From NCBI GenBank assembly GCA_036785375.1, contig JAWMAR010000063.1:7068001-7132000 (forward strand): a stretch of 64,000 nt of DNA, written 5' to 3'. Source of the DNA: Leucoraja ocellata. Its lineage: Eukaryota. Below the pieces are notes generated by a model. That model had not been told where the DNA came from. It worked only from the letters and a program-made list of their open reading frames with translations, and did no database searches. Both the position numbers and the translations under genes were made by a program. Shown piece after piece: positions 1-64,000 of the stretch (its first letter is position 1; the number at the start of each line of letters is the position of its first letter).

Positions 1-170
1 AGTGGGAAGAAGGAAAGAAGTTAGAAATGTGGAGGAGATGAAAAATTGAAAAATAATGACCGAAAGAGAATGAAAGGAAAGGTAAAGAAAGATTGAAGTT
101 AGAGTAGACAAGAAGAGGAGGTAAACAAGAAAGAAAGAGTAAAGCAACATGATAAATAAAGCAGGACAGT
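1..170. repeat. Purine (GA)-rich low-complexity tract
   Basis: Almost exclusively A/G on + (gaaggaaagaag..., gaaagaagagtaaag). Confidence 0.7.
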
Positions 171-1392
171 GCGGCAGCACAAACTATATTATAGAGTCAG
201 TTCTTAAATGCATAGGAGGTGCTCCCATAGTTTAAACAAGACTTGTATTGTTACAGTCCATTAAGTACTTGATCAACATTCAACTTAAAAAATAAAATCA
301 GCACTGCACTACATACACAACATTTTAATTATGGCATAGGGCAAGATGACTGTGAATGTATAATGATCATACTGCGCATAGGAAAGAGTTAAGAGGTGCA
401 GCGATATACTGTACAGTACTTCTCATGATTCTTTCCCATGCACAGTATGAGAAATATAAATAACCTCAGCTCTCAAACTGCAATAGTACTGGCGAGCCTG
501 GTGTAAACATTCTGTAACATCTAGCAGTGCTAAAAAATTACAAGTAAATCAATATGCCTCAAGTGAAATTAGCCAATTAATGTTGAAAAGTGACCAGAAA
601 GATAGTAGACAATTGTGATTCCAATAGCTGTAATGATGAACAGTGAGGTAATCAACACTCATAAATCATAACTTTATTGGGGGGGAAATTAATCATATTT
701 CACGATGCTAATGATAACATAAATATCAATCAATATTCAGAGCAATAACACAAGAAATGGGAAATGCTATCAATGGGAAACTCAGCCAATCTAAACAATA
801 TCACTTGCACTCATATATAAACACAAAGAGTAAACTTAAGTGTGAGGCAGTTATTAAATTATGACAAAATGCATAACAATAGCCAAGGGTGATACAAAAC
901 AAATAGGCCAACAATTAAACCAATGAGATAGCAATGAAAATTAGTTAACGCGTAATTAATGTTAACATTAACAATTTAATTAACAAAATATATAATCATA
1001 TCAACAGGACAACTGTCAGATGCTGAATTTTTGACAAATGAAATGCATATAATCTTAGCTTCACGGTGAACTGTCATTAATAGTGAAGGTTAAATTTTAA
1101 TCTGTTCAAGCCTTGTCTCTTTACAATTTGTGAATAATGATCATTAGAAGGAAGCCTACTTATCACCTTATTGTAATAATTACATTATCCAAAAACAGAT
1201 CTCGCTATTTAATGAGCTTGCAGCTAATGGCGTCGACCATTACTGTGCAGACTATTTCAGGCAGCATATTTCACGATGGTATTTTAGCACTCGGTCTATA
1301 ATCTGTGTCTCTGTGCTCCTCTGAGCTTTTCAATGAAGTTCGGTAATGTGTCTCCCAGGAGAATGCAGAACATTAAGATTTAGGCAACTTAC

Positions 1393-1430
1393 TGGGCACC
1401 TCATTAAACCGCGGATCCTCATGATTACCA
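1393..1430 (-). CDS. Candidate 38-nt internal micro-exon of an unidentified host gene
   Basis: Minus strand: ctctcattattcttttAG|TGGTAATCATGAGGATCCGCGGTTTAATGAGGTGCCCA|GTAAGT. Strong acceptor and consensus donor. Open as GNHEDPRFNEVP or VIMRIRGLMRCP; neither is recognised. Confidence 0.35.
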
Positions 1431-1616
1431 CTAAAAGAATAATGAGAGACTGTCAAAGGAGAAAACTACTTCTGGGCTGATGTGGGAGTAAGAAATTAGC
1501 AGTTTTAAATAAGAGAACTCATACGAAGCAGTTGGCATTTCTGCTCACTGGCTTCTCTGCCTGTCTCACATTCCCCATCAAGCCGGGGAGACACCTCAGT
1601 CCTGGACATCAGCTCA

Positions 1617-1760
1617 ATGAATGAATGAATGAATGAATGTATGAATGAATGAATACTTTATTGTCATATGTGACAAGTTACAGCAAAATTCTTTGCTTGC
1701 CTACCCAAGGTATGCAATAGTTGCCACATAAAGTCCGTTGAAAAGGTTACAAGGCAATCA
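1617..1760 (-). mobile_element. Rex1/Babar-type LINE 3' end with (TTCA)n tail
   Basis: (TGAA)n microsatellite directly followed by tactttattgtcat (AATAAA-like signal on minus), the typical reverse-complemented LINE tail. Confidence 0.55.
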
Positions 1761-2059
1761 CTGAGAAAATGTCCACACAAATGTGGCTGATTGATTCCTT
1801 TCAGCATGAAATCTAGTTACATTACCATGTCTTAGATTATGCCGATCCTACATTAGAATGGAATATTGAGGACTATTGAAATGGAGGATCAGATTTGTTC
1901 AGAAAGGTATCAAACATTCTTCATTTGGTCAACTTCAGCAGACTGGTTAAATTTCTAATGAATACTAATATCAGTTGGGCTGCTGGAAGGTTTCACCACA
2001 GTGATGCCCATAATGAACCAAACGGCAAGTTGCTTGCAATGGTCTATTGAGGAAGCAGT

Positions 2060-2165
2060 TGGAAATGCTACAGACGGTGGTATTTTTAAAGCGGAGATTG
2101 ATAGGTTCTTGATTAATAAGAGCTTCAAAGGTTACAGGGAGAAGGCATGAGAATGTAGATGAGAA
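2060..2165 (+). mobile_element. CR1 LINE 3' fragment
   Basis: tttaaagcggagattgataggttcttgatt...aaaggttacagggagaaggca; same as CR1 3' end at 54470-54545. Confidence 0.75.
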
Positions 2166-5100
2166 CATGCTCAACTAAAAACATGCAAAACTTTTGTATC
2201 CATATCAACCTTGGCATGAAAATGTTCGCATTTGAGTCCACTACACTGTACGGTAATGATCCTGCCTCCAATGAGTCCCCGCACCAAATTCTCTCTGATT
2301 GCCAGACTACAGCCTGAGAATGTCTAGTGCATCACCCTGTGACATGAGTCCCTCTAATATTTGGTCATTGCTCATGGTGCTCGTGTCTAAGGAGTTGCTG
2401 TGGCATGGCCACTCAGTGATGTACTTTGTTCACCAACATCATCCTCATTCCTGTTCTCCTGCTACATTCCCTCCACTAAAACCTCCTCTCCTTCCTGTTC
2501 CCCCTGCTCCTCTTCTGGGAATGGCCTATCCCAAGAAAGCACAAAGGCAAAATGGAATATAGACGCTTGGTCAAAATTCTGGAATAACCTCTGAAACTCT
2601 TTGACATTCGACCTCTCTCTTTATCTTTAAGTTCCTCCTTGAACATTTTATGTAAGTTTGTCATCTGGAGACAATGGCTTTTGCCACATTTTCATTTCTA
2701 TGGGGATCCTCTTACACTTCACTTAAACAGACCAGCGCTGATCATCAGAAACCATTCTGTCGAGGGAAGGGTTACCTGCGACTGAACTCAGTCTGTTCCC
2801 ATACATCGACACCATTCCAGCAGCAGACAGCTGTTTGTGATTAGGAGTAGGAGACTCGACTATATATTTTCCTTTCTGTAACCCAGTGACACCTAGGTTA
2901 ATGTTAACATTTCCACCGCAACTACGTCCGAACTACAGGCTGAAAACAAGGATCAAACCAAAGACCTCACAAACCTTTTCTTTCTATGTATATACTGTAA
3001 TAATGCTTTTGAGATGTGATACTGTACTGTGGAGTGGAATAAAATTCCAATGTAGCTGTTGAAGGGTTAATCTAATTTGACTGTTAACTAAAAGTCAATT
3101 TTCCTACAAGGTAAAAAGGTTGTCCCCAATGTGCTTTTCTTACTGTATATCGCCTCCTGACTGTTTGAATTAATTTGTAGCAGTTACACACCATGTTCAA
3201 CAGTGAAGATTAAAAATAAAACACAGGGGAAAATGAAAAATAAACACCGCTGTGTGGTCAGTCCCATGAAAACCTGATAAACAATCCCCACTGGACTCCC
3301 TGGTTAGGGACTGTGGTTGGCAAAAGATGGCAGGTTGAAATGTTAGCACAAACAGAGATTGCAATCCAGGCAGTTCCGAGCCCAGGGACCGGATCTGTTC
3401 CATATTTATGCCAAGGTTCCGTTTGCAGTTCAGGCCAAAAGGCAGATTTTTTTTTATTAAATAGCGTGTAAAGATCCAAACAGCAAATGGTTTAAGTAAT
3501 CAAAACATATAACTATATATTGTGCAGTGAGCAATGCTCTTGATTTACTCTTCTGGTTCAGACCATGTCTCTGCAGGAAATAGGTACAGGGCCTATGCTG
3601 AGATCACAATACCCACACCGAACAGACTCTTAGGGAACTGCGTCAGTTTGCATCTTTCATCAACTGCATTTCATTAATCCCTACTACAGATCCACTGTAA
3701 GTTTTTACCAATATTTGTTCGATGGCCTTCGGGATGACGAAATAATTCCTTTAATCTCCACCAATGGAATAGTTGGCATATTATAAATGTCAACATTGTT
3801 TGACATACATTTTTATTGATGTGTTGAATACATTTTAAATATTAGATAGCTGGCAGTGAATTCAATGAAAAATGAAATTGGATTTACAAATGTTGGGAAA
3901 TATAATTAGTAGAAATAATATCTCTCACTGAAGCCCTTAATAACCAAACAAGGTAGTTATTTTTTATCTTAAGCTTTTAGGTGCTAATACTCAGTGAGAG
4001 TCGGAAGCAATGCGATCTCAGAACAATTATATTATGCTCAATGTATGTATATATGGTTACGCTGTACAATGGCTTTACATCTCCCATTGGTTTTATGCAT
4101 GACCTAGACATTTACATGTGACAATGCACCAGCATTGAGGTGTGACGGACCTGTAACAAAAGATGGCTTGGGAATCCCACTCATATGCTCTATAAATAAT
4201 TCTGGCAGAACACCTGATAGAAAAGGCATCAGACATGGCCGGAAGGGAGGGACTCAGTCCACAGGATACTTCCAGGAAGTGTGATTGTGAGATGGCATTA
4301 AATGTCCAATCCCCTGATCTTCACCACTCCAAGATTTAGCCATTGTACAGTTTAGACTGGAGCATAAAACTTTGCATTGGAAAAACAGAACCACATAGTT
4401 CTGCTCTCACAATGGCACGTCTAGGTGTAGTTTGGCACTCAGAACATTGCAACTGTTAAGAAACAAGTATTTCTTCATGTTTTATATGTAAACAATGCTG
4501 CATTTGGGAATAGGCAGTGAAACCTGAAGGCAGGGCATTAAAGAAAAAGGTATGTTCTTTTAGCTATTTAGGCTATGATGTGGAGAAAATATTATATATT
4601 AATGTATTCTGTACAATTCATGTCATCGACCGTGCACCAAACAATGGTTTATATCTACTTATTGTTTCATATTTCTCCTCTGCGACTGTGGGACCTCATG
4701 AAAGCATTAAGCCTGGTAGGGAGCAAAGCGATCTTTGGCTTAAATTTAGATTACTTCTTCATTTGAAGGAATGATAAAGATATTTTAGTCTCTGCATAGA
4801 CAGCGAAGTAAAAAGGAGCAAGTATTGCACATTAACCCCCCTTGTCTCAACTTTGGATTATTAGCTTGACTTTTAAGGTTAGCATTGTTTATTTTTATTG
4901 CAAGTCTATTTGTCCGATATAAGACCAAACAGATGTTCCGAAGAGTTAAAACTCTCATACAAGATTCAGCAGAAGCCATTCGAGTATGATAGAAACAGAA
5001 ACGTCACACTCAACATGAAGAACATTTCCACAGCTGAGGCTGCCTATTCATAGCTGAACCCAAACATCTTTCTACTATTCTGTTACAGCCGGTGCCAAAA

Positions 5101-5789
5101 TTACATCCATGCAAAATGGAGGAAAACAACCTCATCTAACACAAGAGGCTTAGGGGGATAATATCCTTTGACAGGAACATAGTGAAGAATTCTGCCAAAC
5201 CGAATAAGATGCTTATAATTACAAGTTGAACAGTGAAATCTTAAGAGCACTAATTTGACATTCCTCCCTAAAAGGCATTAAGAGGTTGAACGTGCAAGTG
5301 AATGAAGGCGATAATCAGGGCAAGGAGCTTCCAGTCTGTTGAACATGCCCATGGAGTTTAGGCCTATGGCTCTAAGCCGGGCAATGCAGTTCATTGCTTT
5401 GCAGGCAGGTATTAATTTTGAGCTACCTGTTTCTCTTTGCCTGAGCCACCACCACGCATTGGCAGCAGATTAAATAATGCATGTGGTAGGTATTGCTTAA
5501 AAGGCGATATCCTCTGCTGATTGGGAGGTCTACATTGATGATGCAGAGCACCCGGCATCCTTTGTGAAAGGAACCTGTGGTCTAGCATATTGAGGAATAG
5601 TTGAACATGCGGTACAGCCAAACCTCTTGCAACGCATTTAACAGCAATTAGAGCTAAGCTGCAAAGGCTTCAATACAGCCTTAAATAATGCTGGAGAGGC
5701 AACGCTTAATGTTGCCCACAGTGGTATTCAGCTGGAGTACTCACCCTATTCCATTCTGATGGTTACAAACTAGATTTTTTTTTTGAACA

Positions 5790-7810
5790 GATTTGTCAAA
5801 TGTGCTTTCCATTTCATAAAACCATGTTGATTTTGCCTAATATTATTTTTTCAAGGTGCCCTGTTATCACTTGTTTAATAATAGATTCTAGCTACTCATG
5901 CCGGGAGAACTGGTCTGTACGTTCCAATTTTCTCTCCTCCTCTTTTCTTAAATGGCCAGTTTTTACATTTGCTACTTTGCAATATGTGATCTGTTCCAGA
6001 ATTTATAGAATTTTGGAAAATGATAACCAATGTATTATCTCTGTACTCAGCTCTTTCAAAACCTTGAGATGAAGGTTATCAGGTCCTGGGAATTTTAAAA
6101 AAATAGAAAAGCTGGGTCTTCTTATAATGGTGCCATATTAAAAGTGGTAGGGGTTCAGAGGAACATGGGCGACTGTGCAAACAAGTCTGTGGTAATTAAT
6201 ATGCAGGCACAGCAAGCAATTTGGAAGGTGAATGATATGTTTGCTTTCAGACTCATTGATATATCCAGTCCTATGTTTTATCAAAGCTAATTTCTTATAA
6301 CTTCTCATTCTCTTGAAACCTGTTCATTTCCCCTATTACGACACTGAAGACGGCACAAATCATTTGTCTAATTCTTCCTCCGTTTACAAAACAACTAATC
6401 CTTTCTTCATCGATAAAGGATCAACCGTTACTTTACCAATCGATTTCCTTTTATACTTTGGCGGTCTGCTTTTATATTTCTCTGTACATTATTTTCTATG
6501 TTACTTTACCTTTTCCCATGAAAGTGTACATCTACCTTTGCCAAATTCTTACATTTTCTCAGTCCTCAGATCAATTGCCCTTTTAAGTAAGATTATATAT
6601 TTTCTTTGATCTATCATAAGTAATCTTGTTAACCCCTTTGGACGACATTTCCGTATCTGTGCCTTAATGGGAGAAATAGTTGCTGTAATCTATTGTATTA
6701 ATTCTTTTAGTATTATTCATTGCTTGTTTATTTTTAATTCCTTCAATGTAGCTTTCTATCTAACAGAGCTTACTATTGACATTTTCCTTTCTTAAGAAAT
6801 CAATACCTGGTTTGGATTGAATTCAGTTATAAAGTCATAAGGAACTGCAGAAGTTAGAATCTAGGGCGAAGCACAAAGTGCTGGAGGAACTCAGCAGGCC
6901 AGGCAGTATCTGTAGAAGGCATGAACAGGTTTAGGGTCCCAACCTATAACCTGATGTCTTAGGTCGGGACCATTCTTCAGACCAATGGTCTCATTTCATA
7001 GTACAAGTGCAAAAGTAACCTGTTCATCGACATAATGATGTTGAAAACCATCTCATAAACATGCCATGAATTGTGCCTCACCTTAAGTGTGTTAATTTGG
7101 TTTGCTAGTCTCTCTGTCGATTAAAGCCCCCCATAATTACTATGTCACCCAAATAACACATACCTCCAACTTTCTGCTTTATGCAGTGATCTACATGACC
7201 AATGTTGCTTGGGAGGTAATGGACAAGTTGCACTCCGACTGCCCTTTGTTGCTCGTTAGCTCCATGCAAACTAATACAACATCATGATTTTCCTTTCAAT
7301 TTCTTTTACCCTTTCAGTTTTTTTAGCAGTGCTGCCCCTCAGCTTTTTCTATTTTGCACGCCCTTTCTGGAAATTAAATATCCTGCATTTCCCATTTCTG
7401 TTCATTTTGCAATCTTGACAACATAATGATTATTAGAACATATCCAATTTTTCTATATATATCCATTCATCTATTTTGTTACAAATGCTGTATGAACCTA
7501 TATAAAAAGCCAACATTTTAATATTTTTGCCAGTTTTCCCTTCTCTGACTTCAACTGAAAATATGTCTAAAGTTTATATATTCTGTCCTTCCTGGCATTA
7601 TCATTGTCATGACTTATTTGGCCACATTGAACTAAACACCCTGATCACCTTGTCCTTTCTCTTTAACTTTCTAAATATCACCTTTCAAATCCTATCAATA
7701 GTCCTAGTAATTCAATTCATTTGGACACTGGGCCTACTTTCCAACAGAAGATCTGCATCTTTCCCCAGTAATCCATGCAGTGACAAGTTCTTGTTGGCCA
7801 GAAGCACTTC
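5790..7810 (-). mobile_element. Old, fragmented CR1-type LINE remnants (mostly minus)
   Basis: ccatttcataaaaccatgttga...ataatagattctagc and tcaggtcctgggaa resemble reverse-complemented CR1 RT. Heavily decayed and interrupted by a PLE repeat at ~6840-6985. Confidence 0.5.
6838..6983 (-). mobile_element. PLE-derived terminal repeat, degenerate hammerhead core
   Basis: aaggaactgcag...cacaaagtgctggaggaactcagcaggccaggcag...gggaccattcttcag; member of the ~20-copy family. Confidence 0.75.
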
Positions 7811-8049
7811 ACAGTCGATGAACATAACTCCAGAACATAATTGCAACAAATACGAAAGAGGTAAGATTTTTGGACTCTAGAAAAAAGGATGGGAATATGC
7901 AAAAAGGTAGAAATGAGGACCATGATCCTGTTCAATATGGGAAAGGCACAATGGTCACATGGACGATCCCCGTTTTAATTTTGTACTGGCTGCAAAGTAC
8001 AGCTTGCGGCTGTTCTAAAACAGCTTTGCACGTTGATATGCTTCATGAT

Positions 8050-8262
8050 TTTTTTTTTATTTACACGGAGAGTGGTATATGAAATGAGCTGCCAGAGGAG
8101 GTAGTTGAGGCAGGTACTTTAACAGCATTTAAAAGACACCTGAACAGGAAAGGTTCGGAGCGATATGGGCCAAACGGTGTCAAATGGAATAGCTTAGATG
8201 GGGCATCTTGGTTGACATGGACGAGTTGGTCCAAGGACCGCTTCCTGTGCTGTGTGACTCTA
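8050..8262 (+). mobile_element. CR1 LINE 3' end
   Basis: gagtggtatatgaaatgagctgccagaggaggtagttgaggcaggtac...ggatatgggccaaac-like...tgtgactcta. Confidence 0.85.
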
Positions 8263-8352
8263 ACTATTTTGATGGTCCGCATACTGCTAGTGGAAGTATC
8301 ATACTGGGATTGTGGAAGTATAGAAAAGTTTTGACACAGCAAGTAGTCATTC

Positions 8353-8487
8353 TGTCCTAAGAAGGGCTCCAACTCGAAACGTCACCTGTTCTTTTCTTTG
8401 TTCCAGAGATGATGCCTGACCCGCTGAATTACTCCTGCATTTTGTGTCTCTTTGGTATAAACCAGCACCTGCTGTTCCTTCCTACAA
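8353..8487 (+). mobile_element. PLE-derived terminal repeat flanked by 8-bp duplication AGTCATTC
   Basis: cctaagaagggctccaactcgaaacgtcacc...gttccttcctaca; duplication at 8345-8352 and 8488-8495. Confidence 0.8.
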
Positions 8488-8874
8488 AGTCATTCATCCC
8501 ATTGAGTCTGGGCCAGTTCAAAAATATTTACCCAACCTAATCCCATCTTTCAGCAAGAACTATATTCTAAGTACTGTTTACATGTGATGAAAGGTTCTAC
8601 TTCCAGCTCTAAATCTTTACCATCCTTTCCTTAATCTTTCTTCCAGTTAGTTTAAATCTATTCTCCTCCGGTAATAGGCCATTCCTATCTACACCAAATC
8701 ACTCATAATTATATGTGTCAATTATGTCTCCTTAGCTTATCTCAACTGACAGATAAGCTTTCCCAGTCTTGACAGCATCCTTGCAAATTGCATCCTCTAC
8801 AATGTAAATGTTCCTGTAATGTGGTGACTCAAGCTGTGACCTAATTTGAATTGTGTACAATTCTCCCTATTGGA

Positions 8875-10030
8875 TTAGAGTCATAGCATCATACTGCAGG
8901 AAACAGGCCCTTCGGCCTAACTGCCCATGCCGATCAACATGCCCTACCTACATTAGTCCCACTTGCCTGCATTTGGCCCATATCCATCTAAACCTATCCT
9001 ATTCATGTACCTGTCCAAATGTATTTTAAATGTTGTGATAGTACTTGCCTCAATTATGTCACAGTCTGCCCTCTCCTCATTCTCATCCACTTCACCTCCC
9101 AATACTTTTCCACCGGTTCCTTCTTCTCCTCACCTGCCTGCCACCCCTCTCATCAGCCCAACTCTCCTCACCTGTTGCACTCGGTTGCCTCTGATCACCT
9201 ATTAACCCGGTATATAGACTCTCCTCACCGTTCACACAGTGCCAGATTGTTCTCAACATTCATGCAAGACTCTCCAGCGATTTCCCGACTGCCTACACTG
9301 ATTCGAACCTGCCTGCCCCTGACCATTCCGTCCTGTCGTCTACCCGGATATCACCTCAGCCTTCTGTCCCCGACCACGGCCTTCGTCCCGTACCTCCTGG
9401 TTTCTGTCTGCCTCTCTCCTGGGCTGTTTGGTGTATCCCTGCAACGGCTCCTCGACTTCCTGCCTGGCTTCGACTCTCCTTTCGTCTGTCCCTCGCTGGT
9501 TTGTTTGCATCGTGTGTTGGATCTCCTGGTTACTGGACCTTCCGCTATCCCGACTACGTCTCCTGCCTGCCTCTCTTCGGAACCCTCACTCAATCCTGAG
9601 CCTCTGTGTGAGTATGGTGTACCCATTCCTGTGTTACTACTCTGTGTTACAGTATCGTAATAAAGTTCATTACCAATTAGACCTGCCTGATTCTGTGCTG
9701 CTATTGGGTCCAAGCTATACCCGTTACAAATTAACCCCTCTGACAGCTCATTCTACATGCTCACAACCCCTTGTGTAAAAAAGTTCTTATTAAATCTTTC
9801 CCCCCTCACCTTAAACCCATGACCTCTGGTTCTTGATTCCCCTAGTATGAGTAAAAGCCTATGCATTTACACCATCTACAGTATTTCCCTCATGATCTTA
9901 TATAGCTCTGTAAGATGTTCCTTCATCTTCCTGCACTCCAAGGAAGAGATTCCTAGCCCGCTCAACCTCTCCCTACAGTTCAGGCCTTTGGGTCCTGGCT
10001 ACATACCCATAAAGCCTTTTGCATTTTTTA
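8875..10030 (-). mobile_element. CR1 LINE 3' segment interrupted by a solo LTR
   Basis: agagtcatag...aaacaggcccttcggcc...gtacttgcctc|LTR|acccctctgacagctcattc...ctcaacctctccctacag; continuous CR1 sequence on both sides of the LTR. Confidence 0.85.
9057..9728 (+). mobile_element. Solo LTR (672 bp), Gypsy-type
   Basis: Starts TGTCAC, ends GTTACA; exact 5-bp TSD AATTA (9052-9056, 9729-9733); TATATA at 9211-9216; AATAAA at 9659-9664; pyrimidine-rich body. Confidence 0.9.
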
Positions 10031-10137
10031 CAACCATATGAGTTGGGCACGTAAATCTGTTTACCAAATGGCTGTCTGCACAATTTTGTGGAGAATGCAT
10101 TGAGACATGTCTTCGCAAAACATAGCACACTTGTATT

Positions 10138-10260
10138 ATTTAAGAAAGAACTGCAGATGCTGGAAAAATCAAAGGTAGACAAAAATGCTTGAGAAACTCA
10201 GCAGGTGAGGCAGCATCTATGGAGCAAAGGAATAGGTGACGTTTTCGTGTCGAGATCCTA
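10138..10260 (-). mobile_element. PLE-derived terminal repeat
   Basis: aagaactgcagatgctggaaaaatc...aaactcagcaggtgaggcagcatctatggagc...ggtgacgttttcg. Confidence 0.8.
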
Positions 10261-10736
10261 TTGAATTGTGTACAATATTGTATTATGTTTAGATATCTCT
10301 AACTTCTAGCAGTTGTGTTATCTTCAAGCATAATTATGAAACACAGATTAAAGCATTGGATGCAACAAAAGCAATGGGCCCCGACAAAAATCCCGCTATC
10401 ATACTGAAAACATTTTGCTCCAGATCTTGCCACACCCTAGGCTAAGCTCTTTCAGTTCAGCTACAACACTGACATCCAGCCAACAATGTGGAAAATTGCC
10501 CAGTTATGTCCTGACCACAAGCTGGAGAACAAATCCACCCCATTAATCTCCTCTCGATCATCAGCGTATAAGGGATAATCAATTGTGGTGTTTAGCAACA
10601 ACTTGTTCATAGAAGCTCAGTTTGGGTTTCACCAAAAATCTCTCAGATCCTGACCTCATACAGCCTTGGCTCAAACATGGGTAAGAGAGGTGAACTCCAG
10701 AGGTAACATGAACGTGTACATCAAGTGAAGGGATGT

Positions 10737-11350
10737 CATAGAAACATAGAAACATAGAAATTAGGTGCAGGAGTAGGCCATTCGGCCCTTCGAGCCTGCA
10801 CCGCCATTCAATATGATCATGGCTGATCATCCAACTCAGTATCCCGTACCTGCCTTCTCTCCATACCCCCTGATCCCCTTAGCCACAAGGGCCACATCTA
10901 ACTCCCTCTTAAATATAGCCAATGAACTGGCCTCAACTACCCTCTGTGGCAGAGAGTTCCAGAGATTCACCACTCTCTGTGTGAAAAAAGTTCTTCTCAT
11001 CTCGGTTTTAAAGGATTTCCCCTTTATCCTTAAGCTGTGACCCCTTGTCCTGGACTTCCCTAACATCGGGAACAATCTTCCTGCATCTAGCCTGTCCAAC
11101 CCCTTAAGAATTTTGTAAGTTTCTATAAGATCCCCTCTCAATCTTCTAAATTCTAGAGAGTATAAACCAAGTCTATCCAGTCTTTCTTCGTAAGACAGTC
11201 CTGACATCCCAGGAATCAGTCTGGTGAACCGTCTCTGCACTCCCTCTATGGCAATAATGTCCTTCCTCAGGTTTGGAGACCAAAACTGTACGCAATACTC
11301 CAGGTGTGGTCTCACCAAGACCCTGTACAACTGCAGTAGAACCTCTCTAC
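10737..11350 (-). mobile_element. Young 5'-truncated CR1 (HER1-type) LINE
   Basis: Intact ORF2 C-terminus LYRVLVRPHLEYCVQFWSP...RRLRGDLIETYKILKG...TRGHSL...FTQRVVNLWNSLP (ORF 10836-11357); (TTTCTATG)n tail; nearly identical to 58095-58402. Confidence 0.95.
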
Positions 11351-11389
11351 CTGTCAAGGCAGCTTTTTATCAATTATGGCATCAAGATA

Positions 11390-11482
11390 TTTGTTTAAGA
11401 AGGAACTGCAGATGCTGGAAAATCGAAGGTACACAAAAAAACTGGAAAAACTCAGTGGGTGCAGCAGCATCTATGGAGCGAA
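11390..11482 (-). mobile_element. Truncated PLE-derived repeat flanked by 12-bp duplication GGCATCAAGATA
   Basis: Duplication at 11378-11389 and 11483-11494; body aaggaactgcagatgctggaaaatcgaaggtacac...catctatggagcg. Confidence 0.85.
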
Positions 11483-12215
11483 GGCATCAAGATACTCTGG
11501 CTAAACCCAAGTCAATGGGAGTTTAGTTCCGTTTAGCTTAGTTTATTGTCTCATGTACTGAGGTGCACTGAGGACTGGTCCTTCAGGGTAGTGTGTAAGA
11601 TCCAAGCATCTACAGCTGCTTTGTCAATGACCTACCTTTAATCATATGGTCAGAAATAGGAATATTCCCTGATGATTGCACAATGGTTAACAACATTCAT
11701 GACTCCTCAGATATGAAGCCGTCCATATCCAAATGCAGCAATCCTGGACTAATAAGTGGCCAGTAACATGCATGCCACACTAGAGTCAGGCAATGATATC
11801 CAACAATTCAGCTTTCACCCTTTGACATTCAATGGCATTCTCATCACTGAATCCCCCACTGTTAATATCCTGGGATTACCTGTTTCAGTGCTGTATTGAT
11901 ACATGACTGTGATAAGTCAATTGGATGGCTACCTCCATGAGGTGAATGGGTTTTGGGGCATTCTCACAATCTTTTGCTACTGATGTTCAGACCTTCTTCA
12001 CACGTTTAAATAAACTCGCATGAGGATTAGCAGATAGATCAACCTTGCATGCTACATGTTTGTGGTCACCGGCTACTTCTTGGCTGTGCCATGGTGAGGA
12101 AATTCAGGCAGGAGTGCAGAACGTTGGAACGATAGCGGTCTGTCTCCTCAGAATCATTGGCCCAACTTCTCTACCTTTGGTTCACCCTTTCACTTGACCA
12201 GGGTGCAGTTAAATC

Positions 12216-12267
12216 CGAAGATAGACCGAAAATGCTGGAGTTGCTCAGCGGGTCAGGCAGCATCTCT
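12216..12267 (-). mobile_element. Short PLE-derived repeat fragment flanked by 8-bp duplication GTTAAATC
   Basis: Duplication at 12208-12215 and 12268-12275. Confidence 0.75.
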
Positions 12268-14616
12268 GTTAAATCTGTTGTGTCTGCCAATTCTACTACT
12301 GGTGCTGAAGGCATCTCTGGCACCTCCTATCCTTGAAATTAACACAATCTGCTCCAAGGCTAGGGATTAACAATATTTATATTGCACAAGGTAATTGCTT
12401 TACAATAGAAGAATATAGCAGATTCCATGCCTTTGTGGAGTCTATACAATATGATTTGCAGCTTGATGAATAAAATTGCAGAAAGCAAAAGTGAGTATTG
12501 CATCTGACTGAAGTCTTACTCATTGCCACTGAAGACAAGGAGTGTAGCATTTCCAGCACTGCCCACAGCTGCCAATTCCATTGATGACATTCTATGAACC
12601 CAGTTTAATGGCATTGTTCAAACTATTCAGATGATGATGTGGTTACACATCCTCTTCAAGATTTGAAGCCTGCAAAGTGCATATGGATGGTGCAGGCACA
12701 TATTATATGACTGGTGGGCTGCTAACAACTGATGCACTAAAACTGCAGCAGACAAGCAGTGAAGGCAAAAGCTTCTTTTTCTGCTAATGCAAGTATATCA
12801 AACTGTTGAATAGATGAATGTTTTGAATCCTAACGCAACAAAGCTGAGTATGTGGGAAACTAGACATTAAATCCAACAATAAACTTGAGAGACAAATGGA
12901 ATTTTCAGAACGTGGAGGTCATTCTGAAATAATTTCAAATGCTTCAACATAGTTTAATTTTATCATAACTTCTCTGATGTCGTTGCTCCAGAGAGAACAG
13001 TAACTAAACTGATTAACAATTCATAACTTTACCTTACGTAACCTTGCAGTTCAAACCATGAAGAGAATGTGTAACCCAAATAGAAAGTAGCAATGAATGA
13101 AAGCAATGGAGGATGAGGAACGTTAGTGATGAAAAGTGTATAACCTCTGATGTCCAGTGATGCATGCTCAACTCCAGCGCTTACACCTTGCTCTGTTCTT
13201 TTCTCTGATAACCATGGCTCTCAACCCCAGTAAAAAACAGGCAGTGTACAGAGTTGAATTGTACACTCGGCACTCCACTGCTAAGGCAGGGAGGCACCAG
13301 CCCGCTCCGTAATGGCTGAACAATCGATCACTGTTTCTCTTCTTTATTCCAGTTGCCACCATTAGTTTTTATTGACTCTCACATTCTATCAATAGCAGCC
13401 CTCTAAAGGAGCCCTTTGTATTTATGAACCTTTCTGTCCTGTGTGGCTATCGCACTCTATCATCCGAATGGCCTTTCTGGCCCGAGATGGATGGCCACTC
13501 TGTCACTGCTTTCAATTCAGGCTTTAAAACCAATTACTTTCTTATTAAAACTGGTGTGGGTGCTACAGGCAGGGCTGAGTCAGGAGCACAGACCCCTGAT
13601 GGCAAGCATCTGTCACCCAGGGAACGAGATAAGTCGTTCGATGTGTCAGGGTTAATAGAAATTTGGAGCCTGAGGCAATGTCCAGACAAAGGGACTGTTG
13701 TGACTGGACTATCAGTGTGAGCGATTTATACATTCCATACTACTACTCCACTGCACAAAACAGTAGAAATCTCCCTCAATACTGCAATGCCAACATTGTC
13801 TGAAAAAGGGTGTGTAGATTGGACATTAGCTATTCAGTTTAATAAACATATCATTGACTTCACTCTCATATTAGCATTTCTTGTTGAGGAATGTATAATT
13901 CACCGTTTTGGCGGAATAGATTTACTATGGAGATGGTTCTTTCTAATTACGTTCAGATCATCGAACTTTCTGAGAGTCTTTGGAAAATCGCAGTGCTCCC
14001 CACAGTCCTCATCATTCAAATGATGAAACCAAATAAATACAATAATGAACATATTTAAAGAAGCAGTGACATTATTGAAGATTGGAAGATGGGGAGGGAA
14101 TTTCAACAAAGTTATCCAAGGCCTCACTAAAACGCCATGGCTGGAGAAATAAAGGTGACCCACGGATTTCACATGAAAAATTATGTTGTACATTTTTAAG
14201 GGTATGTTCTCCATTTAAAAGTTTGGTAGGACTGTCAATGATGGAGATGACCCTCCAGCGATCTTCAATACCACTTGATCATTGCCAGAGAAAGCTTTGT
14301 TGCAAAAGAGAATCGGCCTGTATGCAGTAATGTTTATACTCACATAATTATACAACAGCCGAAAGGTGATGACCAATTACTTGCATTGCGTTAGCTGGCA
14401 GTTGTAAGGTTACTTAAGCAAAATTAAACGGAGTCACTCTGTAAACTGGGGTTCAGATTGGGAAGTCTTTTTCATTTTTGGAACTTAACTTCAAACCTCA
14501 TCCAGGCAGGTGATGTGACGGCTATTTTCTGTCTTGAAGAAGAAATTGTGTTGGGGCAATGTCATGTCGTTTTTCCAAGCTGAACTTCCCTTCATCTCAA
14601 ATGAAATTAATTTGGC

Positions 14617-14710
14617 ATAGACACACAAAGCTGGAGTAACTCAGCAGGTCAGACAGTATCTCTGGAAAGAAAGGATAGGTGGCGTTTCGGGTCGAGACCC
14701 TTCTTCAGAA
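14617..14710 (-). mobile_element. PLE-derived terminal repeat with hammerhead core
   Basis: atagacacacaaagctggagtaactcagcaggtcagacag...ggcgtttcgggtcgagacccttcttcag. Confidence 0.85.
14681..14708 (-). ncRNA. Minimal hammerhead ribozyme motif (cleavage triplet changed GUC>GCC)
   Basis: RNA: CUGAAGA A GGGU CUCG ACCC GAAA CGCC. Confidence 0.6.
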
Positions 14711-15707
14711 ATATCCTTCATCTCGCAGAAATAAATCTGAATTCACCCAGATTCTAATTCACTCAAAATCCAGCAGCTGTGGCCCAGGTTCCAAAATTGT
14801 CTCACAAAGATGTCATGTTTGGGAAACGGAAAGATTATTTTTGTAAAATTTGTAATATTCATCTTTTATTTATATTATATCTATTTTTCTCCTCCATATT
14901 TTCTGTAAGACTTTTTCCCATTATGTCATTATCACTGTCGCTAGCCTGAGAAAAATTTATTGCGTAATAATCCAAGTATAATAGTTCCTCATCCCTTCCT
15001 ACATCAGTTCAACTAATAGCTCTTGTGGCTGCCCTGGGCTCTTTCAGCAGATAGTTAAAGTTTGCCAATGTGAAAAGGAGCAACTCCACCACAAACAGTC
15101 TTGGTACTGGAACCTAAAACTTGCAGCACGTGTTCCACTTTTCTGGGCTCCTGACAGACACCTTGTTGCAAAATACTAGAGACAGATTTTTCATTTATTT
15201 ATGAGAAGGTAAGCCAGCCACTGGTGGAGAAACCAAAAAAAAATTGATTAAAGTGTATTTTACTGGTGCCTCAGTGAAAATAGCCAAACTGTTGTTCTGA
15301 TAAATTCCAGAAGAACAGATCAAAGTTCTTTACATCAAAGCCCTTCTTTGTGAAGTATTCCCACACAGAGAAACAGTAAACAAAAGCAAACTTCAAAGAT
15401 TTCTTTGCTGGAGCTGCTGCTACTCTTTATTGTAGGATGACTGATTTAGCAATTGTTCTGTTTGTGATGCTACTGGCTGTTTCAGGTTTATCCGTCTGAA
15501 GTGCTTGCATCTTCTTTTGAATTGCCTTTTGCTCTTGCTCATCAAGGTAAAAAGTGTATGACTGGTGGGGAACTGCACCCTCTCCAATACAGGCATCCAG
15601 TGCCAGTGGCAGATTGTACTGTATGTAGAGTCAGGGTAAAGCATTTCATCTCTGATCAATAGCGTGAAAGCCATTGTGTTTGACCATTGTGGTACATATT
15701 TCCACTA

Positions 15708-16671
15708 GGGGCGGCACAGTGATGCAGCAGTAGAGTTGTTGCCTTACAATAACAGAGACCCGTGTTTGCTAGATAAAGGGGCTGTCCCACTGCGGCGACC
15801 TAATCTGCAAGTTTAGAAGAGTTTGCCCTCGACTCAAACTTGCAGCATGGTCGAAATGTGGTCCTAGGAGGTCCTATGTGGTCACTGGAACTCTCATTCA
15901 TGCTGGAGGGAAGTTCCCGAATACTCGTGGCTTCAGCTAGGTCATGGAAATTTTTTCAGCATGTTGAAAAATTCTCCGCGAGTAAAAATGGTTCGGCATG
16001 GTTCTTTTGAACTCGTAGTGCAGTGGAGTGGGGTCACTATGTAGTTACAGGCAGTCGAGGGCAGCCATAGGCAATCTCCTTCGCTGACCGGGCATTTTAA
16101 TTGGCTCATTGGAGTTTTCAGGACCCAGGAAAACCGACCGGTAGGTTAAATGCCCGCTAAACTTTATTATAAGTTGTCTACCTTTTTAAAAGTGTCTCCA
16201 ATCCTTCTCCCCCCCCCCCCCCCTCTCTTCCTCACTCCCCCCTTCTCTCCCCCGCCCCCCCTCCCCGCTCTCTAAAGGACTTACCGTACACTGTGCAGCC
16301 GTCTTTTACCTTCCTCTTCATCGCGGGTGTGAATTTCAAACAGCGCTCCCCCGCTTTCCCTGGCCCCCACCTTTGCGATGTGTTTGTGTGTGTGTGTGTA
16401 TGTGCGCGGTCAGTCAATCCAGCTCGCGGTTTCATCGCTGGCGGTTGATCCAGCTCGAAGTTTTTCAGGCCAGTGCCCTCGAGCTTGAAGGTCGAAGACA
16501 CTCTTCTGAACTGGCGGATTAGGTTGCCGCAGTGGGATAGCTTCGGTAAAATTGTAAAATTGTCCCTAGTGTGTAGGATACTGTGGCGCTTGTTTACGGG
16601 ATCGCTGGTTGGCGCAGTCGGCGGGCTGAAGGGCCTGTTTCTGCGGTGTATCGCAAACCAAACTAAACTAA
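15708..16671 (+). mobile_element. HE1-type tRNA-derived SINE split by a MITE
   Basis: Head gggcggcacagtgatgcagcagtagagttg...; tail gggctgaagggcctgtttctgc...aaactaaactaa; the middle is replaced by the MITE. Confidence 0.8.
15776..16546. mobile_element. PIF/Harbinger-like MITE (~770 bp)
   Basis: TIRs GGGGCTGTCCCACTGCGGCGACCTAATC / GATTAGGTTGCCGCAGTGGGATAGC; adjacent TA; no transposase ORF. Confidence 0.8.
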
Positions 16672-17399
16672 TCACATTAATTATCCCAACGTTAGTCCTG
16701 TTTGAGCAGGTAACACCGCCAAGCAGTGGCAATGGTATTCCCATGTATCTTAGAAATGGATTAACTGGCCACACCTATTCCACATAAAATATATCACAAC
16801 CAATGGAGAATTTCTTCCTTACTGGCTTTGAATTGTCCAAGGTCTCTGCATCTTCATTGAGAAATGTTAAAATAATCCTTGTATTCCATCCTCTCCCTGC
16901 CTAAATCCCCAAATTAGCCCCCATCGGTGCATTTTCTTACAAACTGGAAATAAATTTCATTACTGGAATGGTCAGGCTCCTGGCTGTACATTCTATGGTG
17001 CACTGTAGGATACTAAACTTCCAATCAATTCAGCCCTAATGTTTATATAGGTTTGATTCAGATATGGAATGAACTGAATTTATTACTGACTCTAGATTTA
17101 AAAGTAGACTGAAGGCTGAATGCTGAAGGGTCTGCTGTTTTCTAGTCAGTCAGAAGTGATAAATATGATATTAAAATAATGATCATTGTAATGTCATCAT
17201 TCTTAATTCATAAATAGGGTGTGGGCAACTCTGGAAATGACAGCTCATCTATAATCACCTGCATGAATATGTTTGTATGCTGCCTTCTCCAACCACTTCT
17301 CGCTGTGGAATGAAAGTGTATGCACAGTGCTGTCATTCAGAGAATTCCGGGATCTTGCCTAAACACTAATGAAGGAATGTATTGTATATTTCCAAAGTC

Positions 17400-17660
17400 T
17401 ATCTCAGCAGAGTGAGATGTCTATCAGGGAATGTTGCCGACTGGCCCACTGCAGACTGCAGGAGGACGTGCTGAGGGATGCACTGAAGCTTGGTGCAGCC
17501 AATGCCAAGGCTCGGTGGGGGAGGACCACAATCTAGGGTCCTCCCGTTGCTTGGCATGGGGGGGGGGGGGGGGGGGGGGCAGGGTGTGGTGGAGATGCCT
17601 ATCAAAACAAGGGAAGGGATTTCATGCCAGTGGGTCACATGAGTGGTAAGGGTGGGGAGT
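17400..17660 (+). mobile_element. Tx1/L1-clade LINE 3' fragment
   Basis: Translates SQQSEMSIRECCRLAHCRLQEDVLRDALKLGAANAKARWGRTTI* (stop 17534-17536), recalled Tx1-type ORF2 C-terminus; followed by a G23 tract. Confidence 0.7.
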
Positions 17661-17964
17661 AAAATTGCGATTGGGATCTCTCTAAAAATTGCGATCTCTC
17701 TAAAAATATATAATATTCTTCGCTATTAGTACCTCCGCAATGAAAAGTGTTAAATGCCTTTCCCCTGATTTCAATGTCCATTTACTTTCTTCATTAAATG
17801 AAAGATTATTGATCTAAATGTTAACTCTCCTTCTCCATTCCTTAGAAACTGCCTAATGAGTTTTCCCAGCAACTTTCCATTTTTCTTGCCTTTTTCACAA
17901 TTGATTCTGTCCTTAATGGATCATTATTTGCATCATGACTTTGCAATATATAAGTTTGTATGCA

Positions 17965-18244
17965 GTGTGAAAACAGGCCTTCAGCCGACCATCGATCGCC
18001 TGTTTATACCAATTCTATGTTGTCACACTTTTACATCCACTCGCTACTCGGGACAATTTACAGAGGCCAATTAACCTACTAACCCACACGTCTTTGGGTT
18101 GTGGGAGGAAACCGGAGCACCCGGGGGAAACCCACGTGGTCACAGAGAGAGTGTTCAAACTCCACACAGCACGCGAGGTCAGGATTGATCCTGGGTCTCT
18201 GGGTCTATAAGGTAGCAGTTCTACCTGTTGTGCCACTGTGCCAC
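17965..18244 (-). mobile_element. HE1-type SINE
   Basis: aaacaggccttcagcc...tgtgggaggaaaccggagcacccgggggaaacccacgtggtcacag...gccactgtgcc. Confidence 0.9.
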
Positions 18245-18284
18245 TCAACAATATATCCCATATACACAAAACAAAATCATTGAA

Positions 18285-18560
18285 AAGCAAAATACTGCAG
18301 ATACTGCAAAACTGAAAGAAACCATAAAGTGCTTGAAATATTCTGCAATTCACACAGCACCTGTTGAGAGGGAAATAGAATTGTTGTGGGCCTAAAACCA
18401 TAATTTTCTGTCACTCTCCACAGACGCTGCCTGACCTGAGCATTTCTAGCCCAGGAACATTTGTTAACCAGAAACATTAACTACTTCTCTTTTCTCAAAT
18501 ACTGCCTGATCTGCTGAGTGTTCCTACCATTTACCATTTTTATTTCAGATTCCCAGGTTC
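18285..18560. mobile_element. Older PLE-derived terminal repeats in inverted/tandem arrangement
   Basis: aaaagcaaaatactgcagatactg... versus ...cagacgctgcctgacctgagcatttctagc and ctgcctgatctgctgagtgttcc. Confidence 0.6.
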
Positions 18561-18659
18561 TGGGGCTTTTGATGGTCTTGTACTCTGTGTAGCAGGTAAT
18601 TCCTGTATTTATTAAACATTTCTTGACTCAATGTTTGGCCACTCTAGAGTAAAGATTGC

Positions 18660-18930
18660 ATAGTCATATAGCACAGAAACAGGCCCTGTATCTCACCATC
18701 ATTTGCTTGAAAACCCATCTATACTAATCCCAGCAGGTGATAGTTATACATGCCTCAGCAATTGAAGTGCTTATCTAGATATTTCTTAAATGTTACGAGA
18801 GTCCTTGTTTCCATGATCCCCTCTGAGAAAGCTAAGCAGGTTCCAATCACACTTTGCATGTAAAAGTTATTTCTTGGATCCTCTCTAAATCTCTTACCCC
18901 AAACCAACGCTCTCTAGTATTATCCACTTT
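18660..18930 (-). mobile_element. Old CR1 3' fragment
   Basis: gtcatatagcacagaaacaggccc...atttcttaaatgttacgagagt. Confidence 0.65.
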
Positions 18931-20650
18931 TTCTATAAACCTAAATATAAAGTTATTTACAAAACTTCCCAAATTTCTGCAGCCAGAAGATTTGCAGAAC
19001 CCTATTTCCATGTTCTGGTTCAGTAATATACATCAAACACAAAATTGGTCACCAGTAGCCAACTGTTTGATCATATGCACTGCTTCAAGGAACAACTGAC
19101 CAAAATAACAGTTACACTCGTGTTCTTCTGCCAAGTAAACTCATTTACAGAGACCTTTGCTCTTGCCCATTAAGAGATTCAAATGATCCCCAATTTAGGA
19201 AGTCAGTGGACAAATGTTTATCATTTCTAAACTCATTGTGACACGTAATCCACTCCCTTTGCCAATTACATTTTCAAACCAAATCACCATCATTTTAACT
19301 TCCTGGATGTAAACTAGAGAGGAGGCATGACTACAAAGTCAACCAAATATATAAACAGCCAATCGGTTTCAGGACAAGAAGTCCACTACTGTGTTTTTTT
19401 TATAATTGACTGGTTCATACGAGTCACATGACCTAGTCTCCATGAGCAATTGTTGTCAATTGCCGACCATCAGTCATTCAAGTATCTGAACCACATCCGA
19501 CCTCAGAAATCACTCGTTCCGGCTTGTCATCTGATTTTAATGAAACCGGAATGAGCCAAAGCTCCGAGGAATTAAAGTAAACAGACATTTAACCTCTGAC
19601 CCTCACTGCTTACCATCTGAGTTCAAAACAGTGTCATTCAGTCGCATCGAGTTTGGTATTTTTTATAAGTGTAAACAGAGTCTGTAAATCATTTCAATTC
19701 ATGGGAATCAGCTGTGTTAGGTGGTGGCACATCGGAACAAGGCACTGGGAAACGGAGTCTGCGGAATTATCTCTATATTTCCGAGAGAAACAGAAAAAAA
19801 ACTCAGTTCATTCATTCACAATGAGAAAAGAAAATATTCAACAATTTCTCACAATAGAAAGGAATTGAAGTGCTTTTTTTCAACTAAATTTGCGCCATTA
19901 CATTTGAAAAGGTAATGTAAGAAAAACAAAGCCTACGGAAGACATAGTGGTGCGTTGTTTTGCAGCTTGTGTTGTAAAATATTATTAATAGCCTCTATCT
20001 TCTGTGACTTTCATATTTCCTCTAGGATTTAGGTTTTATTCAGATTTGTAATTATATTTTCCAGAATACAAGGGTAACCCCAGGAATTATGTTACATCTA
20101 CTGGAAATTAGATGATGAGTAATTAGATCCATTTGCACTGAAATGTGCTCTCAAATACAGGAAATAAGAAAGTTTAAAAGTTTAAATCGTTTAAACAACA
20201 TTGTATTTTCAAAGCCAATTATACGCCTTTCGAGGTCCCAGTGTAGTAGTGATAGCCAAAGGACAACCTTTACCTCTCATTGCAAAGACCTATTTTCTGT
20301 TTCGGATGAAAGGTTTGTTGTGGGAAATAAAATGTAATTAACTGAAATGTATTGTCATGCTTGCCCTTAAACAGTGACTCGCTCCTGAATATGAGACAAC
20401 ATGCTAGCTGCTCGTGATTTCAACTACTGGTTTTGAGATTTTCACTGTTGTGGTGTCCTTAATTGCCTGCAGTTCTTCATGAGTAGTTTAACCTGGTTAT
20501 TGTATAGCTGTGACATTACTTCCACCCCCATGCAGTCCAGTCCTATGCAATAGCTCTGCAAATCTTCAATTTTCTTCCTTTGCTTTTTTAAATTCTTGTC
20601 CAAGATGTATCATTGATCCACCTGCAATGGCCAACAGATCTCTTTGATCG

Positions 20651-20894
20651 TCCAGCTTTTTACCTTTTGTAAAGTACTCTGTTCTATGGTTATTCGGCCC
20701 AAAGTGGACCTTACTATGTCGGAAGGAACTACCGATGTGTAGCAAAGAACCGCAGATGCTAGTTTACACCGTGAATAGACACAAAGTGCTGGAGTAACTC
20801 AGCAGGTTAGGCAACATCTCTGGAGAAAAGGAATAGGTGACGTTTTTGGATGAGACCATAGAACAGAGTACTTTACAAAAGGGAAAAAGCTGGA
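20651..20894. repeat. 40-bp inverted repeat pair (39/40 match) enclosing a PLE repeat
   Basis: 20651-20690 tccagctttttaccttttgtaaagtactctgttctatggt versus 20855-20894 accatagaacagagtactttacaaaagggaaaaagctgga. Confidence 0.9.
20737..20856 (-). mobile_element. PLE-derived terminal repeat
   Basis: gtgtagcaaagaaccgcagatgctagttt...ggagtaactcagcagg...ggtgacgttttt. Confidence 0.8.
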
Positions 20895-20899
20895 AGTCA

Positions 20900-22295
20900 G
20901 AACAAAGAGCTCAAGGTCCAGACAAGGGACAACATTACATAAAAATGCATTGCATATTAAAAAACATCATGAAGTACATTTAAAATCTTAGTATATCACA
21001 TAAAATCATCATAAATTATATATTACAAAAAAACAAAAACACAATAAATGAATTAAAATCCAGAATAAAAAGAATGATCAACGATCAATAAAAAGAACAA
21101 GACAACGATACCAGTGTCTCCACAACTGGGATTCGTAGCGTGTCGTGCTAAACCTTATGTTTGACAAGCCACAATAATTACATTTTTAGTCATTTATCCT
21201 GCAGATGAATTTATACATATGATTTCTGAGGAGAGCATCTAAAGTACTGACTCCTGCAGCCACAAACATGTTACTAGCACTACACCATCTAGGTTTCCTT
21301 AGCAGTGTTCTCATGGCATCATTGTATGACACCTTTAGTCTCTGCAAACTTGTCTTTCCATAGTTTGACCACAGGTGCGCAGTATAGAGTGGTGTGCAAT
21401 ATGCTCTAAACAGGGACATCTTCACCACATCTGCACACGCACCAAACTTACGCAAGAGAATATTCACCTGTACATACAGCATGCGTCATTACCTATAAAT
21501 ATTACCAATCATACACCATAAATATCCTCATCATCTGTCATTGTTCTGTAATAAAATGCCCAAGATATTTTACCTTATTACAGGCACTAAGATTATTGTC
21601 AGACAATTTAAAATCAGGAAATGTTAGACATTTATCCTCTTTGGTTCTACAGATCATAACAGCATTCTTACAAGCATTATATTTAATATCATGTTCCACA
21701 CCATACACAGAAAATATAGTAAGGAGCTGCTGTAGATCAGCGCTACATGGACTAAAGACCACAAGATCATCTGCATACATAATATGGTTCACTAAAATAT
21801 TACCAATCATGCACCCAGTATTACATGCTTTCAATTGTTTCGACAGATCATCAATATAAAGATTAAAAAGGACTGGGGACAAATTCCCCCTTGTCTAACA
21901 CCATTGCTAACCCCAAATGGGGCTGAGTCCCTATTGCCCCATTTTACTTGCATAGTCTGGTGGGCATACCAGTAGGCCTGAATTCTCACAATGTATTTAG
22001 GCACCCCTCTTTGACTCATTTTAACAAACAGCTTTCTGTGATTAACACGATCAAAGACTTTGGAAGCATCAATAAAGCACATAAGGATTGAAGAGTTTTT
22101 GCCTCTATATTTGTTTACAATCTCCTTTAGGGCATATATGCATAAGTCAGTGCCATGTTTAGCTTTAAGACCAAACTGGTTATCTGTGGAGTTAACAAAC
22201 TCATTTACTCTATCCAGCAGAACTCTCTCTAAAACTTTTGACAATATGCTGGCTAAAGCTATGGGCCTGTAATTATTTAGGCTACCTATTTTACC
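20900..22295 (-). mobile_element. RTE-X LINE, 5'-truncated RT region plus 3' UTR, frameshifted
   Basis: NYRPIALASILSKVLE...NQFGLKAKHGTDLCIYALKE...FIDASKVFDRVNH...GVRQGGI/SPVLFNLYIDDL...YADDLVVFSP...KVKYLGHFI...SLFRAYCTPLYTAHLW across ORFs 21831-22244, 21538-21882, 21186-21482. Confidence 0.9.
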
Positions 22296-24449
22296 AATTA
22301 TTTAACAGGTCCACCATTTTCTTATTTTTATTTACAATATCAGTTACCCATTTTCATGTTGCCAACTCAACCCTCATAATTTTTTTTTTCCAAATATAAC
22401 TTCAGTTCTTTTCGTTGATACTGGTGACTTGTAAATTATTTTCATGCATTTTTGGAAATCTGACAGTGCTCTTCCACCTTTTGTTTTCCTCGTATCCTGC
22501 CATTCACCGGGATCTAACTTGGATTTGCCTTTTTCTAAACGTTTTCTTTTAGTTTTAATTTGTTTCTTACCTCTTTACTTAGTCAGGACAGGTGTTTTTG
22601 GCAAAGCACAGAAAATAAAGTTGAAGATTAGCTGAAGAGCAATCAGGAGATAAAGATCCACAACTAAGATTGCTTTTGGATAAAGTCCACATACCAATCG
22701 GTTCTTGACTAAATCCATTAATAGGGCTAGTTGTTGCTACTGGAACTTAATGCTGAAAGCTGTCCTGCCCTTCCTGCAGAAGTTCACTATCTATCAGAAA
22801 TGAATTGGTCTGCTTATGGAAATCTGTGTGATAATTAATATCCCACATTCAAACCACATTGGTAACATTACATGCCTCTGTATCTGCATTTATATATTCT
22901 GCCATTATATTGCTGCAAAAATTGGCCTAGCCACTACTCCCACAAAAGTCTTAAATGTTTTTTCTGTTTCTTATTACTAGCCATGTTTGGCATATTACTA
23001 GCCATATTACAATTGGTCACATTGCTATCTTCTCGTCATTGAGTCAGGAACATTATTTGTTCATGAAGGCAACAGCTTTCCTCCATTGTTATCCATGTTT
23101 TTTCCTGTTGACCTTATAATCTGCTATACTGTATGTGAATTCTGTAGCTAGTTGAGAGGAACCAAGTTGAAAGTATCCCTGCAATTTTCTTAGTTTGTTC
23201 CTCTATATAACAAACTTTTATTTGGTCCACACAGACTAATTTGACCTTCCACATTTAGCTATTGCTCTTGTTCTGGATGATATTCTGTTTGAAGCTACCT
23301 TGCACAGCATAACATCCGTTAGTGAGGGCAGCGCCGAAACAGGCATTCTCCTCTCCACTCCTTAGGCAAGGTCAATAAGCAGTTCATTAATTCTTAACCT
23401 CAGAAAACTACTCTTGAGCTCAACAGTGTGTCATTTCTATTTGCAGCAAAATTAATTTGCCTAATTAGAATTAAATTCGGCCCATTACGAGCCACATAGA
23501 AACCGTTGAGGTTAGAAGACAAGGTGGGTGTTTCTATAATCTAGCATTAATGAATTTTGAGCCACTTCAATATAAAATGTATCTATTTATTTGTTTATTT
23601 TATACTTTAAATACCAGGCAGGTGAATAGAGGGGTCATTTGAAAAACCAGGGCTTAGTTCATGTCCTTCAATTCGTTAGCTTAACCTAAATTCCCCTGGC
23701 ACAATGCATCTTTAATGTTACTCTTGAAATGTCCAATCATAGTCAGATTCCCCGGCAGCTTTGCATACTCCTCAGGTCAAAATCATTTCTCATCCGTATA
23801 AAAACCAAGGAGAAAAAAGACACAGATTAATTAACTCCTTGAACAAAACATGTTTTATGTTCTTTGCTTCAGTAAAAGTAACCTGTTTTCATCAAAGTTA
23901 AACCCCCTTCACAAATCATCCCTTTTAGCATTCGGATGAGCATGACACCTTAAGGAATGATTTTATTCCTGGACAGATGACTATCTCAACTTGGTCCCTC
24001 CAGTAAATGATCTATGTCAGTGATAATGTTCAATTACTAACATTACTAGCTGAACACACCATATTGCTTCCTTCATTTTATAACATTTCTATAACATTGT
24101 GTCTCATTGCCACTGATCAAACTCAGCATTTCTTACTGATCTTAAGTCCTTCCAGTTTCAGTTTGGAAGATTTAAAGGAAAATGTCAAAATGTCTGAGCA
24201 ATTCCTTGTGTTATGTCATTCACATTACACATGTTTAATAAATCTATGAACGCAGAGATTGTTCCGATTTGGAGCCTTGAATTAACAGGAAATGTATTGG
24301 GGCAACAGATTTGGAAGTTACGCCAGCGCTGGCATATTTTCACTCGTAACAGATTTTGGTGAAAGCGGGATGCATCACTGACCACCTTTGCATTAATATG
24401 CACTGATTAAAGTGAAAGAAAATGCCTTGAAGCTCGTGAAGCCTCCAGG

Positions 24450-25010
24450 TTTATGAGTTTTCACTGCAGCTTCAATCCTGTGCAAGTGAGAATCTTTTGA
24501 TTTGGAGAGAGTACGGTTGAAGGAGAAGTTGGTCAATGCAAGAATGAGTTTAGTCAGTGAACCCACAGTGGTAGTGGAGAGGGACTGGTTGCTTCTCTGC
24601 CCAGGGAAGAAATAAAAGGCCCTCAAACCATCCTGGGATGCCATGGAGTCGAAGAGGGATTGGACATCTGATGTTAAATGAATTGGTTGATACCAAGATT
24701 CTGGAAACTATCAAAGTGATGAATGTAAGTAGGAAGGAACTGGGCAAAGGGGGTTGGAGGTGGCAGTGAGGATGAAGCAATAATTCAATTCAAGGTAAGA
24801 AAGAATAGGCTGAAACCGTGGGACTGCCTGAACAGTTTGGCTTGTGGGTCTGGAGAAGGAGGTAGGAGCAGGCTTTATAGGCTCAGGGTCGTAAAAGAGC
24901 AAGGCGACGGAGCAAGAAAGATATCTGGATGAAATAAGATCAGTGGCTGTCGGATGCTTTACTTTGGAGTCATGGTCCAGGGGAAGATAAGAGGAGATGG
25001 CTGTGATGCC
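24450..25010 (-). mobile_element. Penelope-like element reverse-transcriptase remnant
   Basis: Decayed frames SSYLPLDHD...TDLISS and QDGLRAFYFF..QRSNQSLSTTT..LTKLILALTNFSFN match the recalled vertebrate PLE RT (IPHQDGLRAL...LAELVLTLNNFSF). Confidence 0.75.
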
Positions 25011-25024
25011 ACTGTGAGGTGGAG

Positions 25025-25450
25025 TGTGTAGGAAGGAACTGCAGATGCTGGTTTGCATCATGTCATACAGCGTGGAAACAGGCATTTCTGCCCAACTTGC
25101 CCACGCCGAACAACATGCCTGCTTTTGGCCCTCTAAACCTACCTATCCATGTACCTGTCTAAATGTCTCATTGAGATAGTGCCTGCCTCAACTACCTCCT
25201 CTGGCACTTTGTTCCATACACCCACCACCCTTTGTGTAAACACGTTATTCCTCAGGTTTTCCTCACCTTAACCCTATGTCTACTGATTCTCGATTCACTT
25301 ACACTGGGCAAAAGACTACCTTTACCCGATCTATTCCTCTTATGATTTGGGACACCTCTGTAAGATCACCCCTCATCATCCTACTCTCCAGGGAATAAAG
25401 CCCTAGCCCTCTCAATCTCCCCCAAGAGCTCAGTCCCACAAGTCCTGTGT
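25025..25450 (-). mobile_element. PLE repeat stub (25025-25058) followed by CR1 3' fragment
   Basis: gtgtgtaggaaggaactgcagatgctggttt, then gtcatacagcgtggaaacagg...gcctgcctcaactacctcctctggc...aagatcacccctc. Confidence 0.8.
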
Positions 25451-25734
25451 GGATTTATTTACATTTGATCTGTTCAATTAATTTAATCAATCTCCGTAAA
25501 GCACTTTGGTTCAAATACTGGTTTTGTTGAAAAGTGCTATATAAATAAAGATTACTATTATTATTATTATTACTGTTGAAACTTCTGTAGATACTGTCCA
25601 CAGGAAAATTAGATGAACAAGCAGAAAAATGAAATGAACAACAAAACAAAATATTAACATCTCAATTCTGGGCCTCTGCTAATCATCAGACAAAAGCAGC
25701 ACAGGACATGAGAACAACCAGTCAATGAAGAAAT

Positions 25735-26050
25735 AAGGCAGCACAGTGGTGCAGCAGGTAGAGCTGCTGCCTCACAGCACCAGAGATTTGGGTTCGACGC
25801 TATATGTGTGGAGTTTGCACGCTCTCCCTGTGACCACAGGGGTTTCCTCTGGTTGCTCCAGACATCTCCCACATCCCAAAGAACATGTGGGTTTGTAGGT
25901 TAATTGGCCTCTGTAAAAGAAATTGATGTGTAGGGAGAAGATGGAAAAGTGGGATAACTGGTGTGACAGGGTGATTGATGGTCAGAGTTGATTGGGCAGG
26001 CCACAGGGCCTGTTTCCAGGCTCTATCTGTAAATTCTAAACTAAACTAAT
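25735..26050 (+). mobile_element. HE1-type SINE
   Basis: ggcagcacagtggtgcagcaggtagagctgctgcc...ggagtttgcacgctctccctgtgacc...aaactaaactaa. Confidence 0.9.
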
Positions 26051-26152
26051 GGGAATTGATGAGGTCACTTGGGTCCATTGATGAGTTCACGGGGAGTCAC
26101 AAGGGGCCCATTGATGAGGTCGGGGAGGCATTGATGTGGTGACAGTTATGTC

Positions 26153-26188
26153 CAAAGATTATAGAGGAGCGCTCCTCTATAATCTTTG
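26153..26188. mobile_element. TIR-only DNA-transposon relic (36-bp perfect palindrome) with 8-bp TSD, hAT/P-type
   Basis: GTTATGTC-CAAAGATTATAGAGGAGC|GCTCCTCTATAATCTTTG-GTTATGTC; TSDs at 26145-26152 and 26189-26196. Confidence 0.85.
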
Positions 26189-26242
26189 GTTATGTCCCTG
26201 CTCCAGCCCACAGTCAACTGGATGAACCATCAGTGAAGTACG

Positions 26243-27469
26243 ATGTGCAAAGAAACGATAGAGCTTTTCATTCTGGCCATGCTGCTTCTAATGAGCGGCT
26301 TGTCCAACCTCATGAACTAGGAGGACGACTGGGCTAACTGCTCGGGCACAGCCCCCTGCTCCCTGGCCTTCCTGTCAAACAACCCACTCAGCCTGCGTTG
26401 CCCGGGTGCCACTGAAGTACTGGAAGGCTCCGTCTACCAGCAGTATCAGGACCTCCGCCAGCCTCAACCAAACCCCGCACCTTCATCGGACCCGAGCACT
26501 TGAGGGTGTACCAAGGGCCGATGGGTGAACTGGGAAGTCGAGTCAATCTACGGAGAGGCTCCTTGATTATGAACATGGCGTGGACCTCAGACACGGGCCT
26601 GTACCTGTGCAAGTCAGCTGATTCCATCCTAGCCGTCTACCAGGTGCATGTGCAGGACTCGTCTCTGCTTTCTGTGTCCCACCAAGGGCTGGGTGGGAGC
26701 ATTTTGTCAAACCGGTGCCTGAGGGTGAACTTGGGCTCTTCCCGGTACATGGTCCGGCTCTACACCCGCTGGGGACCATGGCAGGACTGTGACCGCTGCA
26801 ATGTGATGGGGGAGCAGAAGATGTTGGGCTTCTGCTATGCCAAGCTAAGCCAGGAGATCGACGAGGACCAGGAAGAGGAACTGGAGGTATATGGCGCCAC
26901 CCTGCACTGCGGCCTAATGGAGCTACACATTGGGCAGTCCTTGCCCCGACGCGGCGCCGAGCTCCACTACCAGATGTGCCGCGAGCCGTGCGAGAAGGAG
27001 GAAACACCAACGGTGATCGTAGCCAGTCTGTTGCTGGAGATTGGCGATTGGTGGTGGTGGTGGTGGGGTCGGGAGACTGCGTTCGACTGGATGGAGCCTC
27101 GCACAACGCTACTGCAGATGGTATACCACGACATCCTCGACAACGCCTGGATGACATGCCCGGGGGCGTCGGTGTACACGCCCGTTCTCTGGCAGCACGA
27201 CTCCACCTTCATCACCCGAGGTGGCAACAGTGGTCGACGCCACGGGTGGCGGCATCTACGGAATCAAAAGCGTGATGCCCTTCGACCGCGGCATCTACCG
27301 CTGCTGGGTGCATGGGCGTAGGGTCGCCTCCTTCCACCTCGAGATGCCCGAGCAGCCAGTGGTACACCGCCGTGTCAACAGGCGACTGCTCAAAGGCCTG
27401 ACAATCATCGTCAGCACGATTGCCATGGTCTTCGTGATCAGCGCCGTGGTTGAAATACTGCACGCCTAG
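26243..27469 (+). pseudogene. FAM187B: Intronless FAM187-family (FAM187B-like) Ig V-type membrane protein gene, disrupted
   Basis: Signal peptide MCKETIELFILAMLLLMSGLS; CSLAFLSNNPLSLRC; GSLIMN..TSDTGLYLC; YQVHVQD..LSVSHQGLG; YTRWGPWQDCDRC; WMTCPGASVYTPVLW; VDATGGG; IYRCWV; TM LLKGLTIIVSTIAMVFVISAVVEILHA. Motif order follows recalled FAM187B/A. TAG at 26318-26320; frameshifts near 26475 and 27220. Paralog assignment (A versus B) is less certain. Confidence 0.85.
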
Positions 27470-27519
27470 TTGTTCGAGATCTTCCAGTTCAACTTCCTCC
27501 TCCAGAACATAAAGGCCAC

Positions 27520-27665
27520 AAGACATAGGGGCAGAATTAGGCCCATCTCCGCCATTCTATCATGGCTGATTCATTTCTCCCTCTCAACCGAATCCTTCTG
27601 CCCTCCCCCCGTCATCTTTTTTATCATTAATAATTACTTATCCATCTTCCAAGGACTTGGCCTCT
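27520..27665 (-). mobile_element. CR1 3' end fragment
   Basis: acaagacataggggcagaattaggccc...atcatggctgattc...tctcaacc. Confidence 0.7.
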
Positions 27666-27774
27666 CGTGCCCCAGGCCATGGATGACGCAGCTGGGCTGC
27701 AGCAGCAGGGGCAAATGTGCAACTGGGCTGCGTTGGCTCCAGTGGAGCTGCAGTGTGAAGCGCCGAATAACATT

Positions 27775-27919
27775 TGGTTTATACCAAAGATAGACACAAA
27801 ACGGTGGAGTAACTCAGCAGGCCATTCAGCATCTCTGGAGAAAAGAAATAGGTAGAAATAAGAAACAGTGGATTGCACCCTTTCCTTTTCTCCAGTGATG
27901 CTGCACGACCTGCTGAGTA
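27775..27919. mobile_element. Fold-back pair of PLE-derived repeats
   Basis: aactcagcaggcc..cagcatctctggagaaaaga / ccttttctccagtgatgctgcacgacctgctgagt. Confidence 0.75.
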
Positions 27920-28145
27920 AAGTGGCTGTCCCACTTGGACAACCTAATTGGCGAGTTTAGAAGAGTTTAGGAGAGTTTGAAAAAATGTCATGTTGAAGAC
28001 CTCCTTCGACTATGTAGAAGACTTCCTTCAACCTCCTTCGACTATGTTGAAGACTAGCTTCGACTAGCTACGACTAACTTTGGGAAAATTGGACACCAAA
28101 TAGTGGAGAGTGAAGACGACCTCCTTCGATCTCCTTTGACCTTAT
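27920..28145. mobile_element. One-ended PIF/Harbinger-like MITE fragment with internal tandem repeats
   Basis: GGCTGTCCCACTTGGACAACCTAATTGGCGAGTTTAGAAGAGTTT (related to the 15776 MITE); repeats of ctccttcgactatgt. Confidence 0.7.
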
Positions 28146-28254
28146 TGCGTGGAATAGTTTTTATTGCGTGGAATAGATTTGTCACATGAAATGTACAGTG
28201 ATCTTACACCACATCCAGTGATCTCTCATCATAGTTTGAATGAGTTGTAGAGAC

Positions 28255-28847
28255 ATGGAGAGATGCAGCACAGAAACAGGCCGTTCGTCTCGTCTAATCT
28301 CTGTTAACCATCAACTGCACCCCACCCGATTCTTCTACTCATCTCCACACTAGGGACAATTTACATTGGCTCATTAAGGTACCAAAAGGATGTAGGATGA
28401 AACTGGAGCACCGGGACAAAACTCATGTGTTCATAGTGAGTATTTGCAAGCTCCTCATAGGCAATACTCAATGTCAGGGTTCAGCCTGGGTCATTGGTAA
28501 TGCAAGCTCTACCAGCTGCTGTTTGATTTCAATCCTGATGCATTTAGTTTGGAGATACAGACCGGGAACAGACCCTTCAGCCCACCGAGTCCGCACTGAC
28601 CAGCGATGCCCATGCACTAGCACCATCCTACACATGAGGGGCAATTTACAATTTTACAGAAGCCAATTAACCTACAAACCTGGACTTCTTTGGAGTGTGG
28701 GAAGAAACCAGAGCACCCCAAGAAAACCCACGTGGTCACAGGGAGAACGTGCAAACTCCGTACAGATAGTACCTTTAGTCAGGATCAAACCCAGGTCACT
28801 GGTGCTGTAAGGCAGCAATTCTACCGCTGTGCCACTGTGCCACCCCA
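28255..28847 (-). mobile_element. Two tandem HE1-type SINEs (old 28255-28520; younger 28543-28847)
   Basis: tttagtttggagatacag...ggagtgtgggaagaaaccagagcaccc...gccactgtgccacccc. Confidence 0.85.
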
Positions 28848-31539
28848 ATGTTCTTCCACTTACTCCAACTGTTCTCCTTTTCTTCTTCCCCTGTTATCAT
28901 GCACATGACAATCTCTGTGCCCACACTATGGCATTCTTCCAGTGCGGGCATGAACGGAACTTATAATCGACCAGTTTAGTTTAATAAGTGGGGCAAGACA
29001 CACAACGATGTTGCTTTTGTGAATGGTGCTAGAAATTATGACCAAATTAACGCCGATTAGAATGGTGCTAGATGGTCCAACTTCTGGGCTACATTTTGCG
29101 CGATGGTAGGTTATTTAAACTAACCCTTCCTGCATGACAAAGAATGGAGAGAAGCTGCAGGTTATATGACGCCTGAGAAATCTTACAGCTCGTGTACTGG
29201 GATGCCTTGCAATCCAAAGTATTGCTTTATAAAAGGAAGATGTTATATAAATTGGATGTTTATGGGAAACCCACCAGGAATATTGAGGCCTTTGTTGAAA
29301 TGCATTGATAGAAATAACGCCAACATTAAAATAATGGAATGCAAAGTACTCAGAATTGTGAAAATCAGAAATAGAAGCATTGTTAATATAATGTTAGTTG
29401 TCAGCCCTGGTGCATATTTAAGACATAACTCCTGCTCAGCTCTCTGGTGTTGATTGGAGATGGAAGTAGGCATTGGAAGAGATCTGTCAATACTGCAAAT
29501 CTAATCAATGATTCAGAAATAATTACTCTCTTTTTTTACTGTATTCCTACAAGGAGAAGTTCACAGACTTGGAAAGTGTCACTCAATGGGAAGAATATTT
29601 GATGACGATTCAGGCTCGTGGGAATGCCTTCTCTTCTGAGGAGCATGGAATAATATCTGGATTCGAGTGTTGGGAATGTCAGGGCTCATTTTCTTCAGTC
29701 TGGTGCAGATTCAAACCCAGGTCCCAGAGGTGAAAGGACAATGAAGCGGCTTCTGACCTTACCCCTGCTGTGTGATGCAGTGCAGAAGCACTCCTTGAGG
29801 ACACGGAGGGTTACAGACTGCTTTCCAGCTGCGGATCAAACTTTATTTGAACCTTGTGTTGGACATCTGCTGTTTTTTTATGAATTCTGACAGGAAATAA
29901 GCCTGTATTTTACTTAAAAATAAAAAAAAGGACAACAGCAATGAAATCCAGAACCATACATATTGTTCAATCATTCATTATAAAAAAGAACATCTGCAGC
30001 CCGTTGCCAAGGTAACCCTGAGATGTCAGCTCTGCCCAAGGCTGTATTCTTTACCAGTGCCATCTTCCGACACTGTTGGCATAAAGCATATTCCGATGTG
30101 AACACCTCTGCCGTTACCACATATTAAAGTTCTTTATCCTGTTTTGTAATTCTTCCATATCTTTACATCGGTAATCATTTCCATACTGCACAAGAGATTG
30201 TTAACACCTTGGGAAAACAGCTCAGTTCCCATTTCCTTCAATGCATGCAAATATGAGATGAGCAAAGATTGCAGTCAAGTGAGAACATCCTGTTACTGGC
30301 TGACTGTTTGTGTGAATAGTGCTTGTAGATTTTCAATTATCTCTCAAAGTAAACTTGACTACAATATTTTAAGTGACAACCAGTTTTGTCTTCACTTACA
30401 ACAGTACTCATCACAACACATCTTTCAATGTGGCAACACATTTCTCCAAATATCAAGTCAAAATTCAAATCAGTTTAAAATAACTATTGTGTCAGAGTAA
30501 TGGTATATCTATTGTTACTATTTAATTGTTACATTAAGTAAATCAAGAGATATGTAATAGTATTAAAAAAATAGCATTGGTGTAGAATAACCAACATGAT
30601 TTTAATGAACAGCTAGATAGCTTAATTCTGTTTATATTTTTTATATTTGTATGTTAGTGTTTTTAATTGCAACCTGCAATCCAGGATCTATCTTAATTTC
30701 AATTGTATAGTAAGGTATGAATGGAATTTTATTTGCAAGGCTTACTATCCAATTATAACCAGTCCCTCAATAATAATTGAAGTTTACAGAATAACTACAC
30801 CCTCGGTGTAAAAGCTAAGATGTACAACTAACAATCAAAATAAAACATTTATTCACTCCCAGCTCTCCTGTGAAATGGACAAGAACCCAATTATTGGCAT
30901 GCCTAAATCTGTAACAGATTGTCATTCCCTCATGTTGTTTTTTTACAGTGGAACAATGCATAGTTTGCAGAATCACATTCCAAGTGGCTTGATATTGATT
31001 TGCTTCCAATTTCCTGTCACGGTGTCCAGAGAAGAATATGGTCTGTGCTTTATGCAGCCAATTTCCCATGATCTCACCGAGCCAGATCTTAAACAACTCT
31101 GATTGCTCCGGAAACAATGGACCGACAATATATGAGAGTCTGGGTAGCCCCTCCTGCTAACAAAGCTCTACCACTTGTCGATGAAAATGCACAGAAATAT
31201 ATGTTTAAAAAGAATGTCAGTAGTCATTCATCGTTTTTCAAAGTCACTCACAGAAATAACCTTTGTGAAATAATGTGAAGTTTATTCCACATAATTTCCC
31301 AACCTGCCTGCCCAGTCAAAACAGGGATTCATCCACTATTGAAACTAAATTTTTTTGAAGATAATCGATTTCGATTTCTTTCCGCAAGGTATCTCATTTT
31401 TAATGTCTCTGCTGAATAACAGGTGGAGGTGTCAAAACTAAATTCTAGGGAAGGATTCCGCACGCCACCACTATCCTTGAGAACAATGATCAAATAGTTG
31501 GTACATCAGTGACTGCTTCCTTTAAATTATGTGCTAAGG

Positions 31540-31650
31540 GAATGCAGGGGTGGCAGGTAGATGAAATTTGTTTAGCTTGGCATCATGTCTGGCATGCACA
31601 TTGTGGGCCAAAGGGCCTGTTCCTGTGCTGCACTGTTCTATGTTCTATGA
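31540..31650 (+). mobile_element. CR1 3' end
   Basis: ggcacattgtgggccaaagggcctgttcctgtgctg-like sequence ending in ttctatgttctatg. Confidence 0.75.
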
Positions 31651-32340
31651 GAGTACGTAGGTATGAGTGAAGATTGATCTTTAGTTTCTAATTAATGTTC
31701 AATGTGCTATCCCTGTGAAATCCTTGTGAAATATCCCCAAACCTTATTTGCTTCTAAGATTCTGTCAACAATTACCAATAGTCTTCTAACATGTAAAAAA
31801 TAATAAATGCCTGATCAAAAAAAAAAGTCTTCCTGATTTATCTGACTTTGTAGTTTTTCTTTGCTTATGCCAAACATGCTGTGGCAGCTAGTCATAGGTC
31901 TCACTTCACCCAATGGAAAGCAGCAGCTCCAAATTCCCCAACAAACTCACTCGCCTCTGAAATTTCTATTTAAGCTGATTGTTAGATTTTCAGACAGCCA
32001 TGGTTTGGATAAGACTTTAATCAAAGATGCCAGTTGCATTATCTGTCACTAAGGCATTATTTCTCATGTATCCATCTGCTATTGAACATCAAAAAAAAAT
32101 CCATCTCATTTCATTGCTTTTATGGAATATTAATGGATGACCATAATGTTTAGATGGTATTAATTTGCCTGCTTGACCCACTGCAGTGCAATGGTGAAGG
32201 CATCTTCTGTTATGAAAGATATTCCAGAGTTCTCACAATTATAGGTGAATAAATTAACTCTATTTAGATGTAATTAACTGAATGCAAAACACTTTAATAC
32301 ACTGCAACCTGATTTATTTCAAATTGCACTAGGACTGGTT

Positions 32341-32414
32341 ATGTTATTGTTTAAGGTCTATACATTTCCAAACTAATGTTATTGTTTAAGGTCTATACAT
32401 ATTCTCCAAACTAA
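32341..32414 (+). repeat. Local ~35-bp tandem duplication
   Basis: atgttattgtttaaggtctatacat(...)tccaaacta twice. Confidence 0.85.
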
Positions 32415-32654
32415 GTTAAACTAAATATTGCATGTGGCTAGCAGATATACAGCAGAATCTCCTAAAAATTGAGATGAAAGTCCTACTAGTTAAATAATGC
32501 ATGACAATTACTGACAAAAGAATATTGGTCATTTACAAAAGTTAATTTTTTAATTTTTTTATTATGTCATATGTCTGTCCAAACACAACCAGGGATGGGT
32601 AATACTCAGGTAGCAGATTATGCTCCAGGCAATAAATGTAATAATGCAAAGTAA

Positions 32655-32810
32655 GTACAAGGAACTGCAGATGCTGGTTCACAAAAAAAGACACAAAATG
32701 CTGGAGTAACTCAGTGGGGGAGCATGGATAGGCTACATCTCCATCCAACACGTTGCCTATACAATTTGCCAGAGATGCTGCCTGTTCCACTGAGTCCAGT
32801 TGAGTTACTC
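32655..32810. mobile_element. Fold-back pair of PLE-derived repeats
   Basis: aaggaactgcagatgctgg...gagtaactcagtgg / gagatgctgcctgttccactgagt...gagttactc. Confidence 0.75.
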
Positions 32811-33219
32811 GAACCCTTTGTGGCTTAGACATTCAAAGTGTTTGCCATTGATGGTGCACCCTCATCATGGTCTATTGCAAGTTCAGCATGTAATTGTGGG
32901 CTGACCGAACGGTAAATTGGGAGAGACACTTCAACCACATGTGGAAGGAAGTAGTTAAAACAGATTATTTTCTGTGGTTGCTGCTAGCATTTTCATAAGT
33001 AATATCTTCCAGTTGGGGCTGCAGCTCTGATATTATGTTTTATGACATGCTTTATGCAGTAAGTTTGTCTTATGTGTACAATAATACATTTGCTCTTTCT
33101 TTTCCTCTGTAATTTCCCCTCATCTTCTACTTTGTTTTATCTCTTAATATTTTCTAGTTCCGATGAAAGGACAGTGGCCTGAAACATTAACACGGAATCT
33201 TGGTATTTTTTAACTTTTA

Positions 33220-33420
33220 TTTTTAGAGATACATCATGGAAACAGGCCCTTCGGTTCACCGAGTCGACACCGATCATCGATCACTCATTCTCACTATTTC
33301 CATGTTATCCCATGTTTAGGGTAGAACTAATGTATGGGCGATCGTTGATCGGCGTGGACAGGTTGAAGGGCCTGTTTGAACACTATATGAACACTATATC
33401 TCTAAATCTAAATCTAAATC
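33220..33420. mobile_element. Two HE1 SINE 3' halves fused in inverted orientation
   Basis: tttagagatac..ggaaacaggcccttc.. (minus) joined to ..gaagggcctgtttg..tctctaaatctaaatct (plus). Confidence 0.75.
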
Positions 33421-34004
33421 TTGCTGGTGCCCTAAGAATATTTTAAAATTCTTACATTACAGAGAGATGGCAGGCAAAATTATAAATGTCCGGAGACAGT
33501 CGGGTTCAGCTGCCTTCTCATTGAAAATCTAATAATTACGATTGCAAACGCACCGTGCAATAAATTCGACCAGATGTGAAAGGAAGTAGTTAAAACGTTT
33601 TTTTTTTCCCGTCTTTGCTGCTAACAAATTCATTAGTAATAGGTTTCTTTTTCAAAAGCTGCTTCTAGCTGCTGGTATTTTACTCACTTATCCTGATGCA
33701 TATTCAGGGCAACATTAGCAAATATTATTTACATTTCCTGTACTTTAATTAGCTGCACCTAACAATGTGTTTATCAGTTATTTTCCTGTGTGTCTGTGGT
33801 TCTTTCACCTCTTCAGACAAATTGGGCTGGTGAGAGAAGTGCAGTTCCTCAAACATGCAATTATATTACACTCATGCAGATGTGCAATTGGGAAGGTTTC
33901 GAGATTCTCTGCTTAAACTTACTTCTTTCAGGCCCGTTCCTGCCAAAGCTTCGTCATGTCTTAGCACCAGGTTTAAATCCAAGAAAATACCATGAAAGGG
34001 CATT

Positions 34005-34410
34005 GTTCTTGGCCAGGCTGTGTCCATCTCTGGCCATGATACAACCAGTCAAGATACTTTCTACAGTGCATCTATAAGAGTGTGTTAGAATATTCAGTGC
34101 CATGCCAAATATCTTTAAACTTTGAAGCGAGTAGAGGCAATAGCATGCCATCTTCATGATTACATTTCAGATGCTGAGCCCAGGACAGGTCATCCGAGAT
34201 GTTAATGCCCAGGATTTTGAAGCTGCTAACTCTCTCCATCGCCAACCCGCCAATGTTACTGGTGTGTGGTCTCCCGATTTCCCTTTTCTGATGTCAAAAG
34301 TGAGTTCCTTGGTTTGTTGAGGTTGAGTGAGAGGTTGTTGGTGTGGCACCAGTCAACCAGGTGTTCTATCTCACTCTTGTACACTGGCTCATCAACACCC
34401 GTGATTCACA
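34005..34410 (-). mobile_element. Rex1/Babar LINE RT C-terminal fragment
   Basis: TKELTFDIRKGKSGDHTPV and YRCTVESILTGCIM motifs (Rex1-like KTKELIVDFRK / YRCTIESILTGCI). Confidence 0.8.
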
Positions 34411-35249
34411 CTGGTCCACACATTTCTTGTGGCATTTGGCATCTTCATTCACAACCTCGTCCCCTGATTCAAAGCAGTCCCATAACCACTCTTCTGCCTT
34501 CCCTGACCGGAAGGAGTTCCAACACGGCATTTCATCACTTATTAGGGTCGATCATCATTTGCTTGATGAAGGGAAGATGTTGCAACGGTTCGTACATGGT
34601 GAAGGTATTGTGATCTCATGTACTCTGCCTGCTGGTCTCAATTATAGAAAGAGACAACATCATTGTTTATTCTGGCTATAATCCCACTTCAAATGAAGAG
34701 TACATGCCATTGCCTTTGTCTAAGGATAACGGCCATAACAATCCCTTATATTATAGAAAGTAATTTGGGGCAGAGTTGAACTAAATACATTCATTATTAA
34801 TGTAAATGCCTTTCAAGCCTTCGGGCAATAACCCAAAATTAAACTTTGCAGTTTTAAGTTATCAACTTTGTTAACATTAACTATCATTTGCACGGTGAAG
34901 ACTGAATATAATATAATCGTGCATTTAGTCTTCCCTCCCAACTCCCCGAATTCTCTCCATTTTCAAATCTATGATATTATTTTACATTTTCCCAGTTTTG
35001 GTAAAAAAGTAAATGAACTGATACATAAATGTGTTTTGCACTTCATAGATGTTGCCTGTTTGTTTGAGTATTTCCTGCACTTTATTATGCATTTATTTAG
35101 TTTGCTGGTTCCTGCAATATTTTATTTTGGGTTGGGATATGTTACTGGGCAGCTATCCACCAAATAAACTACTGCCTGTCACCAAGTCACTGTCACACTT
35201 CATATATAAATTTCATTCAGATAAGTTGACCACATGGTTCAGGAGTCAG

Positions 35250-35550
35250 GCGTCTAGAGTGTGCTATGCCATATGTGTTGAAATAGAACAATGACTTTCT
35301 TACTTGCTGCAGCACAATAGCTTTGTATACATAGTACACAATGGATAATATAATAAACAAGCATGTTTTTGTTAAAATACAATAAATAAAATAAATATAG
35401 TGCAAAAAATAAAATAAAGCCCCAAATCCCGGGTGCAAGCAAGGCAGTTTGTAGATGGGAATTTAGTTGAAATTCATAGTGTACAAAAGCCTGATGGTTG
35501 TTGGGAAGAAACTGTTCCTGAACATGGATGTTACAGTTTTCAGATTCCTA
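35250..35550 (-). mobile_element. Rex1-type LINE 3' end
   Basis: gaacaatgactttcttacttgctgcagcac...cctgatggttgttgggaagaaactgttcctgaac. Confidence 0.65.
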
Positions 35551-36364
35551 TTGCATTATTAAATTGTGAAATCAAACTAGTTAACTTTGTTTATAGTAAT
35601 AATGGATTTTTAATATGTTATCAAACGTTCAGATTGAAATTCAGTGTATAGGTGTTTTTAAATGGATTATGCTGTTAAAATTTAAAGTCAAAATAATTAT
35701 TCATGTATTCTTTAACCTGCCAAAAATAAAGAGGAGACAGGAGGCTTCTATGGTGAATTAATATCAGTACAGGTGAGTTGTATTAAATGGCTTGTTTGAG
35801 TGCTGTACTTTCTATGTAAACCAATGCAGTGTGTATTTCTCCTTAAATCTCTTGGTGGTGATAGACTCTCAATACTCTTAAATGGTGAATATCTTCATCC
35901 TACTTTATATAGGACTAACTCAGACCTTAATGACAAGGTCCTGTACAGTGACAGGGCCTTCCATCATGTAATGGTATCACACAGTGAAGGACAGATGCAC
36001 TTGCAAAAGGCTTGCACTCTTTTTCGACAGTCAGCTAAGCCACACCACTGACGATCAAAACTATCAAAAACTCTGAAAGTTTCTATAAGGCAGAAACATG
36101 CAATACTTCCTATTGCTATTCAAGCTGCTGAAATAGTAAAAATCCATCAATCTTTTAAAAATATATTAAAATAATTGAAACAATTGAAATGATTAAATAG
36201 ACCAAAGCAATATAAAAACATTAAAATATTTACACCCAATGGTCGCTCACAGCTACTTTTCTCATCCAATGAGCTACTAGCTGAGTTACAACCAAGTAAT
36301 TACAAAGCCTTAGCTAACCTTGAATAATAGATGTGTGCCAGGGACCCAGCATGCAAGATAGAAC

Positions 36365-36528
36365 TTATGACATGTTTTAAGAAACATTTAGTCAGATACA
36401 TGGATAGGACAGGTTTAGAGGGATATGGGCCAAATTCAGCCAGGTGGGACGAATGGAGATGGGATATGTTGGTCAGTGTGGGAAAGTTGGACCAAAGGGC
36501 CTGTTTGAACTCTGTATGACTCTATGAC
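36365..36528 (+). mobile_element. CR1 3' end
   Basis: tttaagaaacatttag...ggtttagagggatatgggccaaa...tgtatgactctatgac. Confidence 0.85.
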
Positions 36529-39500
36529 CTTCCAAGTTTGGACCTTCATTTAGTGTACTCGCACCTTTCTGAAAGTACATGACTTTCTTTCAGTCATAAA
36601 GCTCTGATGTAGACATTGCTTACGACTTCTTAGTCGCAGTTCAAGATTTGGCTGCTGTGTCTTGCCAGCAGACTCCACCAACCATCTATCATTGAATCTA
36701 GGAGGAGGTTCAGCATAGGTAGAGCCTCACCTCTGTGCTGAGCATGGAGCTGATGGCGAGGACAGAGGAGACTATCTCCTGCCTTTCGTGATATGAGATG
36801 TATAAAAGTAAGTTCTGTTCTTTGGGTGTAATACTTGGATTTGTCAGGGCAATGAAGAAACAGATGCTGTACACAGCAGGTGCCTTGACAGAGCTACAGT
36901 GTTATCATCAGTGTGTCCTCAATCAGCAAGCATCTGTTGCCAATTGTCATTCACAACCAGAAAGAAACGCTATCTCTGTGCATTCACACTTTCACTAATA
37001 AGGCACGTTTACAATGACTGGAGATTGGCGATTTCAGAAGTTGGTATCGCTAGCTATTTTATTGAACACTTAAAAATTCCTTGATAACTTTCTCTTTGAT
37101 GCCTGCATAATGTGTGGAAATTACATTCATTTCATTTTGTATACAATTGATTTTGCATGTATATCCCTCTTCAGACATCAGCTGTTCCAACAGATTATAT
37201 AAAGGTCTAGATAACACTGTTGCGTCACTTGCTGTTCCAAGGTTCTCAGGACAGAGGATGTTGCTGGCAACGCCTGTTCACAAATGCATGGTTTGTTCTT
37301 AATGCTCCCTTTTGCAACCTGGCCATATTTAAGAGTTGCACGTCATGATGGTGACCTGCAAACAGATGTTTCCCTATTTGTTGGAAAAGTGCCGTGACTA
37401 GAGTATCACGAACATAGTTCAAATAACCTGGTTCATCCTTAATATCTACATTTAGGGATATGGCATGTAGAGACGGAGACGGAGACGGAGATAGAACAAT
37501 AGAAATTGTGAGACAGAAAGAGGCGGGGAGATAGACGTTTATTTTGGGACCGAGATCTCTATCAGATCTGACGAACAGTTTAAAATTTTTGTTCATCATT
37601 AATTGATGTTGGCAATCCCAGAACTATGGGTCACGGCTAGATTGTGCACTATAATTGTTGATCATCCCTCGTCTGACAAATTTGTTCACCAAGAGTAGTG
37701 TACTGAATAGGTATAACTGTGACTGTGAAGGTTATTAAAATGTGATATACGCCAGGACATTCCATCCAGAGACATCAAGATTTTCCAGGAGAATAAAGGT
37801 GGAATATCTCAGTTTCAAGATAATGAAGTGTAGTCATGTGGAGGGAGCCAACAGCAATAATTCGTATTCACGTACTAGTTCTAACACAACAACAATGAAT
37901 AATTATCAAGCAAACATGGACACAATGAAATTCTTGGACTGCTCTTTCATCAGAGGAGCGAGTCTGAAGATGTATCTTAAAAAAGGCGAGAGAAAATGAG
38001 AGAGGTTGTTGAGGTTTGGTGAGTCAACTCCAGAGGTAAGGTCTTGTTGAATGACAGTGAAACTAAGATCAAGCACATTCTGCCATGCTTTCTGGTTGAG
38101 TCTCAGAAGATTACAAAGAAGTAGAAGGGTGAAGCCGTGGATGTTGAACTCTGCAGGCTGGAAACTAAAATATGGTTAGAGGACTTCTGATATTTATCCA
38201 ATTATCCCACTGTGAAGTGCCTTGAGATGCCACATTAAAGGCACTGTTATAAATGGAAGCTGATATCTGTCCTTGTTAACAAGATGAGAACAGATGGGAG
38301 ACAATCAGCTGCGGAAGGCAAAAGCAACAAAGCTTGGTCCCAAATGTCAAGAGTCTGAGTTGTGACAAGAAAAATCTTGGGCTGTTGAGTTGGGATGTCA
38401 ATAAGGTGATCTTATTGAGTCATGTGAAATAATAAGTGATATGGAAAAGGCTAATGGCTCTGTGAATAAACTGTGGAGGCTGTAAAAGGTTCAAGCTATT
38501 TGGCAGCAATTTAAGACAGAGAATGATGAGAAGTGAGATTGGGCTTTCAGGGAATGTAGCAGGGGCAATAAACTTTCTTTCAAAGGCATTATTGGTGGGA
38601 GAGTAGGCTATTTAAAATGGTTACATAAAGACAGGGTAAATTGTCTTCATTGGCCAAAGGCCTCATGGTCTTTAAGAAAAGATTTTTTGGCCCGGAAAAG
38701 TACGTACCATATAATTTTATCAATAAAGATTGTGCTAATATAACCGTTTCATTACATTAAGCAGTCTATGTCACTCAAGTTACCAACTAGTTTCTCGAAT
38801 CTAAAGTCATTTCCTTGTTGAAGGTCACTCGCGCAACTTTCTGTGAAAGATCTAATAACTGCGACAATTTAATTTCAATAGGATGATCCAAATGAATGGT
38901 TCCCTTCCATACTTTTGGATTGAATTATACTTAGTTATTTGTAGAATCAATAAGTGAAGCTCAATGTGCCGAGATCAAAGAGACATGCAAGCATGCAAAA
39001 ATGAGGCATGAAATGGCAAGGGGAAACAGCTCTGACAGGACTATGATCACAATGCCCATGAACAATCTTAGGCAGGATAAAATGTAACAACATTGCCCTT
39101 CCGTCTCCTCCTCCCTTCCCCATGACAGATCCATTTACTGATAGAGTTAGTTTCCTTTTGAGTGAATTGAAATGTTGCTGACTGCAAGACTGTCTGATTC
39201 AAACAATTCAATTATACACTGATTGACTCACCAACATACAGGTTTTCATAAACAAAGCTTTTCCTGCAGTCATAAATGGGATCATGTGGAGCTGTGGCCA
39301 AAACGACATCAAATGCACAGCTCTCAGCATGACACACTTTACATTGTATCAAAGAGATTAGAATGACTCGGGCTAAAGAAATACTTAGAATGAGTGAGGA
39401 AAACAATATCGAAAGAGGGAAACATATATAGCTGTAATGGGGCCATGTGTGGCAAGCTTTCATGCTGATCACCATAGGCCGCTAGATTTTGTCCACAGTA

Positions 39501-39664
39501 AATACAATGGATTACGTTTATTTAGTGCTTTTGATAACTTTGGGATTTTAAATTTTTTAAATGTAGGTGCTGCGTAATATAGACCCGCACAGGAGACAGG
39601 GAGTGGGAAGTTCTGGGTATATTTTAATAAAATGTTATATATTTTATAAAATAAGTCCATTCAG

Positions 39665-39790
39665 AGAGGCACGGTGGCGCAGTAGTAGAGTTGCTGCCTT
39701 ACAGCACCAGAGACCCGGGTTTGATCCCAACTATGAGTGCTGACAACTGGACCTATTTCCATGCTGTATCTCTAAACTAAAACTGAAAAC
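39665..39790 (+). mobile_element. Internally deleted HE1-type SINE
   Basis: ggcacggtggcgcagtagtagagttgctgccttacagcaccagagacccgggtttgatccc joined to cctatttccatgctgtatctctaaactaa. Confidence 0.85.
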
Positions 39791-40178
39791 TAGTAATCTA
39801 CAGAAACGGTTTGTAAAATTTATTACAAACATTGGTGTTTTCGAGGAAACTGTAATCACAAGTCTGGAAGAAAGCATTTGGATGGAATTTAACATTATTG
39901 GAAATTGTTTCCTTAAAGACTGCAGTCAGGATTGTGAGGTGCTCCATTGTGAGTATCCCACCCGGAAAATTCCCACGATCTCTACAGTTTCACTTCCAAC
40001 TTTTGCTGTCGGGCATTAGTTCAGTGAGATACCTGGCTGTCATCAAGCTGGCTGAGTATCCGATCACATTAAAAACCTTGTCGCATCAGAAACACTGAAG
40101 TCCCGGTCAGTTTCGACTGGAGTGGTAAGGAATGCCATCAGTTCAAATGCAAGGTCCAGGCCAACAAAGAATAACAGA

Positions 40179-40306
40179 AAATACAAGGAACTGAGGAAGT
40201 TGGAATTTTGAGCAAAACTCGAAGTGCTGCAGTAACTCAGCAGGTCAGACAGCATCTGTGGATGGAATGGACCGGCACCATTTTTCAGGTCAGGACCCTT
40301 CTTCAG
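40179..40306 (-). mobile_element. PLE-derived repeat flanked by 11-bp duplication AGAATAACAGA
   Basis: Duplication at 40168-40178 and 40305-40315; minus-strand CTGAAGAAGGGTCCTGACCTGAAA core. Confidence 0.75.
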
Positions 40307-40980
40307 AATAACAGACCTGGGAAAGAATAACAGGTCTTATCTTGCCTGAAGATAGATAAAAGCCCATCTCTCATTGGATGGGAGATTGTTCATCTCTCCT
40401 GTCTATGAACAAGATATTTCATATTAAGAAAGACAGCAGCTATGAGTAAAGTGCAAAACCAGTCTGGTCAAAAAGAGGAAACTTTTGTGAATTTTAGGGT
40501 TGAGGTAGATTAGGTGTTAAACACAGTCTAAAGTAACCTACTAAGAGTAGCATATCCATAGATTTAACTTACCTTGTGGAAACAATTTCATTGATTGAAA
40601 TAAGTAAATCTGATCACAACCACCGCCCTACACGAACCTTAGTAATAAAATAAAACAATTTAAAAATTCATATTAGTGTCACCTTACCAAATGTTTCGTC
40701 CATTCACTACTAGAGAGATTGAAGAATCAAATGTAAGGTCAACTTGACTATTACTTTAGAGTACATGTGTATCATTTAATAAGCCTGGGTTACATCATTG
40801 TACAGTCAATTACTGGGCAAGGTATAATTACAGGATTGTAGCATTTTTACATCAGTTATCAGCACTGATATATCACAGTGTCTACTTAGGAAGTCTTGGT
40901 ACATTGGAAGCACAAAGCGACCAAGACTTAACACCATGGGAGAGTTGCTGCCTTGCTCCGCTTATATCTCTGTCATTCTA

Positions 40981-41162
40981 TGTGTAGGAAACCGAAGATA
41001 GACACAAAAAACTGGAGTAACTCAGCGGGACAGGCAGCATCTCTGCAGCGAAGGAATGGGTGACATTTCGGGTTGAGACCCTTCTTCAGACTGTCACCCA
41101 TTCCTTCTCTCCCGAGATGCTGCCCGTCCACTGAGTTACTCCAGTTTTTTGAGTCTATCTTC
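40981..41162. mobile_element. Fold-back pair of PLE-derived repeats with hammerhead core at the centre
   Basis: gaagatagacacaaaaaactggagtaactcag...ggaatgggtgac / gtcacccattcc...ctgagttactccagttttttgagtctatcttc; core on minus 41062-41089 CUGAAGA A GGGU CUCA ACCC GAAA UGUC. Confidence 0.85.
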
Positions 41163-41674
41163 TGGGATTCTTTAGACGTTGCTAAGATGAGTCCATTTAA
41201 AATCAGACAATAATAACTGATACCTTAATAGGCGGAACTGTCAGAGAGAAATTTAGGAGCTGACAGTATGGATAAAACTTAGTAACACTATTGAAGATAA
41301 TACATTAATTCAGTTCCCCAAACTGTTTGGCATTGCAAGTTCGCCAATGTTCCCAGGCCTGGTTGCAAATATTTATTCATTAATAATTGAAAAACTGCTG
41401 AAGAAAATAAAATGGTAATTAAAAATAATGATAACCCTAGTAGCAATTGTTTAATTACAATTCGAAATTCTTAATGTCATTCAAGCATTCTTTGGACATT
41501 TATAGAAATATAGGAGTCTGTTTGCTTTGTAGGGCACTATTTAAAAAAACATAGATTTGGGTAGGGACATGTACAGGACACTATCTGCCACAACATCTCA
41601 CTACTCTATGCTGTTTTATTTAAGAAGAGTCATGCGTCTTTCACTAAGCTGTATAGAATAAGAAATTATGCTTA

Positions 41675-42190
41675 AGGACACAAAGTGTTAGAGTAACTGA
41701 ACGGGTCAGGCAGCATCTCTGGTGAAGATGGATAGGTGATGATAGGTAATCTCAGGTTGTTTGGGGAGGAGGGGGGAGGAGGAGAAAGCAGGGAGAGAGG
41801 AGAGGCAGGACAAAGGACAAAGTGTGGCAGGTAATATGCGGACTCGGGCGGGGGTGGGGTGGGGGGGGGGGGGGGGGGTGGGGGGTTGATAGATAGATGA
41901 TTGGAACAAAGACCAGAGAATTAAGCTGAAGATGTGAGAAGGAAGAATTGAATAAATGCAAATTATGAAGCCAGAGGGAGGGGGAAGGGGAGGAGAGAAA
42001 TAAGCATGAGTCCAGGTGAGGCACGGGGGAAGGGGATGTGGGTGAGGGGAGGAGAAAGTTTCTCCAGTTTGGTTGTGGCCTCACTCTGGGAGTGGAGGAG
42101 GCCCAGGTCAGAAAGGTCAGCATGGGAATGGGAAGAGGCGTTAAAATGGTTAACAACCAGGAGGTCCAGTATGCCTCGGGGGACCGAGCC
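41675..42190 (-). mobile_element. Penelope-like element 3' end: GIY-YIG endonuclease remnant, pyrimidine-rich 3' UTR and terminal repeat
   Basis: LDLLVVNHFNASSHSHADLSDLGLLHSQSEATTKLE (ORF 41963-42232) matches recalled PLE endonuclease C-terminus (VAxHFNSxSHSH..L.VLGLLHCQSEA.RKLEE); terminal repeat at 41675-41745. Confidence 0.85.
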
Positions 42191-44589
42191 TTGCCTTTGC
42201 AGTCTCACTAGCGGCATTCCAAAAACTGGCATGTCAGGCCTGATGCTGTGCTCAGGTCCTGGAGTGGTGTGAGGTTTAAATGTACTCCTGATTCAGAGGG
42301 GCAAAGTCGTGCACTAGATGGAGAATTGCAGGCAAACTCCGCACCCCAACGTGGCAAGCACGAGAAACACGCCATGATTGTGTCGCCATCTGGTCCGAGG
42401 CTGTCTCTTAATTTCCCACTGGCTGTAGCTTTTATTTAGTTTTGACATTTAATCAATATTAGCAATCAAAGCATATTTTCCAAGGAGTTTACTATGATGA
42501 TCTATTGATTCATGTGGAAATATTAATTAATGAAATATGAAGTCAGATTGCAATAGGATCAGGAGATTGACAATATTGGGGTAAAGTATATTGTCAACAA
42601 ACTGTCATATTAACATTCCCATGTTAATATGTCACTCTTTATTCCTGCAAATTCCCAGTAACTGGGCAAATAAAAGATACCCCGACTTTTATGAGGTATT
42701 TATCAAAAGGACAAAAAGATTGCAATTGTGTTTGAAAGAGAACTCAAAAACTTCACGTTAGAATGAATAAATCAGACCACATTATACGTATTCTTACACT
42801 AAGAATAGGAGTCCTGTCTGTATAAACTGTCATTGTCTCAGCAGAGAAGCAGTCGTTCATATCCCCATGTAAGCTCGTATTTTGATACACTGGTTAGTGA
42901 ATTGCTTTAACAGGCATGCAAATAAATCAGTTCTACCACGAGCTACAACATTTAGTCATTGAAATCTTCTAAAAGTTAAAATCTTCAGAACACTATGTTG
43001 CATAATGTGTACTCTGCAAAGCAGCCAAATTGAATAGTGTTTTGGAACACACTGAGTTCACACCTAAATATGGCCTCGGGAAATGGCAATGTCCCCTTGA
43101 AGATATATATAGATTTTGCAGAGTATAACTCACCATTAATTAAATATTATAGCTGTAGTTTCACAGTATCATTGATGTACTTTCAATCCTGCTTTCTACC
43201 AGGAGTGTTATTCTTAAATAATTCAGTTGTGTAGCATTAATACCAGCTGGAATTAAAGAATAATGAGGTATTAAACTGACTCTACATAATGGATAAATAA
43301 TTGAACAATTAGAATTTACAAAGGTGGAGATATGGCATTAATTGCAACAAATGCCATGCAACACTCAACACACATGACAACGCTGCAATATTTACTTTGC
43401 ACTGAAGATAAATTGTATCCCTTCTTCTTCTTCAGAGAAATGACTTTTTTCTCCATAATCTAACAGCATCCTTGTGAGGCGATGTCTGTGTGTCTACAGC
43501 AAATTAAAATATATCAGAAGTGTTTTTAACAAGTGCAATGCACTGCAGTTTGCTACTGGGTAGTACACATTTCCACATGTTCTGAAATGATATCTGAATA
43601 AAATTGGATATGCCTAAAGGTTAGACATCATCTGAAAGGCAAATTAACACTTTGTGTGGAAACGTTGGTTTGATTCTGAATACATCTGCAAGTAGTCACA
43701 ATAAAAGAACTCCATTCTCTCTAAACAGTATCTCGCAATTCTGGGAGCAGCCTCGGATACACTGAAGTTCCCAGAAGCTCACTTCCTCATTATGGTACTG
43801 TTCTTCACTGCTCCGTTGAGATAATAAGTTATTCAGCAGGGCCTCTGGAAGATATTCTAACCCCCTCTGCTTGAATGGCAGTAGCCTTTCTAGTGAAGGA
43901 AGACACGCTATGTTGGAAGGACTCTATGGGGCCAGCAGTACCTCTGCAGACAAAGGGATGGTTGAAGTTTTGAGTTGACACCTTGCACCAGGACTCAGAG
44001 TGTAGAGGGAAGAGAGCCAACACGTACAAGAGAGAGGGAGGGAGGTGGAACCAGATAAGGGGGAGAAAAATGGAAATATCAGTGAAGGTACTTCTATAAT
44101 GGTGCTAGTAATTGAGTAACCAATTCTGGATCCAATGGCAAAGAAGCTACAGTAGTATATTTCCAAGTAAAGATGGTACATGACTTGCAGGCGATGATGA
44201 CCTTGTTCCCTTGCCACCATTATTCTTTTAGCTGTTAGATGTTGTGGTTTGGGGGATTGTTCGTGAGTCGCCTAGCCACAGTGTAATATGACAAAAGTAA
44301 CAAATACTGGAATTACTCTGCCAGTCAAGCAGCATCAACGGAAAGAGTGAACGGCAAATGCTAATTCTGTCTCCTGCCTCTTCAGATGCTGCCCAAGCTA
44401 CTTGGTCATTTTATTTTCTGTCTTCTGTTCAGATGTCCCACAGTTTATAATTATATTTTGAATTCCTGCTAGAAACGCAACCGTGTGAAGAAATGGGCTC
44501 AATCCTGATGGTCCCTTAATTAAATATTTGACAGTTGACAGAGATATTAAGGTCATTATTGATCACTTAAACAGCACTACCTAAATCAG

Positions 44590-44900
44590 TTTATCTGTTC
44601 ATTTATCTCGTTGTTGTTTTGTGGGACCCTGTTGAGCGTATATTGACTGGCATGTTATCGATTTTATTTAAGCATAGCATGCAGACATTACTGAGAAGCC
44701 CTGCGTTAATTTCCCTTTAAATGGTGGTTCTGAGCCGGTTTCCTGAACTGCTGCAGCCCATGTGGTGAATGTACCCCCACAGTGCTGTTAGTTAGGAGAG
44801 ACTCCTGTGTTACAACATTGTCTACACTTCAAAAGTAGTTAATTGGCCGTAAAGCACTTTAGGAAATCCTGAGGTCATGTGAGGTGCTATATAAACCCAA
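44590..44900 (+). mobile_element. Deu-domain SINE (SacSINE/AmnSINE-like) 3' relic interrupted by a LINE 3' fragment
   Basis: ttgtgggaccctg... and acacttcaaaagtagttaattggccgtaaagcacttt...ctgaggtcatgtgaggtgctatataaa resemble the recalled DeuSINE tail; similar relics at ~38200, ~42230, ~49570, ~57850. Confidence 0.55.
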
Positions 44901-45127
44901 ACCCGTGGTCTCTCTTGCCGGAGAGCATGCATTGCCGATGATATTATGCCTAAGTGGGAAACCAGGAAAAAAGAATGCGGAGGATCACTGAGGAAATACA
45001 TTGTTTTGACATACACACTCCCATGTGATTTATTTCTGAAAAAAAAAGTTTTAATATTTCATTTAATTTTACATTGTTCTCCAAATCGTTGCTTTTTTGG
45101 CAGTAAATGGTGCCTGTACAACATTGC

Positions 45128-45167
45128 TTCTGGCCCAATATTTAACTCGTGTAATATTGGGCCAGAA
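45128..45167. repeat. 15-bp perfect inverted repeat, 10-nt spacer
   Basis: TTCTGGCCCAATATT taactcgtgt AATATTGGGCCAGAA. Confidence 0.9.
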
Positions 45168-45231
45168 CAACATTTCAAAAATGGTTAAAATAACCCTCTG
45201 TTCAAATGGTATTTTTTTAATAATATACCTC

Positions 45232-45298
45232 AGATTCAGATTCAATTTTAATTGTCATTGTCAGTGTACAGTACAGAGACAACGAAATGCATTTAGAA
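45232..45298 (-). mobile_element. Rex1-type LINE tail fragment
   Basis: tcagattcagattcaattttaattgtcattgtcagtgtacagtacagagacaacgaaatgcatttag. Confidence 0.6.
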
Positions 45299-45644
45299 AC
45301 GCAAGAAAATCCAAGTGATTAATAGTTCCATTTTAACTACCCGCCCAACATATAAAATAATTGGAGAACGATCTTTTGACACAAGATAGTTCCATTGTGA
45401 GACAGAAGTGTGTAGCAATGGTCCCATTGATTGTAATTCACTTATTTTCCTTACTCACTCCTGGGTAGTGGATATCACCAGGAAAGGTTAGCATTTATCG
45501 ATCTATAGAAGGTGGCGGTGAACTGCTGCCTTGAACAAGTGTGATCCATGGATGAAGGTACTCCCCAGGGTGCTGTTAGATTCGGAGTTCCAGGACTTTT
45601 ATCCCCAGCCACGAAGAATGAAGAACACTGTATTTCAAAAGGTA

Positions 45645-45787
45645 CACAAAAATGCTGGAGAAACTCAGCGGGTGCAGCAGCATCTATGGAGCGAAGGAAA
45701 TAGGCAACGTTTCGTCCCAAAACGTTGCCTATTTCCTTCGCTCCATAGATGCTGCTGCACCCGCAGAGTTTCTCCAGCATTTTTGTG
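45645..45787. mobile_element. Near-perfect PLE-derived fold-back (68-bp arms, 7-nt loop)
   Basis: Arms 45645-45712 and 45720-45787 differ at one position; inserted beside an old LINE 3' fragment (45480-45630). Confidence 0.9.
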
Positions 45788-46302
45788 AATCTCCTCAATG
45801 TATTTAAAAACTCAGGATGGTATGTGACAATTCTTTCATATTTATTCATCAGATTTTGGTGTAGCTACAGGCCAAACATTTATTTCCCACGCAAACTTAC
45901 CCTTGAACTAAAAAGTTTGCAAGGCCATTCCAGACAAAAGTCAACCACACTGAGGTAACATAAAAGCCAGAGTTGACATTCCATTTCCTTCCCTAAAGGA
46001 CATTAGGGGAGTAATGGTCCGATTAAACGTTTCTTCTTCTTCGTGGGCTGGATGTACAACAGCAATTTTCCACTTTGACAGATAGATTCCTCAGTTGGAG
46101 TTGCACTGGAATAGCTTAGCTTGACATGTAGCTTGGCAGAGATCCCCAGCACCACAATGGAGAGGGTGTCAGGGCTCCGTAGCCTTTGTTGGTTACATTG
46201 CTGGATTGGTCATCTAGAGGCACGGGCTAATGCTCCAGAGGCAGGGATTCAAATCTCACCAGAGTAACTCTAGATTTTATGTATGATTAAATAAATAAAC
46301 AT

Positions 46303-46588
46303 GTTTAGTTTAGTTTAGTTTAGTTTAGAGATACAGTGTGCAAACAGGCCCTTCGGCCCACTAAGTCCGTGCTGACCAGCGATCCCCACACATTAACACC
46401 ATCCTACACACACTAGGGACAATTTACACATACACCAAGCCATACCTGTACGTCTTTGGAGGAAACCGAAGATCTCAGAGAAAACCTACGCAGGTCACGG
46501 CAAACAGCACCCAGTAGTCGGGATCGAACCCAGGTCTCTGGCGCTGCAAGCGCTGTAAGGCAGCAACTCTACTGCTGCACTACCATGT
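46303..46588 (-). mobile_element. HE1-type SINE with (TAAAC)n tail
   Basis: (gttta)n gagatacag...aaacaggcccttcggccc...gggatcgaacccaggtctctggcgctg...ggcagcaactctac. Confidence 0.9.
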
Positions 46589-46694
46589 GCATGAATCCCT
46601 TGACCAAGAATCCCTTGCAAATAAGAAAGTTTGCCTTCCCACTCCATCAGGACTGTATATGACTCCATCCCCATGGCCATGTCATTGACTCTTA

Positions 46695-47826
46695 AAGGGC
46701 CTGTCCCACTTAGGCGACTTCTTTGGCGAGTGCAGGAGACTCTGCGCTAGCCACAAGACCGCCACATGGTCGCAGGTGGTCTCCTTCATGGTCGGGAGGG
46801 TTTCCCACATTCTGAGAACTAGTCGCGGCATCAATATGTTCGCCGAAAATATTTCAACATGTTGAAAATTTTTCTGCGACCAAAAACTGGTTGCCATGGA
46901 GAAAATCGATGCTTTTGTAGTCGTAGGTCTAATCGTAGTGGGGTCATAGGTAGTCATAAGTAGTCGTAGGTGGTCTTAGTTAATCGCCTTTGCTGACCAA
47001 TCATTTTCATTGGCTCATTGAGAAAAAAAAGGTATGTAAACAGCAGCACGTGATTCGCTGTCATTCCGGTGCGCGGTCAGCGCGCAATTTTTCTTTCAGT
47101 GGATCAGACGGTGTGAGACGTGGCTCTGAGGAGAAGGCTTCAGCGCAGGGGCACGGCACAACCCTCAACACCACCCACCATGCTGTTATCAACATTTGTT
47201 TGTTTATTAGACTTTTGTATTTTTCATTAACAATAAAGGAAATCCCTGACTTTTTAACCTCAAATTGATGTATGAATATCATTATTTTTCATAGCAGTTC
47301 CTCATGTCATCACTTATATCTCATATTCCATTTCTCATATATTTAGGTCATTGAAACCCACGCAAATGCAAGGAAGGAATGCATTATATTTAAAGTTTGA
47401 CTTTTCACATTTATTTTGATGAAGAAAACAGACATAGGCACTTCAAATGCACTGCATTTAAAAGGATTTTATTTTTATACATCTCGAACAAGCAATACAC
47501 TGAATTTAAAAGAACATGTTTGAAAAATCTAACGTCATTTTTTTAGTTGATCTTACGACTATAGAGTCGTAGCCAGTCGTAGCTTGTCGTAGCTTGCTTT
47601 CTGTGATCGTGGGCATAGTTGTCTGTAAGTTGAAGGTGGCGTTTTCAGTCCCCACTATTGGGTCGCCAATTGTCACGAGTGCATCGGCGGTTAAGTCGTA
47701 TATAGTCGTAGCTTGTCCTACATAGTCGTAGGATGCGTTTGATACATTCACTTTTTCGGCGATTCACCAAGACTATGACAGTCGCCTGCACTCGCAAAAG
47801 AAGTCGCCTAAGTGGGACAGGCTCTT
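46695..47826. mobile_element. PIF/Harbinger-like non-autonomous element (~1.13 kb)
   Basis: TIRs AAGGGCCTGTCCCACTTAGGCGACTT / AAGTCGCCTAAGTGGGACAGGCTCTT, flanked by TA; subterminal gtcgtag repeats at both ends. Confidence 0.9.
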
Positions 47827-47879
47827 TACTGTCCATCTGATATGCACCAATCAAACACATTGAGCAGGCCTTTTGTGTT

Positions 47880-48545
47880 TAAAAATCTATATCTCCTTCT
47901 TAAACATGCTCAGTAACATGTCCCACACAGTTTTCTATGGTTGAAAATTCCACAAATTTGTTATACTCTTTGTGAAGACATTTCTCCTCGTCTCAGTCCT
48001 AAATGTCTTACTCCTAAATCCTAAATTATGACCCTTTATTCAAGATGCTCATCTGCACCTCACCAATGCCAAGGAAACATCTTCATTGCACCCAGCATTG
48101 TATGGCTCAATAAAATCCCCATGTCTTTATAAACTCTTCTGAATGCAGGTCTGATTGAACCCATCTCTCCTAATATGATAGTCCCACCACCCACAGGAAT
48201 CAGTCTGGTGAATCGTCATGCAGTCCCTCTATGGTCATTTTTTTTTTTTGAGTTAAGGTTTCAAGTAGCTTTACAAATATAGTAAGATGCATTGATACTG
48301 TACCCAGAATATCTTGCAATGAAGGCCAACATACCATCTGCCTTCTTAATTGCTTGCTGCTTCTGTATGTTTGCTTTCAGTGATTGTTGTTCAAGGATAC
48401 CCAGATCTCTTTGTACATCAGCATTTCCCACTCTGTCATCATTTGGATAATAGTCTTCATTTCTGTTTTCCTACTATAGTGAATAACCACGTTTATCAAT
48501 ATTATAGGATCTGACACTTGTTTAACCAATCAACCAATTGTAAAT
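47880..48545 (-). mobile_element. Old CR1 ORF2 3' region
   Basis: gtgaagacatttctcctcgtctcagtcctaaat...caggaatcagtctggtgaatc...gcaatgaaggccaacataccatctgccttcttaattgcttg. Confidence 0.8.
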
Positions 48546-48904
48546 GTATCGGTCCACTTGTCTATTAGGAGTGACCATCATAAAGTCCTTAAGATGTCAA
48601 ACTCTATCTTCAAATGGAGGTCACTTTCGACTATGTTGTAATGTTACTACCACTGTGCTAAATGAGACATCCTCTGAACAGATTACTAGATTACTAGAAA
48701 TACTCTAGGCACAATCTGTACCCTCAAGATGAAGCATATTTCTCAGTCTAGTGTTGCTATCCAGCTAGTAGCCGAACTGGTTTAACGAGGAGTACAGAAG
48801 GATAAAACAAGACCTAAAAACAAAATGACAACCTGGTGAAGCTACAACACACATTAGAGAAGAAAAAGCAGAATTCTGCAGATTGAATGAATCAAAATTA
48901 TCTG

Positions 48905-49338
48905 AATAAAAAACCTTTGAAGATAATTCATGCTCACCTCCTTCTGAGCTCCTCCCCAGCGTTGAAACCAGTTTCAGATCATTTTATAGGAAGGAACTGT
49001 AGATGCTGGTTTAAACCAAAGATAGACACAAAAAGCTGGAGTAAGTCAGCGGGACAGGCAGCATCTCTGGGGAGAAGGAATGGGTGGCGTTTTGGGTCTG
49101 GGACCCTTCTTCGGACTCTGAAGAAGGGTCTTGACCTGAAACGTCACCCATTCTACAGTTCCTTCCTACAAAATTAGCTGAAACTGGTTTCAACGATGGT
49201 GAGGGGCTCAGAAGGAGGTGAGCATGAATTATCTTCTCGGTACTTCCTAATGAAGATAGCTGAAAATGTTCAGGGATGTGCTGAGCTGTCAACCTCGGTT
49301 TTTGGCTGAATGTTGTGGGACTTCAAAGGTTTTTTATT
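48905..49338. repeat. Extended inverted duplication centred on back-to-back PLE hammerhead cores
   Basis: gaagataattcatgctcacctccttctgagc...gttgaaaccagtttcag...taggaaggaactgtaga (48919-49003) is mirrored at 49152-49236; aataaaaaacctttgaag (48905) is mirrored at 49321-49338. Confidence 0.85.
49118..49145 (+). ncRNA. Minimal hammerhead ribozyme motif
   Basis: CUGAAGA A GGGU CUUG ACCU GAAA CGUC; core and GUC triplet intact, G-U pair closing stem II. Confidence 0.65.
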
Positions 49339-49979
49339 GCAATCTATTGTTTATCAGATTGTGTAATTCTCTCTATAAGTAACACAGTGTCTGATGTGAA
49401 CATATCTAAGTAAAACATTCTTTAACTGGGACAACGCTGGGAAATATTTAGCAGGTCAGACAGCATCATTGGAGAGAGAGCAGAGTTGGTGTATTGTGAT
49501 GATGACTTTCATTGGAAACATATATAAATGTCATATATATGACCTGGCAATATATGAATGACCTGGCATCCAGAATAATTATGATGATGAACATATTGCT
49601 GTTTGTGGAATCTTACATTAGATTGATACCTGGCAATTTTAGCCTATGCAATAATTTGCTGCCCTACCATATACTCATGTTTAATAGTTTGGTCTTTTCT
49701 GGAAATATGATGAAGGGTTATATTGTATTCACTGTAATGAGTTTGCTACTTAAGTTAAAGTCTCCCTTTGCAAGGGTGTCAAAGTTCCTCCTCATTAAAA
49801 GGGAACAATATGGTATATAGGTAGAAAAAAGGAGATTATTAGGTGGGGATGGAGTGTGGGTGGGTTGTTAACATCAGCAGTGCGCTGCAGTCCTTTGGAC
49901 AGCCATGTTAGAACAAGTGCTGAGGAAGGCGTTTAGGTATTGCTGGGAGACGTTTGGGGTAGGATGATACAATTGTTTT

Positions 49980-50445
49980 GATTGAAAGATACAGCATGGA
50001 AACAGGCCCTTCAGCCCATTGAATGAAGGCCAACCATCAATCACTCGTTCACTCTCATTCTATGTAATTCGACTTTCGCATTCACACCCCACACAACTAG
50101 GGGCAATTTACAGAGGGCAATTAACACACTTCAAGAGTTCAGAGTCTTTCCTTTGAACATCACAAGAGGACACTATCAAGGTGTCCTATTTTAGGCAAAC
50201 ATAAACATTACAATTCGTCAGTATAAAAATTCTCATCTATCACTGATGCTCACAATTTCACATTTCAATTACAGAGGGCAATTAACCGCACTTCTTTGGT
50301 GGAAACCAGAGCACCAGGAGGAAACTCACGTGTTCACAGGGAGAAAGTGGAAACTGCACAAAGACAGCACCCGAGTTCAGGGTCAAATCCGCGTCTTTGG
50401 TTGTTTAAGGTGGCAGGTCTTCTAGCTGCACCACTGTACTGCCCT
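49980..50445 (-). mobile_element. HE1-type SINE with an internal ~130-bp insertion
   Basis: gatacagcatggaaacaggcccttcagccc...ggaaaccagagcaccaggaggaaactcacg...ccactgtactgccc; insertion 50133-50265. Confidence 0.8.
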
Positions 50446-50594
50446 TTATGTTATTACAAAACTAAATTCTTGATAAAAAGAGAAAAATCTCCCTCTGAAA
50501 TAGTTACGTTATCATGGTTAACTGATTACATGCATTAACTCAAGAAGAATGAGGGAAAACATTGCAGCACAACTGAAGGAAAAATTTTGTGACC

Positions 50595-50783
50595 AAGATA
50601 GACCCAAAATACTGGAATAACTTAGCAGGTCAGACAGCATCTCTGGAGAAAAGGAATATGTGGCCCTGATCTGAAGAAGGGTTCCAACCCGAAACGTCAC
50701 CTATTCCTTTTCTCCAGATATGCTGCCTAAACAGCATTTTGTGTCTCTCTTCAGCATAGACCAGCATCTGTATGTTCCTTCCT
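50595..50783. mobile_element. Fold-back pair of PLE-derived repeats
   Basis: cagcatctctggagaaaaggaata / tattccttttctccagatatgctg. Confidence 0.85.
50671..50698 (+). ncRNA. Minimal hammerhead ribozyme motif
   Basis: CUGAAGA A GGGU UCCA ACCC GAAA CGUC; all core nucleotides intact. Confidence 0.65.
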
Positions 50784-51796
50784 ATTAATTTTGTGAGCAC
50801 CTTGTTGTCCACTGTGTATGAACTCCAATTGCAAGAATGCCAGAAGAAAATTTATCCTGCAATGAAAAACCATTCAAATGCCCATGGTTATCCTGTGGTA
50901 GAACCAGGCGTGACACTCGTAGACCACGTGGCAAGTAGAAAGGACACCCTATTGAAGGGAATTAAATGTGTGTGGCTGGAGCCTGAAATGGTTAGGCTGA
51001 TAGTTTTCTCCAGCATTTTGTGCCTTTCTTTGATGTAAACCAGCACCTGCAGTTCCTTCCTATACATTACCTCAGTTGTTACCCAGGCTGCATATAGAAC
51101 TGTAGCAATGTTGGGCTTAGACTAGGCCAGAGTAACAAAAGAAATATTATGACGCCCACTGGAATGAGAAATGCCCACAGCTTCCTTACCTCACACAGGT
51201 TTCAGAGACAGAAAGAAGGTCCAAAACAGGCAGCCTAACAATGTTAATGACAAACAAAATGGGGGTAATTTTTAGGCTGCCATCTAATGCCTGTTGTCTG
51301 ATGATGGGTATAAACATTCACTGCTCACTCTTGTGCTTTTCTGACATGATGCTATAATCACTGCCTGCTATTCATCGTAAACATGAATCCCATCTTGATT
51401 GTGGTCTTTCAGATTCAGTGGCAAGTAACATAGGTTTTCGGGTGGTGACCCCTCAGAGTGGCAGAATGAGCCTCCGCATGCTGGTCTCCAGTTTCCTTAA
51501 CGTTCATGTTCTGGGTTGCAGTAGAATTGTCTGAAACACAGCAGCGAGTCTGAAACAGTTCACCGTTGTTCCAGCTCCTCAATGTTGAGCAAGAGTGCCC
51601 CCTTCTGTCCCCAGTAATCAAATCTCTTTACAACACAGAGCGGGAGACATGTAAAGTCAACTTTACACAATCACAAGTGCCAAGCTTTAAACTCCATGGA
51701 TCAAAGGCTACAGAATTATACACAACTCTCACAGATTCAAGAAGCCCAGTCACTTCAGAGCAGCACATTTTGCTTTAAGTGTGATAAATACGTTAG

Positions 51797-52049
51797 GATA
51801 GACACAAAATGCTGGAGTAACTCAACGGGGCAGGCAGCATCTCCGGAGAGAAGGAATGGGTGATGTTTCAGGTGGAGCCACTTCTTCAGACTGATGTCAG
51901 GAGCTCGTCGGAGAGAGGAGGAGAACTTCTTCAAAGTAGACATACCTTGAGGAGATTTTACAGTGGGGCAGACAAAATGTGTAGGAAAGAACTGCAAATG
52001 CTGGTTTAAATTCGATTTAAACCAGCATCTGCTGGTCTTTCCTACACAT
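51797..52049 (-). mobile_element. PLE pseudo-LTR array with probable ORF start and terminal fold-back
   Basis: Repeat unit, then MSTLKKFSSSLRR on minus, then a second unit start; palindrome tgtgtaggaaagaactgcaaatgctggtttaaat/atttaaaccagcatctgctggtctttcctacaca (51978-52048). Confidence 0.75.
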
Positions 52050-54111
52050 AGAGTGTCTGCCTTCAGGTGGTACTTGAATTATCTTTTTGTTGATCTTTGC
52101 TGTGACCCACCTCTCATCCATCCAGTTCCTCTCAGTCCTGTTCCAAGCCACAGTTGTGAGCTTGTTGCACCTGCCCTTTGTGGAGTGAAAGGTGCAAAAT
52201 GAGCTGAGGATGCTGGTGAGCTGGAATTAGCCTAGACCAGCCATATTTATGTGGTAGCCCTGCAAGAGAAATAGGTGCCACACTGGCTAGAAACAAATAT
52301 TCACTTTGAAAAATATTTGAAACCATTTTACTGTTCACCTTTGAAAAGTGTATCTAAACCATCGGCCTTGAGGGCAGCACATTTAAGCAATTAAGATGCT
52401 AATTACAAAGAGAAGGAAGTGTAAACTTAAAGAGTTATATAAAATGTTTATAGTAATTGGGTTTAGACTCACAGCCATGATTTTTGTGGACATTCCCTGG
52501 AGTATTCATTTAAAGACTGCCACTCCTTTGAAAGTTGCAGAGGTGAGGGACATTCATTGATTCAAAGGAAAAAAGGCCCCTCTCCTTTAGTATGCAGGAG
52601 TTACACAGGATATTAAAGACACCCAGTACTTTATCGTGAGGGACCTTGTAGTGGGGGAGGGGAGAATATTTCCTAAGTCTTTAATTGACTTTAAATGGCT
52701 GTAATATATTTGCCAGCTATTAAAAGCATCAGGAATAGCTTTTTTTTTTAATCCCCTTAGCCACTCGTGTACATTACAAGCATCTTCTAAAACTTACTGA
52801 AATGATCTAGGGCCAGGGTATCATCCGGATAAGCTTTGCTGAAATGATGCCATTTAGGCCGCAGAAACAATTTGTGGAATAACATTCCCCAGATCAAACT
52901 AGACCATTCACTCTGCAGAACAATTCAGATCTACATCTAGTAAACATATGCAATAATTTTGCAAGTATTAATAAATGAAAAAAATAAAATGAGATCAATC
53001 AGCATGTATTATATAATGGGGTTTGTGTACTGAATGCCCCAGTGCAGTTCAGCTGGATGCTTAAAACAAATTCACATTTCATTGAAAAATAGCTCTAAAC
53101 AGATTGACTTCTGTTTTATTATCTTCCTAATCTAATACAGTCATCCAGCATATACCACGGAATTACACAACTAATTAATTAATCCTTTGCTGTCTAATCA
53201 GAATATTTTTCATACTAATGATGGTATACTTTTTGTCGATTAAAGTGATGTTGCCATCCAACAGTATTGATGTATTGTTTACAGTTTACCCAGAGTCTAG
53301 CTTACCTGGATGTAAATGAAGAATTTAAACCATTTCATGTTTGAACATTCTTGCTACAGGTAGCTCAGTTCAAACACATGGTTATTAAACATTGTAATTG
53401 CATGGTCACATACATAATTGAAGCCTCAATCAATAACGAAGTGTTCAAAAATAAGGGTTGTTAGAAATGAATCTATCTGTTAAATGCACCTTGCCTTTTA
53501 CATTTACAAATGTATCCAGCAGTTTATTTTGCACATATTTAATTGAACCAGTCACTGAATCCGGCTCACATTTAACTATAAGTGACCAAAGATTAACTTT
53601 GTTGTCAGCGGAAGTAAAGAAAAATTACAACAAAGCTTCATAATACATCATTCTAATTTGTGTTGTATCCATTTGCTCTCCTGTACTGCGTTGCATCTTT
53701 CGGCAGCCCCAGGGCAGGAAGGAACCTATTGTAAACAAGCCTTCAAAGTTAACTGGAAAATCCGCTACAAATGCCTTTAATAAATAAACCAAAGAGGACC
53801 AGCTGATCATTAACTAAATAGAAAGGTTTCAGTAAGATTGCTTGGTGTATTGCTGCTGACCTTGTGGTACTAGTGGTTGAACACAATACGCACCATAGCC
53901 ACTAAAGACTGACAGAACAAATCCATCCTCCTCCTTCCACACACCAATTGAATACAGCTCCATCTTTTTAAAATCTAATCCTGTTTTTTATCCATTATTT
54001 TTATTCTTGTATAATTTTTAAGGATATACTTTGTAATCTGCCCACTTTTGTTCTATCTCATTTGTTGCAAATTGTTCCTAATTTACACAATAGTCGTTAC
54101 ATGCTGCTTAA

Positions 54112-54640
54112 GAATAGCCTCAGAATAAGGACTTACCTTTAAATAAGAGATGAGGAGGTATTTCTTTAGTTGGAGGGTGGTGAATCTGTGGAATTCATTG
54201 CACCAAAAGTCTGTGGAGGCTTATGCCCCTGTCCCAATTAGGAAACCTGAACGGAAACCTCTGGAGACTTTGCGCCCCACCCAAGGTTTCCGTGCGGTTC
54301 CCGGAGGTTCCCGGAGGTTTTTGTCAGTCTCCCTACCTGCTTCCACTACCTGCAACCTCCGGCAACCACCTGCCACCTCCGGGAACTGCACGGAAACTTT
54401 GAGTGGGGCGCAAAGTCTCCAGAGGTATCCGTTCAGGTTTCCTAAGTGGGACAGGGGCATAAGTCAATGGATATATTTAAAGCAGAGATTGACAGGTTCT
54501 TGATTAGTACAGGTGCTGGGGTTATGTGGAGAAGGCAGGAGAATGGGGTTGAGAGGGAAAGCTAGATTAGCTATGATTGAATGGCAGAATAGACTTGATG
54601 GGTCGAATTCTACTACTATGACTTATGAACGTATGAACGT
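54112..54640 (+). mobile_element. CR1 3' end interrupted by a MITE
   Basis: MRRYFFSWRVVNLWNSL then, after the MITE, agtcaatggatatatttaaagcagagattgacagg...ggagaaggcaggagaatggggttgagaggg. Confidence 0.9.
54224..54459. mobile_element. PIF/Harbinger-like MITE (236 bp, ~90-bp TIRs)
   Basis: TGCCCCTGTCCCAATTAGGAAACCTGAACGG... / ...CCGTTCAGGTTTCCTAAGTGGGACAGGGGCA, flanked by TA; second copy at 61515-61761. Confidence 0.92.
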
Positions 54641-54769
54641 AACTTATGGGAGGAGCTACTATAAACTTTGATTTGAGGGATCTTAGACACTTATCACTAG
54701 ACTGTGTATGTGATCTTCATGAATGAGATTGCCAGTAACCAAGACAGAGAAGTTGTATTGTAAATACTA

Positions 54770-55030
54770 GAGATTGACACAAAAAGCTAGAGTAACACAG
54801 CAGGACAGGCAGCATCTCTGGAGAGAAGATTGGGTGAGATTTCAGGTTGAGATATTTCTACGGACAAAAGTTCTCTCAAAACTCATCTCCTGCTTATTGT
54901 GAGATTCTTTTCTGATACAAGGCCATTGACTTGACATATTAATTCTGTTTCTCTCTCCACAAATGCTGTCAGACCGGTTGAATGTTTCCAACAGCATTCC
55001 CTTTGCACTATTGTGAACATCGTCTTCTTG
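54770..55030. mobile_element. PLE-derived repeats (younger minus copy plus older plus copy)
   Basis: gacacaaaaagctagagtaacacagcaggacaggcagcatctctgg; tctgatacaaggccattgacttgacatattaattctgtttctctctccacaaatgctg. Confidence 0.65.
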
Positions 55031-55454
55031 GCTTTGTTGCAATAAAGCAAGAGATTTAAGGACTGACTTCTAACATATTATATATTGCTGACATCAAATA
55101 CTCTTGGTTTTATTGCAACCAGATTGAATTTAATGACTAAATGTTAACATAATATACAGTAATATTAACGCAAGTCTTTGGCTGATATGTTTACTATTGT
55201 ACAAAGTCCTTACTTCATGTCTTAGTTCCATTAGGCTTTGACCAAAGGATAATACCACTAACAATACAGTTTATCTTCAAGGTTTAAGCTGAGAAAATGA
55301 CAGGTAGGCGTAATGTTTCTTGTTTTTGTTTTCGGCAAAGGTTATAGTTCCAAATATGTTTGCAGCTAACAATCCACTCAAATTTTGATGTAGGTGATCA
55401 TTGCTCAATCCATTTTGTACCAAGGAGATCATCTGCATTAGGATGTCAGTAAGT

Positions 55455-55655
55455 CTTAGAGCTATACATCACAGAAGCAGGCCCTTTGGCCCAACTCGTC
55501 CATGCCAACTAAGATGCCATATCTAAGCTGGTACCATTAGCCTGTGTTTGGTCCATATCCTTCTAAATCTTTCCGATCCATGTATTTGAGCAAGTGTCTT
55601 TTCAATGCAGTTATAATCCCTGCCTCATCTACCTCTTCTGGCAGTTCATTCGCAG
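55455..55655 (-). mobile_element. CR1 3' end
   Basis: cacagaagcaggccctttggcccaactcgtccatgcc...ctacctcttctggcagttcattc. Confidence 0.85.
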
Positions 55656-55729
55656 ATAGATGCTAATAAGTACCTTGTACTTGTATCTTGTACCTTCCGA
55701 AGAGTCCACCAGGGACTAGACAGGAAGTT

Positions 55730-55953
55730 GGACAATTTTATACTGGACATTTTTTACATTTATCAAGCCAATTAACCTCCAAACCTGTATGTCTTTGGAA
55801 TGTGGGAGGAAACCGAAGATTGAAGAAAATGCACGCAGGTCACGGAGAGAACATACAAACTCCGTACAGACAGCGCCCGTAGTCGGGATCGAACCCGGGT
55901 CTCCGGTGCTGCATTTTGCTGTAAGGCAGCAACTCTACCACTGCGCCACCATG
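55730..55953 (-). mobile_element. HE1-type SINE
   Basis: gtctttggaatgtgggaggaaaccgaag...gggatcgaacccgggtctc...ccactgcgccacc. Confidence 0.9.
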
Positions 55954-58094
55954 ACAGTGTGAACACAAATGTTGACAGCACCTTTCTACTGATGACAAAT
56001 GGGGCAAACATATGCTAGGGAGTGGAATACAAATAGGTCATTTGTAAAAGAGAGAGGAGCAAAGAATGATAGAAAAGTCATAAGCAAAAATTGCTCAATA
56101 ATATGTTATTTATGGGGTGGGTTTCCTGAGGGAGAAAATATCTAACCATACAAGTTGAGGAAGGAAGCCTGAGGAAGAGCAAAGAGAAACCGAGTGTAAT
56201 ACACAGAGAAAGGAACGTGACAGAAATTGGAATAAAGATTACAGGATCTGAAAAACAGAACAGAAATAAATGTTTCAACTTTAGAAATGTGTGCAGATGG
56301 TAAGATACATGTAAAGGTCATTTGCAAATGCTGTGGAGTTTTAATGCCCATTTGGATCAAAAATTTGGAACATTTTGGAAAATGTCAGAATGGAGCCTCA
56401 TATTTGCCCTTCAGTAACATGGAGAGCACCAGGACAATAATGATATCAGCCTCTTGCGCAAAGTAAGATTCATAGATAATACTCTGTAAATCAACAACTG
56501 TACAAGTATTTACAACCGCAGCAAACATATTCATCTTTAGGCATCACTAATGCTGCTAGATTCCTAACAGGTCACACTTCATACTCAGGTTTATAGAAAT
56601 AATAGTCACTGGACCCACATGTGACTTCATCATTATCATGTGTCTTATATACTAAACATGTCAGGAACTTTATCTGCCCCAATAGCTGTTTTTAGACTAT
56701 TTCTGTACTTGGTATAGTTCAAAGGAAGTGTACCAAAGTCAATAATGAGCGTAGTTAATAGTCTGACCTTGCACTCAGCAAAAATATCAGAGTTCATAGA
56801 TTGTGCATCATGGGACAAGGGAAATCATTATTCTTTCTTTGCCTTCTAAATTACAGTCAAGTAAATAACTTTACGTAAAGGTTAATTTTATTTGTATAAA
56901 TTACTTATACAATTGCGTTGAAGCTATTTAACCACATTAAGATAAAGAAGATGACCATTAAGGGATTAATGCTGTCCAGTGAAAATTGTGGGTGCAACTA
57001 TGAAAACATATCTGCCATATACAAATCACAGTGGGAAGGCAGCGGGAGGAATAGGAGCTTCTCCGAGCTTGTGCAGCTCATCAAAGGATAAAGAGGAAAT
57101 TCATTAACTTCACCTGTATTATATATATATATATATACTTTAAGAGGAGAAAGGCAGAAAGACACAGCAGAATTATCGAGTTATATTGCTCAATACATGA
57201 ATATCACACCATCTCTGTGATTTTGATGAACTAATTTAACTAAACAAGTTCTGGAAGTGCTCGAAAAGGTAAGAGTCATTAAAAGTCAGGCTTCAGTATA
57301 CCCCTTACATTCAATTATTAACGATCTTAATCCAGTCACATCAGGGATCTGCATAGATCAAGTGCATTGATGTTTTGCTGAATTCTAACACTGTGGTTAT
57401 ACGTCATTGTGCTGTATTCAAGTGAAACAAGGGTATAATTTTTATTTGCCTTAATTTTAAACAGATTTTGGGTTGAATTGTATTAGTAGAACAATGACTG
57501 CCGTCGAATCCATTATATGTGATGTTTTGCTTCTCCCTGTCCTAGATGCAGTGGCATTTCAATAGGCAAGAAGTGTAAGAAGGATTTCTTACACCTATCC
57601 CCTTTGTTTGCCCTTTTCTGCAAAGTTGCATCAATAAAATTAAATGAAATTAAGTTGATAAAGTAAATAAAGGATCATCCAACCCGACAGTTGTGCCCCA
57701 AGGGGGTTCCACATCCTAATCACGTACTGTCTGAAATTTCATTCTCAATTTCAATTGCAAATGCACATGTGTGGCATGCTACAATTTCTGACTGTATGGT
57801 CGATGCAATAGATCTGCTGTGCACATACAATCTGCTGTGCTTCCCACTGCATGACACTTCATTGACTGGAGCACTTTGGAAAGTTCTTCGATCATGAAAA
57901 GTGCTAAAGAAACACAACCTATTGTTTTAGTCTATTGCGTGAAGGTATGGAACACACTGGCTATGCAGTCATGCAGTCAGTTGAACTTAAGTACAACCTG
58001 GAGTTTTGCATATAGAAGTCTGAGACACTGATTCAGAACAGTTGCCATCCTAAATTATGCCAACTCAGGCAATGAATTAGAAGGTAATGAGGAA

Positions 58095-58402
58095 GGTCAC
58101 AGCTTAAGGATAAGGGGGAAATCCTTTAAAACCGAGATGAGGAGAACTTTTTTCACACAGAGAGTGGTGAATCTCTGGAACTCTCTGCCACTCTCTGCCA
58201 CAGAGGGTAGTTGAGGCCAGTTCATTGGCTATATTTAAGAGGGAGTTAGATGTGGCCCTTGTGGCCAAGTGGATCAGAGGGTATGGAGAGAAGGCAGGTA
58301 CGGGATACTGAGTTGGATGATCAGCCATGATCATATTGAATGGCGGTGCAGGCTCGAAGGGCCGAATGGCCTACTCCCGCACCTAATTTCTATGTTTCTA
58401 TG
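58095..58402 (+). mobile_element. Young CR1 (HER1-type) 3' end
   Basis: Nearly identical to the reverse complement of 10745-11042, with a 10-bp tandem duplication ctctctgcca and a (TTTCTATG)2 tail. Confidence 0.95.
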
Positions 58403-58607
58403 TCACATGTTGTTTATAATTAGTTTAAATTAATTCTGGTGCTTCTGAGTTATGCAAGTGTATCAGAAATAATATAAATAATTTAATTTTAATATATTTT
58501 CTTGATTTTCAATGCTAAAGGCCAAGTCTCGATCTCACCACTGGACTCTGGGATATTGAGGTTGAGTGCAATTTGCCTGTCAAAACATGTGAAGACAACG
58601 GGAGAGA

Positions 58608-58730
58608 CAGAGAACTGCAGATGCAGGTTTATAGCAAAGATAGAACAAAGTGCTGGAGTAACTCAGCAGGTCAAGCAACACCTCCAGTGAAAAAGGATGT
58701 ATGACGTTATGAATTGGGACTCTTCTTCAG
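58608..58730 (-). mobile_element. PLE-derived terminal repeat, degenerate hammerhead core
   Basis: gaactgcagatgcaggttt...gctggagtaactcagcagg...gacgttatgaattgggactcttcttcag. Confidence 0.75.
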
Positions 58731-58739
58731 TGTAAAACT

Positions 58740-59048
58740 GAGTCTTTTACCCAGGGTAGGAAAATCAAGAACCAGAGAACACAAGTTAGAGGAAAAAAAT
58801 TAATAGTAACCTGAGGGGCAACTTTTTCACACAGGGAGTGGTGGGTATATGGAACAAGCTGCCCGAGGATGTAGTTGAAGTGAGTACTATAACAACATTT
58901 AAAAGATACTTGGACAGGTACGTGTATAGGAAAGATTTAGAGGGACCGGTCAAATCTAGCCAAATGTAGATGGGTAACTTGGTCGGCGTGGGCAAATTTG
59001 GCTGAAGGGCCTGTTTCTGTGCTCTGTGACTCTATTGTCTATAACTCT
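58740..59048 (+). mobile_element. CR1 3' end
   Basis: gagtcttttacccagggtagg...ctgaggggcaactttttcacacagg...gggcctgtttctgtgctctgtgactcta. Confidence 0.9.
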
Positions 59049-60284
59049 AATTCATAGTTGTTCTGTATGCTGTCATCTTTGATCCCCTTGTGAATGTCTT
59101 GCCTTATAAGCAGTGTAATTCTTATATTGCAATGTTACAATCCCACCATAACTGATGCTCTGCACTATCTATTTTTCCAAAGATACCAATGCCAATGCAG
59201 TGATTATGGGTGACTAGAACAGTGACTATTTAATGTTTCAATTCGAAGAGCAAAACATGTGGGGAGTTAGGGTAATGTTCCAATCATCATTAGGATGAGA
59301 AGCAGTATGTTGATAATTTATTTCATCTCTGATTTCTTGACCCTCTCTTGTTGATATTAGTCACTGACGTTAACTGGCTCACGTTGTAGAGTATGTGCAT
59401 TTCATTGACTGCATAGGTCAGAATTTGACAAAGCATAATGGCAAGGTGAAGCAAGGGGAATGAAGTGCTACTTTGGTATTAAAACCATAAATGCATTGAC
59501 AAGAGGCACAAGCAGTGACAGTAACCCAAATTAAGAGATTGGAAAACTTGGGAAAATTGACATCAGGGAAGTTAAATGGCTGTTGAATATCCTAGATTTT
59601 ATTTCTCTTTTTAAAGGGATTCAGCCTTAATTTCAGTCCAGAGCATAAAGCACAATACCACTTGGTCTCTTAACATCAGATTATTACCTAGACTAAATAA
59701 CTAATAGGATAAATTAAATTCCAATGGACATGGTAGGGCCAGGTAACAGCTACAGTTTGAGGGAGCTGGTGGAAGCTACTGTTATCCACAACAGATGCAT
59801 CTTCAATGACTATCTGCACCTTACGCTGCTTTGTTGAGCAGGAGTCTGAGCTTCAGCTACTACATTGGAATATAGGGACCAACTACTTTGTTTCAGAGGA
59901 TAGTCACATCATGTAGCTGCAATACTGTAGATTGGCTGAGTGAGCATGGACAGGAGGGTGTGATTGTTTGTAAAGTAATTATGATGATCAGAGGGCAGGA
60001 ATAGAAAAGCTTCAGAATTTGCACATCCAACGGGCACTTGATTCGTGCAGTCTGTATGGATAACAGAAGGGGTGAAGGAAATTGAAATGTCTTACCTATG
60101 CCGTCATATAGCCTCTCCTGTTTTACCCATTTGTACTGAATGCTTTGACCACTTTCTTGCTGCTGTGCCTTACCAGCCCTTTCCACCTTACTTCCAACTA
60201 GTAGGGCAGACCAACACAGGCAAAAAAGGGAGGGTGCAGGAGGTGTTTGACACACATGCCTTCGCTGGTCAGGGCAATGACTAC

Positions 60285-60760
60285 AAGAGCTGGACATCAT
60301 GTTACAGCTCTATAAGACATTGGCAAGAGTGTATTTGGGATATTGTGTGCAATTCTGGTCACCTAGCTGTAGAAAAAATGTTATTAACCCGGAAAGGATG
60401 CAGACATTATTCCTAAAATTCTACCAGGATTGGGGTTGACTTGAGATACAAGGAGAGATTGGATAGGCAGGGCCTTTTTCTCAGTAGCGCACAAAACTGA
60501 GGGGTGACCTTACAGAGATGTGTAAAATAATGACAGGCACACATGAGATATCCAGTCACAGTTTTTTTATCACTGGGTAGGGCAATCTAAAAGTAGGGGG
60601 CATCATTTTAAAGTAAGAGGTCAAAGGGTTAAAGTGAACCCGAGGGGCAAATTTTTCACTCAGTAGATGCTGCACATATGGAACGAGCTGCCAGACGAAC
60701 AATTATAATGTTTAAAATACATTTTCACATGTAAATGGAGGGGAAAGGTTTAGAGAGACA
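60285..60760 (+). mobile_element. Old CR1 ORF2 3' region
   Basis: catgttacagctctataagacattgg...tattgtgtgcaattctggtcacc...ctgaggggtgaccttacagag...ggaacgagctgccaga. Confidence 0.85.
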
Positions 60761-61514
60761 GGTCATGTTGTGACTGTGAAATGAATCGCTGGGGACATTG
60801 GAGATATAAAGGTTGTTATTCATTACAACAAACAGACATTCTCTTGGAGACTCTCTCAATAAAATAGTACAGTATTGTTTTATACATTTTTAAACAGAAA
60901 GACAACAATAAATGATTCACCATGGTTTCAATTGATCTGCTTACCTTTTTAACTTTAACACTCTGAGTGTATGCTGGTAACTTGGCAGAACTACACATTT
61001 TGTTACAGAAACACATCCCAATTGGCAGAAGCCCTTTGAATGTAATACTCACCCCACACGTTCTGAGCACATAACACAGACTCCCAAAATATGCCTCTTT
61101 TGTTATAGCATTGAGGGATGGCTCCCTGAATAGCCAGATTAGCCAGAATATTAAATGACAAAACTGACATGTGCTAAACGGTACATTAAGTGGTAGGGAT
61201 ATGTCTTTAATGATGTTTTAATACAGGAGATGGTCACCGATTGCCTTCCCCGATCTCATTGTGAAGGGTTTGATGTGGGGCGATTAACATGGGCATTCAA
61301 GTATTATCTTCCCCATCATAGTTGCAGAGATACAAACTCAGATGTCCCACACATAATAACTGGATCCATGGCTTTTAAGCATATTTCCACAACTCCTTAA
61401 TAATCTCTAACAAGCCAAACCCAGTCAAAAAGATCTAGCTCAGGCAAGTAACTTTGTCAGCATGGAAGAGTTGGGGCCAAACATTTCCATGCTGTATATC
61501 TCTGTGACTCTTTA

Positions 61515-61761
61515 TGCCCCTTATCCCACTTAGGAAACCTGAACGGAAACCTCTGGAGACTTTGTGCCCCACCCAAGGTTTCTGTGGGGTTCCCAGAGGT
61601 TCCCGGAGGTTCCCGGAGGTTTTTGTCAGTCTCCCTACCTGCTTCCACTACCTGCAACCTCCGGCAACCACCTGCAACCTCCGGGAACCGCACGGAAACC
61701 TTGGGTGGGGCGCAAAGTCTTCAGAGGTTTCCGTTCAGGTTTCCTAATTGGGGCAGGGGCA
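61515..61761. mobile_element. PIF/Harbinger-like MITE, second copy of the 54224 family
   Basis: Same TIRs and interior, one extra 10-bp ggttcccgga-type unit; inserted at the tail of a CR1 3' stub (61459-61512). Confidence 0.92.
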
Positions 61762-61871
61762 TTGCAATCTGACTACAGCATTGTAGAATAAGACACCAAT
61801 TAAGTTAGGTGGAAGGTAAAGAATGTGATAATAGCAGTGGGCACTATGTTTAAAGGAATTGATATGAGACA

Positions 61872-62165
61872 CAGAGTCATACTGTGTGGAACTTTGGCCT
61901 AACCTGCCCCCACCAACCAAAATGCCTCATCCACATTAGTCCCACCTGCTTGCGTTTCGCCAATATCCCTCTAAACCTGACCATGTAAGTGTGCAAATGT
62001 TTCTTAAATGTTGCGATAGTACCTGCCTCAACTACCTCCTCCAGTAGCGCGCTCCATACACCCACCATCTTTTGTGTAAAAAAGTTACCCCTCGGGTTCC
62101 TATTAAATCTTCCCCCCCCCCCCCCCCCCCCCTCATCTTAAACCTATGTCCTCTGGTTCCCAATT
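61872..62165 (-). mobile_element. CR1 3' end
   Basis: cagagtcatactgtgtggaa...acctgcctcaactacctcc...aagttacccctcgggttcctattaaatct; ORF VGVWSALLEEVVEAGTIATFKKHL. Confidence 0.88.
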
Positions 62166-64000
62166 GGGTATCTTAAAACCAGATTAACACGGCGATTGCA
62201 TGATGGAAACAACTGTAATCCATAGCAGCCACAGCAGTGAGTGTCTGCAGCTTAAGGAGCTTAGGTACAAGTTCATAATGTGCATTGCCTGCCAGGGTTA
62301 AGAACCATTCATTGGGATGGAGAGGAACGTGGAGCAGGAGGGGAAAGATCTATTTGTTGTAGCCACAAAGGAAGCAATGTAGGTAGGATTAAGAAGGGGA
62401 TTCTGCTGAAGCCGAATGAGCATCAAGGATGCAAATTACGAAGTAGAACCAAAAGGGTAATAATATCCTTATTATCACCTGAGCCACATGAAAACGAAAA
62501 TGTAAATAATTCAGGAGCTTGAGTGCATTGCTCAGAGATTAATGTGGGAGAAATGTGCTCCAATTCAAGGGACATAGAAACCAGTGCTAGGGAAGGAAGG
62601 AGCTGTTCCGTTGAGATGGGATTCACTTGAATTGGGCTGGAATCAGTGCCCAGGCAAGTTTCATCTTCATCCTGATTGCAAGAATTAAGTTGGCAGTGAT
62701 TGTCTTGAGGTTGAGTGCATACAATGTGTTCAGGAATTCACCCTTTAAGGAGAATGTTGTTTAACCAAGTAAAAGAAGTTTGAGAATAGAGCAACATTGG
62801 TTCAAGATCGGTGTCTTTAGCTTAAATTAAGGCGTTTACAAACCCAGTCAAAAAGATCTAGCTCAGGTAAGTAACTTTGTCAGCATGGAAGAGTTGGGGC
62901 CAAGAACTTGGGTTAAATAAAGGTTAGATTAGAGAGGTCTGATGATAGATGCACAAATGGAGATAACTGTGTAATTAGTGAAATTAAAGGATGCCTTTTT
63001 ATTGTTTTCAACAAAGATATACATCATTGAGAAATATAGGATTTATATATATATTTATATACATTCTCCACATTTCGGATGATCCTTTTATGGTACCAAA
63101 TACTCCACTTTGGCAGGTGGAATAAGGAAGCAGAATATTTCTTATTGTATTTGACTAGGTTCTAAAGTTAGGAGAAGAAGCAAAAAATTGTGGTACTGAA
63201 GGCAGCTCAACATTGGCTCACTGTCAGGTGAAAACTGTATTCCGGATGATTTGGTGTAGCACCAACATAGTAAAAATTGAAATTAAAATGAAAAATAAAC
63301 CATTTCTGTCATCTTCTTCCATTCCAATCAGTCCTCCTCTCATTCTATCTTGCTACACTGCAGTCATAACTCATCATAAAATTCTGGATCACAGAACTAC
63401 AAGGATGTCACTGCCTCAAAGTAGAAAGATAGGTCTGATACAGAAAGATACACACAGCATGCATGCTGAACTGCTGGCAGACTAGATATTACTCTGCTGG
63501 GACTTCCCCATGTCATTCATTCATCTTTTTCATTGACATCCATTATCATTCCAGCCAAGCATGTACTGTAGTACAGGTCCTGCTTTCTTACTGCATTAAC
63601 TCCCCCTTCAGCCTTTCATATTTACAGAGTGATAATAGATTTTTGATCATCGATTAAAATGTTTTTGCATGACCATAGACTAAACGACTTTATCCAATTC
63701 ATTCCAAATTTCATTGGAGTCTCAGCTTTGTGTTTTGGAGAAGGGATAGTCTTTAGCACAATCTGCCACCGAAGTCTACATAGGTATATAATTTTGGAGT
63801 ACAGTGGTCCTGAATTTTAAATTCCAACAGAGGTATCGCGGATGAGTTTTTATAAAAAGCTGGGTATCCCTTGATCAGCTCCAGATGCCAATCCTCTTCA
63901 CTAGACCAGACAGCGGGCCATTAAGAGGTTCATCTCTCTCTGACTGTCTCCAGTTTATTCAATGTAACACCCCAACATGTATGTCTCTGGGGGAGATGCA

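Follow-up and report, generated by a model that had tools for sequence, protein, structure and literature searches.

Dispersed hammerhead-bearing repeats in a skate genome window are probably dead-on-arrival terminal repeats of a Neptune-like Penelope retrotransposon family

A 64-kb stretch of the Leucoraja ocellata genome (hereafter the window) carries many copies of a short repeat whose consensus contains a hammerhead motif, which raises the question of whether these copies are ribozymes that spread in their own right or the debris of larger elements. A sequence-only reading had described about 20 such repeats with a hammerhead core, derived from Penelope-like elements (PLEs) and forming a non-autonomous, retrozyme-like family. 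The reading preferred here, with a probability of roughly 0.8, takes the repeats for 3' terminal repeats (pLTRs) that a Neptune-like Penelope retrotransposon family left behind as dead-on-arrival insertions. It best explains the parts that are observed: remnants of GIY-YIG and RT on the same strand as the repeat, two favoured 3' ends, target-site duplications (TSDs), head-to-head pairs, and neutral decay.

A repeat HMM built from 11 window copies (segment threshold E<0.02) finds 35 segments at 24 loci, for a total of 2999 bp or 4.7% of the window, while the best match in the reversed window has E=1.9. The dispersed family is real, all 20 positions first listed coinciding with an HMM segment, and its measured density is one locus per 2.7 kb. 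The row for 18414-18438 was realigned onto its neighbour and dropped, and column counts use 34 of 35 rows; for counting, the copy at 20736-20854, whose flank is an inverted duplication, was taken to start at model column 17. The segment tree (28 of 34 rows) is mostly star-like with weak support. One divergent subgroup comprises 6834..6982 and 40178..40321. No host gene was identified among 255 frames of at least 62 aa compared with Pfam across the window, so the strand bias of the repeats could not be linked to transcription. The loci, named according to the preferred reading, are as follows.

6834..6982, minus: pLTR fragment from core to tail, grouped with 40181 in the divergent subgroup; core broken
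8353..8487, plus: pLTR fragment, core to tail, begins 3 nt before C3, core broken; 8-bp TSD (8345-8352 / 8488-8495)
10140..10277, minus: pLTR fragment, 5' box lost; 9-bp TSD
11390..11482, minus: pLTR fragment without hammerhead; 12-bp TSD
12203..12268, minus: pLTR body only
14599..14714, minus: tailless pLTR fragment reaching from the core to the first 3' end site; 10-bp TSD; core at 14681-14708 (minus) with U16.1 changed to C
18285..18519: old diverged head-to-head segments, 18285-18370 (minus), 18414-18438 (plus), 18466-18519 (plus)
20651..20894, minus: pLTR fragment 20736-20854 cut inside helix II, and a short extra tail piece; 40-bp inverted flank duplication (20651-20690 / 20855-20894)
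24516..25060, minus: solo tail 25026-25060, then same-strand PLE RT remnants 24808-24864 and 24516-24707
27774..27918, both strands: head-to-head pair, both arms beginning at about the cleavage site
32656..32825, both strands: head-to-head pair, no full core
40178..40321, minus: pLTR fragment, divergent subgroup; invariant boxes kept, H17 = G; 12-bp TSD
40970..41162, both strands: head-to-head pair; minus arm has the only complete core whose helix I reaches 2 bp
41062..41089, minus: complete minimal hammerhead core, predicted cut after 41062; cleavage triplet inside the pair's long hairpin
41677..42190, minus: 5'-truncated PLE with GIY-YIG C-terminal remnant (42059-42190), C-rich 3' UTR (about 41742-42050) and pLTR body (41677-41741), the last missing the hammerhead core
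43890..43991, minus: old copy, degraded core; C-rich upstream sequence resembling the UTR
44302..44354, minus: old pLTR body
45636..45798, both strands: head-to-head pair, 95% complementary, with its fold at helix II; 7-bp TSD
48905..49338: head-to-head pair, 48983-49117 (minus) and 49116-49169 (plus); both tails join the same flank, duplicated inverted, 93% (48919-48985 / 49170-49236)
49118..49145, plus: complete core, G.U at 10.1-11.1, helix I 1 bp
49434..49501, minus: old pLTR body
50572..50788, both strands: head-to-head pair; plus arm has a complete core
50671..50698, plus: complete core, helix I 1 bp
51005..51066, plus: 3' part and tail only
51771..52061: head-to-head tails 51978-52047, 86-nt spacer, core-bearing copy 51771-51892 (minus, helix II broken); the only partial tandem in the window
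54761..54998, both strands: core-spanning copy 54761-54865 (minus, core broken) and an old plus segment
58606..58732, minus: pLTR fragment, core to tail, core broken; adjoins a CR1-like fragment

The family consensus holds CUGAAGA-A-GGGU-N4-ACCC-GAAA-CG-UC, and its identification as a minimal type-I hammerhead with a palindromic helix III is supported by the match to the published PLE consensus CUGANGAH-G..C-GAAA-palindrome-UH. The claim of about 20 repeats with such a core stands for the repeats but not for the cores: ten of the 20 positions reach C3 (one via an inverted partner), one lacks the 5' box, and nine are truncated earlier. Five of the 13 core-spanning segments keep all 11 invariant nucleotides and three pass the minimal descriptor, namely 41062-41089(-), 49118-49145(+), and 50671-50698(+); 14681-14708(-), also named among the four best cores, fails through its U16.1 to C change. 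The earlier caveat about helix I was correct, since it has 2 bp (one U-A and one G-C) in one of these three cores and 1 bp in the other two; at least 3 bp is found in none of the three, and helix I is practically never formed in computed ensembles (P at most 0.001). In the published PLE motifs, helix I is typically 3-5 bp with at least two G-C pairs, and the six rows with a 2-bp helix I in Fig. S3 of that source (Cervera & de la Pena 2014, PMC4209133, as far as the figure goes) have two G-C pairs, unlike the U-A and G-C found here. Judged by sequence, the three intact-looking genomic cores are probably inactive. A dimer of the two plus-strand cores, 1.55 kb apart, was rejected, as its helices I would be 1-bp only.

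Genomic copies are decaying neutrally, with a median divergence of 20% from the consensus, 85% for the closest pair of copies from different loci, and CpG columns at 62% vs 79%. Among window copies the core is no better conserved than its flanks (121/141 vs 616/735 for the body, p 0.62). Helix II shows no excess covariation over 500 shuffles among 13 copies, as expected because genomic copies decay neutrally. Between the divergent subgroup and the main consensus, differences occur in 13 of 70 body columns and in 0 of 9 core columns, a hint of selection acting on the core of master elements, in a sample too small to test it.

The lack of covariation and of extra conservation among copies would also be expected if the hammerhead-like sequence were a chance resemblance in an ordinary repeat, as would the missing Rfam match: the hammerhead models gave none in the whole window at gathering score, nor in 40000-52500 at E up to 10. 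Low-threshold Rfam matches in the latter region were discarded as miRNA-type hairpins caused by the inverted pairs, plus weak chance matches. Chance is nevertheless an extremely improbable explanation. Three descriptor matches are observed vs 0.075 expected per window (200 Markov resamples), although the three are copies of one ancestor; the core sits in a PLE terminal repeat; and the extra base after A9, G10.1-C11.1, and the palindromic 15.2-16.2 match the published PLE motif.

Derivation from PLEs, as first proposed, is supported inside the window by endonuclease (EN) and RT remnants, the tail, the pairs, and TSDs. The segment 42059-42190(-) matches, at 50% over 36 aa (pairwise E 4e-10; tblastn E 3.7e-6, best null 0.039), the GIY-YIG C-terminus of P0013, a polyprotein of RT, CxxxCxxC linker, and GIY-YIG from the Hypanus sabinus annotation; the GIY-YIG Pfam match of P0013 itself has E 8e-4, below the curated cut-off. 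The EN remnant has no match in direct Pfam/NCBIfam scans, and its 47-aa piece found no match in a word-based search and no support from the ESM Atlas. RT remnants at 24516-24864(-) lie behind a solo tail (E 1.7e-10) in a rearranged locus (24516..25060). The repeat is thus linked to RT or GIY-YIG coding remnants at two of 24 loci, and the EN remnant is joined to it in the expected order at one locus only, where the hammerhead core is missing. The 86-nt spacer 51893-51977 was considered as an ORF start, for which a profile search was unsupportive (iE 1.3). No full-length element with an ORF between direct pLTRs lies within the 64-kb window, and the master pLTR is consequently not observed.

The Neptune-like assignment is based on the linker motif of relatives, which is common to Nematis, rather than on a tree with named references; the Cys-rich RT-EN linker occurs in 11 of 12 relatives checked, including P0013, and the corresponding part is not preserved in the window. 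Neptune-clade PLEs, as portrayed in the relevant parts of Craig et al. 2021 (PMC8557442), share with the window a C-terminal GIY-YIG, 5' truncation, an inverted pLTR, an optional 30-40 bp tail, and a hammerhead near the 3' end, and their Cys-rich linker is likewise found in the full-length proteins matching the window remnants; an intact element is absent here. The minimal hammerheads of metazoan PLEs outlined by Cervera & de la Pena (PMC4209133) also have CUGANGA with an extra base, a helix II starting with G-C, GAAA, a palindromic two-base helix III with UH, and a short helix I, and are mostly single dispersed motifs from truncated PLEs with some opposite-strand pairs, as here. That account gives thousands per genome in coelacanth and Xenopus, while the 56 rows of its Fig. 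S3 include no cartilaginous fish. No description of the family in cartilaginous fish was found by title or abstract; Repbase/Dfam, the supplementary tables of Li et al., and Lunse et al. 2017 may include one. The pLTR family is a further case of the known association between PLE terminal repeats and minimal hammerheads.

The ends of the copies bear on how they arose. Segment 3' ends fall at model columns 126-137 in 16 of 35 cases and at 85-115 in 13, with three solo tails, and two 3' end classes fit the optional 30-40 bp PLE tail. Of the 13 pairs of neighbouring segments that lie no more than 300 nt apart, nine are head-to-head, as for the inverted pLTRs of PLEs. TSDs of 7-12 bp flank six of 16 loci (p 2e-4), five of them with at least 8 bp (p 6e-6), and a TSD of at least 7 bp is absent at the other 10. 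The sequence upstream of 14709 was rejected as a short inverted arm when the TSD search identified a direct target duplication, and 20651-20690 / 20855-20894 as a long TSD, that duplication being inverted. At the 5' end, of the 12 copies extending to C3, 10 break off no more than about 8 nt upstream of the core, a clustering with p 2e-6 to 7e-13 under random truncation at two stop rates measured here; these values are rough, as the copies are not all independent and one UTR copy served as reference. Simple random truncation does not explain this stop. The AG|T boundary was also considered as a splice acceptor and rejected as such, since the 12 copies share no upstream exon; in D. virilis, the PLE intron ends at helix I.

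This 5' boundary is the main argument for a different origin, in which the short copies are self-contained, SINE-like solo pLTRs that themselves seed new copies in trans. RNA would start at an internal promoter about 3 nt before the core, and RT, starting internally, would run off at the RNA 5' end, so that a self-sufficient 135-bp unit yields a strong-stop-like product or folds back. The boundary just before C3 is sharp in 10 of 12 copies and confirmed by TSDs at 8353, 14714, and 40321; sequence resembling the UTR lies upstream of the repeat at only three of 24 loci; and 51771-52022 resembles an internally deleted element. Other PLEs have a demonstrated internal RT start and internal promoter, and PLE pLTRs in cis suffice for mobilisation in trans. 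The bases upstream of the core fit the initiator-like sequence TCAGT. However, run-off on a full-length master transcript, or RT stalling at the upstream C-rich tract, would give the same boundary, in either case without any non-autonomous family. The boundary is also fuzzy (-1 to about -8), the D. virilis start site is some 120 nt 5' of the hammerhead, no young subfamily occurs among window copies, and no tRNA head was found in the window (no tRNA by ARAGORN, none in Rfam at gathering score, though degenerate heads could escape). Self-seeding copies are accordingly considered unlikely, and within the 64 kb a non-autonomous family, as first proposed, is not needed, since autonomous PLEs usually yield short truncated single-pLTR insertions.

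Much less likely still is a retrozyme-like family spreading via self-cleaved, circularised monomers. In its favour, PLE pLTRs are the source of animal retrozymes, which are present in a chondrichthyan; seven of 35 segments have their start in model columns 29-37, around the site of cleavage; and one partial tandem (51771-52022) repeats at about 220 bp. RT stalling at helix II would, however, also account for starts near the cleavage site, several of which retain GUC; 13 of 35 segments run from the 5' edge through the uncleaved site, and no copy ends with the hammerhead 5' half. Animal non-LTR retrozymes, as characterised in the pertinent passages of Cervera & de la Pena 2020 (PMC7229834) and Li et al. 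(bioRxiv 10.64898/2026.07.22.740005), are short, non-coding, PLE-related, and carry a type I hammerhead, as here, but form head-to-tail repeats with a hammerhead per unit and circular RNA. Window copies are single or head-to-head and mostly miss the core; the 64 kb hold no tandem array and no same-strand neighbours that both have a core. The canonical retrozyme hammerhead, with its 6-bp helix I and loop-loop contacts, is not matched by the minimal version here, whose helix I is so short and so rarely formed. Without head-to-tail arrays, cleavage-to-cleavage units, or a canonical hammerhead, and with copies beginning just before the core rather than at the cleavage site, the retrozyme label is not supported.

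If the copies are dead-on-arrival PLE insertions, then the PLE protein would nick DNA and prime reverse transcription at either of two positions, some 100 and 135 nt 3' of the hammerhead. The RNA template would be uncleaved, because copies run through the cleavage site. Synthesis would mostly end in or just 5' of the hammerhead and leave a 100-135 bp insert with a TSD; alternatively, the new strand may fold back on itself to give an inverted pair, sometimes with flank copied. The hammerhead would be the inherited PLE minimal motif, with any function exerted in transcripts of intact tandem master elements rather than in genomic copies, as a dimer and/or with help from the PLE protein. Dimer cleavage is attributed to Lunse et al. 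2017 in the summary given by a review (PMC6765202). For PAc, a Poseidon PLE of Anolis, the sections drawn on of Frangieh et al. 2024 (PMC11167929) give uncleaved RNA as the dominant template, a ribozyme that requires protein, and insertion that does not depend on cleavage; its tail is defined by two RT start sites, which lie roughly 110-145 nt 3' of the hammerhead, much as proposed here. PAc belongs to another clade, however, and its ORF starts in stem II, where the repeats have no ATG.

The finding extends the association between PLE terminal repeats and minimal hammerheads, known in coelacanth and frog, to a skate, and reduces the supposed 20 ribozymes to three cores that look intact and are probably inactive. 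In practice it is useful as a data set: at one copy per 2.7 kb, junctions could show PLE RT start and stop sites genome-wide and could address cleaved RNA as template and the formation of inverted pLTRs. Were the doubtful self-seeding origin true, the repeat would be a hammerhead-headed, PLE-driven SINE occupying several percent of an elasmobranch genome, and its fixed ends, its fold-back pairs, and the inverted duplications of its flanks would document, on a very large natural scale, the still unsolved second half of how PLEs transpose.

The repeat was sought in the window with an HMM trained on 11 of its copies there, and at a cut-off of E below 0.02 there are 35 segments at 24 loci, summing to 2999 bp or 4.7% of the window; the best match in the reversed window has E 1.9. 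All 20 positions listed in the sequence-only reading overlap a segment. The majority sequence has CUGAAGA followed by an additional A, then a helix II of 4 bp with G10.1-C11.1 as its closing pair, GAAA, a palindromic CG, and UC. The proposal that about 20 copies carry the hammerhead core goes too far: C3 is reached at 10 of the 20 listed loci, nine are cut short of it, and one has lost the 5' box. All 11 invariant bases are intact in five of 13 core-spanning segments, and a minimal descriptor that also requires helix II, the 15.2-16.2 pair, and UH is satisfied by three (0.075 expected per resampled window):

41062-41089, minus strand, complete minimal core, passes the descriptor
49118-49145, plus strand, complete minimal core, passes the descriptor
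50671-50698, plus strand, complete minimal core, passes the descriptor

These are three of four cores previously named as best preserved; the fourth, 14681-14708, lacks U16.1. The accompanying caveat about a short helix I was sound: one of the three cores has 2 bp there, and the other two have a single base pair. An Rfam search of the window gave no hammerhead match. An old copy at 43960-43995(-) has one extra C ahead of the core and, given CpG decay after C17, this single degraded copy would match an older subfamily whose helix I has 3 bp.

The repeat is tied to a Penelope-like element (PLE) by sequence inside the window itself:

upstream of repeat copy 41677-41741, minus strand, beyond a C-rich tract (54% C), 47-codon coding remnant
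25026-25060, minus strand, solo tail with reverse transcriptase (RT) remnants downstream on the same strand

Relatives of the coding remnant, found by phmmer, led by way of an alignment to two annotated proteins of the stingray Hypanus sabinus. One of these (P0013) is part of a PLE polyprotein and contains RT, Cys-rich linker, and GIY-YIG; over 36 residues of its C-terminus the remnant is 50% identical to it (tblastn E 3.7e-6, against 0.039 for the best null). These relatives suggest that the source is a cartilaginous fish. PLE ancestry, already proposed, is borne out by this GIY-YIG remnant and by the RT remnants beside the solo tail, which reach E 1.7e-10 with full-length relatives as query. 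The linker motif of the matching relatives points to the Neptune clade (PMC8557442), by motif rather than by a tree of named references. The Hypanus gene models P0012 and P0013 carry the names mucin-2 and divergent protein kinase domain 1C but consist of PLE RT/GIY-YIG sequence, either misannotated or exonised repeats.

The insertions have the anatomy of PLE ends. The 3' ends fall at model columns 85-115 in 13 of the 35 segments and at 126-137 in 16, resembling the optional 30-40 bp tail of PLEs. Where two adjacent segments lie no more than 300 nt apart (13 pairs), nine pairs are head-to-head, one is tail-to-tail, and three are same-strand; the head-to-head pairs resemble the inverted pLTRs usual in PLEs (PMC3846280). 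Direct target duplications of 7-12 bp occur at six of 16 loci tested (p 2e-4; none at the other 10), so the short inserts have genuine junctions. At two loci flank is copied in inverted orientation (67 bp, 48919-49236; 40 bp, 20651-20894), consistent with a nascent strand that folded back and went on to copy itself into the flank. Part of the spacer 51893-51977, which separates tail and core within 51771-52022, recurs as an 11-nt stretch at 45788-45798, directly behind the repeat copy at 45708-45787. This spacer is perhaps the 5' end of the PLE itself and may include a start codon, a reading to which a profile search of it lent no support.

Beyond about 8 nt upstream of C3, UTR-like or shared sequence is absent in 10 of the 12 copies reaching C3. 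The excess of stops before C3 over stop rates elsewhere of 0.005 and 0.025 per nt gives p 7e-13 and 2e-6, in a test that is rough because four of the 10 copies lie at head-to-head junctions (two at one locus) and a single UTR copy is the reference. Target duplications at three loci confirm this edge, which is either an RNA start point or the result of RT stalling at the C-rich tract. Its bases fit TCAGT, which we take to be an initiator-like consensus. If RNA does start there, short copies might seed new ones, as SINEs do, which is an unlikely reading. In D. virilis the start is about 120 nt upstream of the hammerhead (PMC2377424; Table S1), a position that gives this reading no support.

At 15 single-orientation loci the repeat lies 13 times on the minus strand and twice on the plus strand (p 0.007, post hoc), and no host gene direction that could explain this was found in the window. 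Other families split 6/5 and 4/4 (CR1-like pieces) and 2/6 (SINE-like). The SINE-like family (about 200 bp, 18030-18260 and seven other places) presumably resembles the shark HE1/V-SINE type. Young LINE 3' pieces at 10744-11366(-) and 58095-58403(+), which we take to be CR1-like, are 97-98% alike with a 176-aa open frame, and 11 related pieces occur in the window. A frameshifted non-LTR RT remnant at 21541-22301(-) (RVT_1 E 1e-12 and 2e-16) is unmatched by the PLE profile. Two palindromic, MITE-like copies of about 240 bp (54220-54463 and 61518-61762) are 93% alike. At 26416-27466(+) lies a CpG-rich ORF, spread over two frames and apparently without introns, that is weakly similar to the Ig V-set and has a hydrophobic stretch at its C-terminus, presumably resembling FAM187-type genes; the reading frame switches near 27155-27321, perhaps through an assembly error or because this is a pseudogene. 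An open frame behind a pyrimidine-rich tract at 37249-37460(-) could be a host exon and has no match in Pfam, PDB, or Atlas.

Both in how it works and in how it is classed, the repeat is the pLTR of an EN-plus PLE bearing the minimal hammerhead that Cervera and de la Pena described. They count such motifs, mostly single, in thousands per genome and attribute them to truncated PLEs (PMC4209133). Cartilaginous fish are absent from their 56-row alignment; six rows there have a 2-bp helix I, all G-C, so helix I of the repeat is, as far as the window shows, weaker than in any of those rows. PLEs were found in 23 of 23 vertebrates in an earlier survey (PMC4350176), and the Li et al. preprint describes retrozymes and PLEs in one chondrichthyan. 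The label "retrozyme-like" does not suit the repeat under the definitions given in PMC7229834 and that preprint, as the window has no head-to-tail arrays, no canonical hammerhead, and no cleavage-site-to-cleavage-site unit. Literature searches, judged by title and the opening of the abstract, listed no description of the family. Overall, the earlier reading had a real repeat and the right ancestry, overstated the ribozyme count, and applied the wrong label in calling it retrozyme-like.

The genomic copies decay neutrally, since their median divergence from the consensus is 20% (closest copies from different loci, 85% identical), CpG columns have decayed faster (62% identity vs 79%), the 11 core positions are kept no better than the body (121/141 vs 616/735, p 0.62), and pair counts are no higher than in shuffled data. 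In folding, the probability of helix I is 0.001 or lower in each of the three best copies, of which two favour a fold burying the core, and at head-to-head loci the cleavage triplet is hidden within a long hairpin. A divergent subgroup of two copies shares no changes in nine core columns and 13 in 70 body columns. Numbers this small do not allow a test, but they hint that the core was under selection in master elements and that the history was not neutral throughout.

The repeats are probably (about 80%) PLE ends made by internally started reverse transcription of uncleaved RNA. This is modelled on the Anolis PLE, as described in PMC11167929, with two internal RT start sites, uncleaved RNA as the main template, a ribozyme that cleaves only with protein, and insertion that does not need cleavage. 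From the observed PLE origin, two 3' ends, target duplications, inverted pairs, and decay, we infer the insertion steps. Target-primed reverse transcription would begin internally, at either of two sites that lie downstream of the hammerhead by about 100 or 135 nt; the template would be uncleaved RNA, because 13 of 35 segments continue past the cleavage site as far as the 5' edge. Synthesis would stop within or just before the hammerhead, and the new strand would then either join the target or fold back. Any ribozyme role would be in tandem master transcripts, as a dimer or with protein, as considered possible for PLE hammerheads (PMC4209133; review PMC6765202).
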